IMG/VR virus record: IMGVR_UViG_3300030104_006170
Strand: one strand, 5' to 3'
Source of the DNA: a virus
Taxonomy: Duplodnaviria > Caudoviricetes
DNA: 64,000 nucleotides
Notes under the pieces: model-generated
The model's input: only the letters and a program-made list of their open reading frames with translations
Databases searched by the model: none
Told to the model about the DNA's origin: nothing
Translations under genes and position numbers: made by a program
Part shown: in pieces, positions 1-64,000 of the stretch
Numbering within the stretch: the stretch's first letter is position 1
Layout: each line of letters starts with the position of its first letter

Positions 1-492
1 TAAATGTTGTTCTACAATTTCTCGACCAATAACTCTATCTGTACCAACCCCACAATAATATTTTCCTTGTGGTTCTGGATATCCTTCTTTAGGAAATCCC
101 AATGGTTTACCATCTTTCATTAATACATACTCTTGTTCGAACCCAAACCACCAACCTTCATGATGTCTATGAAAATCCACATCTTCTAATTCTGCTCTTT
201 CGTTAGTCTTGTGAGACATTCCTTTTTCATTTAATACTTCACATAATGCAAGATAGGAACCTACTCTCTGTGGGTCTGGATAAACCCTTACTGGTCTTAG
301 GATACAATCGGAATTATTGCCAACGGCTTGTTTTGTTGAACTACCGTCAAATGACCATTCTGGTAAATCTTCTGGTTTAGGTGTTGTGATTGTACTATCT
401 AAATCTACAATCTTAGTTTTACTTCTTAGTGTTTGTTCTGGTTGAGTCCCATCTAACCAGATGTATTCAATTTTTGTCTTAATTTTTGTCAT
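1..492 (-). CDS. glnII: Glutamine synthetase type II (GSII), N-terminal part; runs off the window's left edge
   Basis: Not in the ORF track; translated by hand from ATG at 492: MTKIKTKIEYIWLDGTQPEQTLRSKTK...LPEWSFDGSST.QA....SDCILRPV...WFGFEQEY...GYPEPQGKYYCGVG. These are typical GSII beta-grasp and catalytic motifs. Confidence 0.93.
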   Translation of the reverse strand, partial: MTKIKTKIEYIWLDGTQPEQTLRSKTKIVDLDSTITTPKPEDLPEWSFDGSSTKQAVGNNSDCILRPVRVYPDPQRVGSYLALCEVLNEKGMSHKTNERAELEDVDFHRHHEGWWFGFEQEYVLMKDGKPLGFPKEGYPEPQGKYYCGVGTDRVIGREIVEQHL

Positions 493-641
493 TTTTCAAT
501 TTGATTAAATAATTTATCTAGTCTTTGTTGTAATTTTTGCACTTCTTCTTTACTCTTATAGTCGTGCAACTTTAGACTTGTGAGAATTTTTTGTATTTCT
601 CTTATTTCTTTTTGTATATCTTCTTTTGTTTGCTTAGTCAT
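489..641 (-). CDS. Small 50-aa coiled-coil hypothetical protein
   Basis: Below the track cutoff; hand translation MTKQTKEDIQKEIREIQKILTSLKLHDYKSKEEVQKLQQRLDKLFNQIEK*. Its TGA overlaps the glnII ATG (ATGA coupling). Confidence 0.7.
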   Translation of the reverse strand: MTKQTKEDIQKEIREIQKILTSLKLHDYKSKEEVQKLQQRLDKLFNQIEK

Positions 642-644
642 TTT

Positions 645-653
645 ATATTTATA
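645..653 (+). promoter_or_regulatory. ATATTTATA motif (class II, putative late promoter) upstream of the DUF192 gene
   Basis: ATATTTATA-ATAAT-ATG; same motif recurs before many genes in the window. Confidence 0.45.
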
Positions 654-658
654 ATAAT

Positions 659-994
659 ATGAATGTTATTTTAGATAATAAAGTCCTTCCACTAGAGATT
701 ATGTCTACTCCTAATGCTATTAGTACTGGTATGATGGGTAGGGAATTTCTTAATGGTGGAATGCTTTTTATTTTTCCGGAAGTTTCAGAACGTTCTTTCT
801 GGATGAAAGATTGTTTAATGTCTTTAGATATAATCTTTATCATTAATAATAAAGTTACTAAAGTACATAATAATTGTCCACCCTGTTATGAAAATAATTG
901 TGAATCCTATCAAGGCATTGCTGATAAGGTTTTGGAGATACCTTCTGGACAATTTAATGTAAGTGAGGGTGATTTATTAGAATTTACTGATTAG
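659..994 (+). CDS. DUF192 family protein
   Basis: GMMGR...GMLFIF...RSFWMKDCLMSLDIIFI...VLEIPSG pattern typical of DUF192. Confidence 0.85.
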   Translation: MNVILDNKVLPLEIMSTPNAISTGMMGREFLNGGMLFIFPEVSERSFWMKDCLMSLDIIFIINNKVTKVHNNCPPCYENNCESYQGIADKVLEIPSGQFNVSEGDLLEFTD

Positions 995-2429
995 CGTCTA
1001 TATTTTCTTTAATTTTCTTAACCATTTCTTTCTGTACCCATTTTACAAATTCTACATATCTTGTTGGTTTGGCGTCTGCTTTTTTATTGTAAGGTCCTTC
1101 TGGTTGTCTAGTTGCTCTACTAAAGAAATTTAACCCACTAATATTAGTTATACATTTGTGACCGCCACTATTAGCTTGTATAACATCCCAAGCTGGTACA
1201 GTTATCTTATCTAAAACTGCTTTTTGTTTTTCACTCAACTTGTCCCATGGTGTGTCAATTATACTAACCGCCATATCATAGTATTTAGAATCTGTTGATG
1301 GCATATTTTGTAGGTGGTCTTTATAGAGAGCGAATAAGTCTGAAGTTTTAAACCCAATACTTTCTCCTTCTGCTTTTGTCTCCCCTATTCTTTTAATCAC
1401 AGAGACTGGTACTTGGTGTTTTTTAAGTTGTGGTTCCACTTCTTTAAGTACTTCTTGTGCTATATCACCTAAGTTAACACCTTTAAGAGCTCTATCTTTT
1501 TTGAATGGATTACACGAAGCTTGTACAAGTCCCATTGGCCACGCCACCACAAAAAAGTCAGCGTCAGGATAAATTTTGAATGGTGTGTATCTATCATAGG
1601 AACCTGGTTTAAATAATCTACCACCTCCATATTGTACTATTATATTACCATCTAAATTTAGATTATCACTTTCTTGTTGGGATTTTATATATTCTGCTTG
1701 ATTTTGTGCCATTTCTTCTGGTGAAGCAAAACCTTTTTCTTTTGCGTATGAGGTTATGTTTTGGTAGATATTCATCAAGGATGGTGAAGAATTCATAACT
1801 AGATGTTCTAGGAATCCTGGTTTATTTTTATAAGCTAATAATAATTTATTAGTTAAAAGACCTAACATCCATCTTTTTTCGTAAGTCTGGTCACCAGATT
1901 CAAAATCTCTAATTAGATTCATTACTTGTTCTGGTTCAATATCGTGTTTTGCATAATCCGCAGAATCTACAGTATTAATCATCATTATATCTTCATCCGT
2001 AAAAATATCACTAGGACTTATAGTTTGTGAAATAGTTTCTACGTTTGACCTTGCTCCTCTAAATTGTGTTGCGGTATCATCTTCTACCCCTGCTTGTGAA
2101 TCGTGGTGGTCTGTATGGATTTTAAATATTGGTTTCCCGTGTGCAAAATCTACTAATACTGGCATTACATCTTCACTAGCTTGTGGTTTTTTTACTGAAA
2201 ATTCTTTGTCACCATATTGTATTACATGGGTGTCGATAACTTCTATACCATATTTTTCTAAGTAGTTCTTCATCCCTAAAGCGGATACCACCCCATCTAA
2301 ATCCTGGTGAAAATATATTTCTGCCTTTGGGTATCTTTGAGCTAACTTATTAATGTCTCTAATCCCACCTTCATTTATAAGTGACTCATTAATAAGTTCT
2401 AATTGTTTTGCTGTTATCTCGATTTTCAT
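984..2429 (-). CDS. DHH/DHHA1-like phosphoesterase with N-terminal MKIEIT leader
   Basis: Motifs HQDLDG, VDF, HTDHHDS and a C-terminal SGGHK. Start moved from 2495 to 2429 because 2495 overlaps the upstream gene and ATATTTATA lies 4 nt before 2429. Confidence 0.72.
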   Translation of the reverse strand: MKIEITAKQLELINESLINEGGIRDINKLAQRYPKAEIYFHQDLDGVVSALGMKNYLEKYGIEVIDTHVIQYGDKEFSVKKPQASEDVMPVLVDFAHGKPIFKIHTDHHDSQAGVEDDTATQFRGARSNVETISQTISPSDIFTDEDIMMINTVDSADYAKHDIEPEQVMNLIRDFESGDQTYEKRWMLGLLTNKLLLAYKNKPGFLEHLVMNSSPSLMNIYQNITSYAKEKGFASPEEMAQNQAEYIKSQQESDNLNLDGNIIVQYGGGRLFKPGSYDRYTPFKIYPDADFFVVAWPMGLVQASCNPFKKDRALKGVNLGDIAQEVLKEVEPQLKKHQVPVSVIKRIGETKAEGESIGFKTSDLFALYKDHLQNMPSTDSKYYDMAVSIIDTPWDKLSEKQKAVLDKITVPAWDVIQANSGGHKCITNISGLNFFSRATRQPEGPYNKKADAKPTRYVEFVKWVQKEMVKKIKENIDANQ

Positions 2430-2433
2430 ATTA

Positions 2434-2442
2434 TATAAATAT
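2434..2442 (-). promoter_or_regulatory. ATATTTATA motif (class II) upstream of the DHH gene
   Basis: ATATTTATA-TAAT-ATG on the minus strand. Confidence 0.5.
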
Positions 2443-2454
2443 CTACTTATTTGA

Positions 2455-3240
2455 TTAACACGGATGTCTTTTATCCCACCAAAATATATGGTCACCTATT
2501 TTCTTAGCTGACTTTTTATTGTTATTGTAAGATTTAGCGATAGTTCTAGTACTACCTGTACTTAAATCTACTATACTAGGGTTAACGTAGTGATTAACTT
2601 TAATAACATCCCCATCACCAAAGCCTTCAACTATTTTTAACATTTTATCAAAACCTTTTACTTTTTGGTTAGTTATCCTATTGTGTAACTCCTCAAACTT
2701 ACCTTCATTATCTAATCTATTAAAGTAGTTCCAAGTAGAGTATTGTTTTCCTTTTAATACAGAGTCTTTCATACTATATCCGCATTTATCTGCTCGGTTT
2801 TTTATTGTGGATAGTATCGCATTTAGTTCTTTTGTTCCAGCTCTCTGATTTTCACCAACTAAAGTAGAAGCTAAAATATAATCTTCATCATCTTTAGGAA
2901 TGTTTACATAAAGTCCTAATTTTTTTAAACCGTTAGGTCCTAATGGAATATTGTTATTTATTTGTTTACATAAATCTATGTTTAATTTAGTAGATAATGC
3001 TTTCAACATGTCTTTACCATAATAACCATCTCTACTTATACCTAATTTTTTTTGAATAACGTATATTGGGTGTGTTTTATCTAAATCATAATCACCATAA
3101 TTTAATATACTACCATTTCTTACCATGTCATAAAAAGAGACATCTACCTCGTTAAATTCTGTTTCTCCAGTAGGTACACAACTAACACCAACTTGTTCTA
3201 CAAGTTTAGTATATTGGTTTTCTGTGATTATTATACGCAT
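2455..3240 (-). CDS. Cell wall hydrolase (SleB/Hydrolase_2-like) with a peptidoglycan-binding segment and MRIIITENQY leader
   Basis: VIQKKLGISRDGYYG (PG-binding-like), then LASTLVGE...AILSTIKNR...SVLKGKQYSTWN...HYVNP...KIGDHIFW (SleB pattern). Start at 3240 rather than 3270. Confidence 0.8.
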   Translation of the reverse strand: MRIIITENQYTKLVEQVGVSCVPTGETEFNEVDVSFYDMVRNGSILNYGDYDLDKTHPIYVIQKKLGISRDGYYGKDMLKALSTKLNIDLCKQINNNIPLGPNGLKKLGLYVNIPKDDEDYILASTLVGENQRAGTKELNAILSTIKNRADKCGYSMKDSVLKGKQYSTWNYFNRLDNEGKFEELHNRITNQKVKGFDKMLKIVEGFGDGDVIKVNHYVNPSIVDLSTGSTRTIAKSYNNNKKSAKKIGDHIFWWDKRHPC

Positions 3241-3244
3241 AAAA

Positions 3245-3279
3245 AAGTCGTTTACAATAAATATAATCATAAACGACTT
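3245..3279 (-). terminator. Stem-loop followed by a T-run; intrinsic terminator or translational-repression hairpin with a class II motif in its loop
   Basis: Perfect 10-bp inverted repeat AAGTCGTTTA / TAAACGACTT around a 15-nt loop TGATTATATTTATTG; the 3' arm ends in a 6-T run that leads directly into the hydrolase ATG. Confidence 0.75.
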
Positions 3280-3303
3280 ACTCTATAAATAAACTCTAGT
3301 TAT

Positions 3304-4200
3304 TTACATACAACTAAAATACCTTTCTCCTCTATCACATAATATCGTTATAGCTTCTGTTTTGTCATTATCTCTTAACCACTGGAATGACGCAAATACA
3401 TTTGCTGCTGCACTTATCCCAACAAATAATCCATAATTTTTAGCTAAGTGTCTAGCACATGCTTTAGCACATTCTGTACTTACTATTCTTACTTCTGAAA
3501 CCACATCTAAATTTACTAAAAATTTACTTCCATCCCCAATACCTTGTATTCCATGTAACCCAGGTTCAAAACCCGACATTACCGCACTTTCTGCTGGTTC
3601 AATAGCTACTGATTTTATTTTAGGCCACATTTCTTTTAAAAATTTATCAGTACCCATTAAAGTACCACCTGTTCCGGTTCCAGCTACAAAAACTGCTGGT
3701 GATGATTTTTCACCTTTAATTTCTTTGTATTGATTGTAGAACTCGGGACCTGTAGTTTGGTAGTGTGCTTGGACATTTAGGGGGTTGGCGAACTGATTAC
3801 AGTTAAACCATTCGTTAACGTAACATAGTTCATCTCTCATCCTAATAGCTTCATCGAAGTCTCCTTCAGGTGCCTCAATTAATTCTGCCCCATAATACTC
3901 AAACATTTTTTTTCTTTCTTCAGACATGTTAGATGGCATTATTATCACCATCTTATACCCTCTTTCTGCTGCTAACATAGCAAATGCTATACCACTATTA
4001 CCACTAGTAGCTTCACACATAGTGTCTCCCGGAGTTAAAAGACCATTTTTTTCTGCATTGTTAATTATAAAAGTTGCCATCCTATCTTTTACTGAACCCG
4101 ATGGGTTCATAAACTCAGCTTTACCCCATACTGTGTATTTACCTATTTTTATAGGGATTAATGGTGTGTTGCCAGTGTAATTAGATAGTCTTTGTTTCAT
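3304..4200 (-). CDS. cysK: Cysteine synthase (O-acetylserine sulfhydrylase, PLP-dependent)
   Basis: GNTPL, KAEFMNPSGSVKDR (PLP lysine), EATSGNSGIA, GTGTGGT, HGIQGIG, LCDRGERYFS. Confidence 0.95.
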   Translation of the reverse strand: MKQRLSNYTGNTPLIPIKIGKYTVWGKAEFMNPSGSVKDRMATFIINNAEKNGLLTPGDTMCEATSGNSGIAFAMLAAERGYKMVIIMPSNMSEERKKMFEYYGAELIEAPEGDFDEAIRMRDELCYVNEWFNCNQFANPLNVQAHYQTTGPEFYNQYKEIKGEKSSPAVFVAGTGTGGTLMGTDKFLKEMWPKIKSVAIEPAESAVMSGFEPGLHGIQGIGDGSKFLVNLDVVSEVRIVSTECAKACARHLAKNYGLFVGISAAANVFASFQWLRDNDKTEAITILCDRGERYFSCM

Positions 4201-4628
4201 TAGTCTTCTATTTCTACGTTAAATTTGTCTCCTTGTTGTATTTTTTCAATTGTGTCTAACCCCTCAATAATTTTACCGAAACATGTGTGATTTCTATCTA
4301 AGTGTTGAGTTGCGTTTCTTGTATGTACAATAAAAAATTGTGACCCACCTGTATTTCTACCAGCGTGTGCCATAGATAGTACCCCTCTATCATGAAATTG
4401 GTTTTCTCCATCTAGTTCACAATCAATTTTATAACCTGGTCCACCATCTCCTCTTCCGTTAGGACAACCTCCTTGTGCTACGAATCCTGGAATAACTCGA
4501 TGAAAATTAAGGTCTTTATAAAAACCTTCTTTTGCTAGCTTAACAAAATTGTTTACTGTGTTTGGTGCGTCTTTTTCGTAAAACTCTACCACCATAGTTC
4601 CTTTATCTGTATTAATTTTACCTTTCAT
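4200..4628 (-). CDS. ppiB: Cyclophilin-type peptidyl-prolyl cis-trans isomerase
   Basis: APNTVNNF, FHRVIPGFVAQGG, GVLSMAHAGRNTGGSQFFI, HLDRNHTCFGK. Confidence 0.93.
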   Translation of the reverse strand: MKGKINTDKGTMVVEFYEKDAPNTVNNFVKLAKEGFYKDLNFHRVIPGFVAQGGCPNGRGDGGPGYKIDCELDGENQFHDRGVLSMAHAGRNTGGSQFFIVHTRNATQHLDRNHTCFGKIIEGLDTIEKIQQGDKFNVEIED

Positions 4629-4882
4629 TTTTTTAATTTATTAATTTCTCTGTTTATATACCAACTTGCTTTTTCCAAGTCTTCCAATGTATTAATTTTT
4701 TTACCTGCCCTAGAAATATACTTTACTGTATTACCTAAGTTAAATCCTAAGTCCCACGCTTCAATAACTTTAATAGCTTCATATGGGTTATCTTTACCAC
4801 CGTAGTGATTTGGGTGATTTACCTTTTCTGATTGTTTACGATTAAATTCTATTATTTCTTCGTTTGTAGGGTACTTAGTCAT
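4625..4882 (-). CDS. DUF3310 domain protein (SaV-like)
   Basis: VNHPNHY...EAIKVIE...FNLGNTVKYISRAGKK...LEDLEKASWYI. Confidence 0.88.
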   Translation of the reverse strand: MTKYPTNEEIIEFNRKQSEKVNHPNHYGGKDNPYEAIKVIEAWDLGFNLGNTVKYISRAGKKINTLEDLEKASWYINREINKLKK

Positions 4883-5213
4883 TTTTATCTTTTTTTATAT
4901 AATCTTTTACTTTTGTGTATTGAGAATTACTTAATAATGTAGTTTCATATCTTTTATAGATGTAATTTTTAAGTTCTTCAATATCTTTAAACTCGCTCTC
5001 ACAAACACTTACTATTTTAATATCGGTGTCTTCTTCGTCGGGAAAAAGTAATACCTCATAACCACTCTTATCACTTAAATCTAAAGCAAATTTTTCTAAA
5101 TCTCCTATTCTTAGTGTAGTTGGTTTGGATAGTTTTACCACCATTAGTGGTCTATATTTTTCTAATAGTAATTCGTTCGCTATTCTTTCAGTATTTGTAA
5201 TATCTTTAGACAT
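4875..5213 (-). CDS. Hypothetical protein
   Basis: 112-aa ORF tiling the operon, with a class I promoter directly upstream. Confidence 0.75.
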   Translation of the reverse strand: MSKDITNTERIANELLLEKYRPLMVVKLSKPTTLRIGDLEKFALDLSDKSGYEVLLFPDEEDTDIKIVSVCESEFKDIEELKNYIYKRYETTLLSNSQYTKVKDYIKKDKND

Positions 5214-5247
5214 AGTAAAATTTAAACAAAGTTAAAAATATAGTCAA
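5214..5247 (-). promoter_or_regulatory. Class I promoter TTGACT-N17-TAAATT-N5-ATG
   Basis: Read directly. A TAACTTTG (Bacteroidota -7-like) box also lies inside the spacer at 5227-5234. Confidence 0.55.
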
Positions 5248-5263
5248 TATGTACTGGGTGATT

Positions 5264-5587
5264 TTAATTAAGACAAAAAGGTGGGAAACCGTCTTTAATA
5301 TTTACGAATAATTTTTCTATTTCTTGTTGACGTTTTACAAATTCACCCACATTTATTTCTTGGGTTATATCTTGTATTGCTAAATCAGTAACTATTTCTA
5401 ACATTTCTGTAGAACTTAACATAGGGTCACCATTCTTTTTAAAGTTAATGGTCGCTTTTTTAGCGACCATTTTATAAAACTCATCAATATCTATCTTACC
5501 ATAACCAAACATATCTCTAAATGCTTCTTTATCAGTTTTAAAGAACTCTTTAAGTTTTTGTAAATAGATTTGTATATCAACTTCCAT
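5264..5587 (-). CDS. Hypothetical protein
   Basis: Tiling ORF. The second Met (MEVDIQ) is preferred because the first ATG overlaps a TATTTAT motif. Confidence 0.75.
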   Translation of the reverse strand: MEVDIQIYLQKLKEFFKTDKEAFRDMFGYGKIDIDEFYKMVAKKATINFKKNGDPMLSSTEMLEIVTDLAIQDITQEINVGEFVKRQQEIEKLFVNIKDGFPPFCLN

Positions 5588-5598
5588 ATACATAAATA

Positions 5599-5883
5599 CT
5601 AAACCAAGTTGTATTTTTTAACTATTCTTTTGTCTATGTTTGTTGTTTTACCCTCTTTTTTAAGTATATCATAGATTTTTTGTGCAGCGACCTTTATATC
5701 TTTCATCCCTCCCTCTACCTTACTTTTAGTCTTGTAAATCATAACTTCTACATTACCTGGAGTTTTTACTATTTTACCACCTATTCTCTTCGAGGTTTCT
5801 CTTGTAATTTTTTGTCTAACCTCATAGTTCACCATCTTGCAGATGTGGTGACCTCTTTTTTCCATTGTTGTACTTCCACCCAT
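5599..5883 (-). CDS. Hypothetical basic protein
   Basis: 94-aa tiling ORF; no recognised domain. Confidence 0.75.
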   Translation of the reverse strand: MGGSTTMEKRGHHICKMVNYEVRQKITRETSKRIGGKIVKTPGNVEVMIYKTKSKVEGGMKDIKVAAQKIYDILKKEGKTTNIDKRIVKKYNLV

Positions 5884-5896
5884 TTTATTTTATTTT

Positions 5897-6145
5897 TTAA
5901 AAATTAATACTCATCCATTGTAAATTACCACTATAAGTAATTGTCTTATCAAACATACTAGATTGGTACACACTTTTTAGATTTTCAGCTTCTTTTATTT
6001 TACCAAAAAGTTTTAGGTCATCATACCTAAAATTATTTTTCATAAATAATTCTAATTGTTTACCGGATAAAAGAAGGTGTATATTTCTTTCTACCCAGTC
6101 TTGGAAATCTATTGTATCCCAGTTTGATGCGTTTCTTTCTTTCAT
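5897..6145 (-). CDS. Hypothetical protein
   Basis: 82-aa tiling ORF preceded by TATATTTG-TAGT-ATG. Confidence 0.7.
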   Translation of the reverse strand: MKERNASNWDTIDFQDWVERNIHLLLSGKQLELFMKNNFRYDDLKLFGKIKEAENLKSVYQSSMFDKTITYSGNLQWMSINF

Positions 6146-6157
6146 ACTACAAATATA
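6146..6157 (-). promoter_or_regulatory. Bacteroidota-type -7 box TATATTTG, 4 nt before ATG
   Basis: Exact match to the TAnnTTTG consensus at 6150-6157; no good TTG upstream element. Confidence 0.5.
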
Positions 6158-6181
6158 CGACTTTTTTATTATTTTATTGTA

Positions 6182-6742
6182 TTATTTTGGAAAAACTTTT
6201 ATTTCTTTTGTTGTACTTACTAAATCACCCCACACACTATCTTTTTTATACCGAGTAGCTCTAACTTTATGGTTGTCTATGTAATGATACTCTGTAACGT
6301 CTTCGTGGATTCTTGGTTTACCAAAAATTATATAATGCCATCTTACTTCATTGTCTCTTAACCATTGTTCAGTAATTTCTCTATGTTCTTCTTTTCTCGA
6401 TGTAAAAAATGTAATTATATTACCTTCTTCATACCATTTATTAATTGTTTCTATCGAATTATGATACGGTTTTGCTGTAGACATTCTTTCAAATTGTTCG
6501 TTTGGAATGTCGTCACAAATAGTCCCGTCAATATCTATAATATAATTAACTTTATTAACTTGTTTTCTAATTTGTCTGTACCCAACCATTTTTTTCTCCA
6601 AGTATTCATCTATATCATATCTATATTCACCACATGAAGAATATAGACATTTTTTTTGGATTACTGTTTTTTTATCTTCTGTTAAATAAACTTCGGTTAT
6701 ACTATTTGCGTAATGTTGTGTGTAAATTAATATTTCTTCCAT
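6182..6742 (-). CDS. HAD-superfamily phosphatase (Bacteroidota 'phosphoheptose isomerase'-like family) with N-terminal extension
   Basis: NYIIDIDGTICDD (DxD motif I), FFTSR (motif II), FGKPR (motif III), IDNH. Confidence 0.8.
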   Translation of the reverse strand: MEEILIYTQHYANSITEVYLTEDKKTVIQKKCLYSSCGEYRYDIDEYLEKKMVGYRQIRKQVNKVNYIIDIDGTICDDIPNEQFERMSTAKPYHNSIETINKWYEEGNIITFFTSRKEEHREITEQWLRDNEVRWHYIIFGKPRIHEDVTEYHYIDNHKVRATRYKKDSVWGDLVSTTKEIKVFPK

Positions 6743-6743
6743 T

Positions 6744-6938
6744 TTATTTCTTTTTATCTATTTTTTTAATTATTGTTTTTTCCATTGCTATTATAACTCT
6801 TTCTAGTTTTAATATTTGATTCTCTAGTTGGATTATTTGTTCTCTTTTTTCTCTTCCTACCTTTGCCTCCCAAATTAACCATCCGAAGGCTACTACTTCT
6901 AAAATAAATAATGCTATTAATAATGTTGTGTCGTTCAT
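6744..6938 (-). CDS. Small membrane protein with coiled-coil tail
   Basis: N-terminal hydrophobic helix LLIALFILEVVAFGWLIW followed by heptad repeats. Confidence 0.7.
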   Translation of the reverse strand: MNDTTLLIALFILEVVAFGWLIWEAKVGREKREQIIQLENQILKLERVIIAMEKTIIKKIDKKK

Positions 6939-6939
6939 C

Positions 6940-8115
6940 TTATCTCCCTACTTCTTTTATATATTTTTCTTTTGTTTCTTCCCAGGATAAGTCAATCACA
7001 TCCCAGTAAAATAATTGTTCTTCTTTAATTCTATTTTGTTTCCAAATATTTTCATACCTACGAATAGCTTTAGGTTTCCACCATTTTTCAGTATAAGGAA
7101 TATCTTCTTTAAATTTCTTTTTTAAGATTAAGTCTTTTTCTTCTATTTCACCCCTTAAGAACTCACAACCATTATCATACATCATTGCAAGATAGACCCC
7201 CCTCTTAAACCCGTGGTCATAATCCGAACCCTTTATACCACAATGTTTAAAAACCTTGTTAAGGATGTTCTGTTTAGGTCCTGTAGCACTTATAGCTTTC
7301 TTATGTTCTTCTGGGTGGTTATCTTTCAACCATTTGTTCCAAGGTAGGTAAGCACTATCATCTGGTTTTAATCTAACCTTACCAGATGTTTCACCCATTG
7401 TTTTAAAATGTGGCATTCCATTATACATTGAATTTATTCCATACAGAGACGTTGTTCCCACAGCGATTAGTTTATCACCGTATTTTTCTTCCCAAGCATC
7501 TCTAATTGTTTTACAGGTTGTTAATGCGGCTACTAATTTACCCATTAACATATTATACCCACCTGGTTGGGTGGAACAGATAGTTGTTGCTATAGCTGTA
7601 TTGTTTAGTTTGTGTTGGTCAAACTTGTTGGTTTTATCCCAACCTATGTAGGCATCTCTAACTTTAATACTAGTAACATCAGACCCTAAACAAATCAAAC
7701 CAAGGACTTTGTTAGTTTTCCTATCTCTTACCCAGAATTTCATATTACGTCCAGGATTTGCAACCCATTCCATTGTATGGATAAGTTTACGGTAGTTTAC
7801 CCATTCGGTAACACCTTTTCCTGGTGTTGCCATTTCAACATAAGGTTCTAAGTTTTCAATTTCTGTTATTGTTTGTAATGTGTCTATTAAAAAAGTTGGT
7901 TTCCATAAATTTTCTTTATATGAATATAACTTCTTTTTTATTTTTGACATTTTACCACCCTTATTCATTTCTTGCCACTTTTTATAAAGTGTTTGTTCTT
8001 CTACAGACATTTCTTTAAGCATATCAAGATTGTCTATTAAGTTTTGTTTTTGACCTTCAAAGTCAAAAATCTCTTCATTTTCTATAATATCAAATATTGT
8101 TGTTTGTTCTCCCAT
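6940..8115 (-). CDS. DruA-like (DUF4338) protein
   Basis: PGRNMKFWVRD...LGLICLGSD...RDAYIGW...QPGGYNMLMGKLVA...WEEKYGD..IAVGTTSLYG..SMYNG pattern of DUF4338/DruA. Confidence 0.78.
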   Translation of the reverse strand: MGEQTTIFDIIENEEIFDFEGQKQNLIDNLDMLKEMSVEEQTLYKKWQEMNKGGKMSKIKKKLYSYKENLWKPTFLIDTLQTITEIENLEPYVEMATPGKGVTEWVNYRKLIHTMEWVANPGRNMKFWVRDRKTNKVLGLICLGSDVTSIKVRDAYIGWDKTNKFDQHKLNNTAIATTICSTQPGGYNMLMGKLVAALTTCKTIRDAWEEKYGDKLIAVGTTSLYGINSMYNGMPHFKTMGETSGKVRLKPDDSAYLPWNKWLKDNHPEEHKKAISATGPKQNILNKVFKHCGIKGSDYDHGFKRGVYLAMMYDNGCEFLRGEIEEKDLILKKKFKEDIPYTEKWWKPKAIRRYENIWKQNRIKEEQLFYWDVIDLSWEETKEKYIKEVGR

Positions 8116-8150
8116 GGTTTAATAATAAGATATTTTGTTGGTGTTTTCAA
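8116..8150 (-). promoter_or_regulatory. Class I promoter TTGAAA-N17-TATTAT-N6-ATG
   Basis: Read directly; the TTG starts exactly 35 nt before the ATG. Confidence 0.6.
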
Positions 8151-8198
8151 GTTTTATTTACTTGTTAAATCTTAATATTTATGTTTAAAGAAAAACAA

Positions 8199-8435
8199 AT
8201 GGCTTGTAAAAATTGTAAAGAAAAAACTTCTAAATATTTAAAACAGTTAAATAATATGGGTGCAAATGTTAATTTTGACACCGAAGCTAGAAAAAAACAA
8301 ATCTTAGAGAAGACTTGGGACTCGTCAATGGGTAAACTTAGGATGTGGGAACGTTTGGTGATAATTCTATTTGCTTGGATTCCTTTGATAATTGGTTACT
8401 TCACTATAATTAGATTTATAGTTTCATTATTCTAA
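8199..8435 (+). CDS. Small membrane protein with N-terminal CxxC (MACKNC)
   Basis: C-terminal hydrophobic helix. Start at 8199 preferred because the ATG at 8181 overlaps the ATATTTAT motif (8175-8182). Confidence 0.7.
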   Translation: MACKNCKEKTSKYLKQLNNMGANVNFDTEARKKQILEKTWDSSMGKLRMWERLVIILFAWIPLIIGYFTIIRFIVSLF

Positions 8436-9433
8436 CTAAAATTTTCTTTTGTTTTTAAATTCATTAGTAACTCTTCTTCCTCTTTTGTTAATGAATTAGG
8501 TATTTTAACTTGTGGTTTAATTATTAAGTCCCCCTTACCTCTTTGAGAATTCATTCCTTTACCCCTTACATTAAAACTTTCGGTAACTTTACTAAGTGGT
8601 GGTATTTTTGCTTTTAGAGGTCCACTAAAATGTGGTATTTCTAAATCTGTACCCAATAACATGTCTATTATTGGTATTTCCACATCATATACCAAGTCTC
8701 TATCTAAAACTTTAAAGTGGGGATGTCTTGCAATTACTACTTGTATATTTAAATCACCTGGGATACCACCATCAATTTCATCCCCGTGATTTCTAATAGT
8801 GAACACTTGACCTGTCATTAAGTCCACAGGGATTCTAAAGTCTACAGTTTGAGGTTGTTTAGTTTGGCCTATACCACCACAACCACCACAAGCTTCAACT
8901 ACTATTTTACCAGACCCATTACATTGGGGGCATTGTTCCCTTTGGATTTGTCTAAAAAAAGCATTACCTACGGCTTTTTCTACAAACCCCCTTCCCTTAC
9001 ACATATTACACGGGTGTGAGTTACCACCACTACCTCTACAAGTTGTACAATTTACCTGTCTATTATATCTTAATTTTTTAATTTCACCAAAAAATACATC
9101 TTCTAAGGTGACAGTTAACGGTATATTTAAACTTCTACCCTTTTTTTGTTGTCTTTGTTGTTGTCTCCCACCAAAAAATTGATTGAATATGTCGTCCATG
9201 TTTGGACCCCCTCCCTGTCTACCATGAAATGGATTATTTAATTTATTATCATACTCCGCACGTTTACCACCATCACCTAAAGTATCGTAAGCTTCGGATA
9301 GTTCTTTAAATGTATTTTCATCACCACCTTTATCTGGATGATGAGTTTTGGATAATTTCCTAAATGCCTTTTTTATCTCATCTTGAGTGGCATTTCTATT
9401 GATATTTAGAGTTTTGTAATAATCTTTATTCAT
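8432..9433 (-). CDS. dnaJ: DnaJ (Hsp40) chaperone, class I
   Basis: J-domain with HPD, G/F-rich linker, four CxxCxGxG repeats, DnaJ C-terminal domain (GDLNIQV, GKGM, GDLII). Confidence 0.95.
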   Translation of the reverse strand: MNKDYYKTLNINRNATQDEIKKAFRKLSKTHHPDKGGDENTFKELSEAYDTLGDGGKRAEYDNKLNNPFHGRQGGGPNMDDIFNQFFGGRQQQRQQKKGRSLNIPLTVTLEDVFFGEIKKLRYNRQVNCTTCRGSGGNSHPCNMCKGRGFVEKAVGNAFFRQIQREQCPQCNGSGKIVVEACGGCGGIGQTKQPQTVDFRIPVDLMTGQVFTIRNHGDEIDGGIPGDLNIQVVIARHPHFKVLDRDLVYDVEIPIIDMLLGTDLEIPHFSGPLKAKIPPLSKVTESFNVRGKGMNSQRGKGDLIIKPQVKIPNSLTKEEEELLMNLKTKENFS

Positions 9434-10069
9434 ATGGTTTACGATAGAAATAAATATAAAATTGTTTTATTTAAAAATGGTGAAAGAAATAAAGTTTTAT
9501 TTTCTTCCAACAGTAAAAAAAGTATCTTAAAGAAATATACTAAATTTATTGAAGAAAAAAAGCCTAAATTCGTAATGGAATATATTTCACGTAAAAAAGT
9601 TATGTTTGAGCTTGCCGTTGTAACCAAAGAGTCCACAACTGATAGTTTATATGTTAAAGATTCTGTTGGTAGAACAAGAGAGATTACTCTAGGTGATTCT
9701 GATTATAGATTTATAAAAATGTTACCTTACTGGAAAGAGGAAAAGATATATGACCATACCTCCCAAACTAAAATTAATTTTGTCACTTTAATGAAAAATT
9801 ATTTAGAGGATAAAGAATTTAAACAAGTTTTTACCCTAAATAATAAAGTTATAATTCAAAAAGACAGTAACTTCAATGTTTTTAGTTTAAAAACAGTTTC
9901 AGACGCTCTTAGATTATTAACTGTAATAGAGTTAGAGTTTTTAAATGATGGTCGTTATGATTGTTTATTTGTAACTGATAACAGTACTGTTCAAAGAAAA
10001 CAGTTATATAATTTACTAGAATCTGTTGGTTATAAGCGAGAATTTTTAAGAAAACAGTATACTTATTAA
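9434..10069 (+). CDS. Hypothetical protein
   Basis: 211-aa ORF filling the gap between minus-strand genes; divergent from dnaJ with no intergenic space. Confidence 0.8.
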   Translation: MVYDRNKYKIVLFKNGERNKVLFSSNSKKSILKKYTKFIEEKKPKFVMEYISRKKVMFELAVVTKESTTDSLYVKDSVGRTREITLGDSDYRFIKMLPYWKEEKIYDHTSQTKINFVTLMKNYLEDKEFKQVFTLNNKVIIQKDSNFNVFSLKTVSDALRLLTVIELEFLNDGRYDCLFVTDNSTVQRKQLYNLLESVGYKREFLRKQYTY

Positions 10070-10299
10070 TCTTTAATAAAAATAAATTCTACGTCATTAA
10101 TATCTATTGATAGTTTATTTTGGTTTCTATCTACTTTTATTCTAACGTAGTCTTCTATTTCTGATAATATTTCTAAAAATTGACTACCTTTTATGTGTAA
10201 TTTAATTTGTGTGGTATTGACGTAGGGATTTAACTTTAAATTTTCAGCAATTGTTGCACAGTCTTCTAGAATTTTAGACTGTTTTTGATTTTGTTCCAT
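10066..10299 (-). CDS. Hypothetical protein
   Basis: 77-aa tiling ORF. Confidence 0.65.
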   Translation of the reverse strand: MEQNQKQSKILEDCATIAENLKLNPYVNTTQIKLHIKGSQFLEILSEIEDYVRIKVDRNQNKLSIDINDVEFIFIKD

Positions 10300-10475
10300 A
10301 TCCCTTTATTTTCTTTATTTTCTAAGTTTTCTTCGGTTTTGGTGTATCTATTTACCACTTCCTGGACACTAGTTTTTTTTATTTCCTCTATTATTTTTTT
10401 CTTATGTTGTAGGATTTCCTTCTGGTCCTTCGAGACTTCCCGACGGAACCATTCCTCTATTTTGTTCTTCTCCAT
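10266..10475 (-). CDS. Hypothetical coiled-coil protein
   Basis: 69-aa ORF overlapping both neighbours in different frames. Confidence 0.6.
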   Translation of the reverse strand: MEKNKIEEWFRREVSKDQKEILQHKKKIIEEIKKTSVQEVVNRYTKTEENLENKENKGIWNKIKNSLKF

Positions 10476-10857
10476 TTAAATTAATTTTATTAAAATCAAA
10501 GTTTAATTTTCTTAAAGAATCTACTGGATTTTCTGCAAATACTTTTTTTAATTCTAACATTTTCAACTCTAAAAGATTATTTTTTTCCTCCACATCTGTA
10601 TTCCATTTAATAACAGCTTTTATTTCCTCTATTAAAACATTACAGTCTTCTTCCGTAAACACACTAAAAAAAGAAACTAGTTTATGTGTTTCATTACTAT
10701 TCCCCGGTTTAATTTGTATTTTACTACCTCTACTAGTTATAATCTTCTGGTCTTCCCAATCTATAGGTATTTTTAAATCTACAACAACAAAATTTTCATG
10801 CATTCTAATACTATTAAAAGTATCCCCAAAAATTGATATTTGTTTGTATAGTGTCAT
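10402..10857 (-). CDS. Hypothetical protein
   Basis: 151-aa tiling ORF. Confidence 0.75.
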   Translation of the reverse strand: MTLYKQISIFGDTFNSIRMHENFVVVDLKIPIDWEDQKIITSRGSKIQIKPGNSNETHKLVSFFSVFTEEDCNVLIEEIKAVIKWNTDVEEKNNLLELKMLELKKVFAENPVDSLRKLNFDFNKINLNGEEQNRGMVPSGSLEGPEGNPTT

Positions 10858-11037
10858 TTAATTTATTATATATGTTATAGTGTAAGCTACACTTACCCCC
10901 AGTAATAAAGCTTCCTGGTATGGTAAATTATAAGTTGTTGGTTCATCCGCATATAGTTTTCTTATTAACATAATAATATTCCTCACTATAACTAATAAGG
11001 AAAATATAAAAAGAAATGTGAATATCCAATGTTCCAT
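10858..11037 (-). CDS. Small two-helix membrane protein (59 aa)
   Basis: Below the track cutoff; hand translation MEHWIFTFLFIFSLLVIVRNIIMLIRKLYADEPTTYNLPYQEALLLGVSVAYTITYIIN*. It abuts both neighbours exactly. Confidence 0.75.
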   Translation of the reverse strand: MEHWIFTFLFIFSLLVIVRNIIMLIRKLYADEPTTYNLPYQEALLLGVSVAYTITYIIN

Positions 11038-11211
11038 TTATTTTTTACTTTCTTCTAGAATTTCTTTTCTTAGAGTTTGTAATACTGATTTTAATTCTTG
11101 TGCTGATTTTCTAGCTCTAATACCTGCACTTTTATTTTTTTTATCAAAAAATTTTTCAGCGTCTACTTTAATAGATGTTACTAGTGTTTCTAATTGTGTT
11201 AATGTTTCCAT
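11038..11211 (-). CDS. Histone H1-like nucleoid protein, Hc1 family (Bacteroidota type)
   Basis: METLTQLETLVTSIKVDAEKFFDKKNKSAGIRARKSAQELKSVLQTLRKEILE; the (G/K)NKxAGxRARK motif is typical of this family. Confidence 0.8.
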   Translation of the reverse strand: METLTQLETLVTSIKVDAEKFFDKKNKSAGIRARKSAQELKSVLQTLRKEILEESKK

Positions 11212-11212
11212 A

Positions 11213-11425
11213 TTATTCTTCTTTATTTTCTTTTTCATTTTGTTGGTATGATTCCCAAGTTACAAAACTTTGGTTTACCATTGTTAATTTATTTATGAGG
11301 TCTAATGATTTTTCTAGTTTATCTTCGATGCTCATATCTTGTACATTAAGAATCCTTTCTAATTCAGATTCTAACTTTTGTTTTTGTACTATTAATTCAT
11401 TATTTATGATATTAATTATTCTCAT
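11213..11425 (-). CDS. Hypothetical coiled-coil protein
   Basis: 70-aa ORF with a near-consensus promoter upstream. Confidence 0.7.
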   Translation of the reverse strand: MRIINIINNELIVQKQKLESELERILNVQDMSIEDKLEKSLDLINKLTMVNQSFVTWESYQQNEKENKEE

Positions 11426-11460
11426 GTTTTAATTTTAGTCAATTATTATTTAACTGTCAA
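11426..11460 (-). promoter_or_regulatory. Class I promoter TTGACA-N17-TAAAAT-N6-ATG
   Basis: Perfect sigma70 -35 box, 17-nt spacer, one-mismatch -10 box, ATG 6 nt downstream. Confidence 0.7.
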
Positions 11461-11925
11461 GCTTTCATTTAATAATACATATACCTCATATAACATATCC
11501 AGTTCAGACTTGGTTTTAGATGTATGTAATATAAAAAGTATAGTTAAAAAATATCTTAATTTTTCTAGGTGTTCATCATTTTTATTATTATAGAAAGATT
11601 CGTAAAAAAAATGGAAAAAATAGTCGTAGTGTGTACCTTCAGTGTTAAATATTATATTCTCTTTTTTAAAGTTATTTATAGTTTTTTCCCAACACCAGTT
11701 AAAGTGTCCTGTGATTTCCTCATCAGTTTTTATAACATCAACACCTAAGTAGGTATCTTCTACCAGATTGTATAATGAATTTAAATAATCACCAAATAAA
11801 CTTACTTTAGAAACATTAATATTATGTGCCTTAACCCATAAATTCATATCTTCGCGGCTTAATGGTTGAGTCACGTATTTAAAAAATTGTTCTGGCAATA
11901 ATCGTCTTCTTTCCATATCTTCCAT
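11446..11925 (-). CDS. Hypothetical protein
   Basis: Start at 11925 (MEDMERRR) preferred over 11994: it avoids overlap with the upstream gene and follows TTTCCT-N17-TATCTT-N7. Confidence 0.75.
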   Translation of the reverse strand: MEDMERRRLLPEQFFKYVTQPLSREDMNLWVKAHNINVSKVSLFGDYLNSLYNLVEDTYLGVDVIKTDEEITGHFNWCWEKTINNFKKENIIFNTEGTHYDYFFHFFYESFYNNKNDEHLEKLRYFLTILFILHTSKTKSELDMLYEVYVLLNESLTVK

Positions 11926-11966
11926 AGTTTTAAAGATAGGTACTGAGATTACTAGAGGAAATAGTG

Positions 11967-12917
11967 TTATTGTGTTTTTTTGTTGTAAGACCACAATTTT
12001 TTCATTGTATCCATATCTTTGTTAACACCTTCTTTCACTTGTTTTACTTTTTGCACATCTGGTGTATAACCTCGTAAATTAGTCATAGAAGCTTTTTCAT
12101 CTGCTATTTTTTCCGCTCTTCTTTTTTTAGATTTTAACATTTTTTCACCTAAGTCACTTGGTACTACATTACCTAGAGCTACACCCTCATCATCAGTTTG
12201 TGCGTTTCCTGTTTCACTCGAACCCTCTAAATATTTAGTCAGTCTTTCCATGTTTTGATTATTTACATCAAAATCTATTAATCCTGGATACGCAAAATCA
12301 TCAATAAATTCTTGGTCTTCATCATTATTTCTATAATATTGGTATTGTCCGTCAGCGTTAGTTTTTGACATTTCTTGGTGTGGGAAAGCTGGACTTTCAT
12401 TACCTTCAAAAGTTTCGTACTCTTTGAATTTTTTGTCGGTTTCTTTCATCGCTGCGTCATTTTCTTTTTTAGATTTTTTAACAGCCTTTTCATAAGTGTC
12501 GTAACCTGGATGTCTTTTTACATTCTTAGCTTCTTCTAATTTATTTTTTAATTTTTTACTTACTAGTTTTTTAATTGTGTCTGTAGTTGTTTCATTTACT
12601 TCTTTTTTAGTGTCTATCACTTCTTCTGTTGGTTTTATAACGTCTTTAATCATACCATCAATAGTATTTTCCAAAACCATTTTTTCTGCCATCTCATCAG
12701 CAACTGCTTTTAAAGATTCCTCAATAACAGATTCCATTGTTTCATTCCCTACTTCATTAGTTCTTCCTTTTCTGAAGTTTTTTCTATCTTCTTCTATTTC
12801 CATAGCTTTCATTTCTACCCCTTTATTATCTCTAGCTAATGTATGGTTTTCACCAATTCTTTTAACTGCTTTACTGATTATTTTATCTAAATCCGGATTT
12901 TGTGCTAATATTGACAT
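11967..12917 (-). CDS. Highly charged protein; probable head/internal or scaffold-type virion protein
   Basis: E/K-rich and low complexity, preceded by ATATTTATA. Function inferred only. Confidence 0.55.
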   Translation of the reverse strand: MSILAQNPDLDKIISKAVKRIGENHTLARDNKGVEMKAMEIEEDRKNFRKGRTNEVGNETMESVIEESLKAVADEMAEKMVLENTIDGMIKDVIKPTEEVIDTKKEVNETTTDTIKKLVSKKLKNKLEEAKNVKRHPGYDTYEKAVKKSKKENDAAMKETDKKFKEYETFEGNESPAFPHQEMSKTNADGQYQYYRNNDEDQEFIDDFAYPGLIDFDVNNQNMERLTKYLEGSSETGNAQTDDEGVALGNVVPSDLGEKMLKSKKRRAEKIADEKASMTNLRGYTPDVQKVKQVKEGVNKDMDTMKKLWSYNKKTQ

Positions 12918-12930
12918 AATTTCTTTTTAT

Positions 12931-12939
12931 TATAAATAT
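12931..12939 (-). promoter_or_regulatory. ATATTTATA motif (class II)
   Basis: 13 nt upstream of the ATG at 12917. Confidence 0.45.
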
Positions 12940-12943
12940 CTAT

Positions 12944-13612
12944 TTATTCGTATTTTCCACCAACATTTGACCCCATAGTATATATTTGTCCTATTGGTGT
13001 GTTCATTTTACCTGTCCCAACTAAACTAGTTATGGGAGATTTATAGATACTTCTTCTTATAATCTCTTCTATTTCTTTCTTAACTAGTTCTTTTATGTAA
13101 GTTTTATCTTTACCTGTTTTTTTTGCTACTTCAGTTATCGCAGCTTTAACCATTTTATTATCCGTTAATTCTAAAGCGTTAATATCACCCTGGTTACAAT
13201 AAGGAAAAGTACTACATTTTTTCTTTACTTTTACAAATTTTCCTCCTGGCCATTGTGTTTTTGCTTTTCCTCTCCAGTTTTTTTCATCTTTTGCCCACAT
13301 TTGTGGTGTGACATATGCACCAGAACTTGCAGCTGTAGTTGCTTCATCAAATTCTTCTTGTTTCTTCTTTTTTTTCTTTTTCTCCCCGGCAAATCTAGGG
13401 TCAAACCCCATAGGTGCCACAAAAGCTCCAGCACTTGCTGCGGTAGTCGCTTCATCCATTTCTTCTTCTTTGGTTTTACTCCATTCCTCATGAGTCATTT
13501 CTGGATGAATTTTTTCACAATCATGGTCTTCATCTAAAATAGCTTTATATCCCATAGGGTCTTTACTTATTGCTTTTTTTAATGCTTTTTCAAAGTTATT
13601 TTTTATCCCCAT
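12944..13612 (-). CDS. Charged protein with duplicated DEATTAASxGA motif; probable processed virion protein
   Basis: EEMDEATTAASAGAFVAP and EEFDEATTAASSGAYVTP, separated by a poly-Lys run. Confidence 0.6.
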   Translation of the reverse strand: MGIKNNFEKALKKAISKDPMGYKAILDEDHDCEKIHPEMTHEEWSKTKEEEMDEATTAASAGAFVAPMGFDPRFAGEKKKKKKKQEEFDEATTAASSGAYVTPQMWAKDEKNWRGKAKTQWPGGKFVKVKKKCSTFPYCNQGDINALELTDNKMVKAAITEVAKKTGKDKTYIKELVKKEIEEIIRRSIYKSPITSLVGTGKMNTPIGQIYTMGSNVGGKYE

Positions 13613-13854
13613 TATTTTACTCTTTTAATTTCTGATTGCCACATACTACGTCTAAACCAGAATGTTTTATATAATTCTAACATTACCTTACTAACTATAT
13701 CTACGATTTCTGCCCTAGTATTTCTTCCTTTTTTAATTTCATCCGCTACAACTTTTTGTACCTCGTTTTTAAACTGGGGTTTATTCATGAAATCTTTTAT
13801 CTCTTTACGAGCGATTCTTTCGATTTCTCTTTTATCTGTGTTAGTTAATGCCAT
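13612..13854 (-). CDS. Hypothetical protein
   Basis: 80-aa ORF preceded by TATTTATA (13859-13866). Confidence 0.75.
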   Translation of the reverse strand: MALTNTDKREIERIARKEIKDFMNKPQFKNEVQKVVADEIKKGRNTRAEIVDIVSKVMLELYKTFWFRRSMWQSEIKRVK

Positions 13855-13866
13855 ATACTATAAATA

Positions 13867-14241
13867 CTACTTAACGTTGGATACGACCCAAGAAGCAGTA
13901 ACAATTGTTGCAGCACCTAAAAAGAAGTGAACTACAGGTTTATTATACCATTTAGGTTGTAATTCTTTTGTCAAATCTATATATAAATCTATTCTTTGAT
14001 TTAAGAGGTTTGTTTTCTCACCCATAAAAGCTATATGTAAACTATCTTGGGTGTGTAATGTTTTGTAATTTACTAGTTGTGTTTTAAGTAACTTAATTTC
14101 TAATTTCTGTAAACTATCGGTTTGTTCATAAACCTGGAATAAGGAGTCCATTTCAATTACTTCTTTTTCTGTAAAAGTGTGGGTTTGTGATAGTGCCCAT
14201 ACTGGAGTAAACAATAGTAGTATTATTATTAGTTTTTTCAT
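13867..14241 (-). CDS. Secreted/periplasmic coiled-coil protein with C-terminal membrane anchor (spanin-like candidate)
   Basis: Signal peptide MKKLIIILLLFTPVWALS-Q, heptad repeats, C-terminal hydrophobic VVHFFLGAATIVTASWVV. Confidence 0.6.
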   Translation of the reverse strand: MKKLIIILLLFTPVWALSQTHTFTEKEVIEMDSLFQVYEQTDSLQKLEIKLLKTQLVNYKTLHTQDSLHIAFMGEKTNLLNQRIDLYIDLTKELQPKWYNKPVVHFFLGAATIVTASWVVSNVK

Positions 14242-14549
14242 TTTTTAAGTCTATTTTTTAAGGAATTAGTTGCCTGTTTTCCTGTTTTCTTTTTAACTAC
14301 CGGTTTTTTAGTTTTAAGTTCTTTGAGTTCTTTATCTGTATCCGCAATCTTTTTCTTTGTCTTCTTCTTTTTCTTTTTTACATTCTCTATTTTTTTATCA
14401 ACTTCTTTGGTTTTCTTCTCGTTAGATTTAATATTTCTTTTAATCTTTTTAACTTTTTTACTACTGTTAGCGTTCATGAACCAAACAAACCCTATAAAGA
14501 ATCCAATGATACCAACTATAAATTTCCATGATTTTTTTAAAAATTCCAT
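14238..14549 (-). CDS. N-terminally anchored, Lys-rich coiled-coil membrane protein (i-spanin-like candidate)
   Basis: TM segment FIVGIIGFFIGFVWFM followed by a basic coiled coil; 4-bp overlap with the next gene. Confidence 0.6.
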   Translation of the reverse strand: MEFLKKSWKFIVGIIGFFIGFVWFMNANSSKKVKKIKRNIKSNEKKTKEVDKKIENVKKKKKKTKKKIADTDKELKELKTKKPVVKKKTGKQATNSLKNRLKK

Positions 14550-14550
14550 A

Positions 14551-15090
14551 TTACTCGTTTTCTTCCTCCATCTTTTTAGTTGATTTTCTATCAGCTAATA
14601 CAGCTGCCCATTTTGCAGAAAAAATCTGATAATAATCTTTTAACTTATTAAGCATTTCTAATGCTTCACTATCTATTTTAACCATACTTCCAGTTATATA
14701 AACACCATTTTCTTCACCTACACTGTAAAAAAATTCAGTATCAAACTTAACTAAAACACCAGACCACTCTACGTTATTATCATATATATTTAAAGCGTTA
14801 TAGTCTACTAAATCAGAAACTTGTTCTATGAAGTCATCCATAGTTTCTTGGTAGGTATTTTTTTCTTCGTCCGTTAAAGTTATGTCTGAAGTGGTGTATC
14901 CATGAACAATAATTTTTCCACTAGATACGTCATATTCTTTGGTTTTTTCTTCTTCCCTATCTAAAGTAATATCTTCAATATCTGTGACTTGTTCAGTTAA
15001 CCTTCTAGATTTGTTTAATAAAGATTTCATTTCGTCGTATCTATTATTAGTATACTCGGTATAATCTTTTATGTTATTTATTTTTTTCAT
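14551..15090 (-). CDS. Hypothetical acidic protein
   Basis: 179-aa tiling ORF. Confidence 0.75.
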   Translation of the reverse strand: MKKINNIKDYTEYTNNRYDEMKSLLNKSRRLTEQVTDIEDITLDREEEKTKEYDVSSGKIIVHGYTTSDITLTDEEKNTYQETMDDFIEQVSDLVDYNALNIYDNNVEWSGVLVKFDTEFFYSVGEENGVYITGSMVKIDSEALEMLNKLKDYYQIFSAKWAAVLADRKSTKKMEEENE

Positions 15091-15641
15091 AATATTTCAA
15101 AATTAAATGATGGGTTTATGTCTGTCCAATATTCATTATAATTACTTCTAGATACTATACCTTTAAAATTTTCTATACCATCAACTAAAACGTTGTGACC
15201 TATAAATTCATTAGGTATATTTTTATTTTTACATATTTTATCTATTAGTTTTTTAGTTGTTTCTATTTGTTTATCAGTATATTTATCCCAAAATAGTTTA
15301 TTTCTCCATTTTTTAGAGAATGTTTTACTACTATAAATATCCCCCAACCAATCAACATACTTACCGTCAGTACTTCTTCTTTTTAACCAACCCCTATTTT
15401 CTAAACACACTACAATAACACCCTGGTTTCTATAACCAAATAGATAGTGTTTAGAGACATCTTTGTCCGTTGGTGTATGAATTTCACCTTTTTTATCTAT
15501 TATATAATTTGGTATTTTTTCGTATTTGCCGTTATTTCTAAATTTTAGTCCCTTTAAGTAATTTTTAATGTCTCTATTAGTATTACATAACAGTATTTGA
15601 TTTATTTTATCTTCCCTTATATCTAAGTGTTTTGTTGTCAT
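15087..15641 (-). CDS. N-acetylmuramoyl-L-alanine amidase-like (Amidase_2) protein with a divergent active site
   Basis: PNYIIDKKGEI, IVVCLENRG, YTDKQIETTKKLI...IP, IGHN, TDINP. The usual HHT motif reads CNT. Confidence 0.65.
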   Translation of the reverse strand: MTTKHLDIREDKINQILLCNTNRDIKNYLKGLKFRNNGKYEKIPNYIIDKKGEIHTPTDKDVSKHYLFGYRNQGVIVVCLENRGWLKRRSTDGKYVDWLGDIYSSKTFSKKWRNKLFWDKYTDKQIETTKKLIDKICKNKNIPNEFIGHNVLVDGIENFKGIVSRSNYNEYWTDINPSFNFEIL

Positions 15642-16986
15642 CTTCCTGTTCTTTTTTACTAATATTAAGTGCTTCTGCTAATTTTTCAAGTTCTTTTTCA
15701 GTAGGATTTATTGGTTTTACTTCTTCAATTATTTCATTTTTACCTACTTCTTTACTTAAAGCTATTAGTTCTTCTTCTTCTAAATCATCATTACTTTTAA
15801 TAACCCTCACATCTTTTTTACTGTCTACTATTAAAGTTTGTGTGGTGTCTGTTAATCTATCTAATGAGATATCTGTCTCGTCGTAATGTAAACCATCATT
15901 ACCATTTTGACCTATGATATTCATTCTTTGTTCATCTATATCCATCTGTTTTTCTTCTGATGTATAATTTAGATAATTTTCTAAGTCTTCAAAGTATTGG
16001 TCATCTATAACTTCCTGTTCAAATAGTTCTTCCTCTTTAGTTTCATCTTTTTTATCTTGTCTTGCAAAAGCTTCTGACACTTCTTCCATGGTATATGGTG
16101 TGTCAAATTCTAAACCGTCTGGTTTTGACATTTTTACATCTTTAGGGTCAATCCCACTGGTTTGGACTATGAATTCTTCTTTTTTTGGTTTTATTTGTGC
16201 AAATGCGAAATTCGCTGCTACAACTAATGCGATTGCTAGTGGGTCAAATACAAATATAATTAATAATAAAAACCAATTAACTACCTCATTCATTGGTTTA
16301 CCGGTAGTTTCCGCTAAGTATTTTAAAGGCCCTAATTCTCTTTCAGCTTCGTTACTAACTTCTTTATCTAACAATAATACATCAGTTGAATTTATAGAAT
16401 CAAGAACAGCTTCTAATTTTATGTTAATCCCATCTCTATCTTTTATTGTGTTTTCTAATTCTTTTTGTAAAGCTCGTCTTGTAGAACTAGAAGTTGTTGT
16501 AATTACCTGTTCAGCCTCTTTATCATAATACGATACTGAACTTGGGTTTGATAAGGATATTCTTAGTTCTGAGATTGATTGGTTTAATTGTGTTTTTTCG
16601 AGTGTTAAATCCGTTTTTTGTTCTTCAAACCTAATTTGTTTTTGGTTTATTATTGCTAATGATTTATCTAACAGCTCAGATTTAGTAGCTGTCTCTTGAT
16701 ATGCTCCGGATAGAAATCCATATATACCACCACTCGTAATTAAGATAAGTATAAAACAGGCTAATGAAAGATATATTTTTAAAGCTCTGTTAATTGTGTC
16801 CCAGTATTGATATAGGAGTGAAGCTACTACAAGTTTTGCGAATTCTAGTGAACCTGCCATTATTATTACTTGGGTGGAAGCTCCGGCGAATAGTTTACTT
16901 AATCCAAACACTGAATAGAAGGCTGCTGAACCAGATACTGCCAATGCAGATAACGCAATTAATAACGGAAAAAGTCTTTTTTTCAT
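15607..16986 (-). CDS. Multi-pass membrane protein with a long coiled coil (large-myovirus conserved type)
   Basis: Three N-terminal TM segments (AAFYSVFGLSKLF...SLEFAKLV), coiled coil, ELGPLKYLA, a further TM (WFLLLIIFVFDPLAIALVVAA), acidic tail. Confidence 0.7.
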   Translation of the reverse strand: MKKRLFPLLIALSALAVSGSAAFYSVFGLSKLFAGASTQVIIMAGSLEFAKLVVASLLYQYWDTINRALKIYLSLACFILILITSGGIYGFLSGAYQETATKSELLDKSLAIINQKQIRFEEQKTDLTLEKTQLNQSISELRISLSNPSSVSYYDKEAEQVITTTSSSTRRALQKELENTIKDRDGINIKLEAVLDSINSTDVLLLDKEVSNEAERELGPLKYLAETTGKPMNEVVNWFLLLIIFVFDPLAIALVVAANFAFAQIKPKKEEFIVQTSGIDPKDVKMSKPDGLEFDTPYTMEEVSEAFARQDKKDETKEEELFEQEVIDDQYFEDLENYLNYTSEEKQMDIDEQRMNIIGQNGNDGLHYDETDISLDRLTDTTQTLIVDSKKDVRVIKSNDDLEEEELIALSKEVGKNEIIEEVKPINPTEKELEKLAEALNISKKEQEDDNKTLRYKGR

Positions 16987-17000
16987 TTTTATCTTTATTG

Positions 17001-17008
17001 ATAAATAT
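17001..17008 (-). promoter_or_regulatory. ATATTTAT motif (class II)
   Basis: Overlaps the sigma-factor stop codon, 14 nt upstream of the ATG at 16986. Confidence 0.45.
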
Positions 17009-17805
17009 TAATCACCCAGGTATTCTAACAGTTGGTAGCTGTCATTTCTTAATTTTCTTAATACTTTTTCTTTTATTTGTCTTACTCTTTCTTTAGTTAG
17101 ACTTAGTCCGTCCCCAATTTCTTGTAGAGTCATTGGTGTACCACATAGACCATAATAGTCTATAATAATGTTTCTTTCTCTTTCATCTAGGCTAGACATC
17201 AATTTATAAAGTTCATCTTTTAAATTAACTTCATCTGCAAAAATATCTTCAGGATTTTCAGCATCTGGATTAACTAATATATCTATGAGAGTATCACCTT
17301 CTTCATTTATTGGTCGGTCATAGTTAATTGTTACTGGTAACATAGCAAGTTTACTATTCCACTTTTCTATTTCCTGACTAATTTTTTTCTTTTCTCTTTG
17401 TAGTTCTTGAATTATGTTCACCGGTAGTCTTATAGTCCTAGCGTTTTCGTTTAGACATTGTAGTATAGATTGTTTAACCCACCAGACAGCGTAAGAAATA
17501 AACCTAAAACCTTTATCCCAATCAAAGTTTTTTATCGCTTTAAGTAAACCATAATTACCTTCTGCAATTAAATCAGAAAGTTCAACCCCTTGTCCTTGGT
17601 AGTCTTTCGCTACACTAATAACAAATCTAAGGTTTCCCTCTAGTAATTCTAAATGTACTTCTTCTCTTTTTTCTATCGGGGTGTTCTTATCTAACATTAT
17701 TTTAGCTAATTCTTTTTCTCTAGCTGGTGTTAGTACTTTTCTTTTTCTCACATCTTTTAAGTAGTGTGATATTTCTGCCTGATTTATAAATGTATTTTTT
17801 GCCAT
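17008..17805 (-). CDS. rpoD: RNA polymerase sigma-70 factor (RpoD/SigA-like, Bacteroidota-type, no region 1.1)
   Basis: Region 1.2 YLKDV; region 2 NLRFVISVAKDY..DLIAEGNYGL.KAI..FD...RFISYAVWW; region 4 HTH MTLQEIG..LSLTKERVRQI. Confidence 0.92.
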   Translation of the reverse strand: MAKNTFINQAEISHYLKDVRKRKVLTPAREKELAKIMLDKNTPIEKREEVHLELLEGNLRFVISVAKDYQGQGVELSDLIAEGNYGLLKAIKNFDWDKGFRFISYAVWWVKQSILQCLNENARTIRLPVNIIQELQREKKKISQEIEKWNSKLAMLPVTINYDRPINEEGDTLIDILVNPDAENPEDIFADEVNLKDELYKLMSSLDERERNIIIDYYGLCGTPMTLQEIGDGLSLTKERVRQIKEKVLRKLRNDSYQLLEYLGD

Positions 17806-17895
17806 TATATTAATTTTTATTAGTTACTATACTATAGTACAATAAGCGTACCATTTAATATTAACTGACTTTTTGTCAGATATATTATATGTGTA

Positions 17896-17926
17896 CAAAT
17901 ATAAAAAATTAATTTGTGGCCAACAA
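17896..17926 (-). promoter_or_regulatory. Bacteroidota-type promoter TTG-N20-TATATTTG upstream of the sigma gene
   Basis: TTGTTG-N17-TATATTTG on the minus strand, about 90 nt upstream of the start codon. Confidence 0.6.
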
Positions 17927-17937
17927 GGATTTGTTGG
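17920..17937. repeat. Inverted repeat CCAACAA-GGAT-TTGTTGG overlapping the upstream promoter element
   Basis: 7-bp perfect stem with a 4-nt loop; a second stem CTGAC-TTTTT-GTCAG lies at 17865-17879. Confidence 0.7.
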
Positions 17938-17943
17938 TTTATT

Positions 17944-18282
17944 TTATATGCAGTAATTTTTTTGTATTAATTCTAAAGCCTCTTCTGCTGTCTCATAACC
18001 TGCACCAGCACTAAATATTTCTTGATTCCCATCAACATCTTCTATTATCATTACTGGAGTATTACTAACTTTATCTGGATGTTTGTCAGCTAAATCATGA
18101 AATTCCCATCTATTAGCAGCATTTTCTTTATTAACCGTATAGTCAGGTGGTGTTTGTGCTGTAATACATTTATTTTGGTATTTTATAAGATTGTTGTCGA
18201 ATAATTGTTGTATTTCTTGACATGAAGGGCAAACAGCTTCTGTCATTAGAGTTATTTTATATTTACTAGTATCTAATTTCAT
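17944..18282 (-). CDS. Thioredoxin/glutaredoxin-fold protein (CPSC)
   Basis: CPSC active-site-like motif near the N-terminus and a cis-Pro-like SNTPVMII segment. Confidence 0.7.
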   Translation of the reverse strand: MKLDTSKYKITLMTEAVCPSCQEIQQLFDNNLIKYQNKCITAQTPPDYTVNKENAANRWEFHDLADKHPDKVSNTPVMIIEDVDGNQEIFSAGAGYETAEEALELIQKNYCI

Positions 18283-18288
18283 TTTTTT

Positions 18289-18846
18289 TTACTTGTTAAA
18301 TTTATTTAAAAATTCTTTTTCTTCTATAGTTAAACTATCGATTCCCTCTTCTATTATTTTATCCAAAAGTCCGTCAATGGTCATTGGAGTTAACTTTGTT
18401 TTTTTAAAATTACTAATATTTTTACTTTTGTCAATGTCTTTCTTCAACTTTTTTACTCTGTCGTTAACTATTGATTGTAACTGTTGAGTTAGTATCTCAG
18501 CAATTTTAGGGTCTATGTTTTTATATTTGGGTTTTGCCTTTCCAAACAAATGATTTTTTAAATTTTCGTCCATTCTATAAGCTAGTTTTCTAGGTTTAGG
18601 CATTAGAAATAGAGTATTTATAAATGGTGAAAGAAATTCTTTTAGTATTTCATCGATTTCTTCAAAGGACAGTCGAGATTTTACACACATTATTATTACA
18701 TGGTCTCCGGTAATGAAAGTAAATTCTTCTTCAGTAACTATAGTCTCCATAACATCTCTAATATTATTAACTACTTCAGAATTTTTTTCAATCATACTCC
18801 AATTACCGAACATAAATAAAAGGTATTGTCTAACTCTTGGTCCCAT
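18289..18846 (-). CDS. Hypothetical protein with C-terminal DUF6576-like motif
   Basis: C-terminus IDGLLDKIIEEGIDSLTIEEKEFLNKF; ATATTTATA lies 3 nt upstream (18850-18858). Confidence 0.7.
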   Translation of the reverse strand: MGPRVRQYLLFMFGNWSMIEKNSEVVNNIRDVMETIVTEEEFTFITGDHVIIMCVKSRLSFEEIDEILKEFLSPFINTLFLMPKPRKLAYRMDENLKNHLFGKAKPKYKNIDPKIAEILTQQLQSIVNDRVKKLKKDIDKSKNISNFKKTKLTPMTIDGLLDKIIEEGIDSLTIEEKEFLNKFNK

Positions 18847-18858
18847 ACTTATAAATAT

Positions 18859-21186
18859 TTATTTTAATTTAGAAATATTACTTTCTTTAGTGATTGTTAT
18901 TATATTATCGGACCATTCTCTTACTAAAGGATTATGTGTGATTAAAAATATATTTTCAAAATAATCTTTAACTCTACTAAAAAATGTACCTACCTGGTCA
19001 AGATTTTCATTACTTACCTTACCCAATACTTCATCAAATACAGTTATGTTTGGTCGTGGTAGACAAGATACCTTAGTCAATACCGTTCTAATAGCAAGAG
19101 ATGCTAGTGTTTTTTCAAAACCACTCCCAGTAACTAATAATTTTTCTACGCCAGTATTATTATCTACCATCCAAAACTCTACTTCATTTTTATCACTAAC
19201 TCTTATTTCAACCATAAAATTAGTTACGTCGGATAATAACCTCATTAATTCACTATTAAGTTTTGGTACGACACTTTTAACTATTGTTTTTATTATCCCA
19301 TTCTTACCAAATACAGTTAAATAAGCTCTAAAAATTTCTTCAACTTCATTTTCTTTTTTAATTTTACTTATCTTAGTATTATGTTCTACTATAGTGTCTT
19401 CTGCTACTTTTATCCCACTAATATTACTTTCTATATCTCTTATTAAAGAATCCTTATTTGTTTTTAATACGTCTATGGTAGAGTTAGTGGTTAATATTTT
19501 TTTATCTATTTCCGCATTTTCTTCAAGTTTATTTTTATTACTTTCCCATTCTTCTAATTTATTTCTTAACTCCCTTATATCTAATTCTTTTTTATTTATC
19601 TCTAATACTAATCTTTCTTTTTTTAACATTTCTTTCTCGTACTCATCAAAAATTGTTTTTTTAGTGGTGAGTTTATCTACTTCTTCATTTAGGTTAGTTA
19701 GTTTTATTTCTTCCTTATTTATTGTGGTGGTTAGTTGGTTTACTTCATTTTTTAAGGATTCAATCTCATCTGTATGGTCGACATCTTTTAAAGGTTGTTT
19801 ACAAGTAGGGCATATTTCTGCCTCTATTAAATTTTTTAATGTTTTATTTAAATTTTTTAAATTAGTTGTATTTTGTATCTTTTTATGTAAGGTATTATCC
19901 CTTTCTTTTGTCTTATGACTTAAAATTTCTAAGTCTATCTCTTCTGGAATTTCTTTATCCCCATAAGCTTTTAATTTTAAATCTAAACTTAATAAATTTG
20001 AATTATTTTCATCTAGATTTTCTTTTAATAACCTAGGATTTACCTTCTCTATTTCACTATCTATATCAATAAATTTTTTACTTATTAATTCATCCCTATT
20101 TTTATTGTTCTTTAACAGTTCAACCTCTACTTTTTTTAGATTTTTTTCATTCTCTATGTTATTTTGTGTTAAGGTATTTTTTGTTTCCTCTTCTTTTTTA
20201 ATACCTTGTTTTAAATCTTCAATATTATAAACATTAGATATTAATTTTTTTGACCAAGCGGAATACATTTCTTTACACGTTTTTTCTTTGTCTTTTAAAA
20301 CTTCTAGACCTATAAATCTACTTAAAACATTACCTCTTTCTGTAGGTTTTGACTCTATAAGTGATTCTAGGTTACCAGCAGTAGATAAAACTGTTAGTAA
20401 AAAATCATTCATAGTACCAATAGATTCCTTTATAAACTTTTCCGTTTCTCTTCTTTGTTCACCTGTAAAATTTTGTAATGAACCGTCTTTTTTTCTTTCT
20501 AAAAACTCTAAACTAGTACTAACAGACCAATCCCCTTTTTTTGTCTTTCTTCTTTTAATTTTTCTAACTATAATATAATCTTTCCCATCTATTTCAACTT
20601 CTCCTTGAACGAAAACTTCATTACTTTTTCTAAATCTATTAAAAATATCGATTGCTTTAGTAGTTTTAGTTGTGGTGTTAAAGAATAAGAATAGTATTAG
20701 GTCTACAGCTAAAACGGATTTACCCCCAAAATTGGGTGGGTTAGAGTCTATGACGGTAATACCCCCTAGTTTTTCTACATTTAGTGTGTTATTATCCCCA
20801 AATGATAAGAAATTAGAAAATTTTATATTTTTAATATACACTCTTTTGTATTTGGTGTCCATTTCGACTTCATCCGCAATTTTTGCGTTTACCTTATCAT
20901 CTAATCTTTTCAACAAATCTATATCCACTCTCATATCATTTGCCATAACAAATTGTGACATGAGATTCCTTTGATATGTGGTGTCCATTACATTTTGTTC
21001 TAGGTCTATATCTAGTTCGTTTCCTGACTTTCTATCAATAGCTCTAGTAAGGACTGTTACATTCTTAGAATTGTATTTGTTTTGAAAGTAACTTCTAACC
21101 CTTTTAATTCTTTCTTGTGTAAAATTTTCTGGTATGTCGTCCCATGTAACCTTAATGAAAGGATTTTCTAACTTATCTATTTCCAT
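18859..21186 (-). CDS. sbcC: SbcC/Rad50-like SMC ATPase (T4 gp46-like recombination nuclease subunit)
   Basis: KFSNFLSFG, Walker A GGKS, coiled coils with a CPTC zinc hook, signature GSGFEK, Walker B VFDEVLG, H-loop LITH. Confidence 0.9.
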   Translation of the reverse strand: MEIDKLENPFIKVTWDDIPENFTQERIKRVRSYFQNKYNSKNVTVLTRAIDRKSGNELDIDLEQNVMDTTYQRNLMSQFVMANDMRVDIDLLKRLDDKVNAKIADEVEMDTKYKRVYIKNIKFSNFLSFGDNNTLNVEKLGGITVIDSNPPNFGGKSVLAVDLILFLFFNTTTKTTKAIDIFNRFRKSNEVFVQGEVEIDGKDYIIVRKIKRRKTKKGDWSVSTSLEFLERKKDGSLQNFTGEQRRETEKFIKESIGTMNDFLLTVLSTAGNLESLIESKPTERGNVLSRFIGLEVLKDKEKTCKEMYSAWSKKLISNVYNIEDLKQGIKKEEETKNTLTQNNIENEKNLKKVEVELLKNNKNRDELISKKFIDIDSEIEKVNPRLLKENLDENNSNLLSLDLKLKAYGDKEIPEEIDLEILSHKTKERDNTLHKKIQNTTNLKNLNKTLKNLIEAEICPTCKQPLKDVDHTDEIESLKNEVNQLTTTINKEEIKLTNLNEEVDKLTTKKTIFDEYEKEMLKKERLVLEINKKELDIRELRNKLEEWESNKNKLEENAEIDKKILTTNSTIDVLKTNKDSLIRDIESNISGIKVAEDTIVEHNTKISKIKKENEVEEIFRAYLTVFGKNGIIKTIVKSVVPKLNSELMRLLSDVTNFMVEIRVSDKNEVEFWMVDNNTGVEKLLVTGSGFEKTLASLAIRTVLTKVSCLPRPNITVFDEVLGKVSNENLDQVGTFFSRVKDYFENIFLITHNPLVREWSDNIITITKESNISKLK

Positions 21187-21221
21187 GTCTTAAATATCGT
21201 ATATTTATTAGTATAAATCAA
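21187..21221 (-). promoter_or_regulatory. Class I promoter TTGATT-N17-GATATT-N6-ATG; shares the gap with a plus-strand ATATTTAT (21201-21208)
   Basis: The TTG starts exactly 35 nt before the sbcC ATG; the divergent gap is 41 bp. Confidence 0.5.
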
Positions 21222-21227
21222 TATGAA

Positions 21228-21950
21228 GTGAAAATTAGAATAACCGAAAATCAGTACACTAAATTAGTTAAGGAACAGAGGATTAGTATAGACAAAATTA
21301 AGAAAAATCTTCCTGACCCAATTAAAAAAATAGCGGAAGCTATCATTAATAGATTAACTAAACCTAGTCCTACTGATTATAAAACATTACGTACATTATC
21401 TAGAGATAAATTAAAAAAAGTTTTAAGTTACATTCCTTCTAAATATAAAAATAATGGTGATGCTCCAACATTGTACCCAATACCCACTTTACCAAAAAAA
21501 ATTAATAGTTGTTATGGGTATAGAACTGCTACTGGTACTAATAGATTACACAGTGGTGTGGATTTGGATACTACTGGTTTAAGAAATGACCAACCTCTTA
21601 TATCTGCATGTGCGGGTATTGTTAGTAAAGCTAGTGATGATGGTGGTGATTGTGGTGGTTTTATAAAAGTTGATTGTAATAATGGGGATGCTGTTGGTTA
21701 TTGCCATATGAAAGTTGTTAATGAAAACTTGTATGGTTTAAAAATACCTAAAGGTTTTCCTGTTGGGGTTTCTGGTGGTGGTGAAGGTGACCCAGGTGCT
21801 GGTAATTCTATGGGTCCTCACTTACATTACATGATTTGGAAGGGTGGTAAAAAAGTTAACCCTATAAATGTGATGGCTGGTGGACATACTATTCCTGCTG
21901 GTGGTAGTGAAAATAGAAAGGGTAAGTATTGTGACCCTAACGCTAGATAG
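21228..21950 (+). CDS. M23 family peptidoglycan endopeptidase with MKIRITENQY leader (GTG start)
   Basis: HSGVDL (HxxxD), ISACAGIV, GGFIKV, YCHM, GNSMGPHLHY (HxH). Confidence 0.9.
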   Translation: MKIRITENQYTKLVKEQRISIDKIKKNLPDPIKKIAEAIINRLTKPSPTDYKTLRTLSRDKLKKVLSYIPSKYKNNGDAPTLYPIPTLPKKINSCYGYRTATGTNRLHSGVDLDTTGLRNDQPLISACAGIVSKASDDGGDCGGFIKVDCNNGDAVGYCHMKVVNENLYGLKIPKGFPVGVSGGGEGDPGAGNSMGPHLHYMIWKGGKKVNPINVMAGGHTIPAGGSENRKGKYCDPNAR

Positions 21951-22977
21951 TTTTAAAATAATCTTTAAAAATTTTTCCTTTATATTTTTCTAGTTTACTA
22001 TAAAGTTCCCCATCTTTTTGTTGTTTAATGTCTTCCATTAATACATCTATATCATTTTGTGTTTTAGGCATTAGGCCAACTAAAATTTCTGTAGGTACTT
22101 TGGTCGGTACTGTTTTCCAATACCTACAAAGTTGTATATATCCTAGGTTAACGCCTATATTTTTTGTTATTTTTAAATTAGTTGAAAATTTTAGAATAGT
22201 AAGTATGGTTATTAGTAGTGGATTTTTAATTACTTCTTTTATTTTTACCTTAATGTGTCCCATTGTTTTTCTTTTAAACTCATTAAATTCTTTTCTGGTT
22301 AGCATTTTAACAAAAATATCTTGAGTATTTTTAAACTCGGTTGGTGATGATAAGTATTTTTTTTGTAGAAGAATAGTAGACATTCCGTTGAAGTGGTTGT
22401 ATTGTACTGGTACTTTTTTTATTTGCTTTCCTAGATTTAGTATCTTTGTAGAAAACATTACATCCTCAAATCCCCAATAATAACTTTCATCGTACCCATC
22501 TATTTCTAAAAATTTTTCTCTTTCTAAAACTACTGGTACTTCTTTTAGATATTTTTTTTGTTTTATAATTTTTAGTGGTTCAATATCTGTATGCAACTCC
22601 GGACCCACCATATATACTTTTTCAGTTAATTGATTTGTTAGTTTTTTAACCCAATTATTATCTAGTATTTCACAATCATCATGAAAAAGTGCAACGTACT
22701 TACTTTGTGAATTTATTACACCCGTATTAAAAGCTTTGGGTAAATGATTGGGTAGAGATTTTATTACATTTATTCTTTTATTTACCACATTTATATAACC
22801 TTCATCTAATAAAATATCTTTAACGTTTTGGTCTGGACTATTATCCACAACTATTAACTCAATCTGCCAACCTATATGGTCAGTTGTACTCATAATACTG
22901 GATAAAGTTCTTTCAGTTAAAAACTTATTATTTAATCCATTTGTAATTACTACACAAGAAATACTATTATTTACCAT
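21943..22977 (-). CDS. Glycosyltransferase family 2
   Basis: LIVVDNSPD, AFNTGV...KYVALFHDDCE (DxD-like), FLEIDGYDESYYWGFEDV. Confidence 0.85.
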   Translation of the reverse strand: MVNNSISCVVITNGLNNKFLTERTLSSIMSTTDHIGWQIELIVVDNSPDQNVKDILLDEGYINVVNKRINVIKSLPNHLPKAFNTGVINSQSKYVALFHDDCEILDNNWVKKLTNQLTEKVYMVGPELHTDIEPLKIIKQKKYLKEVPVVLEREKFLEIDGYDESYYWGFEDVMFSTKILNLGKQIKKVPVQYNHFNGMSTILLQKKYLSSPTEFKNTQDIFVKMLTRKEFNEFKRKTMGHIKVKIKEVIKNPLLITILTILKFSTNLKITKNIGVNLGYIQLCRYWKTVPTKVPTEILVGLMPKTQNDIDVLMEDIKQQKDGELYSKLEKYKGKIFKDYFKTI

Positions 22978-24158
22978 CCACCTTTTATTGCTTTAACAAT
23001 ATATTCTTTATCCTCTTTACTTAACCACCATCCAACTGGTATACAAATCATTTCATTAACTAACTTATCTAAGTTGGGTAAATTTCTTTTATATTTTTCT
23101 ACACACGAGTGTTTGTCATTACGTTCATGTATTCTACTAACCATTATACCTTTTGATTCCATCATGTCCATAAATTTTTTTTGATTTTTAACCCTGATTG
23201 TATAAATCCAATAAGAACATTCGTTTTCACTTTTTATTAATTTAAGATTTTTTAAACCCCTTAATTCTTTATTATAGTAAAGAGCATTTTGTTTGTGTTT
23301 TTCTAAAATACTTTCTATGTGTTTAAAATTACACAATCCTATGGTCGCAGAAATATCATTCATATGAAATTTAAATCCCCATTCAGGTATATCATTTTCA
23401 CATCTAAAATCTTTCCTATTATCCTCCCTATCAATACCATACCACCTTAAAAGTTTTGCTCTTTTATAGTATCTATTATTTGGTAGAATTAAACACCCAC
23501 CGTCAACTGTTGTAAGGTGTTTAATAGCTTGAAAACTATAGATAGTGAATGTATCGTGTTTGGTGTTTCCTAATTTTTTACCTTTATACTCGGAACCAAA
23601 TCCATGAGCCCCGTCTTGGATTATTACGGGTCTAAATCCGTATTTATTTTTACATTTTTGTTGTATTTTTTCTACCCTATCTAAGTCTATAGAGTTACCA
23701 CCCCAATGTACTAACATGATGATTTTGGTTTTTTCTGATATCTGTTTTTCTAAATCATCTAAACACATGTTACAAGTTTCTGGGTTAACATCAACCCATT
23801 TTATATTTAAATTATTGGCTAGTATAGGCCAGTTAGTGGCTGTACATGTAAGGGGACAACTGAGTACTTCGTCACCATCTTCTAAACCAGGCCACTCACC
23901 TAGTTGAGGTGCATAATCAGATGAAGATTCTATGGTGTTTGTTGGGTTTTTTAATAAATGTAAAGTTAGGTGTAAAGCTGAAGTAGCTGAATTTAATGTA
24001 ACAAGATTATTACTATCAAAATAGTTTTTTAATTTATCTTCAAACTTTTTTACCTGTGGTCCTTCACCCACAAAACCGGACATTAGTATTTTACCTACTT
24101 CAGTAGGTGCCTCCTCTGACATAAAAACTTTAAATAGGGGTATTTGGGTTTTATCCAT
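22971..24158 (-). CDS. DegT/DnrJ/EryC1/StrS family PLP-dependent sugar aminotransferase
   Basis: NSATSALHL, PLTCTAT, WVDVNPET, IIQDGAHGFG, YSFQAIKHLTTVDGG (PLP lysine), GFKFHMND, LPVGW-like end. Confidence 0.92.
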   Translation of the reverse strand: MDKTQIPLFKVFMSEEAPTEVGKILMSGFVGEGPQVKKFEDKLKNYFDSNNLVTLNSATSALHLTLHLLKNPTNTIESSSDYAPQLGEWPGLEDGDEVLSCPLTCTATNWPILANNLNIKWVDVNPETCNMCLDDLEKQISEKTKIIMLVHWGGNSIDLDRVEKIQQKCKNKYGFRPVIIQDGAHGFGSEYKGKKLGNTKHDTFTIYSFQAIKHLTTVDGGCLILPNNRYYKRAKLLRWYGIDREDNRKDFRCENDIPEWGFKFHMNDISATIGLCNFKHIESILEKHKQNALYYNKELRGLKNLKLIKSENECSYWIYTIRVKNQKKFMDMMESKGIMVSRIHERNDKHSCVEKYKRNLPNLDKLVNEMICIPVGWWLSKEDKEYIVKAIKGGW

Positions 24159-24193
24159 AATTTAAATATAAAATATTATGGATAATAAATCAA
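24159..24193 (-). promoter_or_regulatory. Class I promoter TTGATT-N17-TATATT-N6-ATG
   Basis: The TTG starts exactly 35 nt before the ATG. Confidence 0.65.
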
Positions 24194-24194
24194 A

Positions 24195-24527
24195 TTAAAC
24201 TACTCCTGGTCCGTTGTCTTCGTCTTTGGGTCTATTTTCTTCAAACCACTCTACCATCGCATTAATTGCCCATACTGAACCACTAGCTAACATACCATCA
24301 AAAAATATACTAGTGTAAGGGATAAACGTCATACTTTCTGTTGGGGAGTAGAACGTTAATGAGAAAAAGAATCCTACCCATGTAGATGTACACATCATAC
24401 ATCCAATTAAGTCACCAAAAAAAGTTGATTTTTTTGTTATCCATTCTCTTGTGGTGTCAAATATACTACCAAATACTAATATTTGGGACATTCCGTAAGC
24501 TGCTAAAATCCATATAAGTGTTTCCAT
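24195..24527 (-). CDS. DUF1360-like membrane protein with CxxC (CMMC)
   Basis: Hydrophobic helices; GSIFDTTREW...FGDLIGCMMCTSTWVG pattern. Confidence 0.7.
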   Translation of the reverse strand: METLIWILAAYGMSQILVFGSIFDTTREWITKKSTFFGDLIGCMMCTSTWVGFFFSLTFYSPTESMTFIPYTSIFFDGMLASGSVWAINAMVEWFEENRPKDEDNGPGVV

Positions 24528-24530
24528 AAT

Positions 24531-24977
24531 TTAATCTAAGTATGTGTCGTTTAAGTTAGATGTTCTCATGTATTTTGTCCTTCTATTTACTGTAACGTTT
24601 TTAAAGTGTTCCAATACATCATCTTGTTCTTTTATTTTATTTTTTTGTTCGTTGATAGTGGTTTTTGACTCCACTAGTTCTAATTTTATTTTTTCTAACT
24701 CTTCTATCAAATGAGTGTCTTTAACCTCTTTTGTTATTATCTTTTCTACTATCACCTCTTTCTCTACCGGTATCTCTTTTATAACCTCTTTTATAATTTC
24801 TTTTTCTACAGGTACTTCTTGTATCTGAGATTTTGGTAAAAAAGGTGCAACACCGTATTTATCTAAAGTTAGTCCATCCTTTGCACATTTAACAATAAAA
24901 TCTGATATATTGTCTATCTCATTTAATTTACAATATTCATCAAATTCTTTTTTTAATGTTTTATTTATTTCAATCAT
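24531..24977 (-). CDS. Hypothetical coiled-coil protein with (V/I)EKE(I/V)(I/V) repeats
   Basis: VPVEKEIIKEVIKEIPVEKEVIVEKIITKEV. Confidence 0.7.
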   Translation of the reverse strand: MIEINKTLKKEFDEYCKLNEIDNISDFIVKCAKDGLTLDKYGVAPFLPKSQIQEVPVEKEIIKEVIKEIPVEKEVIVEKIITKEVKDTHLIEELEKIKLELVESKTTINEQKNKIKEQDDVLEHFKNVTVNRRTKYMRTSNLNDTYLD

Positions 24978-25752
24978 TAGTTAAAATTTCTTTTTCTTTT
25001 TCTATGTCCCCAATGTCTCTTATCTTAAAATTAAGATATGGTTGGTTATTATCAAGTGTAAAAAATTTATATTTTTCTGTGTTAACGTTGTAAACCCCAT
25101 ATCCATGATTTTTTATACTTTCACCGAAATTTTGTATTATAGTGGAACCAACCATATATGCTTTTTTACCCCTAGGAATTTTAAATGTTTGTCTTTTGTG
25201 TATATCACCAGCAAAAACAACATCACACCCATCAAATCTATCAACACTAAATCCATCGTCAAATACAAATCCGAAGTCATTTGAAGCTCCTTCTATCGGT
25301 CCATGAAATAAACCTATTTTATATTTATCCGTATCTTCAGGTATGTCCGGACTTACATTATGACTAGTAAGTGAGTAAACACACCATAAAATGTTATCAT
25401 CTACGTAGCAACCTTTATCTTTATAGTAAACAATGTTAGGGTTATCTAAACTTTCTACCACTGGTGATATAGCGTCCATCCTATCCATATTATTTTCTAA
25501 AAAGTCATGGTTTCCTATAATGTAAACACACTTGCAAATTTTTGCTGTTTCTGTCATCACCCAAGACATTAAATTTATTAACTCTGGTGTCATTTGATTT
25601 TTCGAGTGTACGAAATCTCCGGTAAACACAATTCTGTCTGGTTTTAGTTCTGTCCATTCCTCAATAGCCTTTTCTAAAACTTTTTTATCTCTTTTGTGTT
25701 GTTTGTAGAGTTTTAAGTGTAAATCAGAATAATGTATTATTTTATTTATCAT
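24970..25752 (-). CDS. sbcD: SbcD/Mre11-like metallophosphoesterase nuclease (T4 gp47-like)
   Basis: SDLH, TGDFVH, IGNHD, LFHG, AGDIHKRQ, GS..QNFGE. Confidence 0.85.
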   Translation of the reverse strand: MINKIIHYSDLHLKLYKQHKRDKKVLEKAIEEWTELKPDRIVFTGDFVHSKNQMTPELINLMSWVMTETAKICKCVYIIGNHDFLENNMDRMDAISPVVESLDNPNIVYYKDKGCYVDDNILWCVYSLTSHNVSPDIPEDTDKYKIGLFHGPIEGASNDFGFVFDDGFSVDRFDGCDVVFAGDIHKRQTFKIPRGKKAYMVGSTIIQNFGESIKNHGYGVYNVNTEKYKFFTLDNNQPYLNFKIRDIGDIEKEKEILTND

Positions 25753-26561
25753 TATCTACTTTTTATTTTATCTATTAATTCTGGAAAACTAATATTTACG
25801 TCATTATATAGTTTTTCAAAAATTAATCTTAGTAAAATTGTTATACCACCTATAATTAACAACCCAAGTAAGTGAGTAGTAACAACATGATAAGTATAAA
25901 TAATAATAATGAGTAATAATATTATCCTTCTATAGTTGTAATAAATTGTCATTATACCTTGATACAGTAGTTTTGCGTTATCATGTAACCACCCTAATCT
26001 TTTTTTAGGGTGTGTGTCTGTTAGTGCTCTAGAACTTATATCTGTAGTGAACATCATAAAAATGTAACAGGTAACAGAAACTAGGATTACATCTAAAAAC
26101 ATATACCAAAGAAAAAATATTATAGAAGGTATCAATATTATTGGTAGTTTACTGGTTCCATCCCGTAGTTCACCCCAAGTAGTTTCTATTTCTCTTTTTG
26201 CATCAGGTGCATTAACACTTAACATTACCGGAATTTCATATTCATTACCATATAGTTCTTTTAGAATTTTTAAACGATGATTACCATCCCTAGCTCTATA
26301 TTGGTGGTTTGTATCTCCTTTTTCTTCGAAAATTAAGATATACCCGTATTTTTCGGGATTATATCCTTCCTCGAGTATACTATTTTTTATTTTTCTAAAT
26401 CTTCTTTTTTGGAAAAAGTCTAATAATAAAATTACACTTAATATTTTTAAAATACCTTTAACGTAGTTTGGTCTTAGGTCGTGACTCCACGAGTCTTTAA
26501 TTTGTCCAATTTTTATTTTTTTAAGTTCATCATATTGTATGAGTTTACCTATTTCTGCCAT
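25752..26561 (-). CDS. ParB/Srx-like domain fused to C-terminal transmembrane helices
   Basis: FRKIKNSILEEGY...YRARDGNHRLKIL (ParB-like DGxHR motif), followed by about four hydrophobic helices. Confidence 0.6.
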   Translation of the reverse strand: MAEIGKLIQYDELKKIKIGQIKDSWSHDLRPNYVKGILKILSVILLLDFFQKRRFRKIKNSILEEGYNPEKYGYILIFEEKGDTNHQYRARDGNHRLKILKELYGNEYEIPVMLSVNAPDAKREIETTWGELRDGTSKLPIILIPSIIFFLWYMFLDVILVSVTCYIFMMFTTDISSRALTDTHPKKRLGWLHDNAKLLYQGIMTIYYNYRRIILLLIIIIYTYHVVTTHLLGLLIIGGITILLRLIFEKLYNDVNISFPELIDKIKSR

Positions 26562-27325
26562 TAGTTCATTATTTTTAATATTTCATCTCTAAAATCATAA
26601 CATTTAATAATTTTATAAGTATCATTATTTTCATTAAACCAAACTATATAACTGTCACCTAAATCTAGTTTTGTATTTCTTTCAACTATTAATTTATAAA
26701 AAGATAATTGTAGTGAATATGTATTTAATTCACAAACATCTAAATGACTTAAAGGTTCCTTAAATTGTTGCCATTTATTATTCTCTTTTATAGCTTTATT
26801 GGTTTTCCAATCCCAAATTTCTAATTTTTGTGATTTTTCGTTATAGAATAATTGGTCAATCATTCCTGTAACACCCCAATCTTTGTCTCCAACCACAACC
26901 TCTGCTCGTACTGGTATTAATTTACCAAAAGATTTATTGTAAAAATCATCAAACATTTTTTTTAATTTATTTACAGCTTCTTTACATTCTAACATATTTT
27001 CTTTACTACCTAAAGCTTCTGTTATTCTGTATTCTGGAAATGGAAATAATTTATTCGTTAAAAAATTTTCAGCGTATTCGTGAAAAGCCGAACCTTTTTC
27101 ACATGAAAAATCCGCTTTATATTTCCATTCTTTTAAGATTTCTTCTTTTGTTATACCTCTTTCATCTGCCTTTTTTTGTGACCAGTAATCTTTATCAAAT
27201 GGGTGTTTATATTTTCCTATTATTGACGTTACAGATTTTGTTCTTACTCCATCTAAATAATAGATGTGTTCCTTATCATGAAACTTTATATTATTAAATT
27301 TTGCTAATTCTCTTGTTATTTTCAT
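26561..27325 (-). CDS. PD-(D/E)XK exonuclease (RecB/Cas4-like)
   Basis: SVTSII, KGSAFHEYAE, AEVVV, GMIDQLF, IWDWKT, YSLQLSFYK. Confidence 0.85.
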   Translation of the reverse strand: MKITRELAKFNNIKFHDKEHIYYLDGVRTKSVTSIIGKYKHPFDKDYWSQKKADERGITKEEILKEWKYKADFSCEKGSAFHEYAENFLTNKLFPFPEYRITEALGSKENMLECKEAVNKLKKMFDDFYNKSFGKLIPVRAEVVVGDKDWGVTGMIDQLFYNEKSQKLEIWDWKTNKAIKENNKWQQFKEPLSHLDVCELNTYSLQLSFYKLIVERNTKLDLGDSYIVWFNENNDTYKIIKCYDFRDEILKIMN

Positions 27326-27326
27326 A

Positions 27327-28241
27327 TTATAATAATTTTATTTCTTTGAGTCCTTTTAACCCACCTAATTCACCAACATCTTTATCTAAAGGTAATCTAA
27401 TTAACCTAATTCTACCATTTAGTTTACCACCATCTAGTTTTCTATATAAATTTTGTGCGTCTTTCCAAGCATCACCATCTAAACAAATTATAATATTCTT
27501 TTTTGCGTTATCATATAATTTATTCCATAGTTTGTCACTAACACTTTTCCCTAAAACGGGAATAGCGTTTGGTACAAAAAACATATCAAAGACACCTTCT
27601 ACTAAATATATATTTTCTTCCCAATTAATTAAGTGTTCGTTAAATATTATTTTATCTTTTTCGGCTTCAGGGTTTTTGTATTTATTTTTATGTCCAACAT
27701 AGGAACGTGAAACAAAGTAGTTGATTTCTTCATTTTCATCAAAAGATGGTACTATTATCCTACCACTATAGGGACCTTCTGTAGTATAACCTATAGAATA
27801 TTTAGAAATTACCTCATCATTTATATTTCTTTTTCTTAAATAATTATACGCTTCTTTATATGGTATTGTGAGTTTATTACCTTTACTAAATGAAATATAG
27901 TGTTTTGGTAATTTTACATCTTCGTACTTTCTTTTTTTTGTTTTTATGAAGTCACCACCTATTAACTCCCAAGTTGACTTATGTCTCCTATCACCCCACT
28001 TTAAAAATAATTTGTTTAGAGAACCGTGAGTACCGTATGTTTCAGAACAAGCCCAACATTTATAGACTCCTTGTTGGTAGTTTACTTCAAAGTTTCCTTT
28101 ACCGTCACCTTTATCCAATCCTTTAATATCGTAAGAACATACTGGACAATCAAAAGATATTTGTCCCTTATTAGGATAATGTGAATTTATTTCCCCTAAA
28201 ACATCCTGTAATAATTCTAATAATAGTGGTGAATCTTCCAT
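27327..28241 (-). CDS. DNA primase (zinc finger plus TOPRIM)
   Basis: CPVC...CWAC zinc finger, YLRKRNI, RIIVP, KYKNP, LVEGVFD, CLDGDA, DKDVGE. Confidence 0.88.
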   Translation of the reverse strand: MEDSPLLLELLQDVLGEINSHYPNKGQISFDCPVCSYDIKGLDKGDGKGNFEVNYQQGVYKCWACSETYGTHGSLNKLFLKWGDRRHKSTWELIGGDFIKTKKRKYEDVKLPKHYISFSKGNKLTIPYKEAYNYLRKRNINDEVISKYSIGYTTEGPYSGRIIVPSFDENEEINYFVSRSYVGHKNKYKNPEAEKDKIIFNEHLINWEENIYLVEGVFDMFFVPNAIPVLGKSVSDKLWNKLYDNAKKNIIICLDGDAWKDAQNLYRKLDGGKLNGRIRLIRLPLDKDVGELGGLKGLKEIKLL

Positions 28242-28276
28242 ATGATAAATGTATGGAATTTTTTATAAGGAATCAA
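28242..28276 (-). promoter_or_regulatory. Class I promoter TTGATT-N17-TACATT-N6-ATG
   Basis: The TTG starts exactly 35 nt before the primase ATG. Confidence 0.65.
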
Positions 28277-28873
28277 TTACCATAGATTATTTTGATTCAT
28301 ATGACCTAATACACAAGTATATGCGTCACACATATCAAAATTTTCTTTTTTAAGTGTATTATTTCTAGTATAAGCCCATGTTAAATGTGGTTCTTTGTTA
28401 GATACCTTTTGCCAAATAATATGTTTTTTATCACACCCTACTTCATATTTACCAAATAATACTTTTCTACCTTTTATATTTTCAGCGACTAATTCTGGGA
28501 AAGCAAATTTTCTAGAGTTGTAGGTTGATATGAATGAAGGGATAATACCTAATACATTATATATAGTTCTAGTTATAAAAGAATTGTACCTCATTAATGT
28601 AGCTACCGTTCTAATATTATTAGAGTTTATAAGTGGTTCTTCTATAATAACTTTAGTTATACCAATATTTTTATAGTCTATTAATTTGTCATGAAATTGG
28701 TCGGCTTTTACTAACATTTCTTCTATTTTATCTTCTCTTTTAGGTTTGACTTTAGGTGAGAAGTGTGTTAGTTCTAGTAGTTCTTGTTTTTGTATATCAA
28801 AAAGTGCCCATCCTATAGTTTTGGTTGATATGTCTAAACCTAATACTTTAGGGGTATTTCCTATATTATTCAT
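28277..28873 (-). CDS. RuvC-like Holliday junction resolvase
   Basis: VLGLDISTKTIGW, VIIEEP, terminal DMCDAY acidic pair. Confidence 0.8.
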   Translation of the reverse strand: MNNIGNTPKVLGLDISTKTIGWALFDIQKQELLELTHFSPKVKPKREDKIEEMLVKADQFHDKLIDYKNIGITKVIIEEPLINSNNIRTVATLMRYNSFITRTIYNVLGIIPSFISTYNSRKFAFPELVAENIKGRKVLFGKYEVGCDKKHIIWQKVSNKEPHLTWAYTRNNTLKKENFDMCDAYTCVLGHMNQNNLW

Positions 28874-28913
28874 CCGTAATCTTTTTTATTTTATATAATA
28901 CTATAAAATAATA

Positions 28914-30131
28914 TTAGAAAGTAAGTACTAGTTGTAGGTTTACGGGTGTGTTTTTTGCTTTTTCTATAGGTCTATCTGGAATAGCAACAGCTATTAGTCG
29001 GTTTGATGAGTCGTATAATCCTATTTCTGTTATATAAGAAGAACTTACATCTGATAAGTCCCATATGTTATGTACGTCACCAAATGGAGTTTGGAATTGT
29101 ATTCCTGTGTCGTCACCTCCCGCACCATAATAAGGTGTTTCTGCTGGTGAAGCTGTTTGATTTTCTGTAACATAAAATTCACCTGCCGCAGCAACAATAT
29201 CCACCACTATTCTATATTCTTTTTCAAAAGAATAAAAAGTACAATTTGCAGAACTAGAACCAGTAAAATATATCTGAGTAGCTGCAGATGCAAATGACAT
29301 TGTATTCGCATTAGGGTTTCCTTTATGGAATGGATACGCTAAGGTACCTCCAGTAGAAGCTCCACTATAATTAAAATTAGCAACAATACCTGGGTCCGTT
29401 ATAACAGCAAATCCTTTATCTAGATAAGCTATACCTACTGGACGGTCTTGTACTTGTGCATAAGCTTTAGGTGTTTTAGATGATGAGACTGTTTCTGTAA
29501 ATCTAAAATTATCTACACCAGCGTTAGGATATCCCGTTGGTGTGGTTCCTGAAACCCATCCACTTGACCAGCTTGTTATATTAGTGTTAGATGCTGATAA
29601 GGAAGGTCCCAGTATTTCATCACAAAACAAAAAGGCTACATTAGTTGATGGTAGTCCTGGATTACCAACTATATTACCAGATATTTTTGGGTTACCAAAA
29701 AATTCACCCTCATCAGAATTATCGGATGAGGTTGGCATTGGATTGTAGTAAGAACTATACAACTCATAATTACCTTCTGCCCCAGGATTTCCTTTAGGTA
29801 CTAATAGTTTTAATGTTCTACCATCTATTAATACCCCATATTCACTTTTTGGAATTTCAGCTACTATTGCTTGTGCTTGTGAAAGTCCACTAAAACCTGT
29901 ATTTGCCCAAGTTGATAGGAATGAATTTGTTGCCCCACTATTTGCTGGCATATTAAAGGAAGAGTATAGATTAGAAAAAGCTCTACCATTTGAAGGGTTT
30001 CTTTGTATTATTGTGAATGGTAAGCTTGACCCACTTATGTAGTTCCATCCAGTACTTGCAGAAGCATTGTAAGGTACTAGAACCGCTTCTATTCTTTTTT
30101 CATTTGTTTTTATTTTTTTAAATTTTCCCAT
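28914..30131 (-). CDS. Tail/baseplate structural protein carrying the C-terminal half of a tail-collar-fibre (DUF3751/P2 gpH-like) domain
   Basis: C-terminus YITEIGLYDSSNRLIAVAIPDRPIEK; S/T/G-rich body. Confidence 0.65.
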   Translation of the reverse strand: MGKFKKIKTNEKRIEAVLVPYNASASTGWNYISGSSLPFTIIQRNPSNGRAFSNLYSSFNMPANSGATNSFLSTWANTGFSGLSQAQAIVAEIPKSEYGVLIDGRTLKLLVPKGNPGAEGNYELYSSYYNPMPTSSDNSDEGEFFGNPKISGNIVGNPGLPSTNVAFLFCDEILGPSLSASNTNITSWSSGWVSGTTPTGYPNAGVDNFRFTETVSSSKTPKAYAQVQDRPVGIAYLDKGFAVITDPGIVANFNYSGASTGGTLAYPFHKGNPNANTMSFASAATQIYFTGSSSANCTFYSFEKEYRIVVDIVAAAGEFYVTENQTASPAETPYYGAGGDDTGIQFQTPFGDVHNIWDLSDVSSSYITEIGLYDSSNRLIAVAIPDRPIEKAKNTPVNLQLVLTF

Positions 30132-30132
30132 T

Positions 30133-30564
30133 TTAAACCCAACTTTTATAATTATTCGAATTTATAGCTCTATCTAAAACTAAAGATGCTCTACCCGCAA
30201 AGTAAAGGGGTACTACATGAAAAGGACTACCTTCAGTTCTACCATTTGCATTGTTTTGAATTCCTGGAAATACTTTATTTGTTGTTAATGACGGACTACT
30301 TGTGTAACTAACAAACATGTACTTACCTTTATCTGGTGGACTAACCACTGAGATGTATTTGGATGGTGCAAAAACTGCGTTATATTCACCAGGTGTACCA
30401 TAATATCTACTGGCCTCACTACTTCTAGATTGGTCGACAAATCTATTTCTAGCACCTCTTATTCTTTGGTTATCTACATATAAAATAGGTTCTTTTCCAA
30501 CCAAAACACTATTTTCAGTACATTTACTTTCACCCCTATAAAATTCTAAAGCTTTTGTATCCAT
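30133..30564 (-). CDS. Hypothetical protein in the structural module
   Basis: 143-aa tiling ORF. Confidence 0.7.
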   Translation of the reverse strand: MDTKALEFYRGESKCTENSVLVGKEPILYVDNQRIRGARNRFVDQSRSSEASRYYGTPGEYNAVFAPSKYISVVSPPDKGKYMFVSYTSSPSLTTNKVFPGIQNNANGRTEGSPFHVVPLYFAGRASLVLDRAINSNNYKSWV

Positions 30565-30569
30565 TTTAT

Positions 30570-32441
30570 TTAATTTATTACTTGTCCGCTTGTAACTTTA
30601 AAGAATAGAGCTTTACCCCCACTTGTTTGCCACGGATTTGAACTGTTATGCCCTCTAGGGTCTTCTGAGTACGAACTTCTGTCTGCACCCGCTTCACCAT
30701 AAAAACGGAATGTTGCGTTATCGTACATTCTATAATAATTTTGTGATGAAACATTTTTGTAAGCAAAAGATGGTGATAGTGCTGCTTTATTAAATTTAAA
30801 CCTAACAGTTAATTTACATGGTACTACACCATTTTGTTCAGAAGATTGTACTTCCCAACTTACTGGTACTGAAATATTATATGAAGTTAATCCACTACCA
30901 CTTAACCCAGCTATATAACCACCACTATAAGTATCAGTTTTCCAATAACTATTATTCTGTCTAGCAATAGTAGTAAATATATTATCCGCCATTTTTGCTT
31001 GTCTAGTAAATAATGTGTAATATGGGTCTGTTTCCGCAACAACGTTACCAGCTACTATACTTAATCCATTATCTTTAGATGGGTATAATGAGAAGTCTGC
31101 CCCACCACTTTTAAGTCCTTGTTCGTTATTATTCCAATTAGCAGTATATTCCATACTACCCATTAATAACCCAAACGTATCTGATGGGTGTGTAGTATAG
31201 GTTATACGAATACCTTTATTATTATCTTTATTAATATCTACATATTCACCTTGATTTTGTGTTAATCTTTTTAGTTTTATTGGGTAGTAAGTTGGTGAAT
31301 AATTAGAATTCGTTACGTTAATCACTAACCTTGTAGTTGGTATGGTTATGTTTATATTTTTATAAGCTGGACTGCTAAACCCACTTTCAGTTATACTTAC
31401 TTCTCTTTCCATATCTATAGTACTTACAAATCCTATTAATGGTTCTACTTCATTTGCTAAATCACTTACCCAACCGTTTTGTGTTGAATTCATATTAAAT
31501 GTTGGGTAAGATTGTCCGTTTTGGTTCCATGTTGACATTCCTCCACAATTTAAATACCCAACATCAAATGCTGCGAATCCAATTCCATATCTCCCCGCAC
31601 CCCTTAAATATCTTGTACCATTTTCGTCTAATCCAGGAGAAAATACTAAAGAGAATGGTGATGGTAGTTGTAAACCTTTTAAGTTTGTACCTGTAAAATC
31701 AATACCAGTATGTTGTCCTCTATTCATAAATGCACCCCCAGCCATTGCAAGTGCATTATAATAACTACTATCCTTTAATGGTACTAATTTTATACCACTT
31801 GTTGTAAAATTAGTTCCGTCATATATTTTAACTGAATCTACATAGTCAATATATTGACCTACACCATGTTGTGATAACTCATTTAAGAAATTAGTATAAT
31901 CACTATTGTTACGAATATTTAATGTATTTTCAAAATAATTAGTTGTAGCTGTTGAAACTGTTGTTGCTGCAGAAGATAGGATGTCTTTGTGGTCGTCTAT
32001 GTATTTAGCTGCTAATAATTTACATAAAACATAGTAGTCTGACAAATACACATCTATTTCAACTTCATTTCTATAGTATTTTACTAGGTTATCTGTTCCT
32101 CTAACTCCCACTGAAACATATTTTTTATCTCTTGTGAATACTTTATTTGATGACGGTGTTTGCCATACTGCATTATTTATAGTATACCCATTACTTATAG
32201 AGTTCTTATAATTGTTATCTTGTCCTGTTGCATCAGGTATATAACCTAATTGTGCGGAATTGTTAGCGGTGCTACTACTATCACCATGTGCTTGTGTATT
32301 TCTATAATCAATGTTACCATCTGAAATAACAAATTTATCAAATAAACTTATAAAACTACCTGTTGATAGCATTAATTGACGACCTTGTTCAGTTAACTGA
32401 ACTGTCAATGTTGTTGCTGTTTGTGCACTTATATAACCCAT
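30570..32441 (-). CDS. Putative tail structural protein with the N-terminal half of the DUF3751-like motif
   Basis: MGYI...LTVQLTEQGRQLM...FVISDGNIDY; N/S/G/T-rich beta-type composition. Confidence 0.65.
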   Translation of the reverse strand: MGYISAQTATTLTVQLTEQGRQLMLSTGSFISLFDKFVISDGNIDYRNTQAHGDSSSTANNSAQLGYIPDATGQDNNYKNSISNGYTINNAVWQTPSSNKVFTRDKKYVSVGVRGTDNLVKYYRNEVEIDVYLSDYYVLCKLLAAKYIDDHKDILSSAATTVSTATTNYFENTLNIRNNSDYTNFLNELSQHGVGQYIDYVDSVKIYDGTNFTTSGIKLVPLKDSSYYNALAMAGGAFMNRGQHTGIDFTGTNLKGLQLPSPFSLVFSPGLDENGTRYLRGAGRYGIGFAAFDVGYLNCGGMSTWNQNGQSYPTFNMNSTQNGWVSDLANEVEPLIGFVSTIDMEREVSITESGFSSPAYKNINITIPTTRLVINVTNSNYSPTYYPIKLKRLTQNQGEYVDINKDNNKGIRITYTTHPSDTFGLLMGSMEYTANWNNNEQGLKSGGADFSLYPSKDNGLSIVAGNVVAETDPYYTLFTRQAKMADNIFTTIARQNNSYWKTDTYSGGYIAGLSGSGLTSYNISVPVSWEVQSSEQNGVVPCKLTVRFKFNKAALSPSFAYKNVSSQNYYRMYDNATFRFYGEAGADRSSYSEDPRGHNSSNPWQTSGGKALFFKVTSGQVIN

Positions 32442-32493
32442 ATTATTATTCTCTTACTATATAATTATCTCGTTAAACGATTTCTTACCATTA

Positions 32494-33276
32494 TTACACA
32501 CATTTTAAACAATCACCATTACATGGTGATTCACCACCTAAATGTTTACATAATAAACAATAAACTTCTTTATTTTTACAATAACTTTCTATACTTCTAT
32601 TATTATACCTTAAACATTCCATAAAAATCATCAAGTCTTTTTTATCTACAATACCGTCACCGTTAAAATCCCCAACTAATTCATTACCTACTTTAGCTTC
32701 AGTACCTATTAAATTTAAAAAAACTATTAAATCTTTTATATCAACCATACCATCTCCGTTAAAGTCAGCACAACTCACACAATATGAGGGGTAGAATTCT
32801 GTCACGTTGTGACCTACTTCCCAACATGTGTCAAAATTTCCACTGGTTGGGTTTTCTATTTCTTCCGGTTTTTCTGGTTGTTTGTATTTTGCCCAAAGTG
32901 TACTAGTATTCGTGGGTCCAACACCTAGGGTTGTATCTAATAAAGATACTACACCTGATTTAATATTAGTTCTTGCTCCCCTAAAAATCGAGGGTAGTGT
33001 ACCAAAACTTTGTTTAGTACTTGTTGGTTCTCCACCTCTTGCATCTGGTAAATCATAAAAACATGAACCTGTAAAAGCACTTAACCCTGTTTGACCGCTA
33101 CAACTACCACTACCAACAAATCTACGATAATCAATATCAGAATCACCCAAGCCAAATTGTGCTATTGCGTCCATTAAACCATTTCCTGTACCAATAACGC
33201 TTCTACCATAATCGGAAAGATATAACCTAAATGTGTTACCAGATAATGTATTATTGTAAATCCCTAAATACCCCAT
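32494..33276 (-). CDS. Putative tail protein with dockerin-like double EF-hand and Cys-rich C-terminus
   Basis: N-terminus paralogous to 30570..32441 (LSDYGR...FGLGDSDIDY); repeats ADFNGDGMVDIKDL and GDFNGDGIVDKKDL. Confidence 0.7.
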   Translation of the reverse strand: MGYLGIYNNTLSGNTFRLYLSDYGRSVIGTGNGLMDAIAQFGLGDSDIDYRRFVGSGSCSGQTGLSAFTGSCFYDLPDARGGEPTSTKQSFGTLPSIFRGARTNIKSGVVSLLDTTLGVGPTNTSTLWAKYKQPEKPEEIENPTSGNFDTCWEVGHNVTEFYPSYCVSCADFNGDGMVDIKDLIVFLNLIGTEAKVGNELVGDFNGDGIVDKKDLMIFMECLRYNNRSIESYCKNKEVYCLLCKHLGGESPCNGDCLKCV

Positions 33277-35684
33277 TAAAAATCAATAGATATAGTAAAT
33301 TGCTGAGTACTTGTTCTTTCAACAGGTGACTGCAATTTTGCTATAGCCATTAAGTCTGGGAACCCGTTCTCATTATCATATAAACCAATTTCGGTTAACC
33401 TTGGATTGGTGTAACCATTAACGGCTGTATAATCTAACCATGTTGGGTTGGTGGAGGTAACGTATTGATTAGCACCTAACTGTACCACGTGTTTCATTTC
33501 GTATATGGTTGCCATAATATCAGTTTCTATACTACCATAAAAGAAATATTCGTCACCAAAATTCAATCCCGCTAAATCACCATTTTGTGGTATAGTGATA
33601 TAATCATTTAAACTATAATTTGTAGGTGTTGGATTACACGTTGGGTCTGTGTCATTTCCAGTTAGAAAAAATGTTTGATTTATGATGTTAGTTGCAGCTA
33701 TTTTAGTTCCTAATGTGTGTCCTGGGATGTCACCTGTAATATCTTTCATGTTCCAACCATGTGGAGAAACTTTTTGTCCGTTTGGTACTATTTGCCATAA
33801 TATATGTAATGTGTCCGCTTCCCACCCAGTACCAGTTAAAGCAAAATTATCTCTTAAATAAGGGAATTCTGCACCTAAGGTAATCCCAACATCAAATGCA
33901 GTTTCACCTGGTTCTAAAGTTTCATTAACATAATAATTACAATGTAAACCAGTACCCACTCCAGCATTACCAACTGTATTATTTTCAAATAAGTAAGTCA
34001 TATATAGTGTATCCCCCGGATTTTGTACCGCTCCAAATGTAGCACACGCACCAGTAGGACATCCTGTACCAGCTGGAACTTTTTGGGTTCTAGGTGCTGG
34101 TAAAGTCCAACTTCTATTAGATTTATAAGACATAGCTGCTAATAATTCTTCATCATCTATAACAATCATTTTATAGTCTGGGAATACTTTACCTACTCTA
34201 TTAGGTGTTGCCCCACTACCTATATTGTCATCCCACAAATGATAATATCTTAAACCATCATCATTCATGTTTATGTTTTTACTAGATAACATTAAGTGAG
34301 GGTTGACTGGAAATACATCTGGGTAAGATTGTGGGTCCACATAAAAAGTTTGACCTAATATGGTTTCATTACCAGCACCAGTTCCTACCCCTGAACCCTG
34401 CGAACTCTTTTTATGCCACATTAACCAAGGTAAATGTAATTTAAAGTTTTTAGCTTCTCCAATAGTAGTCATGGTAGTATCTTTCATGGCAAATTTTTCA
34501 CCATAAAAATCTGTAGTAGAATTATTTGTGTAGTGTATGAAACCAGCACATTTCTGGTCTTCTGGTAAAACCACTCTTGTATTATAAAAAGAATCAAAGT
34601 AAAAAGTACCACCAATAACTGAAGGGTGATAAGTATCAGTAACTTGATTCGTAAAAGATTGTCCATCGTTACTTTCTAAACCAAAGTATTCTTTGGACCC
34701 ACAATAACCACTAGAGCCATAATTGTCCACCCCTACAAAAACACCATTTGTTGGTGATGCTACTCCCGCTACTTGATGTGTCCAATTTATATTCATATTC
34801 CATATTTTAACATCTGAATTAGATGTATCACAACAATTGTTAAAAGATAATGTATCGTCACACCAACAATTAATAGTACTAGCGGTATTATATATACTAG
34901 ATAGGGTAGTAGAATTAGCAGATGATGCTGGATATACTCGTACTCTCATACAAACATCGTCCATTTGAGTGGTCACCCCACTAAAATTAGGAAGTGCCCT
35001 ATCTACGGTCAAATATAAAGCGGCGTCTGTAGATGCTGAATTATTATTACCTGCCACTACTTGATAGAATAAGGTTGTTGATGCTGCACTATAATTAAGT
35101 TGTGAACAGTTTGCTCCTGAAAATTCGTAGGTTACCGAAAGTAAATCACCTATTACTGGTGAATATTGTTGTAAAGAACACATGGTGTAAGCTGTATGTA
35201 ACAACATCTGACTTCCACCTGTCATTGCAGAGGCACAAAATAACCAATCTGATGATAATGTATAAGAACCACCAGTATTAGCAGAAAAATAAGTATAAGA
35301 ACCTTGTCCTGCAGCAGTATTATCAGTTGTTCCAGTAAAAAATCCTCTTAGAGTTGCAGTATTATAAACATCGTTTTGTTGGTGTTGGGGTATGGTTGGG
35401 CCAAAGGTATCACCACTACTTAATCCACCCACTAATGGGTATTTCACATGACCTTTATTTTTTTCAGGCATAGGGTTTAAGTTCTGTGCATTGTGTTCTG
35501 CCTGTAATATAAATAAACCTGGACTTGCTGCTGGTTGTTGTGCGTAACAATCATAGTTAACTTCACTGTCACCTATTTGGAAAAGTCCGATGTTTAATTT
35601 TCCTTCTGATAGTTTTCTTCTACCGGCATCGGTAAGACGAGCGACTATCGCTCCTTGTGTACTGTTTTTAATTATATAACTCAT
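33276..35684 (-). CDS. Tail/baseplate protein with both halves of the DUF3751-like domain around a large insert
   Basis: N-terminus RLTDAGRRKLSEG...FQIGDSE; C-terminus LTEIGLYD...LMAIAKLQSPVER; TATTTAT at 35702-35708 upstream. Confidence 0.7.
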   Translation of the reverse strand: MSYIIKNSTQGAIVARLTDAGRRKLSEGKLNIGLFQIGDSEVNYDCYAQQPAASPGLFILQAEHNAQNLNPMPEKNKGHVKYPLVGGLSSGDTFGPTIPQHQQNDVYNTATLRGFFTGTTDNTAAGQGSYTYFSANTGGSYTLSSDWLFCASAMTGGSQMLLHTAYTMCSLQQYSPVIGDLLSVTYEFSGANCSQLNYSAASTTLFYQVVAGNNNSASTDAALYLTVDRALPNFSGVTTQMDDVCMRVRVYPASSANSTTLSSIYNTASTINCWCDDTLSFNNCCDTSNSDVKIWNMNINWTHQVAGVASPTNGVFVGVDNYGSSGYCGSKEYFGLESNDGQSFTNQVTDTYHPSVIGGTFYFDSFYNTRVVLPEDQKCAGFIHYTNNSTTDFYGEKFAMKDTTMTTIGEAKNFKLHLPWLMWHKKSSQGSGVGTGAGNETILGQTFYVDPQSYPDVFPVNPHLMLSSKNINMNDDGLRYYHLWDDNIGSGATPNRVGKVFPDYKMIVIDDEELLAAMSYKSNRSWTLPAPRTQKVPAGTGCPTGACATFGAVQNPGDTLYMTYLFENNTVGNAGVGTGLHCNYYVNETLEPGETAFDVGITLGAEFPYLRDNFALTGTGWEADTLHILWQIVPNGQKVSPHGWNMKDITGDIPGHTLGTKIAATNIINQTFFLTGNDTDPTCNPTPTNYSLNDYITIPQNGDLAGLNFGDEYFFYGSIETDIMATIYEMKHVVQLGANQYVTSTNPTWLDYTAVNGYTNPRLTEIGLYDNENGFPDLMAIAKLQSPVERTSTQQFTISIDF

Positions 35685-35726
35685 AGTTTTTTACTTTATA
35701 CATAAATACATTTTATTTCAAAATGT

Positions 35727-38700
35727 TTAATATCCACCCCTAAATCCCTCAGCTCCACCTGGACCCGTATCATTACGTGGATTTATACCTGAAGGGGAAT
35801 AAAATACATTTCTTGTTATTTCAAATGGAACTACATCCGTTTGACTTGTAGAATATACACTTTCACCATTTAATAAAGGATATTGTCTGGTGATACTTAC
35901 TCTATATTTGTAATTACCTGGTTCTGGTGGTAATAATGTGAAAGAACAATAAACAGCACCTACTTTTTCGGCTGGTATTGTCTTACTTAATTGTTGTACT
36001 ACATTACCGTCATCATTAAATAATCTAACTCTAACAACATCAATTAATGCTTTATCTTTTAAATAATTTATAGGTATTTGTGGTTCTTTATTCATACTAA
36101 GACCCGCTAACATGTAAATAGTTTTGTAAAATAACGCAAAAGTATCACCTGATTGATATGTGTCTGTAGAAGACAATAATTGTATTCTTGTGTCACTTAC
36201 TTTAGTATAACCACTTAAACCTTCTCCTTGGGTAACACCGTTTATAGCTAATGCCACACCCCCAAATGATTGTTTTTCTAAATTAATATAGTAATAACCA
36301 TTTTCCTCAAATATCATTTCAGTATCTGTTGTACTAACAGTTGCTGGCATTGTAAAAAATTGTGCCCATGAACCTCCCGCAGAATCATAAATAAATTGTA
36401 GTTGGTCTCCGTTCTGAACTGTCTCTGGAAAGAATGTGACTGCTCTATGACCTAAAGATAATTTATAATCACCAGTAGGTAGTATGGTGTGGTAATTAGA
36501 AACATCGGTACCTCCAGCGTCAGTTAAAGAATCTATCCCTGTAACACCTGACATTCCTTCTGATACTACAATACCATTAACTGTAACTAGTGGAACACTA
36601 GGTCTAGCACTTCTAATTTCGTGTGTATATGTAGCACTACTAAATTGAGGTGTGGTTGGTGATGGCATATTAGTTACCACGGTAGTATCTATCATCATCT
36701 GTGGTACAGAAAATGGTAGTCTGAAATCGTCTAGTGATAGACTTGGTACTGGTGGGTCTTTTAGTAGAGCCATGTAAAAATCCTGACTAGTAGAAACCAA
36801 TTCTTGTGGTGGGTAAAATGCTGTGTCAATCCACACATCGTTAGGTGATGTTTTATCTTTAAATAAGTAACTTGGTCTTACGATGTATTCCCAACTACTT
36901 CCAGTACAGAAGCCTGACCATGGAATAAAAGTACTTGCACTTATTATAGTACTTTGACTGGTTTCATCATAATAACTAGGTAAAGTATCAAAAATAGCTT
37001 CATAGACTGGTGAAGTTGCGATTCTATCTTCTTCTGTTATATAAGGATATATTCTAAACTTTGGGTACATATTACCGAATAACATATCGGTATTATTACC
37101 CCCGTAATATACTTTTATTTCACCACCACCACCTTGACTTGCATTATAAACTGACAATGCTGGTTTATTACCTATTTGTGTACTTAGTTTGACATTTGGT
37201 TTACTTAAACCAACAATACTAACACTAGGTGATGGCATTGTTTGTAAAGACACATTGACTCTTGGATTAACTTTCGGGACATTGGGTTCCGTAGAAGAGT
37301 AACTACTAGTATCATTAGTTTGTATTATATTAGTGGTTGTCCCAGTAGTAGCTGTAATAGTTACTGTATTTGCGGGACCTAAACTATTTCCACAGTCTGG
37401 TGGTAGAATTTCTTGTTGTGATGGGTTACCTGTAAAAGTAATATGATAGAAACTCAAATTAGGTTGTGAAGCTTGTCCATAACCAATTCTTTTAGAACCT
37501 AAAAATTTACATAAATCATATCTTTGTAACCAATCATATTCATCATAAGCAGAAAAAGAGTTTCCAGACCATGTGGTTCTATCTAAAAGATTAAAATTAA
37601 TGTCGTACCTTGGATTATATCCGTTTGTTTGTCCTATCGCTCTAGTTGCACTCGCACCTGTACCCATTGTTTCAGTAAATTGTATATGAAAGTGTTCTCC
37701 TGTAGTACCTGAGCGATTTATTTTAACTCTTACTGCTCCCATAGCTTGCCAAGCTCCGGTTCCTGCACTAAAAGGTGTAAGATAATCATCAAAATTAGCT
37801 ATGGTTACTTTACCCGCGTTAGGATTTACACTAGTACATGCGCCTTGGAAACAATCTCTAAACTGATAACCTTCTCTTTTAAAACCGAAACCACTACTAC
37901 CCGCATTGTGACCTATACTAATTTTTCCTGATGTACCATTAGCTTGTAAATACAAACTATATGTAAACCCAGATGGTCCATATTTTGCGTCATCATCTCT
38001 AAATGCAGCCAAAAATATATAGAGACTATCATTGTCTGAAGTAGCATTAAATGTAGTTTCCCACGAATAATTATTATATGAACATAAACTTAACATACCA
38101 CCAACACTAGCATTATTAGCTGTAGAACTAGCATAAAATTTACCATTAGTTCCAGCGTCAGGATATATACCACCAAATTGTTCTACTGTACCTCCTCCTG
38201 GGTCAATTGTAACATCAATAGGTGAGACGTTAGTTATTGAAAATCCTGATGTTGCTCCTGTTAAATTAGAACTTCTAGGATTACCTGGTATCCCATAATT
38301 TTCACGTGGGTCATAAGTTATCCAACTTATGACAGCACCATATGATGGCCATAGATATTCAAATTTGTTAATTACACTATTGTAATAAAAATACCCTATG
38401 TTAGCTGCGGTCCTAGCTATAACAGGGCCTACATTATTATCACCCTCTTCTTTAGTCAATGCACTAACACCTAAATACCAATTTTTTCCTAAATCGGTTT
38501 TTCTAGTTAAAGTATCACCAGTATAAAACCAAACATAAGGGTTGTCACTATCTATAGTACCATCTGGTAATATTCCTGTTTCATAATATATTTGGGTACC
38601 TCCTGTAGCAGGACCCCAACCAGACTTAAATGATAAATGAAAAGGTGCGTTAGGAAGAAAATTTTCCCATGTATTACCAATAATGTTAGGTAGTAACCAA

Positions 38701-39275
38701 CCATACGAGGCTCCATTGTCATTAAAATTATATGCTGTACAACCACTTTGTGATGGTCTGGTATCAAAATCTATTATTTTTTCTTCCATTACTGTAACAG
38801 TATATAAGCCATTTTCTATACCACTGAAAGCATGACGTGTATTTCCTGTATTACCATAATAGATGTCTACTAATTTATTATTTTTTCTTAACTCATATGT
38901 GTACGTGGGTGTTGTGGTAGTAGAGTCGGATATTGTTATTTCCCCTTTTTTATTTGGGTCTAGTACACAATCATCGTTAGTTAAACTAGCTTCTATACTG
39001 GGTACTGTAAAAGCACTCAGTGTTATTGTGGTAGTTGCAGTAGCTCCAGTATAATCTGTTATAGTAGCTACATAATCATCAGCACATAAATTACTAATAT
39101 CAAAAGTATCTGCTGTATATAAAGTATTAGTACCTGACCAAGTTACTAAGTAAGGTGCACTATTAGTACTAGCAGATATATTGGCTCCTATAATACTTCC
39201 ATTACAAGAACCACTTAAAGTGTTGGTTATTTTATAACCATTTAATTTCATATTACCTACATACGATATTGACAT
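35727..39275 (-). CDS. Large S/T/G-rich tail fibre/adhesin-like protein with N-terminal SprB-like repeats
   Basis: SCNGSI...APYLVTWSG...ISNLCADDYVATITDYTG and DDCV..KGEITI...TYTYEL...FSGIENGLYTVTV. Confidence 0.65.
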   Translation of the reverse strand: MSISYVGNMKLNGYKITNTLSGSCNGSIIGANISASTNSAPYLVTWSGTNTLYTADTFDISNLCADDYVATITDYTGATATTTITLSAFTVPSIEASLTNDDCVLDPNKKGEITISDSTTTTPTYTYELRKNNKLVDIYYGNTGNTRHAFSGIENGLYTVTVMEEKIIDFDTRPSQSGCTAYNFNDNGASYGWLLPNIIGNTWENFLPNAPFHLSFKSGWGPATGGTQIYYETGILPDGTIDSDNPYVWFYTGDTLTRKTDLGKNWYLGVSALTKEEGDNNVGPVIARTAANIGYFYYNSVINKFEYLWPSYGAVISWITYDPRENYGIPGNPRSSNLTGATSGFSITNVSPIDVTIDPGGGTVEQFGGIYPDAGTNGKFYASSTANNASVGGMLSLCSYNNYSWETTFNATSDNDSLYIFLAAFRDDDAKYGPSGFTYSLYLQANGTSGKISIGHNAGSSGFGFKREGYQFRDCFQGACTSVNPNAGKVTIANFDDYLTPFSAGTGAWQAMGAVRVKINRSGTTGEHFHIQFTETMGTGASATRAIGQTNGYNPRYDINFNLLDRTTWSGNSFSAYDEYDWLQRYDLCKFLGSKRIGYGQASQPNLSFYHITFTGNPSQQEILPPDCGNSLGPANTVTITATTGTTTNIIQTNDTSSYSSTEPNVPKVNPRVNVSLQTMPSPSVSIVGLSKPNVKLSTQIGNKPALSVYNASQGGGGEIKVYYGGNNTDMLFGNMYPKFRIYPYITEEDRIATSPVYEAIFDTLPSYYDETSQSTIISASTFIPWSGFCTGSSWEYIVRPSYLFKDKTSPNDVWIDTAFYPPQELVSTSQDFYMALLKDPPVPSLSLDDFRLPFSVPQMMIDTTVVTNMPSPTTPQFSSATYTHEIRSARPSVPLVTVNGIVVSEGMSGVTGIDSLTDAGGTDVSNYHTILPTGDYKLSLGHRAVTFFPETVQNGDQLQFIYDSAGGSWAQFFTMPATVSTTDTEMIFEENGYYYINLEKQSFGGVALAINGVTQGEGLSGYTKVSDTRIQLLSSTDTYQSGDTFALFYKTIYMLAGLSMNKEPQIPINYLKDKALIDVVRVRLFNDDGNVVQQLSKTIPAEKVGAVYCSFTLLPPEPGNYKYRVSITRQYPLLNGESVYSTSQTDVVPFEITRNVFYSPSGINPRNDTGPGGAEGFRGGY

Positions 39276-39288
39276 TATTTATCTTTTT

Positions 39289-42200
39289 TTAACATTCTTC
39301 TTTTAATGGTATACACCCTCTTTTTTCACACCAATAATGACCTTTTTTACAAACTCCAGCTTCTTCTTTTTCCTGTATAGATTCTTTTAAAATCCTTGTT
39401 ATTTCATCTTTTGAAGTTGGTTTACCTTTTACACCTTCTTCTACTACTGCTTTACTATCTATAACCGCTTCAGTTGCTGCTTCTTCTGTTGGACTTACAG
39501 GTTCTTTTGGTTTAGATGGGTCGTTATTATTGTCTACTCTTTCACACCTAGCGATACATTCATCCAAACTACTGTAGACACCTCTTGAATCTTGTATACA
39601 TAATCCACCCTTACAAGTATAGAATATTTCCATGTCACTAATATCTCCTGGACCTTTTACGGCTGCTTTTCCTTCTATTTCTACATCATCATCTTTGTCA
39701 TCTGGTTTAGGTTTTCCACGACCAGTTGTAGTTGCGGGGTTAACAATAATAGTTCCTTTTAACTTAATTGGTATCCCTGTTTCTGTTGTAGATTGTGCAT
39801 AGTCTTTAAGTTCTGAACAGTCTTCTATTATAACTGGTTTACATTTTGCATGTATTTGACTACAATGTTTTCTAGAATTTTCTACACAATCAGTACAATT
39901 TTGTCCTTCCAAATCAGTAAATAAATCTGTTATACCATATATAGGGTCTATTTCCAAATGTTCCGCAACATCTTGTCCACAATCACAAAAGTACTTGCAT
40001 ATAGTCTGGTTGGAAAGGGTTTTGGGTTTAGGATTAGAGTGTGATTCACTACTTAATATGGTTATTTCTTTACCGTCTATTGTTATTTTTTTATCTACGT
40101 TTTGTACTTTCCACCTATCTGGTCTTGTCTTGTGTAAAATATCATAATCACTTAATAATTTAGTTCCCGAACATGGTTTATAAAAATTACATGTTGGTGT
40201 AACAACTAGATAGTGGGTTAAATCATTACCAAAAAAGTTTTTAAATTCATTAATAATAACATAGGATTGTGTTATTTGTGGGAAATTAAAATCACATTTT
40301 GCTCCGAATTCACTATTATAGGTTGGTAAGTAGAAACAGAATATTCCTTCTTTTTTCATAGCCGTTAATTTATTTTGTGGGCTATTTGTTAACTGGTAGT
40401 CTTTTATAATATTGTCTTCTAGTAAATTTTTCCAATTATTTACTGGTGTTGGTGATGTTATGTCCCAAACTAATTTATGGTTAGGTGCAGAACTATCTAA
40501 AAAGGTTTGGTTTAAAAATGATTGTGGTGTTATAGTTGGTCTTTTTATATTACCACATTTACGGTCGGATAAATATAAAGTACCATCTAACCTAACTTCT
40601 TTATCCATACCATCTGTTTTCATTAAAAATGGTTTAGACTGTTTACTTGCGTCAAAAAATAAATTTTTATATATTATAGAACTAGATAATTTAACACCTC
40701 TATACCATGGTGATGCTATTTTATTACCTAAATTATCTATTTCATGTCCTAGATTAATATCTAAATTTGTAGTACCACCACCACCAAAGTAATTACCTTT
40801 AGATATTGATTCCCAATTTAAATCATAAGCTAACTCTATTATGTCTCCCGCAGCTAAACTTATTAGTCCGGTATCTAGAACAATTGGTATTTGTTTAGAA
40901 AAAATAGTTGTTGCTGATGCACCTGTGGTTATGCAAACATTGTATGTGTTGGAGAATTTATCATTTTCACTAACGTCTAATGTTAGGTAATTATCCGCAT
41001 ACCCATCAATATTCGCTCTTTTAACACTACTACTCACTATCGTAGAAGGTGTACCAGAGGTACCTCCTGTAACAGTACCTTCTGTTGTAGAACCACTACT
41101 ATATTTTAATATAGAAGCCTCAAAATTAAATTTCATAATACCACTATTGATTGGTGTTTGGTCCCACCAACCATCACCTGGTCTCTTAAATCTATAACCT
41201 GGATGAGCTTTACCTCCAGTATCTTGTAAGGTTGTTCTAGTTTCATCTTCTCCTCCTTGAATGATGGATGTGTTTATTAGTCTTTTAGTCTGATAATCAT
41301 TTTGTGGAAAAATTCCGGTAGTTGCTGTAACCGCACTAGGACATATACGACTTACATAATCACACCATTTAGTGTCTGTGTATTTAACATTTAAAAATGC
41401 TTTATAGGTAAACCTATATACCCCACTACTCTTAACAGTATAAGTCATATAGTGTTTAGGGTTATTCTCATCTAAAGCTAAAGACCCACCAGTATTACCA
41501 CTATAAACCCCACTAAAACTATAGGGTTTATATTGTTTATTAACATCATTTATCATTGGACAGATATATTCTCTATCCATATTACTTATTGGTATGCTTG
41601 TGGTTCCTGTAGTAGCTGAATGTGCTGAGAATGAATCACCACTTATATGTAAATCATAGGTATAATTTGGTTCGTAACTAGAACTTGTAGTGGAGGTAAA
41701 TGATGAATATATGTCCACTTTTTTCATACTATAAGTAGTCAAATAAAAATCAGTCGTACTATTTGCACTAATTGGTGCATAACAATATAATTCTGTTAGT
41801 AGTTGTTGATTTGTACTATTACTATCTTTACCTGTAACAGGCCCTAACTTTGGGTTGTAGTGATAATCACCAATATATGGTTCTCCATTAAGTTGTCTTA
41901 GTAATGTACCATCGCTATACATTTCTTTTGTGACTCCAGCATTATTATTTACCTTTGTTTTTTTCCTTGGGCAAATCATTATACTCTCTATGTAAGCGTC
42001 ACTGTCATAAGTAAATCTAACATCATTGTATTCATCTAATAAAGACCTTTCAATCCACTGGGATATTTTACTGTAAGTTTTTTTAGGTCGGACTATCGTA
42101 TCCCTACTATCAGATTGTTTGTTAACTACGGGATAAGTTTCTATATTACCTATTTGTTGTTTTTTTAGTTTTTCTGAAAACGCTATAAGTTGTTCTCTAC

Positions 42201-43254
42201 TATTAAATGATAAAGAAAAACATTTATCACTTCTGGAAACAATTTTATTATCTCTAAGTTCATTAATCCAACCTAGGGGATACATTTCTTTACCGTTTTT
42301 TATTACCTTTCTACTTGTTTTTATTTTACCATATTCTACTTCTCTAGATATATTATAAGGTATTTCAATAATATTACTATCAGTTAACCCCACATTTTCT
42401 AAATTTGTATTTAAATTTTGTGGGTTTTTTATAGTGTATACTTCACTACTCATTAATGTTAGTGAAGATGCGTCAACATTTTGTTTAACTAATTCTTTAT
42501 TGTAGTCAAAAATAATTTCTCTAGAAGCTAAATCATTACTACTTAAAGGTATGTATGTCGTATCTAATTTTATGTTAGGTGTTACATTTATTATAGGTTC
42601 CGGTGAAACAATAGGTAATTCTGTACCTTGTACTATAGTTATCTCTTCTTTTTGTGTTTTAAACCCTAGAGATTTTATGAATTGACCTTCGGACTGTATG
42701 TGTATATCCAAATCAAAAGAATACATATCAGCCACACTTTTTGGCATGTACGCTCCGGGTAATAACATTTGTAGTGAGTGAAATTTACCCATAACCATAT
42801 TTTGAAATGGTAGCATTGCTCCTACACCCCTAACAGCATTTTTTGATATTTCTGTAGAAAAGTAGTTTGGGTGTGATAAAAAGGCTCCAAAACCGTTACC
42901 TTTAACACTTTCAAAACTATGTACTCCTTTATTGGTTTTGAATACCTCTAGGAACATATCTGTTTTTCTTAAGTTTATAACATTAGAGTTTTGAGTACCT
43001 CTAGGAGCATAAGAATGTTTTTTAATTTTTAAATGGTTGGCAGAAAATCTCAGGAACAACCTTTCTTCTTCACCCTGATACATACAAATAGCTTCTACTA
43101 AATTTTCAGTATTGTAAGTTATGGTCATACATTTTTTCTTATTGCAAGCCCTACTTGTAGTATTGTCTGGTGTGTTAGAGAGTAAAAGTAAAAATTTTAT
43201 CTCATCACCCAATACTCTCAAGTCTATATATGATTTATATGTTTTATTTGCCAT
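39289..43254 (-). CDS. Large putative virion structural protein (1321 aa) with Cys-rich C-terminal modules
   Basis: Located in the structural operon; EPYIGDYHY motif; CKYFCDC, YTCKGGLCIQ..GVYSSLDECIARC, CKKGHYWC. Confidence 0.65.
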   Translation of the reverse strand: MANKTYKSYIDLRVLGDEIKFLLLLSNTPDNTTSRACNKKKCMTITYNTENLVEAICMYQGEEERLFLRFSANHLKIKKHSYAPRGTQNSNVINLRKTDMFLEVFKTNKGVHSFESVKGNGFGAFLSHPNYFSTEISKNAVRGVGAMLPFQNMVMGKFHSLQMLLPGAYMPKSVADMYSFDLDIHIQSEGQFIKSLGFKTQKEEITIVQGTELPIVSPEPIINVTPNIKLDTTYIPLSSNDLASREIIFDYNKELVKQNVDASSLTLMSSEVYTIKNPQNLNTNLENVGLTDSNIIEIPYNISREVEYGKIKTSRKVIKNGKEMYPLGWINELRDNKIVSRSDKCFSLSFNSREQLIAFSEKLKKQQIGNIETYPVVNKQSDSRDTIVRPKKTYSKISQWIERSLLDEYNDVRFTYDSDAYIESIMICPRKKTKVNNNAGVTKEMYSDGTLLRQLNGEPYIGDYHYNPKLGPVTGKDSNSTNQQLLTELYCYAPISANSTTDFYLTTYSMKKVDIYSSFTSTTSSSYEPNYTYDLHISGDSFSAHSATTGTTSIPISNMDREYICPMINDVNKQYKPYSFSGVYSGNTGGSLALDENNPKHYMTYTVKSSGVYRFTYKAFLNVKYTDTKWCDYVSRICPSAVTATTGIFPQNDYQTKRLINTSIIQGGEDETRTTLQDTGGKAHPGYRFKRPGDGWWDQTPINSGIMKFNFEASILKYSSGSTTEGTVTGGTSGTPSTIVSSSVKRANIDGYADNYLTLDVSENDKFSNTYNVCITTGASATTIFSKQIPIVLDTGLISLAAGDIIELAYDLNWESISKGNYFGGGGTTNLDINLGHEIDNLGNKIASPWYRGVKLSSSIIYKNLFFDASKQSKPFLMKTDGMDKEVRLDGTLYLSDRKCGNIKRPTITPQSFLNQTFLDSSAPNHKLVWDITSPTPVNNWKNLLEDNIIKDYQLTNSPQNKLTAMKKEGIFCFYLPTYNSEFGAKCDFNFPQITQSYVIINEFKNFFGNDLTHYLVVTPTCNFYKPCSGTKLLSDYDILHKTRPDRWKVQNVDKKITIDGKEITILSSESHSNPKPKTLSNQTICKYFCDCGQDVAEHLEIDPIYGITDLFTDLEGQNCTDCVENSRKHCSQIHAKCKPVIIEDCSELKDYAQSTTETGIPIKLKGTIIVNPATTTGRGKPKPDDKDDDVEIEGKAAVKGPGDISDMEIFYTCKGGLCIQDSRGVYSSLDECIARCERVDNNNDPSKPKEPVSPTEEAATEAVIDSKAVVEEGVKGKPTSKDEITRILKESIQEKEEAGVCKKGHYWCEKRGCIPLKEEC

Positions 43255-43259
43255 AACTT

Positions 43260-46200
43260 TTAATATCCACCACCACCACTAGACATACCTCCTCCTGTTG
43301 ACATTCCTCCAGAAGGACTAGATGGTCTATTTGTGTTTATACTACTACCTACACCACTTCTAATAGTTTGTGTGTTTTCTGTAGGGGTTAAAGTGTAGTT
43401 TTCTAACCAACTTAGGTCATCAAAACCTAATTCTTTCAAACCTTTTATACATAATAAATTATCGGTACTTCCTTTTTTTGTAAAGACAGCCTTAGATGTA
43501 AATTTTGTTCTGTTGGTTTGAAAACTATTTGATAGTTTATTTGTTTCTTTACTAAGAAGTGGACTACCCGTAAATCTACCTTGATTGTTTATATTGTAAG
43601 AATTTGCATAACTAGAAAGTGGTATGGTTCCTGAACCAGAAAATAAATTATTATAGTAAGTTGTACCAGATTGTGGGGGTGTAGGCATAGACATCATTCT
43701 AGCTGAGTTACTAAATAACGGCCATGGATAACCAGTATAACCACTTGCGGAAGTAGTAAACGTCATTGAGTACACACTTTGTAGTGGGTCACCACTTACA
43801 CTAAAACATTTATAAACAAATTTATCTCTATGAAATGCAGAATTTTCTACCTTAACCCCACTAGTCCATAATGTTGTGGTAGGTACCATCTGTTCTACAA
43901 TTTTTATCCAATAGTCACCTAATGCCTGAGCGTAATCAATCATCTTTTGGTATGTGTACTGATTATTTTCACCACAATTTTTATGCAAATAATCTAAATA
44001 AATTTGTTGTAGTGTTGGGTACCCTCCTGTCTTACCGTCGTTTATAGTCATTCTATTTTTGGCGTCTATAAAAACTTTCCAAAAATTATTTTTAAATGTT
44101 TTAAAGTCTAAGGTTTTTGCGTTTATTTTTGGATTCGTAGAATCCCAAACCCCTCCTGGTCTAGGATATGGTGAAGGTAATGTACCACCACTAAAGAAAC
44201 AATCCGATTTGACCGACTGTTGCCATACATCATAAGTTAAACCTTGTCCTATATTTAATGATAAGTCAACATTTTTTACATTTAATACTAGTTTTTCATT
44301 TAATGTTTGGTAGTAAGCGTCTCTATTGTTAAAAGAATAATCTCTATCTTGTTTTCCTTCTTTATAGACCCAAGATTTTTTATCATCGTTAATTCTGGTA
44401 AGACCAAAACCAAATGACATATGTGGAAATCTTCTAAATCTATCAAGATAAGGTGCTTTAACTAAATTAGAGTATTGACCCATAGTCCAAAAACCTCCCC
44501 ATGTGAACTCAGCATACTTAGTTACCGCGTTAGGTGTACAACCAGTCAAAGTGGAAGCGCTTAGATTTAAAACTAAATCTGATTTATGTTCTTCTGTCAT
44601 TTCAAACCAACCGGCACCTCGTTGGAAAAAGTAACTTTCTGTGAGTCTTGGTTTTGTTGGGTATCCCTGTTCATCTATAGGATAGTCATCTAAGATGAAA
44701 GGATTAAAAGTAGTACCTGTAGAAATATAATATTGATTAAATGGTATACTATAATTTAGTGTTTCAGTAGTGTAGGAACCTCCTGATATTTTTTCCCACT
44801 GGTAATCAAATCTATTTTGTATTTTTTTGTAACTAGGAACTTCACCGGCTGCTGTTTGAATCCACTCAAATCTCATACCTGGATTCATGTTTATTGGAGC
44901 TCCCGCTATAACCACATATTCATTAAATTCAACTAAAGCTTCTGGTGCACCTAGTAGGGTGAGTAAAAATTCTATAGATTTTCTAGTTCCTTTTGACTTA
45001 AATAAGTAAGCTGTGTTTAACAGTATTCTTCTATACAATTCAATGTCCAGTTCTGCTGGTGTTTGAGACATACTAGTACCTGAGTATTCTGGTACACTTA
45101 CACCCAACACACTATCTAAAAATGTTGTGTTATTTAATGTACTAGGTGTTGACCATCCTAGTGTTTTTGCGAAATTTTTTATTAATTCATTAGGTATACT
45201 ATTTTTACCATCATAGGTTACATTTGTCATATAAGCTATCCCATCAACAAAAGTTTTTATATCATCAAAACTTCTACCGTAAATTTGTAAAGTTTTTTCT
45301 ACGTGTTGGTTGGTTCCGTCAAATTCTTTTAACTGAGGTGATGTTAAAAATCTAGAAACTAAATTTGTTTTTTCTTTATCAATTTCATCACCTAAATCCG
45401 CTAATTTTACTAGATAGTTAGTATACTCATCACTAATTATATCTATATTTACATTGTCTTCTAAAGGCCAAGTTTGTTTTACTTTATCATAATATTTTAC
45501 ACCGTTAGTTGTTTCTTTTACGACTTGAAATATTGATGTATATATAGGTGTGATGTCTCTATTAACTAAAAACCTTTCTACATTGTCTAAATTTTTAAAC
45601 TCTTCTTCTGTTTGGTTTTGAGTTGGTTTTATGTAGAATGTTTCTGTTGTTGAGGTTACTGCTGTACCACCTGTTAATGGTAAGTTAAATGGGTTACCTT
45701 CTACAGTAAATTCTATGTAGTCTGTGGTTGTTGTTTGTGGTTTAAATTCTTTAACAATATACTCTTTTTCACCTATTTGACCACTAAAACTCAAAGCGTA
45801 TTTTTTAAAATGTTGTGTAATATTTCTAATTGGTGCTACAGTTCCGTCAGCAATATTTAGTAGGGTATCAGCAGAAACACCAAAAGTATTAAAATTATTT
45901 AATATTTGTTCCTTACTTATTACACCATTTAATAAATCTCCATTTGTGGTAAATTCTAAACTAAATGGGTTGGATAGTGTGTTTACGTTGGTTTTAAATG
46001 TAGTTTCTTCTGTACTATAGTCATATAAAATATCGTAAGCTGTAGTGTTACCTGAAACTAGATTAATGTTGACTCCATCTATAAATAAAGCTGCGGGAAA
46101 AAAATTAACCACATTTTGTGTTGCTACAGCTAAACGTTTTTTTAGTGACCCGTATAAAACAAAACTAGATATCTCACTCATATCATTATTAACAAAAACC

Positions 46201-46451
46201 TCTAAACTATTACTTGTTAATTTTTGAGCTAAAGCTAAGCTTTCATTACTTAGGGATTCTAGGGTTATTGGATTTGAGAATGTTCCTAGATTATATTCTG
46301 GTGTATTTGGTTGATTATATGAAGGTTGGGTATAAAAATTACCTAGTGTCATTTGTTGGGACCCCATGAATTGGTTCCCCACTAAAAAATCACTGAAGGT
46401 ATCCCCTCCGTTATTAGGGGCCGGTGGATATCTAAATCGATTACTAGCCAT
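43260..46451 (-). CDS. Baseplate wedge-like protein (P2 gpI / T4 gp7-type domain)
   Basis: LIKNFAKTLGW...ELYRRILLNTAYLFKSKGTRKSIEFLLTLLG...EFNEY. Confidence 0.72.
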   Translation of the reverse strand: MASNRFRYPPAPNNGGDTFSDFLVGNQFMGSQQMTLGNFYTQPSYNQPNTPEYNLGTFSNPITLESLSNESLALAQKLTSNSLEVFVNNDMSEISSFVLYGSLKKRLAVATQNVVNFFPAALFIDGVNINLVSGNTTAYDILYDYSTEETTFKTNVNTLSNPFSLEFTTNGDLLNGVISKEQILNNFNTFGVSADTLLNIADGTVAPIRNITQHFKKYALSFSGQIGEKEYIVKEFKPQTTTTDYIEFTVEGNPFNLPLTGGTAVTSTTETFYIKPTQNQTEEEFKNLDNVERFLVNRDITPIYTSIFQVVKETTNGVKYYDKVKQTWPLEDNVNIDIISDEYTNYLVKLADLGDEIDKEKTNLVSRFLTSPQLKEFDGTNQHVEKTLQIYGRSFDDIKTFVDGIAYMTNVTYDGKNSIPNELIKNFAKTLGWSTPSTLNNTTFLDSVLGVSVPEYSGTSMSQTPAELDIELYRRILLNTAYLFKSKGTRKSIEFLLTLLGAPEALVEFNEYVVIAGAPINMNPGMRFEWIQTAAGEVPSYKKIQNRFDYQWEKISGGSYTTETLNYSIPFNQYYISTGTTFNPFILDDYPIDEQGYPTKPRLTESYFFQRGAGWFEMTEEHKSDLVLNLSASTLTGCTPNAVTKYAEFTWGGFWTMGQYSNLVKAPYLDRFRRFPHMSFGFGLTRINDDKKSWVYKEGKQDRDYSFNNRDAYYQTLNEKLVLNVKNVDLSLNIGQGLTYDVWQQSVKSDCFFSGGTLPSPYPRPGGVWDSTNPKINAKTLDFKTFKNNFWKVFIDAKNRMTINDGKTGGYPTLQQIYLDYLHKNCGENNQYTYQKMIDYAQALGDYWIKIVEQMVPTTTLWTSGVKVENSAFHRDKFVYKCFSVSGDPLQSVYSMTFTTSASGYTGYPWPLFSNSARMMSMPTPPQSGTTYYNNLFSGSGTIPLSSYANSYNINNQGRFTGSPLLSKETNKLSNSFQTNRTKFTSKAVFTKKGSTDNLLCIKGLKELGFDDLSWLENYTLTPTENTQTIRSGVGSSINTNRPSSPSGGMSTGGGMSSGGGGY

Positions 46452-46456
46452 AATTA

Positions 46457-47377
46457 CTAAAAGTTAGTTATTGTACTAAACGCTTGACTAAAATCAATAT
46501 TGTTTCCTCTATTTTGTTTTACTTCATATAATTGTCCATTAAACTGGTCTCTTACTTCATATAAGTCATATTGCATGTATATGTTGTCAGCACCAGATAA
46601 ATCATAGAGAGTGTAAATTCCATTATCGATAGATTTGGCTTGATTTCCATACAGTGCGATAGCTAGTGTATCGAAATCGTGGTCTACCATTTCTATGTCG
46701 AGTACGGTTGGGTTAAAGTAAGTGTTAGTGATTATGACTGATTGTCCTGGTTGTCCTATAAAAGGAATAGCATTTGGGTTATTAGATGGTGCACTTGTAG
46801 GTGTTAGGGTACAATAAACCAAATTAGTCTTTGCATTTGTATATACGTATCTAGGTGATGTTTGACTAGGGTTGGTGTTATTTTGTTCTACTGTTGTACA
46901 ATAAAAATTAGAAGTAACTATTCTGTAAAAATTATTTATTTTTGCTCCACTATCTGCATCTAAGTATTCTATTCTATAACCTACTAAATCCATAGGTGAA
47001 AATCTATTTCTAAATTGTATAGGTATACTATTTAAATCAAATACCAGACCTTTCACATTAGGTAGTGATGATAATATACCACAATCTAATATAGTAGTTC
47101 TTATTTCTATTGGTCTTATATAAACAGTATATACACCTTTATTAGAAAATACAGCTGAAGGTAATTTTAAATCGTATAAACCACCCAATATTTCTCCTGC
47201 TGGTCCACCTGTTTGTAGTCCATTATGTACTATAGGTGTTAATACACTTGCTGCGTTTATTTCAAAAACAGAAACAGGGGAACTTGCATCTCGGTTTGCC
47301 TGTTGATGTACTAATATTTGTACGTCTTCAACTTTTACGTCCGCTGGTCTTTTAATTCCGTATGCTCCTAATGCCAT
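46457..47377 (-). CDS. Putative virion structural protein
   Basis: 306-aa ORF in the structural operon; beta-rich composition. Confidence 0.65.
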   Translation of the reverse strand: MALGAYGIKRPADVKVEDVQILVHQQANRDASSPVSVFEINAASVLTPIVHNGLQTGGPAGEILGGLYDLKLPSAVFSNKGVYTVYIRPIEIRTTILDCGILSSLPNVKGLVFDLNSIPIQFRNRFSPMDLVGYRIEYLDADSGAKINNFYRIVTSNFYCTTVEQNNTNPSQTSPRYVYTNAKTNLVYCTLTPTSAPSNNPNAIPFIGQPGQSVIITNTYFNPTVLDIEMVDHDFDTLAIALYGNQAKSIDNGIYTLYDLSGADNIYMQYDLYEVRDQFNGQLYEVKQNRGNNIDFSQAFSTITNF

Positions 47378-47380
47378 AGT

Positions 47381-47602
47381 TTATGGTTGTTTTTCTATTT
47401 TATAATATCCGTACCCGTGTAGTTCTAAATCTCCAGTACTATTTATTTGTCCTAATCTTTGTGGTTTTTCAAATACGGTTATTTTACCTCTTTCAATAAA
47501 TATATTTGACCTTACTTCCGGTCTTTGACAAACATTCATTAATACCTCTAATTTTGTTAGGGGTAAAATACATCCTACTGTTTTTACTTCTGTTAATGCC
47601 AT
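47381..47602 (-). CDS. Small structural-module protein (73 aa)
   Basis: TKLEVLMNV...PEVRSNIFIERGK...QRLGQI...GDLELHGYGYY; has its own ATATTTAT upstream (47616-47623). Confidence 0.7.
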   Translation of the reverse strand: MALTEVKTVGCILPLTKLEVLMNVCQRPEVRSNIFIERGKITVFEKPQRLGQINSTGDLELHGYGYYKIEKQP

Positions 47603-47631
47603 TACTTATTTTATAATAAATATCATAACAC

Positions 47632-48264
47632 TTATTTCTCTACTAGTTCTGATGTAGGAAAATATTTTTTATATTCTCTTAGATAAATTTCATCGTCGTA
47701 TTTAAAACCATTATTAATTCTGGTTATTTGTTTTTGTGATGGAAATTGTAGTTTAGTAACCCACAGTCCATTAATAACTTCTTCTTCTATATTCCAATTA
47801 GAAACTATCAATCCGTTTCTTTTAACGTGTTCTGCATAGGCAAGACCTACTTTTTCAAAACTATATGGTTTACAATTTTCTATACCTCCTCTGTAACAAA
47901 TTTTATTTAGTTCTACATTTTCTCTATTTTGGTAATAAATGTCTATGTAAAAATCACAATCCTCTAATGCTATTCTAGATAAATCTATCAAAGTATCCCT
48001 AATTAGTTCTAAAGTATTCTCACCATCGTCCACTAAAATAATATCTATATCCCAACTTTGCCAAGGCAGATTCCCTTTTATATAGTTTGGGAATGAACCA
48101 GTTAGTAATAAGTCAAAATTATTAAAATATGGTTTTTCTTCTATAATACTTAACCATTTTTCAAATCTTCTTAACGTTGGTCTATATATTTTCTTATTTA
48201 CTGATATAGGCCCTACTTCAAATCTAAAAAATCTTCCAAATTCTATTTCTCTCCTTATACTCAT
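47632..48264 (-). CDS. Pol-beta superfamily nucleotidyltransferase-like protein
   Basis: LLLTGSF...SWDIDIILVD (GS plus DxD) and a third acidic position in YIDIY. Confidence 0.6.
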   Translation of the reverse strand: MSIRREIEFGRFFRFEVGPISVNKKIYRPTLRRFEKWLSIIEEKPYFNNFDLLLTGSFPNYIKGNLPWQSWDIDIILVDDGENTLELIRDTLIDLSRIALEDCDFYIDIYYQNRENVELNKICYRGGIENCKPYSFEKVGLAYAEHVKRNGLIVSNWNIEEEVINGLWVTKLQFPSQKQITRINNGFKYDDEIYLREYKKYFPTSELVEK

Positions 48265-48265
48265 A

Positions 48266-51200
48266 TTAACTTAACTCTGTAGGGCCATCACTCACAGAAG
48301 GCATACATTTACATTTATTCCAATCCCAGTAATATCCCTTAGCACAACTTTCAGTTTGTATACAAGGTTCTTCTGTTGGTTCTAAATCATCATCGTGTGG
48401 ACCAATTATTATTGGGACACAACTACAATCTGCTTGTGACCAAACTTGTCCCAGAGGACATGCCCACGATGGTGGTACACAGCACTTGGATGGTGATTGT
48501 GAAGTCCAACCAATACCCAACCAAAACTCACAATCACAAGGAACAGATGAGGTATTTAAGGTTTGGTAACTCCAAGTACCATCTTTTTTAAGTTTTCCAC
48601 AACACTCTTCACATGGTTGGTCTGGTGGTGGACAAGGTGCATTTTGACATGCTTGTAAACTACTATATGCACCACCTTGTGTTGGTATACAGTCATAATT
48701 ACTTGGGTTACCTAAAAGTGGTCTATGTACACAATCGTATTTTAGAGTACCACCGTTATTACATGGGAATACCCCTGTAGATGAACAACTAACCCAACCA
48801 GTCCATTTTCCGGTAAATGTAGAATACATTCCATAATATTCTAATATTCCATCACCATTCATATCGTATATACTACAAGCTTGAGATTGGGAATGAGGGT
48901 CAGATGCCCACGCCTCACCAAAATCATCTACGTCTGATGATTCCATACAACAATAACAACAACCGTCAGTTGGGTCTACGACACACTGGTTATGTGTAAA
49001 ATGTTGATGTCCTACGGTTTTCCACTGTAAAGGTAAAGTTGCTCCCCAGTTAGTAGCCATGTAAGTGTCACAATTATCACAATCTACTGTTGTCCCGGTA
49101 GTTGAGTTGCAAGGACCTCCGTCAGTTGTGATTTTACAACCCATCCACATTCCCCCACCTATATTTACACCTACATGTAATGATGGTTGATGTTGGGATT
49201 TACAGATTGGTTTTGATGGTGTAGGTCCTGAATTTCCTGGACCTGAACCTCCTGGACCTGAACCTCCTGGACCTGAGTGAGATATAGTACCATCATTCCT
49301 TGTAATTGCATGGTCGTCATCATGTGGGTCTGGTCCGGTAAAAGCTCTAACACAACAATAACAACAACCGTCAGTTGGGTCTGTCACACAATCATTCTCT
49401 ACATAGTGTGGGTTGAATGTGGAGTACCATATACCTTCATAATCTATAGGTCCTGATAAATAACCAGATAAGGTTTGTGCACAATCTTCACAACCTGATT
49501 TACAATCTGCTACACATAGTGATAAAGCGTTTGGTCCTTGGTATTGAGCTGTACCTGTATTATTTTGAACACAATTACACGTACCAGGACAATTAACACA
49601 ATCGTAACCTATATCTGGTGGTGTTGTTGGACATAGTGGGTCACAAGGCCACCATATTGGTCCTCTATTTTGAGCATTTTGTTCTTGGGTTGTTGCTGGT
49701 GTTGTTGTACCATTATAAAATAATCCTAATAAGTGGTTTTGGTAGATTTGACTAGGTGAATAATTCATAATATCACTACCAGTAAAATGACAACTATCAC
49801 AAACTAAGACATAACAACAATCATCATATGGGTCTTGGACTATATCAAATGCATTATATATGGTTGCTGTAAACCAAAGACCCACAATATTTGTTGAGGC
49901 TAGTGGAAGAGTTTGTGTAAAACCTATACTATATGTACCATTATGTTTGATGTAAGTAGGTGTTATAAAAGAAGACGGTGGACACTCTTTAGCACAGTCA
50001 TCTGATTGTATTTCACAACAATTTGATATTGGTATTCCGTTTTGACAATCAGATAGGGAAGAATATGTACCAAACAGAGGATTGGCTACACATTTACATA
50101 AACCATTATTACCCACAACACAGTCCCATCTTGTTTTTCCTGTATAACAACACTCATTAACTTGAGCTTCACAATCTGCTTGACTTGCGTATCCACCACC
50201 AGGAGAAGCTGTTTGTACACATTTACACCCTGTTGGTGTACCGAAGTCTATACATTCCCATTCTTTAGTTACTCCAGTATAACAACAATTATGGTTTACA
50301 GCTGTCTGACAATCGTGTAAAGTTGCATATTGGTCAAAAGGCCCACCTAGAACACAATTACAATCAGGTGTGCATTTCCATCTATCTGGCATTGTGTTAC
50401 CTGAACAACATGTAGTTGGGTCATTTTCACAATCAAATAAAGCGTTTGGTCCGGTATAACTACCCATCCCTGCTGGTACAACAACACATTCACATTTAAA
50501 ATTATGTGCACCTACAGGACCTATAACTGGAATTTGTCTACACTCATACTCATCATACCTTACCGTACAACAATTTTGAGAATTATAACACTCTGTTTGA
50601 GAACTAAATCCTGTTATATCATTTGGAATGAATACACAGTCACAAATTTTTGGGTCGCATTTCCAACTACCACAACAAGGGTCATTATTTAAAGTAGCTT
50701 GACAATCGGGTAGATTATTAAAAGCTCCTGTAGGACCAGTAATCATAACACAAGTACATGGACTTTGTCTACACTCACATGGGTCTAGTGTTATAGTCAT
50801 ACATTTGTCTCTAGTTTTAGAACCCCATACAAGATTTATCCCTAAACACACATCATCAAAACTACTTGATAAACTCAATAGTGTACCGGTTGGTGATGTT
50901 ACACCAGCACCTGCTAAACTAGTAATCATGGAACTCCATGTGTTATAAGTTTGAGGTATCCCTAAGCTCATTCCAGCACTGATATGTATACCTATTGGTC
51001 CACCTGGAGTAACTAATGGTAATCCATTGTCTAAACATGGATTAGTTGGACTAAATGGGAATCCCCCATAAGGAAATTTAATATTGTATATATTAGTAGT
51101 TTGTAAGTAGGGTACCCCACTAGGATTTCCTATCATTTGTAGTACGTCATGTTGGTCTAAGAGTGTGGTTGTTGGTGTAATTTTTGTTAGGTTAGAACAA

Positions 51201-54200
51201 CTATCAGTACTAACACCTGGTATACAATCATAAGTGTTTTGTATAACACCTGGCACACATTTAGGGTCACACGGTACCCACTGTAAACTTCCTGTTCCAC
51301 CTCCTGGCCAAACAGGTGTATTTGTACTTAAATCATTAATGTATGCTTGATAATAGAAATAAGGTGGTATTGTCCAGTCTTGAGAGTTTTCAGAAACATT
51401 CACATAACAACATCTAGTATTATCAAAATTAAATGTCACAACATCACCTGGATTATACGCTTGTCCTGAAACCCACGCTGGAGCTCCAGTAATCATATTA
51501 ACTGGTGTAGAACCAAGTACCCAACTAGCAGTACCTACGTCCCACATTTGATAAGTTATTGGACTATTTGTAGTACATTCATAACATTCACAACAAGTAC
51601 CATCATCACCTAATAAAGTTAATCCTTGAACGTAGATATCACAATCAGCCATATTAGAAAATGGGTAAGGTGCACATGAAGGTGAAATTGGTGCAAGTAC
51701 AAAAGTACATTGACATTGTGGTACTGGTTGTACACAGTCCCCACAAACAAAATTACATTCGTTAGTACATGCTGCAGCATTAGTACCATAGAAAGACACA
51801 CATGGATTACCATCACTTCCTGTTGGTGCTGCACCTATATAAGATATACATCCGTCAATTGCGTGACAACAATATTCTGTTTGTGGTTCAAAACAAGTTT
51901 TACTACCAGTTATTGTAAATTGTTGTTGTCCACAATCACCTGGTGATAATGAACTTGGTAATCCTGTCCCACAAGATGCAGTTCCACCACTACAGAATTG
52001 GTCACCCCATGAACATGCTACAACCGCTGGGTCACCACATAAATCACAGAAACCAGTACCTGGAGGTGCACAATCACAACAAAATCTACAAAATTCTTGA
52101 CATTGTGCTTGTGATGGGAATCCCTGACCTACAGGTAAATTACCTAAAGCTACTGCCCAATTATAGTTATTGTTTGGGTCTGAAGGTCCACCAGCTCCTT
52201 GACCATAAGCTTGTGATTGATATGATGATGATTGTGATGCGAAATATGAACTAGGTTGACATGGTTGAGACCCTGGGGTATTGTAAAGTCCGGCATCCGC
52301 ACCCGCATGGTCACACCACCATTCTTCAACTTGGTTTTGACATAAACAATCGGTATTTGCCAATTCACAAGCCGCAGCTGAAGGATAAGTAACTGCCGCT
52401 AAAGACATCGGTATGAATTGACAAGTTTGTGCACCTTGGGTATTACACTCCCAGGTACACCATTCTTGACACCCACTTAAACTAGAGAATGTACCTCCGG
52501 TACCATAGACTGGATAACAACCTACACCCCCCACACAAGGATTACCATTTACAGTTGGACAGTTACAACTATGGTCACATTCCCAAGTGGTTATACCAGT
52601 TGTAGAACCAGTACAACAATCAAATAATCCTGTGGACAATTGTGTTTGACATGTATCTAAAGAATCGTAAGGCCAAAAATATGAACTTGTAACCTGGAAA
52701 ACTATACCTGGTTGTACAGGTGGATAAGTAAATGGAAATGGTGAATACCCATTAAAATAAATCCCTAAATCACCTGTTCCTGGTGAATATATATCATTTA
52801 AATAATCTTGTAAAACTGTGCAGTTTGAAATTTCTGCTGGTCCTCCTGTTGGTGGTCCAGGGTCTGCACAATAACAATCAGCTCTACATTGGTCATTGGA
52901 AACACCAATTAATGGTGTACCACAAGTAGACGCGGTATAACAATTATTTTGTGTTTGCCATATAGAGATGTTCATGGCAGCTGGTGGGTTAAACACACAA
53001 TTAGAAGTTACACAACCAGAAGTTGTACATTGATATGTTTGTGCTGAAGTAGGTCCTTCACAAGGACCGCAAGGGTCTCCAATAACCGGTGTTGGTGTAG
53101 ATGGGTCATAGGATGGTAACCTTTCACATGTTTGCCAACAATTTGGTGTTCCGTCAGGGTAATCTCCATCATCTGGTGGACTAGAGTCACAATCATAACC
53201 TGTTCCCGTTGTATCAGGAGGACACATACATATCCAACAACATTCAGCTGTATTTGCGTCACCATAACTTACCGTTTCAAACATACTATAAGTGTTGGCG
53301 TTAGACCATGGTCCTGACCAAGTAAAAGCTGTGGTTATTGGTATTCCATTAATTGTTAACCAATCTTGACATGCACAATTACAAGTTTCTTCTAGTGGTG
53401 CACAACAAGTCATACCTGTTGTACTTAGTGGGTCTGGACATAATGAGTTAACACAATCTACCATATCACAATAAGGTAAACCTGGATGGTCCGCAAAACA
53501 CTGTACAATACCAGTTAGTCCATTCATTGTATTTACGTAAGCTGGAGAACAACAGTTAACGAAACCAGGACCAGTTGTATCATCTAAATCAGTTTGTGAT
53601 ATCCAATAACATGGGGTTTGTCCACCTCCACCACCTTGTAGTGCAGGTCCAGTAGTTGTAAAAGATGTGTAACCCAGGTATCCAGCTTGTAGTGGGTCAT
53701 CCTCACATACCGCCCTACAACATTCTGTTGCATTACAACATTCTTCAAAAGAAGTATAACCTGTAGGATTACCAGCTGGGTCTGTTGGTGAACCTGGAGA
53801 CCAAGTAACACCAACTTGTGTCATTAAGTATAGACTAGCATAATACATACACCCACCAACTTGTTGTCCTATTTGTGCGGGTGGATTGGTGTCATCATAA
53901 ACAAAACAATCATATCCACCAGGACATGTACAAGCACTTTGACATTGTTGTGCGGAGAGGAAGGTTGGTACGTTTGTCCACGCTGCTGGAACCCAAGGGT
54001 CAGTACCTGTATTAGATACTGGCCAGTAAGGACAATCTAGAGCATTTGTAACTGGGTCTTGATATGGGTAACATGGTACGTTTGAACCGTTTATAACATT
54101 TAAACAGTCACAAACATAACATTCTGTCGCACAAGAACATACCATTTCACAGTCTTGTAATCCTTGTGGTGTATATGGGTAACCACAATTTAATGTATAA

Positions 54201-56950
54201 CAAGGTTGACAGGGGTCACAAATTGGGTCACACTTGTATCCACAAGGGGTGTTACCTACACCTAACCATTGTGGGTTAGCAGCGTAACAGTCAGCTTCAG
54301 TTGTATAACCTGTACCAACAAATACCGGTACACATCCTTCTTCACAATTATAAACCCACATAGTATAATCACAACAACCTGTATAGGTTCCTGCTGAGTT
54401 TGTAAATCCAGCGTTACAATCATTTATATTATAAGGGTCAAAAAATAATTCAAAGGTAAATGCCGCATAGTCTATAAAGTTTAAAAAAGGTGCTGGTGTA
54501 GGTGGTAAAGTTTGCATTACAGTAAACACATTATCTACATAAAATGTTGTACCATTTATAAGGTCATCAGTACATGAAAGTAAACCACAACAATTATTAG
54601 AACTTGCTGGGGTACTAGTAACACAAGAATACGCTGGTGGTTCACACCACGCTAAACAATCAAGTTCATTATCAAAAACCGGACCTTGTGTTGGGTCTAA
54701 TGCACTAGGGTCATTGTATAGTGGGTGTGCTGATGTCATAGCTGAACATCCTTGACAGGAATATTGGTCGATACAAATATATCTATCTTCACAACAATTA
54801 CCTAAGTAAAAAGTATCCATACAATCTTCAAATGCGGCAAAACCTACACTTGTACAAGGTCCCGTACTAGTTGACCCCGTACCAGGTACTAGTTGACATG
54901 AAAGACTAGATGCTGTTAAAGCTGATACTGGTGGACACACCCAACTAGAACATCCAATATAGTCCCAGTATTGATTGTTGGTTAACCCAGATGGTGGTGG
55001 TAAAGTACCACCCGACAAAGCTCTATAACAATTACCCCATTGACCTAAGGTAAATTGTCCTGTAGTATATACATTACCATTACTATATACTCCAGCTGGA
55101 CCTACTGGTGAGATAGTTGGATAAGCGTTCCAAGTGTTGGTTGGGTCATAACAAGGTATGGATGTAAACTCTGGACATGCTTCACATTCTGGGGTACAAG
55201 CCTCCCAAATATGTTCCGTAGGTTGTCCATTATTCCACCAAACTCCTTGTACTAAGTCTGTTGGTTTTATACCAGCCCAAGGGTCTATAGTACCACCTGT
55301 CTGATTTATATCTTGTACTGCCATATAACAACAACATTCACCCCACGTTGAGTCAAATACTATATCTCCTTTAACATAATTTGTTGTTGCAGACCATTCA
55401 CCCCAATTAGTATTAATCATTGGGTTAAAACTTATTGGTTGTGGTAGGTTTGTTACCCTATCTATATATTCATCTTTTGTTTCACAGTAAGTACAATCAC
55501 CTATTTCACATTTTACACAATCAAAAGCACCAAAAGCAAAAGCATCTAAACCACAACTTGTAGCTTCGTATAAAGTAACACCATTACTAAAATCATAAAA
55601 TGTTATTGGTGTGTTAGTACCTATACTAATTGTGTAAGCGGTATATTGTGTATTTTCCACAGTAATCCTACCCATAACTCCCTGTTCTATTTGATTAGTT
55701 ATTGGATTTATTACTTCACCCATTAATGGTACATCTACATTTATCTGGTAACCAGGTGGTAAATTACCGGTTTGTAATGATGTATATGACTGAAATGCCC
55801 CTAGCAAACTTTGTGTATTACCTGTAACCTCAAAACAGTTACTATTATTTCCACCACCAAATATAGGGGACATACCACTATATTGTAAGATGTCAGTACC
55901 AGAATCTAGAGGTGAAAAAGGATAAGCTCCAAAATATGTATTAGTACCTATTGGTCCACTAGGACCTACTACAGGTACATTACTAGGTGGTATACCACCA
56001 GAAGCTTGTAATGTATTATAAGGCATAAAGGGTACTGTTATAGCCTGAGATACTGATGTTGGTCCCCACTCATTTTCATGTGTTATGGTAATTCTTCGTG
56101 TACCTACACCCGCATAAGTGTGTGGTACAGGATTTGTTAGATTAGGGAATTGTAAAGTTTCACAACAAGGGTCACCAAATGCGTTGGTACATGGTGGAAC
56201 TGGACAATCACAAGGACAGTCTCCCCAATTTATAGTATAAGGAGAATTCTGATAACTCTTATAGTAACCAAAATCTGTGGTATTATAAATTTGTATCTGG
56301 TTACCCATAGCTGTAGTAGCGGTAACTACAAAATTAGAAAAAATATCTTTTTGTCCCAAATTTCCGTCCCAAATATCGTAATGCCCTATATCATTAAAAT
56401 CTTGGTCTAAAAAAACTGGAACTTGATGTAAATCATTAAAAACAGGTGGTGGGCAAAAACAAGATATTGTATTTGGTGTTAGGTGTGCATTAGTTTGGGA
56501 ATTTAATGGTTGTGAGAGTGTAGAATTTGTTAAAGAAAACACACTTATTAAATCGTCGTAACTTTCACCGGTAAATGTCATTACCCCAGATTGGTATAAA
56601 TTTAACCCAGCAAATATAACATAAGGATGAGACTCCACATCTAAACAAAATGGTTGATTTAATGTTGGTACATTACCATATGGTGGTGGTGCACCCATTA
56701 CTGGCATAGTAGTAGTATCATTTAATAGGATACATGGATTTGTTGACGAACATCCAGTTAGTTCTGTTGGGAAGTTATTCATGTCACCTTGTAAAGCGTC
56801 CTGTACTTGACTAAATGTAGAGTTGTACATTGTTAATCCTGAACAGTTAGGACTTGTATTAATAGGGTAGAAATTGGTTCCACCAGTACAAGGTACTGTG
56901 TAGTAAACACTAGGATTACTTCTTTTTATTCTATATTTGTATACTTCCAT
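48266..56950 (-). CDS. Giant (2894 aa) Cys/Pro/Thr/Gly-rich mosaic repeat protein; putative tail fibre/adhesin
   Basis: Uninterrupted 8.7-kb ORF. N-terminal PKD-like segment (YTINWGD...HTYAGVGTRRITIT), seven W/Y..Y..GD.V CBM5/12-like modules, many x-C-x-C...YSSLxxCxxxCC modules. Confidence 0.85.
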   Translation of the reverse strand: MEVYKYRIKRSNPSVYYTVPCTGGTNFYPINTSPNCSGLTMYNSTFSQVQDALQGDMNNFPTELTGCSSTNPCILLNDTTTMPVMGAPPPYGNVPTLNQPFCLDVESHPYVIFAGLNLYQSGVMTFTGESYDDLISVFSLTNSTLSQPLNSQTNAHLTPNTISCFCPPPVFNDLHQVPVFLDQDFNDIGHYDIWDGNLGQKDIFSNFVVTATTAMGNQIQIYNTTDFGYYKSYQNSPYTINWGDCPCDCPVPPCTNAFGDPCCETLQFPNLTNPVPHTYAGVGTRRITITHENEWGPTSVSQAITVPFMPYNTLQASGGIPPSNVPVVGPSGPIGTNTYFGAYPFSPLDSGTDILQYSGMSPIFGGGNNSNCFEVTGNTQSLLGAFQSYTSLQTGNLPPGYQINVDVPLMGEVINPITNQIEQGVMGRITVENTQYTAYTISIGTNTPITFYDFSNGVTLYEATSCGLDAFAFGAFDCVKCEIGDCTYCETKDEYIDRVTNLPQPISFNPMINTNWGEWSATTNYVKGDIVFDSTWGECCCYMAVQDINQTGGTIDPWAGIKPTDLVQGVWWNNGQPTEHIWEACTPECEACPEFTSIPCYDPTNTWNAYPTISPVGPAGVYSNGNVYTTGQFTLGQWGNCYRALSGGTLPPPSGLTNNQYWDYIGCSSWVCPPVSALTASSLSCQLVPGTGSTSTGPCTSVGFAAFEDCMDTFYLGNCCEDRYICIDQYSCQGCSAMTSAHPLYNDPSALDPTQGPVFDNELDCLAWCEPPAYSCVTSTPASSNNCCGLLSCTDDLINGTTFYVDNVFTVMQTLPPTPAPFLNFIDYAAFTFELFFDPYNINDCNAGFTNSAGTYTGCCDYTMWVYNCEEGCVPVFVGTGYTTEADCYAANPQWLGVGNTPCGYKCDPICDPCQPCYTLNCGYPYTPQGLQDCEMVCSCATECYVCDCLNVINGSNVPCYPYQDPVTNALDCPYWPVSNTGTDPWVPAAWTNVPTFLSAQQCQSACTCPGGYDCFVYDDTNPPAQIGQQVGGCMYYASLYLMTQVGVTWSPGSPTDPAGNPTGYTSFEECCNATECCRAVCEDDPLQAGYLGYTSFTTTGPALQGGGGGQTPCYWISQTDLDDTTGPGFVNCCSPAYVNTMNGLTGIVQCFADHPGLPYCDMVDCVNSLCPDPLSTTGMTCCAPLEETCNCACQDWLTINGIPITTAFTWSGPWSNANTYSMFETVSYGDANTAECCWICMCPPDTTGTGYDCDSSPPDDGDYPDGTPNCWQTCERLPSYDPSTPTPVIGDPCGPCEGPTSAQTYQCTTSGCVTSNCVFNPPAAMNISIWQTQNNCYTASTCGTPLIGVSNDQCRADCYCADPGPPTGGPAEISNCTVLQDYLNDIYSPGTGDLGIYFNGYSPFPFTYPPVQPGIVFQVTSSYFWPYDSLDTCQTQLSTGLFDCCTGSTTGITTWECDHSCNCPTVNGNPCVGGVGCYPVYGTGGTFSSLSGCQEWCTWECNTQGAQTCQFIPMSLAAVTYPSAAACELANTDCLCQNQVEEWWCDHAGADAGLYNTPGSQPCQPSSYFASQSSSYQSQAYGQGAGGPSDPNNNYNWAVALGNLPVGQGFPSQAQCQEFCRFCCDCAPPGTGFCDLCGDPAVVACSWGDQFCSGGTASCGTGLPSSLSPGDCGQQQFTITGSKTCFEPQTEYCCHAIDGCISYIGAAPTGSDGNPCVSFYGTNAAACTNECNFVCGDCVQPVPQCQCTFVLAPISPSCAPYPFSNMADCDIYVQGLTLLGDDGTCCECYECTTNSPITYQMWDVGTASWVLGSTPVNMITGAPAWVSGQAYNPGDVVTFNFDNTRCCYVNVSENSQDWTIPPYFYYQAYINDLSTNTPVWPGGGTGSLQWVPCDPKCVPGVIQNTYDCIPGVSTDSCSNLTKITPTTTLLDQHDVLQMIGNPSGVPYLQTTNIYNIKFPYGGFPFSPTNPCLDNGLPLVTPGGPIGIHISAGMSLGIPQTYNTWSSMITSLAGAGVTSPTGTLLSLSSSFDDVCLGINLVWGSKTRDKCMTITLDPCECRQSPCTCVMITGPTGAFNNLPDCQATLNNDPCCGSWKCDPKICDCVFIPNDITGFSSQTECYNSQNCCTVRYDEYECRQIPVIGPVGAHNFKCECVVVPAGMGSYTGPNALFDCENDPTTCCSGNTMPDRWKCTPDCNCVLGGPFDQYATLHDCQTAVNHNCCYTGVTKEWECIDFGTPTGCKCVQTASPGGGYASQADCEAQVNECCYTGKTRWDCVVGNNGLCKCVANPLFGTYSSLSDCQNGIPISNCCEIQSDDCAKECPPSSFITPTYIKHNGTYSIGFTQTLPLASTNIVGLWFTATIYNAFDIVQDPYDDCCYVLVCDSCHFTGSDIMNYSPSQIYQNHLLGLFYNGTTTPATTQEQNAQNRGPIWWPCDPLCPTTPPDIGYDCVNCPGTCNCVQNNTGTAQYQGPNALSLCVADCKSGCEDCAQTLSGYLSGPIDYEGIWYSTFNPHYVENDCVTDPTDGCCYCCVRAFTGPDPHDDDHAITRNDGTISHSGPGGSGPGGSGPGNSGPTPSKPICKSQHQPSLHVGVNIGGGMWMGCKITTDGGPCNSTTGTTVDCDNCDTYMATNWGATLPLQWKTVGHQHFTHNQCVVDPTDGCCYCCMESSDVDDFGEAWASDPHSQSQACSIYDMNGDGILEYYGMYSTFTGKWTGWVSCSSTGVFPCNNGGTLKYDCVHRPLLGNPSNYDCIPTQGGAYSSLQACQNAPCPPPDQPCEECCGKLKKDGTWSYQTLNTSSVPCDCEFWLGIGWTSQSPSKCCVPPSWACPLGQVWSQADCSCVPIIIGPHDDDLEPTEEPCIQTESCAKGYYWDWNKCKCMPSVSDGPTELS
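48947..49382. repeat. 31-bp perfect direct repeat (48947-48977 and 49352-49382)
   Basis: ACAACAATAACAACAACCGTCAGTTGGGTCT occurs twice and encodes DPTDGCCYCC on the minus strand. Confidence 0.9.
49227..49276. repeat. 15-bp tandem repeat (CCTGGACCTGAACCT), about 3 copies, encoding a GPGGS linker
   Basis: Read directly; protein sequence SGPGGSGPGGSGPGNSGP. Confidence 0.9.
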
Positions 56951-56953
56951 ATA

Positions 56954-57898
56954 TTAAGGATTTACATATTCAAAAAATTTTATTGGTGTTCCATTGGGTA
57001 CTTGTAGCGTACCTGGTACTGCTCCACTTGGAGTTTGACCTGGTAAACCAGTCCCTTTTACTCCACCACCACCCCCCATAGCCATAATTGCTTCATTAAA
57101 TTCAGTCACCACATAACGATATTTTGGGTCGGTTGTAGATGCATTACTGGGATTTATATATAATTTAACTTTATAATAGAACCATTCTGGGTAACTTAAT
57201 ATTTCACCGTTTACAATTTCACTTAGAGTTGGTTGTTGGTTTATCATATTGGTTACTTTACCAGTTTTTGCGTTAAAAAATTTACAACTCATATAAAACT
57301 CATTAATTTCTGTTAGTTCCCTATCTTTTAACCATTGTATATAATAATTTTCACTTCTACCATGTAGGGGACCCAATAAAGCAATAGGAACATACACCCC
57401 ATACATTGGTATTGGAATGTTGTCTGCTATTTGTGAGTAATATTCTGTGGGGTCTTGTAATGGGTCTACTGCTGTTTCTACCTTTATACAATTATTTAAA
57501 GACATTATATTGGTGAACATTATTTTTTGTTCTTTTCTTAATGGTGAATCATAAAAATCAAACTTAAAAAAACTTCTAGTAAATGCTTTTTTAGGTTTTG
57601 CTAATTCTTTATCTGCAAAACCTAAAACGTTAAAGTTTGGTGTGGGTATTGGGTATTCTTGATTTGCATAATCCCAAAAATTAAATTCATAAGATATGGT
57701 ATTACCACTAATATTATTTTTATAAGCATATCTAGTTGTTTCATAATCTTGTATAACATTTATATTATCTTGTAACTCGACTTCTTCCCAAGTTCTAACT
57801 AATTGTTCGTTACCTATTTCATCAAAAGTTTGACCTATAGGTATAGTTATAGACTTATCTTTAGTAGAAGCTTTTATGTTTAATCTATTGACAGCCAT
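56954..57898 (-). CDS. Putative virion structural protein
   Basis: 314-aa ORF in the structural operon; FFKFDFYDSP...YMSCKFFNAKTG. Confidence 0.65.
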   Translation of the reverse strand: MAVNRLNIKASTKDKSITIPIGQTFDEIGNEQLVRTWEEVELQDNINVIQDYETTRYAYKNNISGNTISYEFNFWDYANQEYPIPTPNFNVLGFADKELAKPKKAFTRSFFKFDFYDSPLRKEQKIMFTNIMSLNNCIKVETAVDPLQDPTEYYSQIADNIPIPMYGVYVPIALLGPLHGRSENYYIQWLKDRELTEINEFYMSCKFFNAKTGKVTNMINQQPTLSEIVNGEILSYPEWFYYKVKLYINPSNASTTDPKYRYVVTEFNEAIMAMGGGGGVKGTGLPGQTPSGAVPGTLQVPNGTPIKFFEYVNP

Positions 57899-59669
57899 CT
57901 GTGTATTCAGTTAATATACTTATTGTTCCTGAGGTTAGTGGGATTAATGCTGGTCCTACAGCCTCTATTTTAAATTCTAAATTATGGTATGGGTAGTGTG
58001 CATCATTTAAATAAGGATAACTCACACCATTATCCCCATCCTCATAAGCTTCTACCGGTAAAATTTCTCTCCACCTAAATGTTTCCTCTGATAAAGAATA
58101 AACAGCATACTGGGGTGATGTAAACAGACTATCATTATAACTTATATAATTTGAGAATTTTCTTATAGGAATTTTGTGGTGTGGGTTGTATTTAAATATA
58201 GATTCTACAAAATCATACCCTGGTGTACCTCCTACTTCATACATAGTATCCCTATTAAATTTTAGTGAATGCCCTATTTCAGAAATTACCCTTTCTTTTA
58301 ATTCAAATGGGTTATACTCAGCAAAAGCACCCCTAAATGTAGAACCACTAAGTGGTAGTGGATTAACTCCTTGATTTCCAGTTTGTGTTAAATTAACTGG
58401 TGATGTCCCATTATCCACAAATGGGTCCACAACACCATTCTTTTTAAAATTCCAACCCCAACCATAACCTGCTGGAGAATTGACTCCCGGATTCCAATCC
58501 CATATGAGATTTCTATTTGTAGTTAAAATTGTTAAATAAAATTCAGTTAATGGTCTATTAAATTGGTCATAGTAGTCATCACTATTAATATTATAATTAC
58601 AATTCCATAAAAATGAATCGTAGGCTTGGGTTAGTACAGATTTTTGTATGTAATCTGGTGTTCTTTTTCTAGGAAATACCCTACCTTTTTTATTATATAT
58701 TCCTCTTTCAAACCCTGTTTTATCTACTGTAAGGTCATTTGGGTTTGTTATTAGCTTATGTATTTGGCAATAATATTCAGATTTTGTTTCCAACATATTT
58801 TCTGGATTAATTACTCTTTTAAGTGTACCCACTGGATTTGCTGGTATTGATGTTACGTCTAGACCAACTGTTGTAATATTCATCACGTAGTCCTCTGAAT
58901 TTTCCAAACCGTTACCCAAATAATCTACTTTAAATATAGTTTGTGGACCTGCTGGGCTTGGGAAGGTTACTGGAATAGTAACATTAGTCATTAGATTTGC
59001 ACTACCCATTGTAGTAGCTCCTGACTGTATTTCTATATATTCTCCTGGTAATACCCCGTGTCTTACTGGTGTGATTATTTGTAAAACTTCCTTACCATCT
59101 GTATTGGTTGTTATAGGTATAAAAGGTATACCATCTCCCGATACAAACTGCATACCAGAATTCGTAGAATAGTCGGTATAGTACATCATTCTTTGATTGG
59201 AGTCTGCATCGTTAACATAAGATATATATTGTACCCAATTATCTTGATGTGCTAAAAGTGGTTCCCAACCTGCTTGACTTGCAAAAATACCATATCTTTT
59301 AGGTGGTATTATTGTAAATGTACTATCCGGTGGTAAACCAGAACAAGTGGTTGGTGGTACACCTGCTATTTGTGGACAACCCAAAAAATCTGGAATAAAG
59401 TACATTGACCTCATAAATGTAGTATCCTGAGTACTCCCACTAATTATATTATTGTAAAGTATATCTATTTTTCCATATAACCTATATTGTGTTGAATAGG
59501 CCCTTTCAAAATCAAATTGGTCTCTAAGGTTCAAAACTAAATTTCTATCCCCCTCATGTATTTGTTTTTGTGTAGATTCTAAAAATGGTTGTAACTGCAC
59601 GTCGTTATTTGGTGAACCAGCAAATCTAGCTTCACCTCTTACAATTCTTATGTTTTTTTCGTTACTCAT
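57885..59669 (-). CDS. Putative virion structural protein
   Basis: 594-aa ORF in the structural operon; FDFER...YRLYGKI, YPYLNDAHY. Confidence 0.65.
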   Translation of the reverse strand: MSNEKNIRIVRGEARFAGSPNNDVQLQPFLESTQKQIHEGDRNLVLNLRDQFDFERAYSTQYRLYGKIDILYNNIISGSTQDTTFMRSMYFIPDFLGCPQIAGVPPTTCSGLPPDSTFTIIPPKRYGIFASQAGWEPLLAHQDNWVQYISYVNDADSNQRMMYYTDYSTNSGMQFVSGDGIPFIPITTNTDGKEVLQIITPVRHGVLPGEYIEIQSGATTMGSANLMTNVTIPVTFPSPAGPQTIFKVDYLGNGLENSEDYVMNITTVGLDVTSIPANPVGTLKRVINPENMLETKSEYYCQIHKLITNPNDLTVDKTGFERGIYNKKGRVFPRKRTPDYIQKSVLTQAYDSFLWNCNYNINSDDYYDQFNRPLTEFYLTILTTNRNLIWDWNPGVNSPAGYGWGWNFKKNGVVDPFVDNGTSPVNLTQTGNQGVNPLPLSGSTFRGAFAEYNPFELKERVISEIGHSLKFNRDTMYEVGGTPGYDFVESIFKYNPHHKIPIRKFSNYISYNDSLFTSPQYAVYSLSEETFRWREILPVEAYEDGDNGVSYPYLNDAHYPYHNLEFKIEAVGPALIPLTSGTISILTEYTDGCQ

Positions 59670-62600
59670 TATATTACTGTATCAGCTAATTCTTCATCAA
59701 CATATTTTCTCACAAAGGTGTTAAATGATGTAGCACCTGGTCTTAATCCAAAATAATAAAATAGTGGTTGGGAGAACACATAGGACCTACTGTCTGGAAT
59801 AGTACCATTCATGACAGGATAATTATTGCCGGCAAATGTAAATGGTGGGTTACCCATATAGTGTTGGAAGTTTCCGTCACTCACATATGGTGCAGATGCC
59901 GGTGCTGGATGTAGTACCGAACCGTCTTCTTCATCAAATGATATTGCTGGTAGTATAGACATTGCTGGTCCTGGTATACCAAATGCATATCTATATTCTC
60001 CAGTAGTACCTAACCAGTCATTCCAAACTGTACCCCAACCTCCGTATGGTTGACCACCTACGGTAGCAGTTGAACTGACATTATCCAAATGCCATGGATA
60101 AAATGGAACATTCTGACTGGATGCGGATAATTCCATTGTTAAACAATCTATCAAATCTTGACCATTCATAATCACTTGAGTGGAAGCCGTAAATAATAGT
60201 GGCTCCCATAAAAGAGTGTGTGTAAAGTTTCCTGGGTCATTTATGTCATTTACATTAAGTGCATTTGGCACATATGTACCCCCAACAAAATTTGGTGATG
60301 GGTATGTTAATCCACTATTTGGTGCTACATTTGATGGTGTTGTAGATATATTAAGTTGGTAATCACATTCACAAGCTGTCGTACCTACATTAGCTTCATA
60401 TCCTACCACACCCAACATACAGTTTTGCATAAGTGCTTGTGCGACATCACCACCAATTTCGTATTCTGGACGTGGGAAGAAAGTAGACATTGAAGCTAGT
60501 GGTTGTTGCATTTTAAGGTTATAGGTGTCAGAAACAAGTTCTGTAATGTCTTGGAATGTTGTACTGCCTATCTGGTCAGTAACTGAACATTCATTAACGT
60601 AATTAGGGTCCATACAGATTTGTTGTATACATTGATTTCTGGAACCCATATCTACCATTGTCGTTGGGAATAGTATGTGTCTATCCATATCACCTTTACC
60701 GTGCATATCACTTGTGTTGTTACCACCCCAGAACTGATACCATGGTTTATAAACTCCGTCAGTATCACCAATATAATTACCTTGATTTACACCGATACCA
60801 CTAACTTGGAAAGGGGTTGACCTATAATAGAAAGCATGTTCTGTTGGGTGTAGATAGGTTAATTTTTTACACCACGATGAATTGGTGGCATAGGTATCAT
60901 TTGCTGGGTCATACTCTACTTTAGCTCTAAACTGGAATTGGTATAAGAATCCACTTACCCAACTATTTTCCCAAAAATAATTCATAACACCATTACACAA
61001 TGCTTGTGCTATTTTTTCCCTTCTAGTCCATTCTATTAAAACTTTAAGATTGTAGTTTGGTCCGATACAAGCTGGGCTAAAACATATTAATTTTACATAA
61101 CACCCACCACCAGCAACCCCATCATTTTGTGTGCCTGATGTTTGGGGGTCATTGACATCATCCGACCTAAAACCATAATGGTCTGGACAACAAACTCTTG
61201 TTTCGTCACTTTCGGAACAACAATCGTGTTCCCATTTACCACCAAAGTCATCACCAGTAGCACCATTACCTGGTGGACATTGTGGAGCTGCTGGACAATC
61301 TGGAGGACCAGATGCTGTGGTATTACCGGATGCTCCCCATGGTAATGAACCAGGGCAAGGCCATTGTGAGGCTAGGTATATAAGAGAATCTGTTACTGCC
61401 ATATCACCCATAGTCCTACATAAACATTTTTCACATTCAGGATATTTTGTTTGTCTTAAAGTAAACAATACAAATCCCATTCTTAAACCAAAATATCTAC
61501 AATCAGTACCACAACCAAAACAATTACCACCACTAATACAAATTTGTCCACATTCTTCTGGTGGTGCACCATTAGGTCCAATTAGGGAAGCCATATCTAA
61601 TATTGTAAAACCCCAAAGAGTGATATGAATACAATATATTGCACACCAAAGCCAACATAATAACCACATAATAAATAATATAACCCCCAGTATTAAGCTT
61701 AAGAATACAGCTAGCGTTGATATTAGTATTGTTAAGAACATGTAAATCATCCCTAGAAAATCTATAAGGAACATCCAAAGGAATACCATTAAACTAGGAG
61801 CTCTTACCGCACTATTTATTGGGAAAAACATTGCTGTGGTAGCACATTGTTGGTCCGCTTCAGGTAATATATTTTTTATACCCACAAATTCTCTTCTACC
61901 TCCATGTTTAATATGGTCATGAAATTGTGAAAAAGTATATACCCTGTTAAATGTCATGTCATAAAAAACATCTTTTGCTGCAGGCATTAAATTTCTTTGT
62001 GCCCAAGGATTGTAGTCACTATAATTTACAGAAAAAGCGTAAGAAGAAGGGTCTATACCTGGCCAATCCCCATTATCGTCACCTGCCCATGGGTCATAAA
62101 ATTCCCTGATGTTAGGTACTAGGTAACTAGCTATTCTTCTTTGTCTTGCTCCTCCCGTTGCTTGTTCAGGTCTTATTCTAAATCTACATCTCGCTCTAGT
62201 AGGTACCCCTATACTTGGGTCATCTGAAAGTACCATTTCCCCAAATTCATTAGTTGTCATATAATCTAAATTCATTGGTATGTGGACTAAGAAAGAACCT
62301 GTATCGTCAATTACCCTACCCCCATTAGGTAAGTAAAATCTTTCAAGTATTGGGACTTCTCCACCTAGAGGTGCACCCCACCCTCCTGCTGTATAAGCGG
62401 GGTAAGCGTTTGGGTCATCTTGGAAAAATGGGGTATACCTTATACAATCTATTATCCCTGGTTTGGATATTAAACTACATAGTTCACCCATTGCTGCTTT
62501 TGGTCTACAGTTTTTATTTACAGAATCTTTGTCAGTATCAGATGCGGTACTACCCATAAACACAGCATTAGGTTCTAATTTAAACCCTGTTTGTCCTAAA

Positions 62601-63331
62601 TCAAAATCAACCCTAGTTATTGCCGCTCTACAAAATTCTTCGTCACCCCAAAAAGGTCTAACATCTATAGATTTTTGTTGACTTAGTACTTGAGGTAGAC
62701 TGTCTATAACCACATCATCTCTAAATTTTGCTCCATCAAAATCAGAGTCTGGAAATCCTTTTATCTTAAAATCTTCTGGTAATAAAGAAAAACAACCTAT
62801 GTCACTTACATCAACATCCATTATGATAGTTTGGTCCCCTACTGGAACACCATATATCATAAAGTCACCTGACTCATTAGTTTTAACCGTATACTTATAG
62901 TACTTATCGTACACGTGTTTTACCTCTTGTTTGTTTAAAACATCATTTAATGTAGGAAAACTACCAACTGTAACATGACAGTCAAAGTTTGGTTCACTAC
63001 TTAATAGATTATATCTTTTACCATCTTCAGTTACGTCAAAGGGTTCTTTGAAGGGATAAAGTTCTTTTATTACGAGGTTTTGTTCATCTTCTTCGGTTAG
63101 TGGGATAAATATAGATACTTTGGCGTTTGGTATTCCAAATCCTCCGTTAGTTATAACCCTACCGACAACTACACCAAAATCTGCACACATACGTGTATAA
63201 ACATCTTGTTGTGTTAATGAAAGACTAAGAATTTCAAGTAAGTCAAAGTTTTGGCTGAGTTCAAAAGTTACATTCTTGTCTTTTGCTCCACCAACTCTAA
63301 CATCTGTCCTTACTCTAAATGATTTACCCAT
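59669..63331 (-). CDS. Large baseplate-associated protein with an N-terminal Ig/CarboxypepD_reg-like segment and a long hydrophobic Cys-flanked region
   Basis: GVVVGRVITNGGFGIPNAKVSIF...TNESGDFMIYGVPVG; hydrophobic run of about 65 residues near 61600-61790. Confidence 0.7.
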   Translation of the reverse strand: MGKSFRVRTDVRVGGAKDKNVTFELSQNFDLLEILSLSLTQQDVYTRMCADFGVVVGRVITNGGFGIPNAKVSIFIPLTEEDEQNLVIKELYPFKEPFDVTEDGKRYNLLSSEPNFDCHVTVGSFPTLNDVLNKQEVKHVYDKYYKYTVKTNESGDFMIYGVPVGDQTIIMDVDVSDIGCFSLLPEDFKIKGFPDSDFDGAKFRDDVVIDSLPQVLSQQKSIDVRPFWGDEEFCRAAITRVDFDLGQTGFKLEPNAVFMGSTASDTDKDSVNKNCRPKAAMGELCSLISKPGIIDCIRYTPFFQDDPNAYPAYTAGGWGAPLGGEVPILERFYLPNGGRVIDDTGSFLVHIPMNLDYMTTNEFGEMVLSDDPSIGVPTRARCRFRIRPEQATGGARQRRIASYLVPNIREFYDPWAGDDNGDWPGIDPSSYAFSVNYSDYNPWAQRNLMPAAKDVFYDMTFNRVYTFSQFHDHIKHGGRREFVGIKNILPEADQQCATTAMFFPINSAVRAPSLMVFLWMFLIDFLGMIYMFLTILISTLAVFLSLILGVILFIMWLLCWLWCAIYCIHITLWGFTILDMASLIGPNGAPPEECGQICISGGNCFGCGTDCRYFGLRMGFVLFTLRQTKYPECEKCLCRTMGDMAVTDSLIYLASQWPCPGSLPWGASGNTTASGPPDCPAAPQCPPGNGATGDDFGGKWEHDCCSESDETRVCCPDHYGFRSDDVNDPQTSGTQNDGVAGGGCYVKLICFSPACIGPNYNLKVLIEWTRREKIAQALCNGVMNYFWENSWVSGFLYQFQFRAKVEYDPANDTYATNSSWCKKLTYLHPTEHAFYYRSTPFQVSGIGVNQGNYIGDTDGVYKPWYQFWGGNNTSDMHGKGDMDRHILFPTTMVDMGSRNQCIQQICMDPNYVNECSVTDQIGSTTFQDITELVSDTYNLKMQQPLASMSTFFPRPEYEIGGDVAQALMQNCMLGVVGYEANVGTTACECDYQLNISTTPSNVAPNSGLTYPSPNFVGGTYVPNALNVNDINDPGNFTHTLLWEPLLFTASTQVIMNGQDLIDCLTMELSASSQNVPFYPWHLDNVSSTATVGGQPYGGWGTVWNDWLGTTGEYRYAFGIPGPAMSILPAISFDEEDGSVLHPAPASAPYVSDGNFQHYMGNPPFTFAGNNYPVMNGTIPDSRSYVFSQPLFYYFGLRPGATSFNTFVRKYVDEELADTVI

Positions 63332-63444
63332 AGTTTATATTATTACACCCCCTAAAATAATTTATTGCATTTATGGTGCTTATAACATAAATAGTTCCAC
63401 CATTAAAACTAAAAGTACTTAACATGGGGTTATAGTAAAGATTA

Positions 63445-64000
63445 TTAAAGTACTGGTTTAGATGGTTTCTTGTATCTAATTGCGATGTCTTGGTTTGGAA
63501 AACGTATTTGAAGTACTTCGTTTGGTTGAGCGTAGATAGTATCGTCAATTAACCCTATTTGTTTTGTAGTCGCGTTAACATAAGGTTGTGTTGTTACTGA
63601 TTGTGAATAATTACCCCCTACTTTATTAAAAACTAAAATATCAGTTAGATTTAAGACTCCCGGTTGGTTCATGATAAAAGCTCTTAGGTTACCTAAAGCT
63701 AAGTCTTCACCTAATTCCATTTTGTCAACAGCAAAATAATCACTTATTTTGGTTATAACATTAGTCACTATTTCACCTTCATTTGCATCTTTTTCTAAAA
63801 TTAAGTCAATAGAAAAAGCTAAATCTATCACTCTAGCGGCACCAACAACAACATAGTCGTTTAACATCCTATAATTAGATAAATAATTTGCTATATTATT
63901 TTTAAGAGTCTCACTAACTAATGAAGTTAGTTTACCATCTGGGGTGTATGAAAGTACATTAACGTTAACTTTATTTTCTATTTCTGTCACACCAACTTTT
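63445..64000 (-). CDS. Baseplate wedge subunit (T4 gp6-like), C-terminal part; open to the right edge
   Basis: The frame stays open past 63990 to the window end (KVGVTEIENK...). LKNNIANYLSNYRMLNDYV..GAARVIDL...ITKISDYF...I.QPGV pattern. Confidence 0.7.
   Translation of the reverse strand, partial: KVGVTEIENKVNVNVLSYTPDGKLTSLVSETLKNNIANYLSNYRMLNDYVVVGAARVIDLAFSIDLILEKDANEGEIVTNVITKISDYFAVDKMELGEDLALGNLRAFIMNQPGVLNLTDILVFNKVGGNYSQSVTTQPYVNATTKQIGLIDDTIYAQPNEVLQIRFPNQDIAIRYKKPSKPVL

What the first reader, a model, noticed from the sequence alone, without database searches (positions are those of the whole stretch)
2382..21278. Shared N-terminal leader on three unrelated enzymes: possible capsid-targeting, protease-cleaved tag
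Seen: MKIEITAKQLELINESLINE (DHH, start 2429), MRIIITENQYTKLVEQ (SleB-like, start 3240) and MKIRITENQYTKLVKEQ (M23, start 21228). The last two are nearly identical as protein but differ at many synonymous codon positions, which points to selection on the peptide. All three follow an ATATTTAT motif. Established: T4 internal proteins carry an N-terminal capsid-targeting sequence that the prohead protease removes after (I/L)-x-E. Inference: this is a modular packaging tag that loads wall-degrading and nucleotide-degrading cargo into the particle for delivery at infection.
Basis: partly seen in the sequence, partly recalled or inferred. Interest (0 to 1): 0.8.

Follow-up and report, generated by a model that had tools for sequence, protein, structure and literature searches.

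The report
Portable N-terminal tag on jumbo-phage proteins
Three unrelated enzymes of this uncultured marine giant T4-like phage start with the same ~16-residue peptide, which also heads dozens of unrelated proteins in related ocean phages and looks like phage T4's "load into the head, then clip off" label, though neither loading nor clipping has been shown.

Summary
The DHH-type phosphoesterase (start 2429, -), the SleB-like wall hydrolase (3240, -) and the M23 peptidase (21228, +, GTG start) share an N-terminal leader.

It belongs to a large family, consensus M-K-I-I-I-T-E-x-Q-[YFL]-x-x-[LI]-x-E:
- A truncated IMG/VR scan gave 146 ORFs falling into 69 unrelated cargo groups.
- Related phages carry 8-12 tagged genes per ~280-295 kb genome.
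- Synonymous codons vary freely at the conserved residues, so selection acts on the peptide.

The carriers encode T4-type head genes (S77 prohead protease, gp23 capsid protein). The leader usually ends in L/I-x-E, the T4 protease motif, and matches a conserved L-I-N-E|A/S site in the clade's capsid protein. All 107 DHH relatives with a recognisable domain start have [LIVM]-x-E directly before it, whatever the propeptide length.

The same cargo carries a T4-CTS-like leader in Mahaphages. At the window's SleB locus a relative has a GH24 lysozyme behind the same leader. In other relatives DHH is fused to wall hydrolases.

Best reading (about 0.55): a T4-style capsid-targeting, protease-clipped tag. 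This is inferred, not shown. The ATATTTAT motif is a general promoter-like element of the clade, not specific to tagged genes. Earlier notes of this scan proposed similar tags elsewhere in this genome.

The parts
984..2429 (-). DHH/DHHA1-type phosphoesterase gene (481 aa) carrying the leader
   Evidence: Translation. Pfam DHH scores 19.4 bits, below the cut-off. It is 55% identical to the G015 orthologue. More than 4000 relatives were found, some fused to M23, GH19, LAS or SET domains.
2370..2429 (-). DHH leader, 20 residues, with two tandem L-I-N-E motifs (predicted cut after E15 and/or E20)
   Evidence: there is a 4-residue insertion relative to G015. In 107 of 107 relatives with a recognisable domain start, [LIVM]-x-E directly precedes the conserved start of the DHH domain.
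2435..2442 (-). ATATTTAT promoter-like motif, 5 nt before the ATG (leaderless-type spacing)
2455..3240 (-). SleB-like wall hydrolase gene (261 aa): leader, then a PG-binding-like region, then a Hydrolase_2-like catalytic domain
   Evidence: Translation. No Pfam hit. It is 27% identical, E 1e-11, to a leader + PG_binding_1 + Hydrolase_2 protein. The AF2 model has pLDDT 89.6 and its top fold match is SleB 4fet.
3193..3240 (-). SleB-like leader, 16 residues, ending L-V-E-Q
   Evidence: In the AF2 model it is a detached short helix of low confidence; residues 11-17 have pLDDT below 50.
3245..3279 (-). 14-bp hairpin followed by a U run, with ATATTTAT (3257-3264) in its loop and 3' arm: a terminator/promoter cassette in front of the SleB-like gene
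   Evidence: -13.8 kcal/mol, z -4.2. Read, the last 41 nt before the ATG are identical in L059, where they precede a GH24 lysozyme.
21201..21208 (+). ATATTTAT motif upstream of the M23 gene (19 nt before the GTG)
21228..21950 (+). M23 metallopeptidase gene (240 aa, GTG start) carrying the leader
   Evidence: Translation. Pfam PF01551 scores 46.2 bits, above the cut-off. The HxxxD and HxH motifs are readable in the protein. Orthologues are listed.
21228..21278 (+). M23 leader, 17 residues, ending L-V-K-E-Q
   Evidence: The variant MKIQITESQYRAIVEQ occurs in relative G004.

Best explanation
The shared N-terminus is a portable propeptide of about 16 residues, with a strand-prone M-K-I-I-I-T-E followed by a short amphipathic helix ending in L/I-x-E. 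A clade of uncultured marine T4-like jumbo phages places it on many unrelated proteins.

By analogy with the capsid targeting sequence (CTS) of the T4 internal proteins, it most likely docks the protein to the scaffolding core of the assembling prohead. The gp21-type prohead protease then removes it after the glutamate. Predicted cuts are after E15 in the SleB-like protein, E16 in M23, and E15 and/or E20 in DHH.

The mature enzymes would then travel in the head and leave with the DNA at infection. The wall hydrolases would act on peptidoglycan and the DHH enzyme on a phosphoester substrate that has not been identified.

Shown here:
- The tag exists.
- It is under peptide-level selection.
- It is modular.
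- It co-occurs with T4-type head genes.
- It ends in the protease-type motif.

Inferred: binding to the core, cleavage, packaging, ejection and timing.
For: 1. Family and modularity. They hold 146 ORFs, nearly all at ORF starts, forming 69 unrelated cargo groups. A profile search of 5.8 billion proteins found 390 more among the capped candidates.

2. Peptide-level selection. Codon use at the conserved I, T, E and Q positions follows the background, and Ser8 uses both TCN and AGY codons.

3. Carriers are T4-like. The S77 protease is found in 14 of 47 records, including 3 of 3 near-complete phage genomes. The fourth near-complete record is a 41.5-kb provirus whose only hit is a 29-residue ORF, read as chance. 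The gp23 capsid protein is found in 5 of 5 records. The window shares its DHH (55% identity) and a large structural protein (46-47% over its N-terminal ~555 residues) with them. Each genome carries 8-12 tagged genes.

4. Protease motif.
- E stands at position 15 or 16 after L/I in 37 of 69 groups.
- The clade's capsid proteins keep [LM]-I-[NY]-E|[AS] just ahead of the part that aligns with mature T4 gp23.
- In the DHH family, [LIVM]-x-E directly precedes the conserved domain start in 107 of 107 members with a recognisable start. Propeptides run from 6 to 110 residues and the middle residue varies.
- T4 gp21 cuts after L/I-x-E, and 10-19-residue CTS propeptides load the internal proteins (PMC9026906).

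5. Leader swap on the same cargo. DHH and a HAD-like protein carry this leader in the clade. In Mahaphages they carry a leader resembling the T4 CTS (M..KY.QFINEE and MDILRFDQFIRES, against T4 MKTYQEFIAE). The homology starts right after the leaders.

6. Cargo swap behind the same leader. At the window's SleB locus, relatives L018 and L059 have a GH24 lysozyme behind the same leader; L059 has the identical upstream DNA and L018 a near-identical one.

7. Detached tag. In the AF2 model of the SleB-like protein, residues 1-20 are a low-confidence appendage (pLDDT 51-54) on a confident fold.

8. Link between cargoes. DHH is fused to M23, GH19 or LAS peptidase domains plus PG_binding_1 in relatives, and a lysin gene precedes DHH in conserved synteny.

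9. Shared promoter motif. The TATTTAT motif that precedes many tagged genes also precedes the prohead protease and scaffold genes.
Against: - No virion proteome, N-terminal sequence or cultured member exists. The closest cultured phage (Flavobacterium phage immuto, capsid protein 42% identical) lacks the leader.
- 20 of 69 cargo groups have no strict [LI]-x-E between residues 9 and 30. All have I5-T6-E7, but that was imposed by the search pattern.
- The residue after the predicted cut is Q in the SleB-like and M23 proteins, not the A/S/G seen at the capsid and DHH junctions.
- The tagged wall hydrolases have the build of modular endolysins (PHROG endolysin hits). The only GH24 lysozyme detected in near-complete G015 is tagged, so such phages would need another lysis enzyme. 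The M23 of G048 has no leader.
- Cargo such as pterin-4a-carbinolamine dehydratase is hard to rationalise as an injected protein.
- The promoter motif is not specific to tagged genes, and its late timing is only inferred.
- The window's own head genes were not seen, because no genome is held.
Confidence: 0.55

Rival explanations
1. The leader is a docking or assembly helix for another destination: the tail or baseplate, a virion-associated lysin site, or an intracellular complex. On this reading it is not a head-loading signal, and it may not be cleaved.
For: Wall hydrolases in myoviruses usually sit in the tail or baseplate. The DHH-lysin fusions with PG_binding_1 point to the envelope as the place of action. 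The binding partner is unknown, and 20 of 69 cargo groups lack the second L/I-x-E.
Against: The invariant [LIVM]-x-E junction in 107 of 107 DHH relatives with a recognisable domain start and its match to the capsid protein site point to the head protease, which acts inside proheads in T4. Orthologous cargo in Mahaphages carries a leader resembling the T4 CTS.
Confidence: 0.17
2. The conserved 5' end of these genes is an expression element: a translation-start region for leaderless late mRNAs, or a homology patch for recombination. On this reading it is not a protein tag.
For: TATTTAT ends 4-5 nt before the ATG in 41 of the 58 leader genes that have the motif, so these mRNAs may be leaderless. 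Codon 2 is AAA in 57 of 60 lysines. The promoter plus leader moves as a cassette in front of different cargo.
Against: Synonymous codons at positions 3-9 follow the background, and Ser8 switches between TCN and AGY codons. Conservation runs to residue 16 as an amphipathic pattern. Control ORFs show the same promoter spacing without having the leader.
Confidence: 0.08
3. The leader is a lysis-related signal that exports, holds or times peptidoglycan hydrolases (endolysins).
For: Two of the three window proteins, and several cargo groups (GH24, SLT, Hydrolase_2, PG_binding_1, LysM), are wall hydrolases. P0002 and P0003 hit PHROG endolysin families.
Against: The leader is hydrophilic to amphipathic and has no membrane-spanning stretch (read). 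Most cargo groups are not lysins; they include DHH, pterin dehydratase and more than 50 groups without a Pfam family. The M23 of G048, next to a membrane protein, lacks the leader.
Confidence: 0.05

Closest known systems
Capsid targeting sequence (CTS) of phage T4 internal proteins IPI, IPII, IPIII and Alt, removed by prohead protease gp21 (PMC9026906)
   Same: It sits at the extreme N-terminus. It is short (10-19 residues in T4, about 16 here). It is found on unrelated, fast-changing cargo. It ends in L/I-x-E. The phages have gp21-type protease and gp23-type capsid genes. Cargo is exchanged behind a conserved leader.
   Different: There is no sequence similarity to MKTYQEFIAE. It is longer and carries two L/I-x-E units (I5-T6-E7 and one at about 13-16). 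There are about 10 tagged genes per genome, and the cargo includes wall hydrolases and a DHH enzyme. Nothing has been shown experimentally.
Processed head and ejection proteins of phiKZ-like giant phages (phiKZ, 201phi2-1, SPN3US), cut at S/A-x-E by a diverged gp21-type protease (PMC9026906, PMC7411985)
   Same: Large phages that pack many proteins in the head. The propeptides are removed after a glutamate.
   Different: The cleavage motif differs (S/A-x-E). No single conserved portable leader is described for them. The phage lineage is different.
Polyvalent injected proteins of phages and conjugative elements, as cited in Iyer et al. 2021 (PMC7824862)
   Same: They combine wall-degrading and other enzymatic domains that enter with the DNA. 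The DHH-M23, DHH-GH19, DHH-LAS and DHH-SET fusions in relatives have this look.
   Different: In the window the domains are separate genes, each with its own leader, rather than one giant polypeptide.
PeSL (promoter-early stem-loop) cassettes of T4-type phages. I did not read the paper; the name and PMC2839356 come from earlier scan note e1-5403355.
   Same: A short conserved promoter and hairpin unit stands in front of interchangeable genes, as at 3245-3279 and identically in L059.
   Different: Here the unit continues into a conserved coding leader, and the promoter motif is the one shared with the head genes.

Membership tests
T4-type capsid targeting sequence / gp21-cleaved propeptide | Short peptide at the extreme N-terminus of otherwise unrelated proteins | tested here: met
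   69 unrelated cargo groups share the leader; nearly all matches lie a few codons after an in-frame stop.
T4-type capsid targeting sequence / gp21-cleaved propeptide | Ends in the protease motif L/I-x-E | tested here: met
   The window proteins end L-V-E15, V-K-E16, and I-N-E15 plus I-N-E20. 37 of 69 groups have the motif ending at position 15 or 16. In the DHH family it is found in 107 of 107 members with a recognisable domain start.
T4-type capsid targeting sequence / gp21-cleaved propeptide | The phage encodes a gp21-type (S77) prohead protease and a gp23-type capsid protein | tested here: met
   Met in relatives: 3 of 3 near-complete phage genomes and 14 of 47 records have S77, and 5 of 5 have Gp23. 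The window's own genome is not held; its kinship rests.
T4-type capsid targeting sequence / gp21-cleaved propeptide | Sequence similarity to the T4 CTS (MKTYQEFIAE) | tested here: not met
   No resemblance by eye. Only the Mahaphage leaders on orthologous cargo resemble it.
T4-type capsid targeting sequence / gp21-cleaved propeptide | Cargo is incorporated into the prohead core, and the leader is removed in mature virions | not testable with these tools
   There is no cultured member and no proteome. No RNA run holds the stretch either.
T4-type capsid targeting sequence / gp21-cleaved propeptide | Late expression together with the head genes | tested here: inconclusive
   TATTTAT precedes the protease and scaffold genes and 44% of leader genes, but also 29% of other ORFs.
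Peptidase_M23 (PF01551) | Pfam match above the gathering score, with HxxxD and HxH metal-binding motifs | tested here: met
   46.2 bits against a cut-off of 28.7. H-S-G-V-D and H-L-H are readable.
SleB/CwlJ cell wall hydrolase (Hydrolase_2, PF07486) | Pfam match or equivalent homology to the catalytic domain | tested here: inconclusive
   No direct Pfam hit even at E 1. Homology to a Hydrolase_2 protein: 27% identity, E 1e-11. The top fold match is SleB 4fet, probability 1.00 but E 0.018.
DHH/DHHA1 phosphoesterases (PF01368) | Pfam match and the motifs DxD, D, DHH and GGGH | tested here: inconclusive
   19.4 bits, below the cut-off of 28.1. D-L-D, D-H-H and G-G-H are readable. No activity or substrate is known.
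Signal peptide or SAR-type endolysin anchor | Hydrophobic N-terminal membrane segment | tested here: not met
   The leader has charged or polar residues at positions 2, 7-9, 11-12 and 15-16.

The most novel reading that the evidence does not exclude
The tag defines a whole injected proteome of about ten proteins per genome in an abundant, uncultured clade of ocean T4-like jumbo phages. Its conserved core would be an 'entry kit' of a wall hydrolase plus a DHH phosphoesterase. These are fused in some relatives and split and separately tagged here. On this reading the DHH enzyme is delivered ready-made to destroy a host nucleotide signal or another phosphoester target at the moment of infection.
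Probability: 0.3. Interest if true: 0.75.

Novelty: new variant of a known kind. Interest (0 to 1): 0.55.

Why it matters
If the tag is a head-loading signal, reading it lists what these abundant ocean phages carry into the cell besides DNA. That list includes cell-wall enzymes and a very common DHH enzyme of unknown role, so an otherwise opaque set of 'hypothetical' genes becomes sortable from sequence alone.

It would also show that the T4 load-and-clip logic has been reinvented with different leader sequences in different giant-phage lineages. A compact tag of this kind could serve for packing foreign proteins into phage heads in Bacteroidota systems.

If it is not a loading signal, it remains an unexplained, strongly selected address peptide on at least 69 protein families.

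Tried and rejected
- Whole genome of the window: not held. Head genes were therefore studied only in relatives.
- tblastn of a 22-residue leader against cultured and deposited phages: no match at E 10. The query is too short to be informative.
- Closest cultured phage (immuto) scanned with the leader profile: only a weak internal match.
- Literature search for MKIIITE: no paper holds it.
- First profile made only from the SleB and M23 leaders (A2): it found mostly orthologues and was replaced by the broader A4.
- Sequencing runs: no RNA holder is listed for window 900-3400, so nothing can be said about expression, and no reads were laid.
- Idea that the DHH leader is a chance look-alike: rejected, because orthologues carry the canonical form.
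- Idea that ATATTTAT marks the tagged genes specifically: rejected.
- A complex prediction (leader with scaffold or protease) was considered and not run. The partner is unknown, and enzyme-substrate or coiled-coil pairs are poor cases for that test.
- Foldseek against the PDB gave no hit at E 0.001 or better for the SleB-like model. The SleB match is a weak-E top hit.
Full report
**Observation**

- DHH-type protein, ATG at 2429 on the minus strand: MKIEITAKQLELINESLINE.
- SleB-like protein, ATG at 3240 on the minus strand: MRIIITENQYTKLVEQ.
- M23 peptidase, GTG at 21228 on the plus strand: (M)KIRITENQYTKLVKEQ.

A relaxed six-frame regex finds no other copy in the window. The SleB-like and M23 leaders share 12 of the first 14 residues, then E-Q after a one-residue gap. 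Nine of the 13 shared residues other than the start codon use different codons.

Orthologues fix the start sites. In L056 an in-frame stop lies two codons upstream of the SleB-like start, and a divergent M23 variant in relative G004 starts with ATG.

Enzyme identities:
- M23 is confirmed by Pfam.
- The SleB-like protein has no direct Pfam hit. It is homologous to a protein built of leader + PG_binding_1 + Hydrolase_2. Its AF2 model (pLDDT 89.6) has B. anthracis SleB as top fold match.
- The DHH call is below Pfam's cut-off, but the DxD, DHH and GGH motifs are present.

**What the genome is**

The window is AT-rich (28-40% G+C). It carries Rad50/Mre11-like genes and large tail and baseplate genes. 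Its own genome is not held.

Close relatives are IMG/VR fragments that CheckV rates at 19-32% complete for 61-102 kb, which implies about 300 kb genomes. More distant relatives that share the DHH protein (55% identity) and a large structural protein (46-47% over its N-terminal ~555 residues) are near-complete at 281-295 kb.

Earlier notes of this scan on the same genome call it a marine T4-like jumbo phage of Flavobacteriales and had already proposed T4-like tags in other windows. I treated those notes as leads only.

**The leader is a large family**

I scanned IMG/VR with a degenerate DNA pattern for M-[KR..]-I-x-I-T-E-x-Q-x3-[LI..]. These hold 146 matching ORFs, nearly all within a few codons of an upstream stop. 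Once the first 20 residues are removed, they fall into 69 groups with no detectable similarity to each other.

Positions the pattern left free are also conserved:
- I at position 4 in 44 of 69 groups.
- Y, F or L at position 10 in 55 of 69.
- K, R or N at position 11.
- E at position 15 in 27 groups and at position 16 in 16 groups.

The consensus is M-K-I-I-I-T-E-[SEN]-Q-[YFL]-[KRN]-x-[LI]-x-E. A profile search of 5.8 billion proteins found 390 more among a capped candidate list, all unnamed metagenomic proteins. No paper in the library holds the string MKIIITE.

Only 14 Pfam families turn up among the 69 cargo groups, among them GH24 lysozyme, PG_binding_1, Hydrolase_2, SLT, pterin-4a-carbinolamine dehydratase, Phage_L5_gp82 and Peptidase_M78.

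The window's DHH leader looks only weakly similar, but it is a diverged member. Orthologues begin MKIIITESQ... and the window lineage has a four-residue insertion that duplicates L-I-N-E.

**Selection acts on the peptide**

At the conserved Ile, Thr, Glu and Gln positions, synonymous codons occur in about the background proportions. Ser at position 8 is encoded by both TCN and AGY codons.

This argues against a purely nucleotide-level role, such as a translation start region or a recombination patch. The bias to AAA at codon 2 and the frequent promoter spacing of 4-5 nt leave some room for an added expression effect.

**The carriers have T4-type heads**

The T4 prohead protease family (Peptidase_S77) is found above cut-off in 14 of 47 leader-bearing records. 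It is present in all three near-complete phage genomes. The fourth near-complete record is a 41-kb provirus whose single hit is a 29-residue ORF and probably chance. Gp23-type capsid proteins are found in 5 of 5 records tested.

A leader profile finds 12, 8, 12 and 10 tagged genes in G015, G048, G033 and G019, partly in clusters. It finds 3 in the 412-kb G045, which uses a variant leader, MKK[VI]IRLTES[DE]L.

The G015 list has 11 ORFs: the DHH enzyme, its only detected GH24 lysozyme, and nine unknowns. The closest cultured phage, Flavobacterium phage immuto (capsid protein 42% identical), lacks the leader.

**Link to the head protease**

T4 gp21 cuts after L/I-x-E, and the 10-19-residue CTS propeptides of the internal proteins are removed that way (PMC9026906). 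Three observations connect the leader to this logic:

1. The leader ends with [LI]-x-E at residues 13-15 or 14-16 in 37 of 69 cargo groups. This is several-fold above chance even given L/I at position 13.
2. The clade's capsid proteins keep [LM]-I-[NY]-E followed by A or S about ten residues ahead of the segment that aligns with residue 27 of mature T4 gp23. This is the expected place for the maturation cut, and it is the same L-I-N-E seen in several leaders.
3. In the very large DHH family (more than 4000 hits), [LIVM]-x-E stands directly before the conserved start of the domain in all 107 members with a recognisable start. Meanwhile the middle residue varies (K, N, S, T, L, R, Q, I) and the propeptide ranges from 6 to 110 residues, most often the 7-residue MKKIIKE.

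An invariant P3 and P1, a free P2 and a free propeptide length together are what a protease site looks like, rather than ordinary domain conservation. This is still inference.

**Modularity in both directions**

The same leader stands on different cargo at one locus. Upstream of the DHH gene the window and most close relatives have the SleB-like gene, but L018 (G003) and L059 have a GH24 lysozyme there behind the same leader. Read, L059 has the same 41 nt of upstream DNA as the window; in L018 the upstream DNA is near-identical.

The same cargo also carries different leaders. In Mahaphages LR745206 and LR756502 the DHH homologue (40-45% identical) begins M-I-S-K-Y-N-Q-F-I-N-E-E or M-L-R-K-Y-G-Q-F-I-N-E-E. 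A HAD-like protein begins M-D-I-L-R-F-D-Q-F-I-R-E-S there and M-N-I-K-I-T-E-S-Q-Y in the marine clade. BLAST homology (34%, E 2e-37) starts exactly after the two leaders.

The Mahaphage leaders resemble the T4 CTS MKTYQEFIAE (the string is held in PMC8442874). Mahaphages give only a sub-threshold S77 match.

**The tag is detached from the fold**

In the AF2 model of the SleB-like protein, residues 1-20 have pLDDT 51-54. There is a short helix at residues 7-14, and the lowest confidence falls at 11-17, across the predicted cut. The rest is above 87 apart from a dip to 81 around residues 161-170.

**Link between the cargoes**

In relatives the DHH module is fused at its C-terminus to one of the following:
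- M23 + PG_binding_1.
- PG_binding_1 + GH19.
- A LAS-type peptidase + PG_binding_1.
- A SET domain.

Where DHH is fused to M23, a GH24 lysozyme gene overlaps its start and a DUF192 gene converges on its end. This is the same order as in the window: SleB-like, then DHH, then the convergent gene at 659-994.

So the two adjacent tagged genes of the window are a split form of a conserved lysin-DHH module. This supports a shared place of action at the envelope during entry or exit. It does not show what the DHH enzyme hydrolyses.

**The DNA motif**

ATATTTAT precedes all three genes (2435-2442, 3257-3264, 21201-21208). TATTTAT is enriched just upstream of genes in general. In related loci it occurs before 58 of 131 leader genes and 299 of 1040 other ORFs, with preferred gaps of 4-6 nt and 12-17 nt to the ATG.

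It precedes prohead protease and scaffold genes, and three structural operons in the window. It is therefore plausibly the clade's late promoter element, but it is not a mark of tagged genes.

In front of the SleB-like gene it sits in a 14-bp hairpin followed by a U run (z -4.2). That unit is a terminator/promoter cassette that travels with the leader.

**Weighing**

The best reading is a T4-style capsid-targeting propeptide that the prohead protease removes (about 0.55). Weak points:
- There are no proteomic data and no cultured member.
- A fifth to a quarter of cargo groups lack the second L/I-x-E.
- Q follows the predicted cut in two of the window proteins.
- The tagged lysins are built like endolysins, and some cargo has housekeeping-type functions.

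Rival readings:
- A docking tag for another destination (0.17).
- An expression or recombination element (0.08).
- A lysis-related signal (0.05).

No RNA run holds the stretch, so timing could not be examined.

**Novelty**

The logic is that of the T4 CTS, so this is a new variant of a known kind. The sequence, its length, its two-unit build, its spread over at least 69 cargo families in an abundant uncultured ocean clade, and the lysin-DHH module do not appear in the papers I could search.

This scan has noted comparable tags in other huge phages and in other windows of this genome.

Noticed in passing
window 3245-3279 (-); the same 41 nt precede the ATG in L059, upstream of position 4803: A 14-bp hairpin plus U run carries the TATTTAT motif in its loop and 3' arm, directly before the SleB-like ATG. 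The identical unit precedes a GH24 lysozyme in a relative. It looks like a portable terminator/promoter cassette of the PeSL kind.
   Followed up: partly
P0300, P0301, P0307, P0278 (relatives of window 984-2429): The DHH module is a carrier for swappable C-terminal domains: M23 + PG_binding_1, PG_binding_1 + GH19, LAS-type peptidase + PG_binding_1, or a SET domain. There are also 637-aa forms with an unknown extension and forms with an extra N-terminal domain of about 100 residues.
   Followed up: partly
window 659-994 (+): A DUF192-like gene converges on the end of the DHH gene. The same arrangement is kept in distant relatives (L175, L176), so lysin - DHH - DUF192 is a conserved three-gene neighbourhood.
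   Followed up: partly
L141 (G045, 412-kb phage), ORFs at 2057-2455(+) and 2496-2828(-), next to the prohead protease gene: Two small ORFs start with a variant leader, MKK[VI]IRLTES[DE]L..[IL]I.E. This suggests the leader family is wider than the pattern used here.
   Followed up: no
related loci L021-L140, and window 2435-2441: In many genes TATTTAT ends only 4-5 nt before the ATG. If it is a -10-like element, these mRNAs would be leaderless or nearly so. A second class has a gap of 12-17 nt.
   Followed up: partly
L175 726-3796 and 7435-8004: In a more distant marine relative, neighbouring proteins begin with short peptides that end in [LI]-x-E followed by S or G: MSKLFINE|S on a GH24 lysozyme, MNLSQVLLE|S and MKLLNLIE|G. 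These look like T4-length propeptides of a different leader type.
   Followed up: no
L153-L157 (capsid genes of relatives): The capsid proteins of four of the five relatives begin M-G-A-L-L-E-S, which is itself an L-x-E|S motif at residues 4-6, in addition to the predicted L-I-N-E|A site near residue 60.
   Followed up: no
L001 35340(+) and L002 880(-) (Mahaphage records LR745206, LR756502): Further Mahaphage ORFs start with peptides resembling the T4 CTS (MIKKYLDFIKES, MDILRFDQFIRES), so that lineage has its own recurrent leader.
   Followed up: partly

Follow-up and report, generated by a model that had tools for sequence, protein, structure and literature searches.

At the locus considered here, a hairpin with a promoter-like box in its loop lies directly in front of the start codon of a putative cell-wall hydrolase, and a co-directional block of genes lies upstream of it. 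This raises the question of where transcripts of the hydrolase gene begin, and of what becomes of RNA that arrives from the upstream block. The inhibitory hairpin of T4 gene e was reportedly described by McPheeters et al. in 1986, and the original prediction for the present locus was that it is built on the same logic. That prediction was followed up in the whole stretch of viral DNA to which the locus belongs (64,000 nucleotides, termed the window) and in relatives of the element from other contigs. The element is real, conserved and structured, and with moderate confidence it is best read as a T4 gene e-like promoter-in-hairpin gate that doubles as a terminator.

In T4, the initiation region of gene e is held in an inhibitory hairpin that has late promoters inside it, and the same has been described for soc, 49 and I-TevI (PMC3014915, section 29). 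The gene e-type structure has been reported only in close T-even relatives (PMC3014915). The features of the present locus are collected in Table 1, in the order in which the minus strand is read.

Table 1. Features of the hairpin locus, in window coordinates
Feature	Coordinates	Strand	Remarks
Four-gene block, co-directional	3304..5213	-	112-aa ORF, DUF3310, cyclophilin PPIase, CysK-like PLP enzyme
5′ arm	3266..3279	-	Core of 10 nt at 3270-3279; 14 nt with two wobble and two A-U pairs
TATTTAT, candidate -10-only (gp55-type) promoter	3257..3263	-	First five bases in the loop, last two open the 3′ arm
3′ arm	3245..3258	-	Core at 3245-3254
Predicted transcription start zone, AAA(C)	3250..3253	-	4-7 nt past the box; predicted from sequence
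Six-T run directly 3′ of the stem	3241..3246	-	Putative terminator U-tract; unstructured leader in the putative short RNA
Start codon and conserved 16-residue leader, MRIIITENQ...L.EQ	3193..3240	-	I-x-E and L-x-E motifs
Predicted muralytic enzyme, 261 aa	2455..3240	-	Peptidoglycan-binding-like and SleB-like catalytic domains
Next gene, DHH-like, with a similar leader	984..2441	-	Own TATTTAT 5 nt before the ATG at 2429

Structure of the hairpin

On the minus strand, the core of the 5′ arm (AAGTCGTTTA, 3279-3270) is followed by an interval of 15 nt (3269-3255), the core of the 3′ arm (TAAACGACTT, 3254-3245), TTTT (3244-3241) and ATG (3240-3238). The two cores form a perfect 10-bp stem, which RNAfold lengthens to a helix of 14 bp through U-G, G-U, A-U and U-A pairs, leaving a loop of 7 nt (UAUAUUU, 3259-3265). 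The hairpin has a folding energy of -18.2 kcal/mol (z -2.7 against dinucleotide shuffles), and a 53-nt piece around it folds at -17.3 kcal/mol (z -5.3). The geometry is thus the one that had been predicted for this strand: RNAfold confirms a perfect stem that can be extended with the help of two G-U wobble pairs, and the loop box (ATATTTAT, 3264-3257) is followed by the 3′ arm, the T-run and the ATG at 3240.

A terminator scan also lists this hairpin, with a 14-pair stem that includes 3 G-C pairs, a loop of 7 and six T. The layout of an intrinsic terminator, in which a stem with G-C pairs and a loop of 3-8 nt are followed immediately by a T-run, is present at 3241-3279, and this is the only clean intergenic hairpin with a T-run on the coding strand of the window. 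Across 2900-3700, no Rfam family was matched.

The window is AT-rich and contains 66 inverted repeats of at least 10 nt whose arms lie at most 30 nt apart. This means that a single sequence alone does not put the hairpin beyond chance, and that the relatives decide. Elsewhere in the window, at 57589-57627, a 314-aa gene of the baseplate block contains a perfect inverted repeat of 13 bp whose arms are 13 nt apart.

Conservation and covariation of the stem

Relatives of the element were found at 13 loci by IMG/VR protein search and at one further locus by DNA pattern scans, while a metagenome scan seeded with the N-terminal peptide added 48 more. Together with the window, these loci, which lie on marine viral and metagenome contigs, yield 40 versions of the element that differ from one another. 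Among GenBank phages, no close relative of the window was found.

In the 40 variants, 95.2% of the 560 cells of the 14-bp helix hold standard pairs; in controls with the 3′ partner displaced by 1-3 columns, the share is 34-57%. Both sides have changed at three pairs, which appear as GC/CG/AU, as GU/CG/AU/UG and as CG/AU, respectively. The covariation score is 0.239 compared to 0.147 in shuffles, a value reached by 0 of 500 shuffles, and RNAalifold returns the same helix from the variants. Compensatory and G-U-preserving changes mean that selection acts on the pairing and not on the sequence alone; judged from these substitutions, the stem is under selection, and the expectation that relatives would conserve it with compensatory changes is borne out by the three pairs and the high overall pairing. 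Moreover, 84 of the 560 cells are G-U pairs. Because a G-U pair corresponds to an A-C mismatch on the opposite strand, the selected structure belongs to the sense-strand RNA.

The element is still present where the proteins have fallen to 31% identity. Most variants keep the T-run, whose length varies by 1-2 nt from one relative to another. In two divergent variants it is down to 3-4 T, and these retain the stem.

In one metatranscriptome run, 6% of words were recovered, as assembled contigs of relatives at 85-95%. These assembled contigs carry no start, end or strand information, and an RNA contig end at 3284 was not counted as evidence.

The TATTTAT box

The box in the loop, TATTTAT, is invariant in 40 of 40 variants. 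Three divergent versions have a loop of 16 nt in place of the short form of 7 nt, and all of the extra bases lie 5′ of the box. Growth of the loop on that side only means that the box keeps its position relative to the 3′ arm.

In the 40 nt upstream of gene starts of the window, no 7-mer is more enriched than TATTTAT: 10 of its 26 sense copies fall within the 2.9% of the sequence that is gene-upstream (p about 1e-9). It is again the top upstream 7-mer in G002, a 210-kb relative with the same cassette, where 47 of 168 copies fall within 1.6% of the sequence (p about 5e-44). Written as an 8-mer, the gene-linked boxes read TATTTATA, which matches T4 TATAAATA in 6 of 8 letters. T never precedes a gene-linked box, an A follows it in 79% of cases (36% of free copies), and an A-rich patch, AAA at +5 to +7, is found in 76-88% (29-36% of free copies); the 118 free copies are without the extended consensus. 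The hairpin site fits this extended consensus, with A or G before the box (C in one variant), and its AAA at 3253-3251 is invariant or nearly so among the variants. On sequence grounds, this A-rich patch is the most likely place for transcription to start.

The box is likewise found before lone plus-strand genes amid minus-strand genes, at 659, at 8199 and at 21228, the last of these encoding an M23 peptidase. Such genes need a promoter of their own, so the box argues for a signal in DNA rather than in RNA. Nothing like a conserved -35 element was seen: columns 5′ of the stem vary freely among the variants, and the box is not TATAAT-like with a -35 partner. A sigma70 consensus scan of the window did no better than shuffles, and in the literature no paper tying TATTTAT to a phage promoter was found.

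The distance from box to ATG is bimodal in both the window and G002, with one class at 4-6 nt and another at 11-19 nt. If transcription starts 5-7 nt past the box, the class with a spacing of 4-6 nt would give leaderless mRNAs, or else would follow a different start rule. The DHH gene is an example of short spacing, and its 5 nt are kept in nearly all relatives. A second TATTTAT lies at 3285-3291 (minus strand), 5 nt upstream of the 5′ arm, in some upstream contexts only, namely after CysK and in some versions after a 160-aa protein (L024, L025). If active, this second box would give an RNA that starts with the whole hairpin.

Enclosure of the box in a hairpin is confined to this site. In the window, one of 14 gene-upstream boxes is enclosed by a stable helix, and the others give z values of -1.7 to +1.3. 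In G002, one of 167 boxes is enclosed by a long helix, and it is the one at the orthologous site. At two further boxes of G002, at about 176141 and 203018 (minus strand), a strong hairpin abuts the box on its 5′ side or overlaps it, one of the two reading GGTGGA...TCCACC and then a T-run; these are looser terminator-then-promoter pairs. The idea that the cassette is a dispersed repeat was rejected, as it is present in a single copy in the window.

Lineage and timing

The lineage is evidently T4-like, as read from the genes of G002. This relative has Pfam matches to the Gp23 major capsid protein (E 8e-64) and the T4 portal (E 1e-80), an S77 prohead protease (E 3e-26), and homologs of the gp17 terminase, the gp25 baseplate protein and the gp18 sheath. 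In addition, one G002 ORF has a gp55 PHROG match as its sole match, a weak one (E 4e-5 for one genome, 8e-4 for the library). We infer that the host belongs to the Bacteroidota.

The homologs of gp17, gp20, gp21 and gp25 have the box in front of them in G002. The gp18 and gp23 homologs are without a directly preceding box, gp23 lying downstream of gp21 in the same direction. The box is absent before the gp61 homolog and present before the gp41-helicase homolog. In the window, no box precedes the gp46-, gp47- and gp61-like genes, the exonuclease, the resolvase or the sigma70-family gene, and boxes are found before the leader-bearing enzymes and in the baseplate block. From these positions, TATTTAT is likely to mark a late promoter class. 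The earlier proposal of a putative late promoter in the loop is supported in that the motif is the dominant gene-upstream box and resembles the T4 late promoter; its lateness is drawn from homology only.

The Bacteroidota-type motif TAnnTTTG is not enriched near gene starts of the window, where 3 were found and 3.2 expected, and TATTTAT is also found upstream of the four-gene block, at 5598. The ppiB-cysK block may therefore not be early. Among the other products of the window are a complete DnaJ of three domains and a sigma70-family factor that has regions 2 and 4 (8432-9433 and 17008-17805, both on the minus strand). Upstream of the sigma70-family gene lies TATATTTG, of the Bacteroidota -7 type, and not TATTTAT.

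The downstream gene and its product

The ORF lister places the start of the downstream gene at an in-frame ATG at 3270, inside the stem. This start was rejected because the codon is not conserved and because shifts in the length of the T-run (1-2 nt) would break the frame; the real start is thus 3240, directly after the T-run, in agreement with the earlier assignment. No Shine-Dalgarno sequence precedes this ATG. The core helix ends 4 nt upstream of the AUG, whose AU is paired only in the extended fold of the window.

The I-x-E and L-x-E motifs of the leader are invariant among relatives. At the start of the gene, ATGCGTAT (3233-3240, minus strand) encodes Arg as CGT in a genome of 30% G+C and is invariant in 44 cassette versions, while the codons after it vary synonymously. 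Pairing of ATGCGTAT with the 3′ arm was considered and rejected: the arm changes from ACGAC to AGGA with ATGCGTAT unchanged, and there is no covariation.

For the window enzyme itself, Pfam gave no match, with weak PG_binding_1 matches in 5 of 12 relatives, and PHROG gave weak endolysin matches only. A PDB profile sequence search gave nothing significant, and Foldseek against the PDB gave nothing at E <= 0.001. An AlphaFold model of the enzyme (pLDDT 76.5) has as its best fold match the SleB catalytic domain (Z 5.7, rmsd 4.0, 98 aligned) and as its second-best the SleB N-terminal peptidoglycan-binding domain (Z 5.6), both modest. The residues G-E and Q-Y-x-x-W are invariant among relatives of the enzyme. 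Although the fold scores are modest, a muralytic role is supported by these invariant residues and by the replacement of the domain by a lysozyme in relatives. The claim that the gene encodes a cell-wall hydrolase is thus supported, with SleB domains as top folds at modest Z and Phage_lysozyme in the same place in relatives.

Leaders nearly identical to that of the SleB-like enzyme (3193-3240, minus strand) are found on two enzymes unrelated to it and to each other, the DHH-like enzyme (2385-2429, minus strand) and the M23 peptidase (21228-21280, plus strand), which has a GTG start. In T4, the internal proteins and Alt carry capsid-targeting sequences that are cut by the prohead protease gp21 at (L/I)-x-E. 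The short conserved I-x-E/L-x-E leader, common to the M23 and DHH enzymes, resembles these sequences, and a relative encodes an S77 protease. The likeness concerns the protein product and not the hairpin. All three leader-bearing enzymes may be capsid-loaded cargo. Since the leader is shared with the M23 peptidase and the DHH enzyme, the lysin may be virion cargo, carried in the capsid, rather than a lysis endolysin.

Neighboring genes and mobility of the cassette

In the window, the CysK-like PLP-dependent gene occupies 3304-4200 and the cyclophilin PPIase gene 4200-4628, and the genes of the block overlap or abut. Further upstream, a 391-aa ORF at 6940-8115 (minus strand) matches Pfam DruA, a Druantia defence protein (E 1e-25). 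Among relatives, the upstream neighbor varies and may be CysK, a 160-aa protein, a DUF3310-like protein or a small membrane protein. Despite these upstream contexts, of which there are at least four, the cassette always lies 5′ of the same kind of gene.

In the stretch that begins with the 5′ arm and ends at codon 16, the relatives are 76-94% identical to the window, and the flanks are about 60% identical, as in unrelated AT-rich DNA. Behind the cassette and leader (MRI.I.E.Q...L.EQ), the catalytic part is either of the window type or Pfam Phage_lysozyme (E 1e-16 to 1e-21). On these sequence matches, the exchange of SleB-like for Phage_lysozyme is a non-homologous replacement at a fixed socket. 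On the 5′ side, the mosaic junctions are only a few bases from the stem; on the 3′ side, they follow the leader.

Versions with Phage_lysozyme, of the T4 lysozyme family, are located at L008:4031-4585, L012:2065-2679 and L021:5008-5562. DNA contigs from other samples depart from the window at 3295-3304, a mosaic junction just 5′ of the hairpin; one of them enters the context of the 160-aa protein, and another exits the CysK gene into unrelated sequence.

A proposed composite terminator and promoter

The favored reading, which is held to be rather more probable than its negation, is that of a composite terminator/promoter cassette that insulates the lysin gene and joins the logic of T4 gene e to a terminator. 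Transcripts from the upstream block would fold the hairpin and terminate at the U-run. In RNA that reads through, the helix would persist up to 4 nt from an AUG devoid of a Shine-Dalgarno sequence, and 30S binding would be hindered. The box in the loop (TATTTAT, consensus TATTTATA) would serve as the -10-only promoter of the phage, probably read by a gp55-type late sigma factor, and transcription from it would start in the AAA patch of the 3′ arm, at about 3253-3250. The resulting RNA would have an open, U-rich leader of 11-13 nt. As such an RNA is without the 5′ arm, neither the terminator nor the block could form in it.

In computed folds of ten diverse variants, opening the initiation region costs 6-14 kcal/mol in read-through RNA versus 1-4 kcal/mol in loop-started RNA, the latter taken to begin 6 nt past the box. 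Probably, the only transcripts that yield the lysin are those begun within the hairpin. To judge by the conserved T-run, termination may be no less important than a translational block, and such a block is less certain than in T4, since the AUG lies outside the core helix and lacks a Shine-Dalgarno sequence. The promoter role of the box, the start site, the timing and the roles of termination versus translational block are what we infer.

Alternative explanations

The hairpin could be an ordinary intrinsic terminator of the upstream operon that overlaps a promoter because the genome is compact, with no translational gating and no link to the lysin. Its stem, 7-nt loop and T-run, the last conserved in most variants, would fit, as would the terminator-like hairpins directly 5′ of TATTTAT elsewhere in G002. 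Such a terminator is nevertheless unlikely, because the hairpin tracks the lysin gene over at least four upstream contexts and two unrelated catalytic domains, because the enclosing layout is unique among the 14 boxes of the window and the 167 of G002, and because variants with only 3-4 T retain the stem. It is also quite improbable that TATTTAT acts in RNA, in which case the hairpin would lie inside an mRNA started upstream and its loop UAUUUAU would be cleaved or bound by a protein. The cutter would be an RNase E/G-like enzyme or a phage endonuclease, and the freed 3′ arm would activate translation. The box stands before isolated plus-strand genes whose promoter must lie at most a few tens of bases away, it shares 6 of 8 letters with the T4 late -10 element in a T4-like lineage, and the A-rich patch 5-7 nt past it resembles a start site, all of which speak for DNA. 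What an RNA signal would explain is the variable spacing of the box, 4-30 nt from start codons and often in short co-directional operon gaps, and its display in a loop, as activation by processing would account for the hairpin too.

A recombination linker like the PeSLs of T4-type phages, homogenised by phage exchange and with a helix of little regulatory role, is very doubtful. The compensatory and G-U-preserving changes indicate selection on pairing, and the cassette is single-copy in the window and in G002, unlike the dispersed PeSLs; these points weigh against a linker even though the cassette forms an island of 76-94% identity between swapped flanks (background about 60%) with mosaic junctions within a few bases of the stem on the 5′ side and past the leader on the other. 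The inverted repeat around a conserved loop sequence also recalls a DNA hairpin promoter extruded from supercoiled DNA, as for the virion RNA polymerase of phage N4. That G-U (G-T) is tolerated on the sense, non-template strand only, that the lineage is T4-like and that 13 other gene-linked boxes of the window have no hairpin make such a promoter scarcely credible here.

Comparison with known systems

The composite terminator/promoter cassette has its closest counterpart in T4 gene e. When the T4 gene e region was folded in the same analysis, TATAAATA was found in the loop of a hairpin of -19.4 kcal/mol, so the likeness that had been proposed extends to the position of the box in the loop. In both cases, a stable hairpin (-18 kcal/mol here, -19.4 kcal/mol in T4) lies directly before a muralytic gene, a -10-only AT-rich 8-mer, here a candidate promoter, lies in the loop, and RNA begun there would be without the 5′ arm. 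Moreover, the lineage is T4-like, and the gated gene of relatives encodes an enzyme of the T4 lysozyme family. The two differ in the box, which is TATTTAT(A) here and TATAAATA in T4, and in the initiation region. The AUG and Shine-Dalgarno sequence of T4 e lie inside the helix, whereas here a Shine-Dalgarno sequence is missing and 4 nt separate the AUG from the core helix. In addition, the U-run is conserved here, which makes the hairpin terminator-like too, and the presumed host is from the Bacteroidota.

Promoter-early stem-loop (PeSL) cassettes have been described in the T4-type phages RB49/phi1, PST and nt-1 (PMC2839356, PMC4122927). Like the present cassette, they combine a promoter with a terminator stem-loop over the -10 region, just before a start codon, at junctions of gene swapping. 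PeSLs have sigma70-type early promoters (-35 and -10) and are scattered in many copies through hyperplastic regions, whereas the cassette here is single-copy, with a presumed late box and without a conserved -35. Intrinsic (Rho-independent) terminators share with it a G-C-containing stem, a short loop and a U-run, but here an invariant promoter-like box occupies the loop, and the next start codon comes directly after the U-run.

Significance

It is possible, though doubtful, that the T4 superfamily as a whole uses the promoter-in-loop hairpin, ancestral or re-invented, for its muralytic genes, that the hairpin does three jobs here, and that its product is a capsid-loaded, injected lysin. If this were true, the jobs would be those of a terminator, of a hairpin-free late mRNA start without a ribosome-binding sequence, and of a portable linker for swapping wall-cutting domains. 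In the case of re-invention, this would have occurred with a different late-promoter word, in Bacteroidota-infecting giant phages.

The gene e hairpin of T4 is a textbook case of temporal control by RNA structure. Its layout in very distant, uncultured, T4-like marine phages of Bacteroidota suggests that the design is general or has evolved recurrently, which would suit enzymes that must not appear early. The locus is also a clear example of a regulatory cassette and leader peptide that together form a fixed socket for different muralytic domains. Finally, it offers a sequence handle on transcription in abundant uncultured phages, in the form of the TATTTATA box, the predicted start site and late mRNAs that may lack a leader.

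Follow-up and report, generated by a model that had tools for sequence, protein, structure and literature searches.

The window, that is, the whole 64,000-nucleotide stretch of DNA analyzed here, is a fragment of an uncultured marine jumbo myophage of about 300 kb, from a bS21-encoding family with predicted Bacteroidota hosts. Six genes, spread across 21 kb amid unrelated genes, encode a CysK-like enzyme, a cyclophilin directly upstream of it, a DnaJ, and three small proteins referred to by their CxxC motifs (CPSC, CMMC and CKNC); a tail module with Cys- and Pro-rich products lies beyond them (Table 1). The first-pass annotation had placed these genes correctly, and had rightly noted a structural module rich in Cys and Pro, with the 2894-aa protein and with Cys clusters in four other products. 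It had then joined the genes into a single phage-encoded system that would supply cysteine, isomerize prolines and form disulfides or load metals for the tail fibers.

Table 1. Features of the locus, with positions in the window
Feature	Position	Strand	Basis or composition
PALP/CysK-like PLP enzyme (CysK/CysM family)	3304..4200	-	Pfam PALP, E 1.7e-61
Cyclophilin-type peptidyl-prolyl isomerase	4200..4628	-	Pfam Pro_isomerase, E 1.5e-42
Small tail-anchored CKNC protein	8199..8435	+	N-terminal CKNC, C-terminal hydrophobic segment
Type I DnaJ co-chaperone (Hsp40)	8432..9433	-	Pfam DnaJ, DnaJ_CXXCXGXG, DnaJ_C
Lineage-specific glutaredoxin-fold redoxin, CPSC	17944..18282	-	Weak profiles, AF2 and Foldseek
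DUF1360-like membrane protein, CMMC	24195..24527	-	Pfam DUF1360, E 1e-4; three hydrophobic segments
260-aa tail-module protein, dockerin/EF-hand-like Ca motif	32494..33276	-	12 Cys (4.6%)
802-aa tail-module protein, conserved family-wide	33276..35684	-	15 Cys (1.9%)
1321-aa tail-module protein	39289..43254	-	31 Cys (2.35%), clustered in the C-terminal third
Giant Cys/Pro-rich putative tail-fiber protein, 2894 aa	48266..56950	-	246 Cys (8.5%), 258 Pro (8.9%)
1220-aa protein adjoining Baseplate J, conserved family-wide	59669..63331	-	39 Cys (3.2%), clustered at residues 559-755
Baseplate_J-like wedge protein, C-terminal part	63445..63990	-	Pfam Baseplate_J, E 8.8e-07

Previous work described bS21-encoding jumbo phages with Bacteroidota hosts, divided them into five clades, and showed that their FKBP-type peptidyl-prolyl isomerase (PPIase) is highly transcribed (Chen et al. 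2022, PMC9723584). When 20 kb of the window was compared by megablast with 50,697 phage records, there were zero matches. The 306-aa tail-module marker matched at least 592 IMG/VR contigs, and bS21 was found in six of seven relatives. One genome, G001, belongs to the same phage population as the window, at 98% identity. The informative genomes of the Cys-rich marine clade were the window together with G007, and G004, G002 and G003; the Cys-poor relatives were G012, G013 and G014, which are 100%, 99% and 91% complete, respectively. G017, a contig without the entire DnaJ-to-sigma region, was kept outside the scoring of cysK and cyclophilin. The two groups differ sharply in where their cysteine is found: proteins of at least 4% Cys, of which G002 and G003 each have eight or nine, account for 31-44% of the Cys encoded by G002, G003 and G004, versus 2-3% in the three Cys-poor genomes. 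The lowest Cys content among all relatives is that of G013 (0.89%). No tRNA-Cys was found in the marine-clade genomes scanned, the sole tRNA there being one tRNA-Pro in G003.

The large proteins were assigned to a tail module because the window ends in the C-terminal part of a Baseplate_J-like protein, which is 612 aa at full length in G001 and G007, and because gene order is conserved. The large proteins match nothing in Pfam or PHROGs, so that they are putative virion proteins, the giant protein included. Cys makes up 1.3% of the window's proteins of less than 500 aa, and the Cys load of the tail module is far above chance. On an alignment of four homologs, the cysteines of the giant protein are judged to be structurally conserved: 67% of them are invariant, versus 24% of positions overall, and Cys is the most conserved residue. 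The gene at the same position in relatives encodes anything from 8.6% down to 1.0% Cys. A profile of the giant protein's 6-Cys repeat found only nine representatives among 1.84 billion proteins, and an AF2 model of the repeat region, poor at a pLDDT of 54.6, has beta-beta-alpha units. There is no short CxxX or CxC repeat in the Cys pattern. With 24 CxxC observed against 20.8 expected, the motif shows no enrichment, and His is rare (1.1%), a composition that argues against zinc-finger-type sites; a metal-binding role for these cysteines is the less likely one. Most likely, we infer, the cysteines form disulfides in the released virion, the bonds arising after lysis in oxic seawater and with no phage oxidase.

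The CysK-like protein has a PALP domain scoring 208.6 bits against a cut-off of 35, and its PLP-binding Lys (SVKDR), substrate Asn loop (TSGN), Gly-rich phosphate loop (GTGGT) and QF motif all align with those of cysteine synthase 8t2c_A. The protein scored below the NCBIfam cut-offs for cysKM (288.6 vs. 344.15, the best), cysK (276.4 vs. 350.95) and cysM (229.6 vs. 394.2). Scores below these equivalog cut-offs mark it as a divergent member, so that its exact reaction is not assured; the synthesis of cysteine from O-acetylserine and sulfide is a plausible predicted activity. A search for cysE gave only weak acetyltransferase matches, under cut-off, and cysteine supply would therefore still rest on the host's O-acetylserine. 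The proposal that CysK supplies cysteine to the phage's benefit stays plausible, if unproven.

As judged from its genomic distribution, cysK is a mobile auxiliary metabolic gene (AMG). Relatives of the phage enzyme are encoded on at least 254 IMG/VR viral contigs, and within the family the gene occupies five or more positions, in five different genomic neighborhoods. The window's copy lies within a metabolic island, next to glnA and away from the tail genes. In the cysK tree the copies from G002, G003 and L076 cluster with loci that share no other flanking content, and the branch leading to the G013 copy is very long. Two distant phages, G005 and G006, carry a cysK that is 67-69% identical to the window's, with almost nothing else in common, and the 635-kb phage LR745206 has one at 58% identity; searches of LR745206 with the giant protein and the cyclophilin came back empty, a negative that carries no weight there. 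In Lactococcus phage phiQ1, which carries cysM/cysK, Cys makes up 0.87% of the annotated structural proteins. Repeated relocation or gain of cysK in the family could reflect selection for cysteine supply. Earlier work also found cysK to be an AMG that is widespread among phages and expressed (Kieft et al. 2021, bioRxiv 10.1101/2021.01.05.425418).

The cyclophilin's Pro_isomerase domain scored 146 bits against a cut-off of 21.7. Its stop codon overlaps the start of cysK (TAATG), a translational coupling which suggests that the two genes are co-expressed. The adjacency is retained in 36 of 80 cysK loci from IMG/VR, all belonging to one subclade; in G002 and G003 the cyclophilin gene is more than 65 kb away from cysK. 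A ATATTTAT motif is found 12-24 nt upstream of several starts, that of DnaJ included, and is absent before the cyclophilin-cysK pair; the motif fails to split early from late genes. Cyclophilin was present in all four Cys-rich genomes and in none of the three near-complete Cys-poor ones, while cysK was present in all four and in one of the three, G013. Each Cys-poor relative has an FKBP-type PPIase in place of cyclophilin, G004 carries both types, and a PPIase of some type is widespread across the family.

These distributions bear on one account of the pair, in which the marine clade came to fix the cyclophilin-cysK operon under the Cys/Pro demand of its giant tail proteins, CysK topping up cysteine late in infection and cyclophilin speeding the folding of proteins with 9% Pro, with no phage oxidation step. 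The counts above, the coupling and its retention in 36 related loci, and the concentration of Cys in a few proteins of the Cys-rich genomes all point this way, and structural proteins and sulfide bridges are listed among the possible uses of viral sulfur AMGs by Kieft et al. (bioRxiv 10.1101/2021.01.05.425418). However, the association amounts to one phylogenetic split, which habitat may confound, and the Cys-poor relatives, similar in Pro content, have FKBP instead. Further, cysK is carried as well by the relative poorest in Cys, by the distant G005 and G006 and by Lactococcus phages, is separated from cyclophilin in two Cys-rich genomes, lies beside glnA rather than beside tail genes, and would depend on host O-acetylserine. 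We hold this account to be possible but doubtful.

The chaperone and membrane genes have a different distribution. DnaJ is complete, with a J domain containing HPD, four CxxC motifs and a C-terminal domain; its three Pfam domains scored over cut-off, and the DnaJ_bact equivalog score was under cut-off (280 vs. 377). It is found in all family members, the three Cys-poor ones included, and five relatives encode DnaK (G002, G003, G004, G012 and G014), two of them Cys-poor. The CMMC protein matched DUF1360 (PF07098) at 22.7 bits, against a cut-off of 21, over only profile positions 51-80 of 102, around the CxxC, and it also matched phrog_781 (E 7.6e-6). Its C-[MP]-M-C motif is invariant in the family, and is kept in G012-G014. 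By this distribution, both DnaJ and the DUF1360-like protein are core genes of the family.

The two remaining small proteins are narrowly distributed. The CPSC protein gave weak profile matches to Thioredoxin_2 (E 0.0034), GlrX_YruB and phrog_22, those from Pfam and NCBIfam all under cut-offs. Its AF2 model (pLDDT 82) has a thioredoxin-type fold, with the CxxC just ahead of helix 19-30 and a conserved TPVM motif (the cis-Pro loop), and the best Foldseek matches of the model were glutaredoxins (E 3e-4 to 3e-3, TM 0.45-0.54). Homologs formed only four clusters among 5.8 billion proteins, and in relatives the motif reads CPDC or CTDC. The CKNC protein has zero Pfam or PHROG matches; its relatives begin at the second Met, and the CxxC is conserved in four of them, as CTNC in some. 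Both genes were found only in the window, G007, G008 and G004, which is exactly the subclade with the protein of about 2900 aa and 8% Cys. A thioredoxin-fold protein may serve as an oxidant, as poxvirus G4L does, and the fold alone leaves the direction unfixed. Given its likeness to cytoplasmic glutaredoxins, the modeled redoxin more probably acts as a reductant, keeping thiols reduced or serving ribonucleotide reduction, than as an oxidant; relatives also encode a canonical thioredoxin and an RNR-like protein.

A cytoplasmic relay of the poxvirus type would call on an Erv/ALR-family FAD sulfhydryl oxidase acting before the thioredoxin-like protein. No match to DsbB (PF02600) or VKOR (PF07884) was found in G001-G004, G007 and G008, nor to DsbA in the marine relatives, and the positive controls worked in both cases. 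Pfam scans of the main window ORFs, taken to E 0.01, found no Erv/ALR protein (Evr1_Alr); searching the relatives for Erv/ALR gave no match either, but there the control genomes were equally silent, so that this second negative carries no weight. No flavin- or quinone-linked oxidase was identified. Crosslinking by radical-SAM enzymes was rejected as a candidate, PF04055 being absent from G002, G003, G004, G007 and G008 and the control positive in 14 of 14 genomes. In DsbB and VKOR there are four or more transmembrane helices, and two Cys pairs are redox-active. The CMMC and CKNC proteins fall short of this, with three and one hydrophobic segments and a single pair of Cys each, and CMMC matches DUF1360 instead. 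A phage-encoded disulfide pathway is unsupported, and the role in disulfide formation or metal loading that the first-pass annotation gave these proteins found no support: the relatives have no DsbA, DsbB or VKOR match, the redoxin is of the cytoplasmic glutaredoxin kind, and thioredoxin and an RNR-like gene occur in the family.

The notion of a single system was borne out only in part when whole relatives were compared. Cyclophilin, the redoxin and CKNC do track Cys-rich subclades, but DnaJ and CMMC are kept in relatives that lack the Cys-rich proteins, an outcome of the kind that the first-pass annotation had itself named as refuting its proposal. PPIase function is likewise kept, because those relatives carry the FKBP type, and cysK is kept in part, being present in G013 and absent from the Cys-poor G012 and G014. 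Because cyclophilin, the redoxin and CKNC occur only inside nested subclades with Cys-rich proteins, ancestry and function are inseparable for them, and each pattern, as one nested phylogenetic split, is not independent evidence. The idea was narrowed because the chaperone and membrane genes are common to the Cys-rich and Cys-poor members examined and no oxidase was found. This leaves just the cysK-cyclophilin pair and, as a weaker candidate, the private redoxin for a link to Cys.

We consider it probable that the flagged genes, while real, make up at least four independently evolving layers rather than one pathway, and that virion disulfides form without a phage oxidase. DnaJ, DnaK in several genomes, and a PPIase of FKBP or cyclophilin type would be a chaperone set shared by the whole family, older than the Cys-rich proteins, which likely serves the general folding of many very large phage proteins. 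The DUF1360-like protein, retained by the Cys-poor relatives, would be a separate core layer. The third layer would be cysK, mobile and common in marine phages, which most likely boosts the output of cysteine (thiol) from host O-acetylserine and sulfide during infection, and which in the window's clade is translationally coupled to cyclophilin. The CPSC protein would be a lineage-specific, cytoplasmic, glutaredoxin-like redoxin, presumably a reductant rather than an oxidant.

A more ambitious proposal would have the 5-9% Cys giant proteins with their orphan 6-Cys modules expand in the marine branch while the coupled cyclophilin-cysK pair became fixed and the 8% Cys subclade acquired its private redoxin and CxxC anchor, the whole forming an adaptive cysteine economy that both provides and manages thiols for building the virions; we think this unlikely. 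CysK might also be mainly degradative, converting cysteine to sulfide as has been proposed for the CysK of other phages, or might moonlight by binding host CysE, in either case with no relation to virion composition. Many phages of ordinary Cys content have cysK, and Kieft et al. place the gene with sulfide-producing AMGs and report that added sulfide raises phage yield (bioRxiv 10.1101/2021.01.05.425418). The active-site motifs, however, are those of biosynthetic O-acetylserine sulfhydrylases and the Cys-rich clade could clearly put cysteine to use, and although nothing in the sequence discriminates the catalytic direction, we find this decidedly unlikely. Least probable is the complete scheme of CysK supply, cyclophilin/DnaJ folding and a CPSC-CMMC-CKNC cytoplasmic relay on the pattern of poxviruses or DsbB/VKOR: every component is in the window, the three small proteins' CxxC motifs are conserved where present, and the redoxin and CKNC keep to the subclade of the 8% Cys protein, but G002 and G003 have their many proteins of at least 4% Cys with neither redoxin nor CKNC, the Cys-poor relatives retain DnaJ and the CMMC protein, motif included, the genes are scattered, the redoxin is glutaredoxin-like, and the one-pair membrane proteins come with no oxidase.

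The layered reading can be set beside known systems. Poxviruses have a cytoplasmic disulfide pathway of E10R, an Erv-family oxidase, A2.5L, and the thioredoxin-like G4L. As there, a virus assembling in a reducing cytoplasm encodes a small thioredoxin-fold CxxC protein; unlike there, no Erv/ALR-type or other oxidase was found in the window, the Cys-rich G002 and G003 are without the redoxin, and no linkage was found among the candidate components. The phage cysK/cysM genes of Lactococcus phages P087 and phiQ1 and of Kieft et al. likewise encode a CysK/CysM PLP enzyme with conserved motifs in a lytic phage, and, like cysK here, phage cysK turns up on many marine viral contigs and moves between genomic settings. 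The present gene differs in being coupled to cyclophilin, in belonging to a clade with exceptionally Cys-rich tail-module proteins, and in scoring under the NCBIfam cut-offs. With the bS21-encoding jumbo phages of PMC9723584, a paper in which no mention of cysteine was found, the family shares a size of about 300 kb, myophage baseplate genes, bS21 in relatives and a phage PPIase; the marine subclade differs in having cyclophilin (G004 also FKBP), cysK and giant proteins of 5-9% Cys. In cyanophage Pam3, also an aquatic myophage, cysteines of the baseplate and fibers covalently stabilize the virion, and the relevant passages of that work describe disulfide-linked fibers and mention no phage-encoded disulfide pathway (PMC9942802); the Pam3 work included DTT treatment with EM and an infectivity assay. 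Pam3 uses a handful of cysteines, whereas here there are 246 in one protein, in orphan 6-Cys modules whose disulfides are predicted.

Phage cysK is usually treated as a generic sulfur AMG or as a sulfide producer. Were an AMG shown to be tied to the need of one particular virion component for an amino acid, there would be a concrete reason for selection to keep such a gene, and phages would be seen to control the redox state of their particles themselves; if true, such a use of a sulfur AMG, driven by structural demand, has so far gone undescribed in phages. What stands out as firm and unusual is the giant protein, with its conserved cysteines and with modules almost absent elsewhere among the proteins searched, and it lends itself well to structural and redox study of how virions are stabilized in oxic seawater.

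The window has a GC content of about 32%, and its minus strand holds nearly all genes of the 64 kb. The contig G001 (IMG/VR UViG_3300025151_000037) was 98% identical to the window across 5861-64000; this contig, 61 kb long, was 19% complete by CheckV, so the full genome should be near 300 kb. The window is a piece of an uncultured jumbo phage genome. With a 306-aa tail-module protein as query, at least 592 related viral contigs were found in IMG/VR, several of them 270-309 kb long and 91-100% complete. Ribosomal protein bS21 was encoded by six of the seven large relatives, which ties these contigs to bS21-encoding jumbo phages with Bacteroidota hosts, where an FKBP-type PPIase is among the most-transcribed genes (PMC9723584). 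The complete, Cys-poor relative G012 carried 19 tRNA genes, including tRNA-Cys; the scanned genomes of the marine Cys-rich clade carried none, except for a single tRNA-Pro in G003.

The first-pass annotation proposed that the phage encodes a system supplying cysteine, folding proteins and forming disulfides or loading metals for Cys/Pro-rich virion proteins. The existence of the flagged genes and the extreme Cys content were borne out by profile scans (Pfam, NCBIfam and PHROG) and Cys counts. The window CysK scored under the NCBIfam equivalog cut-offs. An AlphaFold model of the CPSC protein (pLDDT 82) had a thioredoxin-type fold, with glutaredoxins nearest.

Features of the window and of related phages (window coordinates unless a genome is named)
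Feature	Position	Strand	Remarks
Glutamine synthetase N-terminal domain	1-492	-	gene runs past window edge
DUF192 protein	659-994	+	
DHH-family protein, 503 aa	984-2495	-	conserved even in Cys-poor relatives
CysK/CysM-family PLP enzyme	3304-4200	-	PALP E 1.7e-61; catalytic motifs align with solved cysteine synthases
Cyclophilin	4200-4628	-	Pfam scan; stop codon overlaps cysK start (TAATG)
DruA-like protein, 391 aa	6940-8115	-	Pfam DruA (Druantia defence protein A) E 1.1e-25
CKNC protein, small, tail-anchored	8199-8435	+	comparison with relatives; one Cys pair
DnaJ, complete type I	8432-9433	-	HPD and four CxxC
Sigma-70-type factor	17008-17805		phage-encoded
CPSC protein (Grx-like redoxin), 112 aa	17944-18282	-	thioredoxin/glutaredoxin family matches, all sub-threshold
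GT2 glycosyltransferase and adjoining DegT/EryC1 sugar aminotransferase	21943-24158	-	close homologues in window, G007 and G008 only
DUF1360-like membrane protein with CMMC	24195-24527	-	Pfam, PHROG scans; one Cys pair
Tail-module protein, 306 aa	46457-47377		
ORF, 210 aa	47632-48264	-	in window, G007 and G008; not in G004
Giant protein, 2894 aa	48266-56950	-	246 Cys (8.5%), 258 Pro (8.9%)
Baseplate_J C-terminus	63445-63990		
ATATTTAT examples	47623, 18858, 17008, 12939, 9457, 3264	-	
RNR-like protein, ~640 aa	G007 68828-70732		equivalents in relatives (L164-L171)
Second Cys-rich cluster (L106-L108, L122-L123)	G002 173497-201114		4512 aa (4.8% Cys), 1977 aa (5.5%), 636 aa (9.4%), 1051 aa (4.6%)
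	G004 188867-202968		2948 aa (5.0% Cys), 1740 aa (5.2%)

Other features were noted in passing. The DruA-like protein is 87-93% identical among marine-clade phages; such conservation of a defence component by lytic jumbo phages could point to a role as decoy or in counter-defence. The GT2 and DegT/EryC1 proteins may make or transfer an amino sugar, possibly onto virion protein or DNA. Several minus-strand start codons are preceded, at a distance of 12-24 nt, by the motif ATATTTAT, and eight of its 11 minus-strand copies are within 80 nt upstream of one, making it a candidate phage promoter element.

Cys makes up 1.3% of window proteins under 500 aa. Besides the giant protein, the 260-, 1220-, 1321- and 802-aa tail-module proteins contain 4.6, 3.2, 2.35 and 1.9% Cys, visibly clustered. 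Their assignment to the tail module follows from the Baseplate_J C-terminus and conserved gene order; the large ones had no match in Pfam or PHROGs. In the giant protein, Cys was the most conserved residue among four homologues, 43-78% identical (67% invariant vs 24% overall). Modules of about 40 aa, each with six invariant Cys, are repeated in tandem within the protein. In 1.84 billion proteins, a profile of this region matched no more than nine representatives, so the module is confined to this lineage. The predicted structure of the region was poor (pLDDT 54.6). CxxC spacing shows no enrichment (24 observed vs 20.8 expected), His is only 1.1% and the protein is strongly acidic, features more in keeping with putative disulfide-rich modules of extracellular type than with zinc sites. 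In 80 related loci, the gene in the corresponding place encoded 2400-3000 aa with 7.4-8.6% Cys in the closest clade, 500-1250 aa with 3.6-6.9% in an intermediate clade, and about 1700 aa with 1.0-1.8% in a distant clade, and thus varies as a distal tail or fibre gene would. The giant protein, rather than the proposed pathway, is the most remarkable object here. Its gene (48000-56000) has a GC content of 38-40% vs about 30% in the rest of the window, for which Cys/Pro/Gly codon abundance could suffice without horizontal transfer. The 210-aa ORF directly downstream occupies the usual position of a tail-fibre assembly chaperone and, if the giant protein has a dedicated folding helper, would fit that role more conventionally than DnaJ or the cyclophilin. 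The second giant Cys-rich cluster of G002 and G004 is distant from the baseplate module, and the window's phage may have equivalents beyond the window.

Co-occurrence of the flagged genes with Cys content was scored on whole relatives.

Cys content of relatives (Cys share, encoded Cys in proteins of at least 300 aa with at least 4% Cys)
Genome	Group	Completeness	Cys in all ORFs	Cys share
G002	marine Cys-rich	93%	1.63%	39%
G003	marine Cys-rich	70%	1.51%	31%
G004	marine Cys-rich	66%	1.81%	44%
G007	marine Cys-rich	partial contig, 32%	1.75%	42%
G008	marine Cys-rich	partial contig, 34%	1.75%	41%
G012	Cys-poor, same backbone	100%, terminal repeats	1.21%	2.6%
G013	Cys-poor, same backbone	99%	0.89%	2.6%
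G014	Cys-poor, same backbone	91%	1.15%	1.8%

DnaJ and the DUF1360-like protein, including its C-[MP]-M-C motif, were found in every scored genome, Cys-rich and Cys-poor. DnaK genes were present in G002, G003, G004, G012 and G014, and an FKBP-type PPIase in G012-G014 and G004. DnaJ, DUF1360-like and PPIase functions are therefore not tied to Cys-rich proteins, since the Cys-poor phages keep them, with FKBP as the PPIase. Among scored genomes, the cyclophilin was confined to the marine clade, and the Grx-like redoxin and CKNC protein to the window, G007, G008 and G004; G002 and G003 had neither of the latter two, although they encode eight and nine proteins, respectively, that reach 4% Cys. These three genes do track Cys-richness, but only as single nested clades, so shared ancestry accounts for the pattern equally well. 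For cysK the tie was partial: the gene was present in G007, G004, G002 and G003 and absent from the Cys-poor G012 and G014, but the Cys-poor G013 has it.

The placement of cysK varies. It adjoins the cyclophilin gene in the window, G007 and G004; in G002 it lies between the sigma factor and the 775-aa gene, in locus L076 between DnaJ and the DruA-like gene, in G013 beside the DUF1360-like gene, and in G003 elsewhere again. In a maximum-likelihood tree, 33 of 37 cyclophilin-adjacent copies grouped together and the remaining four formed a separate group; the G002, G003 and L076 copies fell among loci with no other flank genes in common, and that of G013 had a very long branch. Relatives were found on at least 254 IMG/VR contigs, and the distant phages G005 and G006, with almost no other gene in common, carry copies 67-69% identical to the window's. 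The gene is mobile within the phage family. Lactococcus phage phiQ1 has cysM/cysK, and its annotated structural proteins contain 0.87% Cys. Phage cysK is widespread, transcribed and translated, and its suggested uses include structural proteins (Kieft et al., bioRxiv 10.1101/2021.01.05.425418). In the window it lies away from the tail genes, in a metabolic island with the glutamine synthetase fragment and the DHH-family and DUF192 proteins. A search for cysE found none, which means that cysteine synthesis, if it occurs, relies on O-acetylserine from the host. That the marine clade retained the cyclophilin-cysK operon owing to the Cys/Pro demand of its giant tail proteins is a weaker, less likely explanation.

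The proposed disulfide-forming arm found no support. DsbA, DsbB and VKOR profiles had no match in six marine-clade records, though control genomes responded, and there is just one Cys pair in the CMMC protein and one in the CKNC protein. A profile search of five marine-clade relatives for radical SAM was negative, with positive controls, and no Pfam scan of window ORFs matched Evr1_Alr; the Evr1_Alr search of relatives also gave no match, with the control silent too. For the small redoxin, a conventional reductive role is no less likely than an oxidative one, because the family encodes a canonical thioredoxin (G002, G003 and G004) and, just past Baseplate J, the RNR-like protein. The latter matched the RNR large-subunit C domain weakly but consistently (five of five relatives searched, about 32 bits summed); if it is an RNR, the site is odd. 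In cyanophage Pam3, fibres and baseplate are disulfide-linked, and the passages describing them mention no phage-encoded disulfide pathway (PMC9942802).

With DnaJ and the DUF1360-like protein kept in Cys-poor relatives and cysK mobile, the evidence falls short of demonstrating one integrated system for cysteine supply and folding. The flagged genes are probably a set of independent layers: these would be a family-wide DnaK/DnaJ/PPIase chaperone set, a DUF1360-like membrane protein as core gene, cysK as a mobile auxiliary gene, and a private glutaredoxin-like redoxin.
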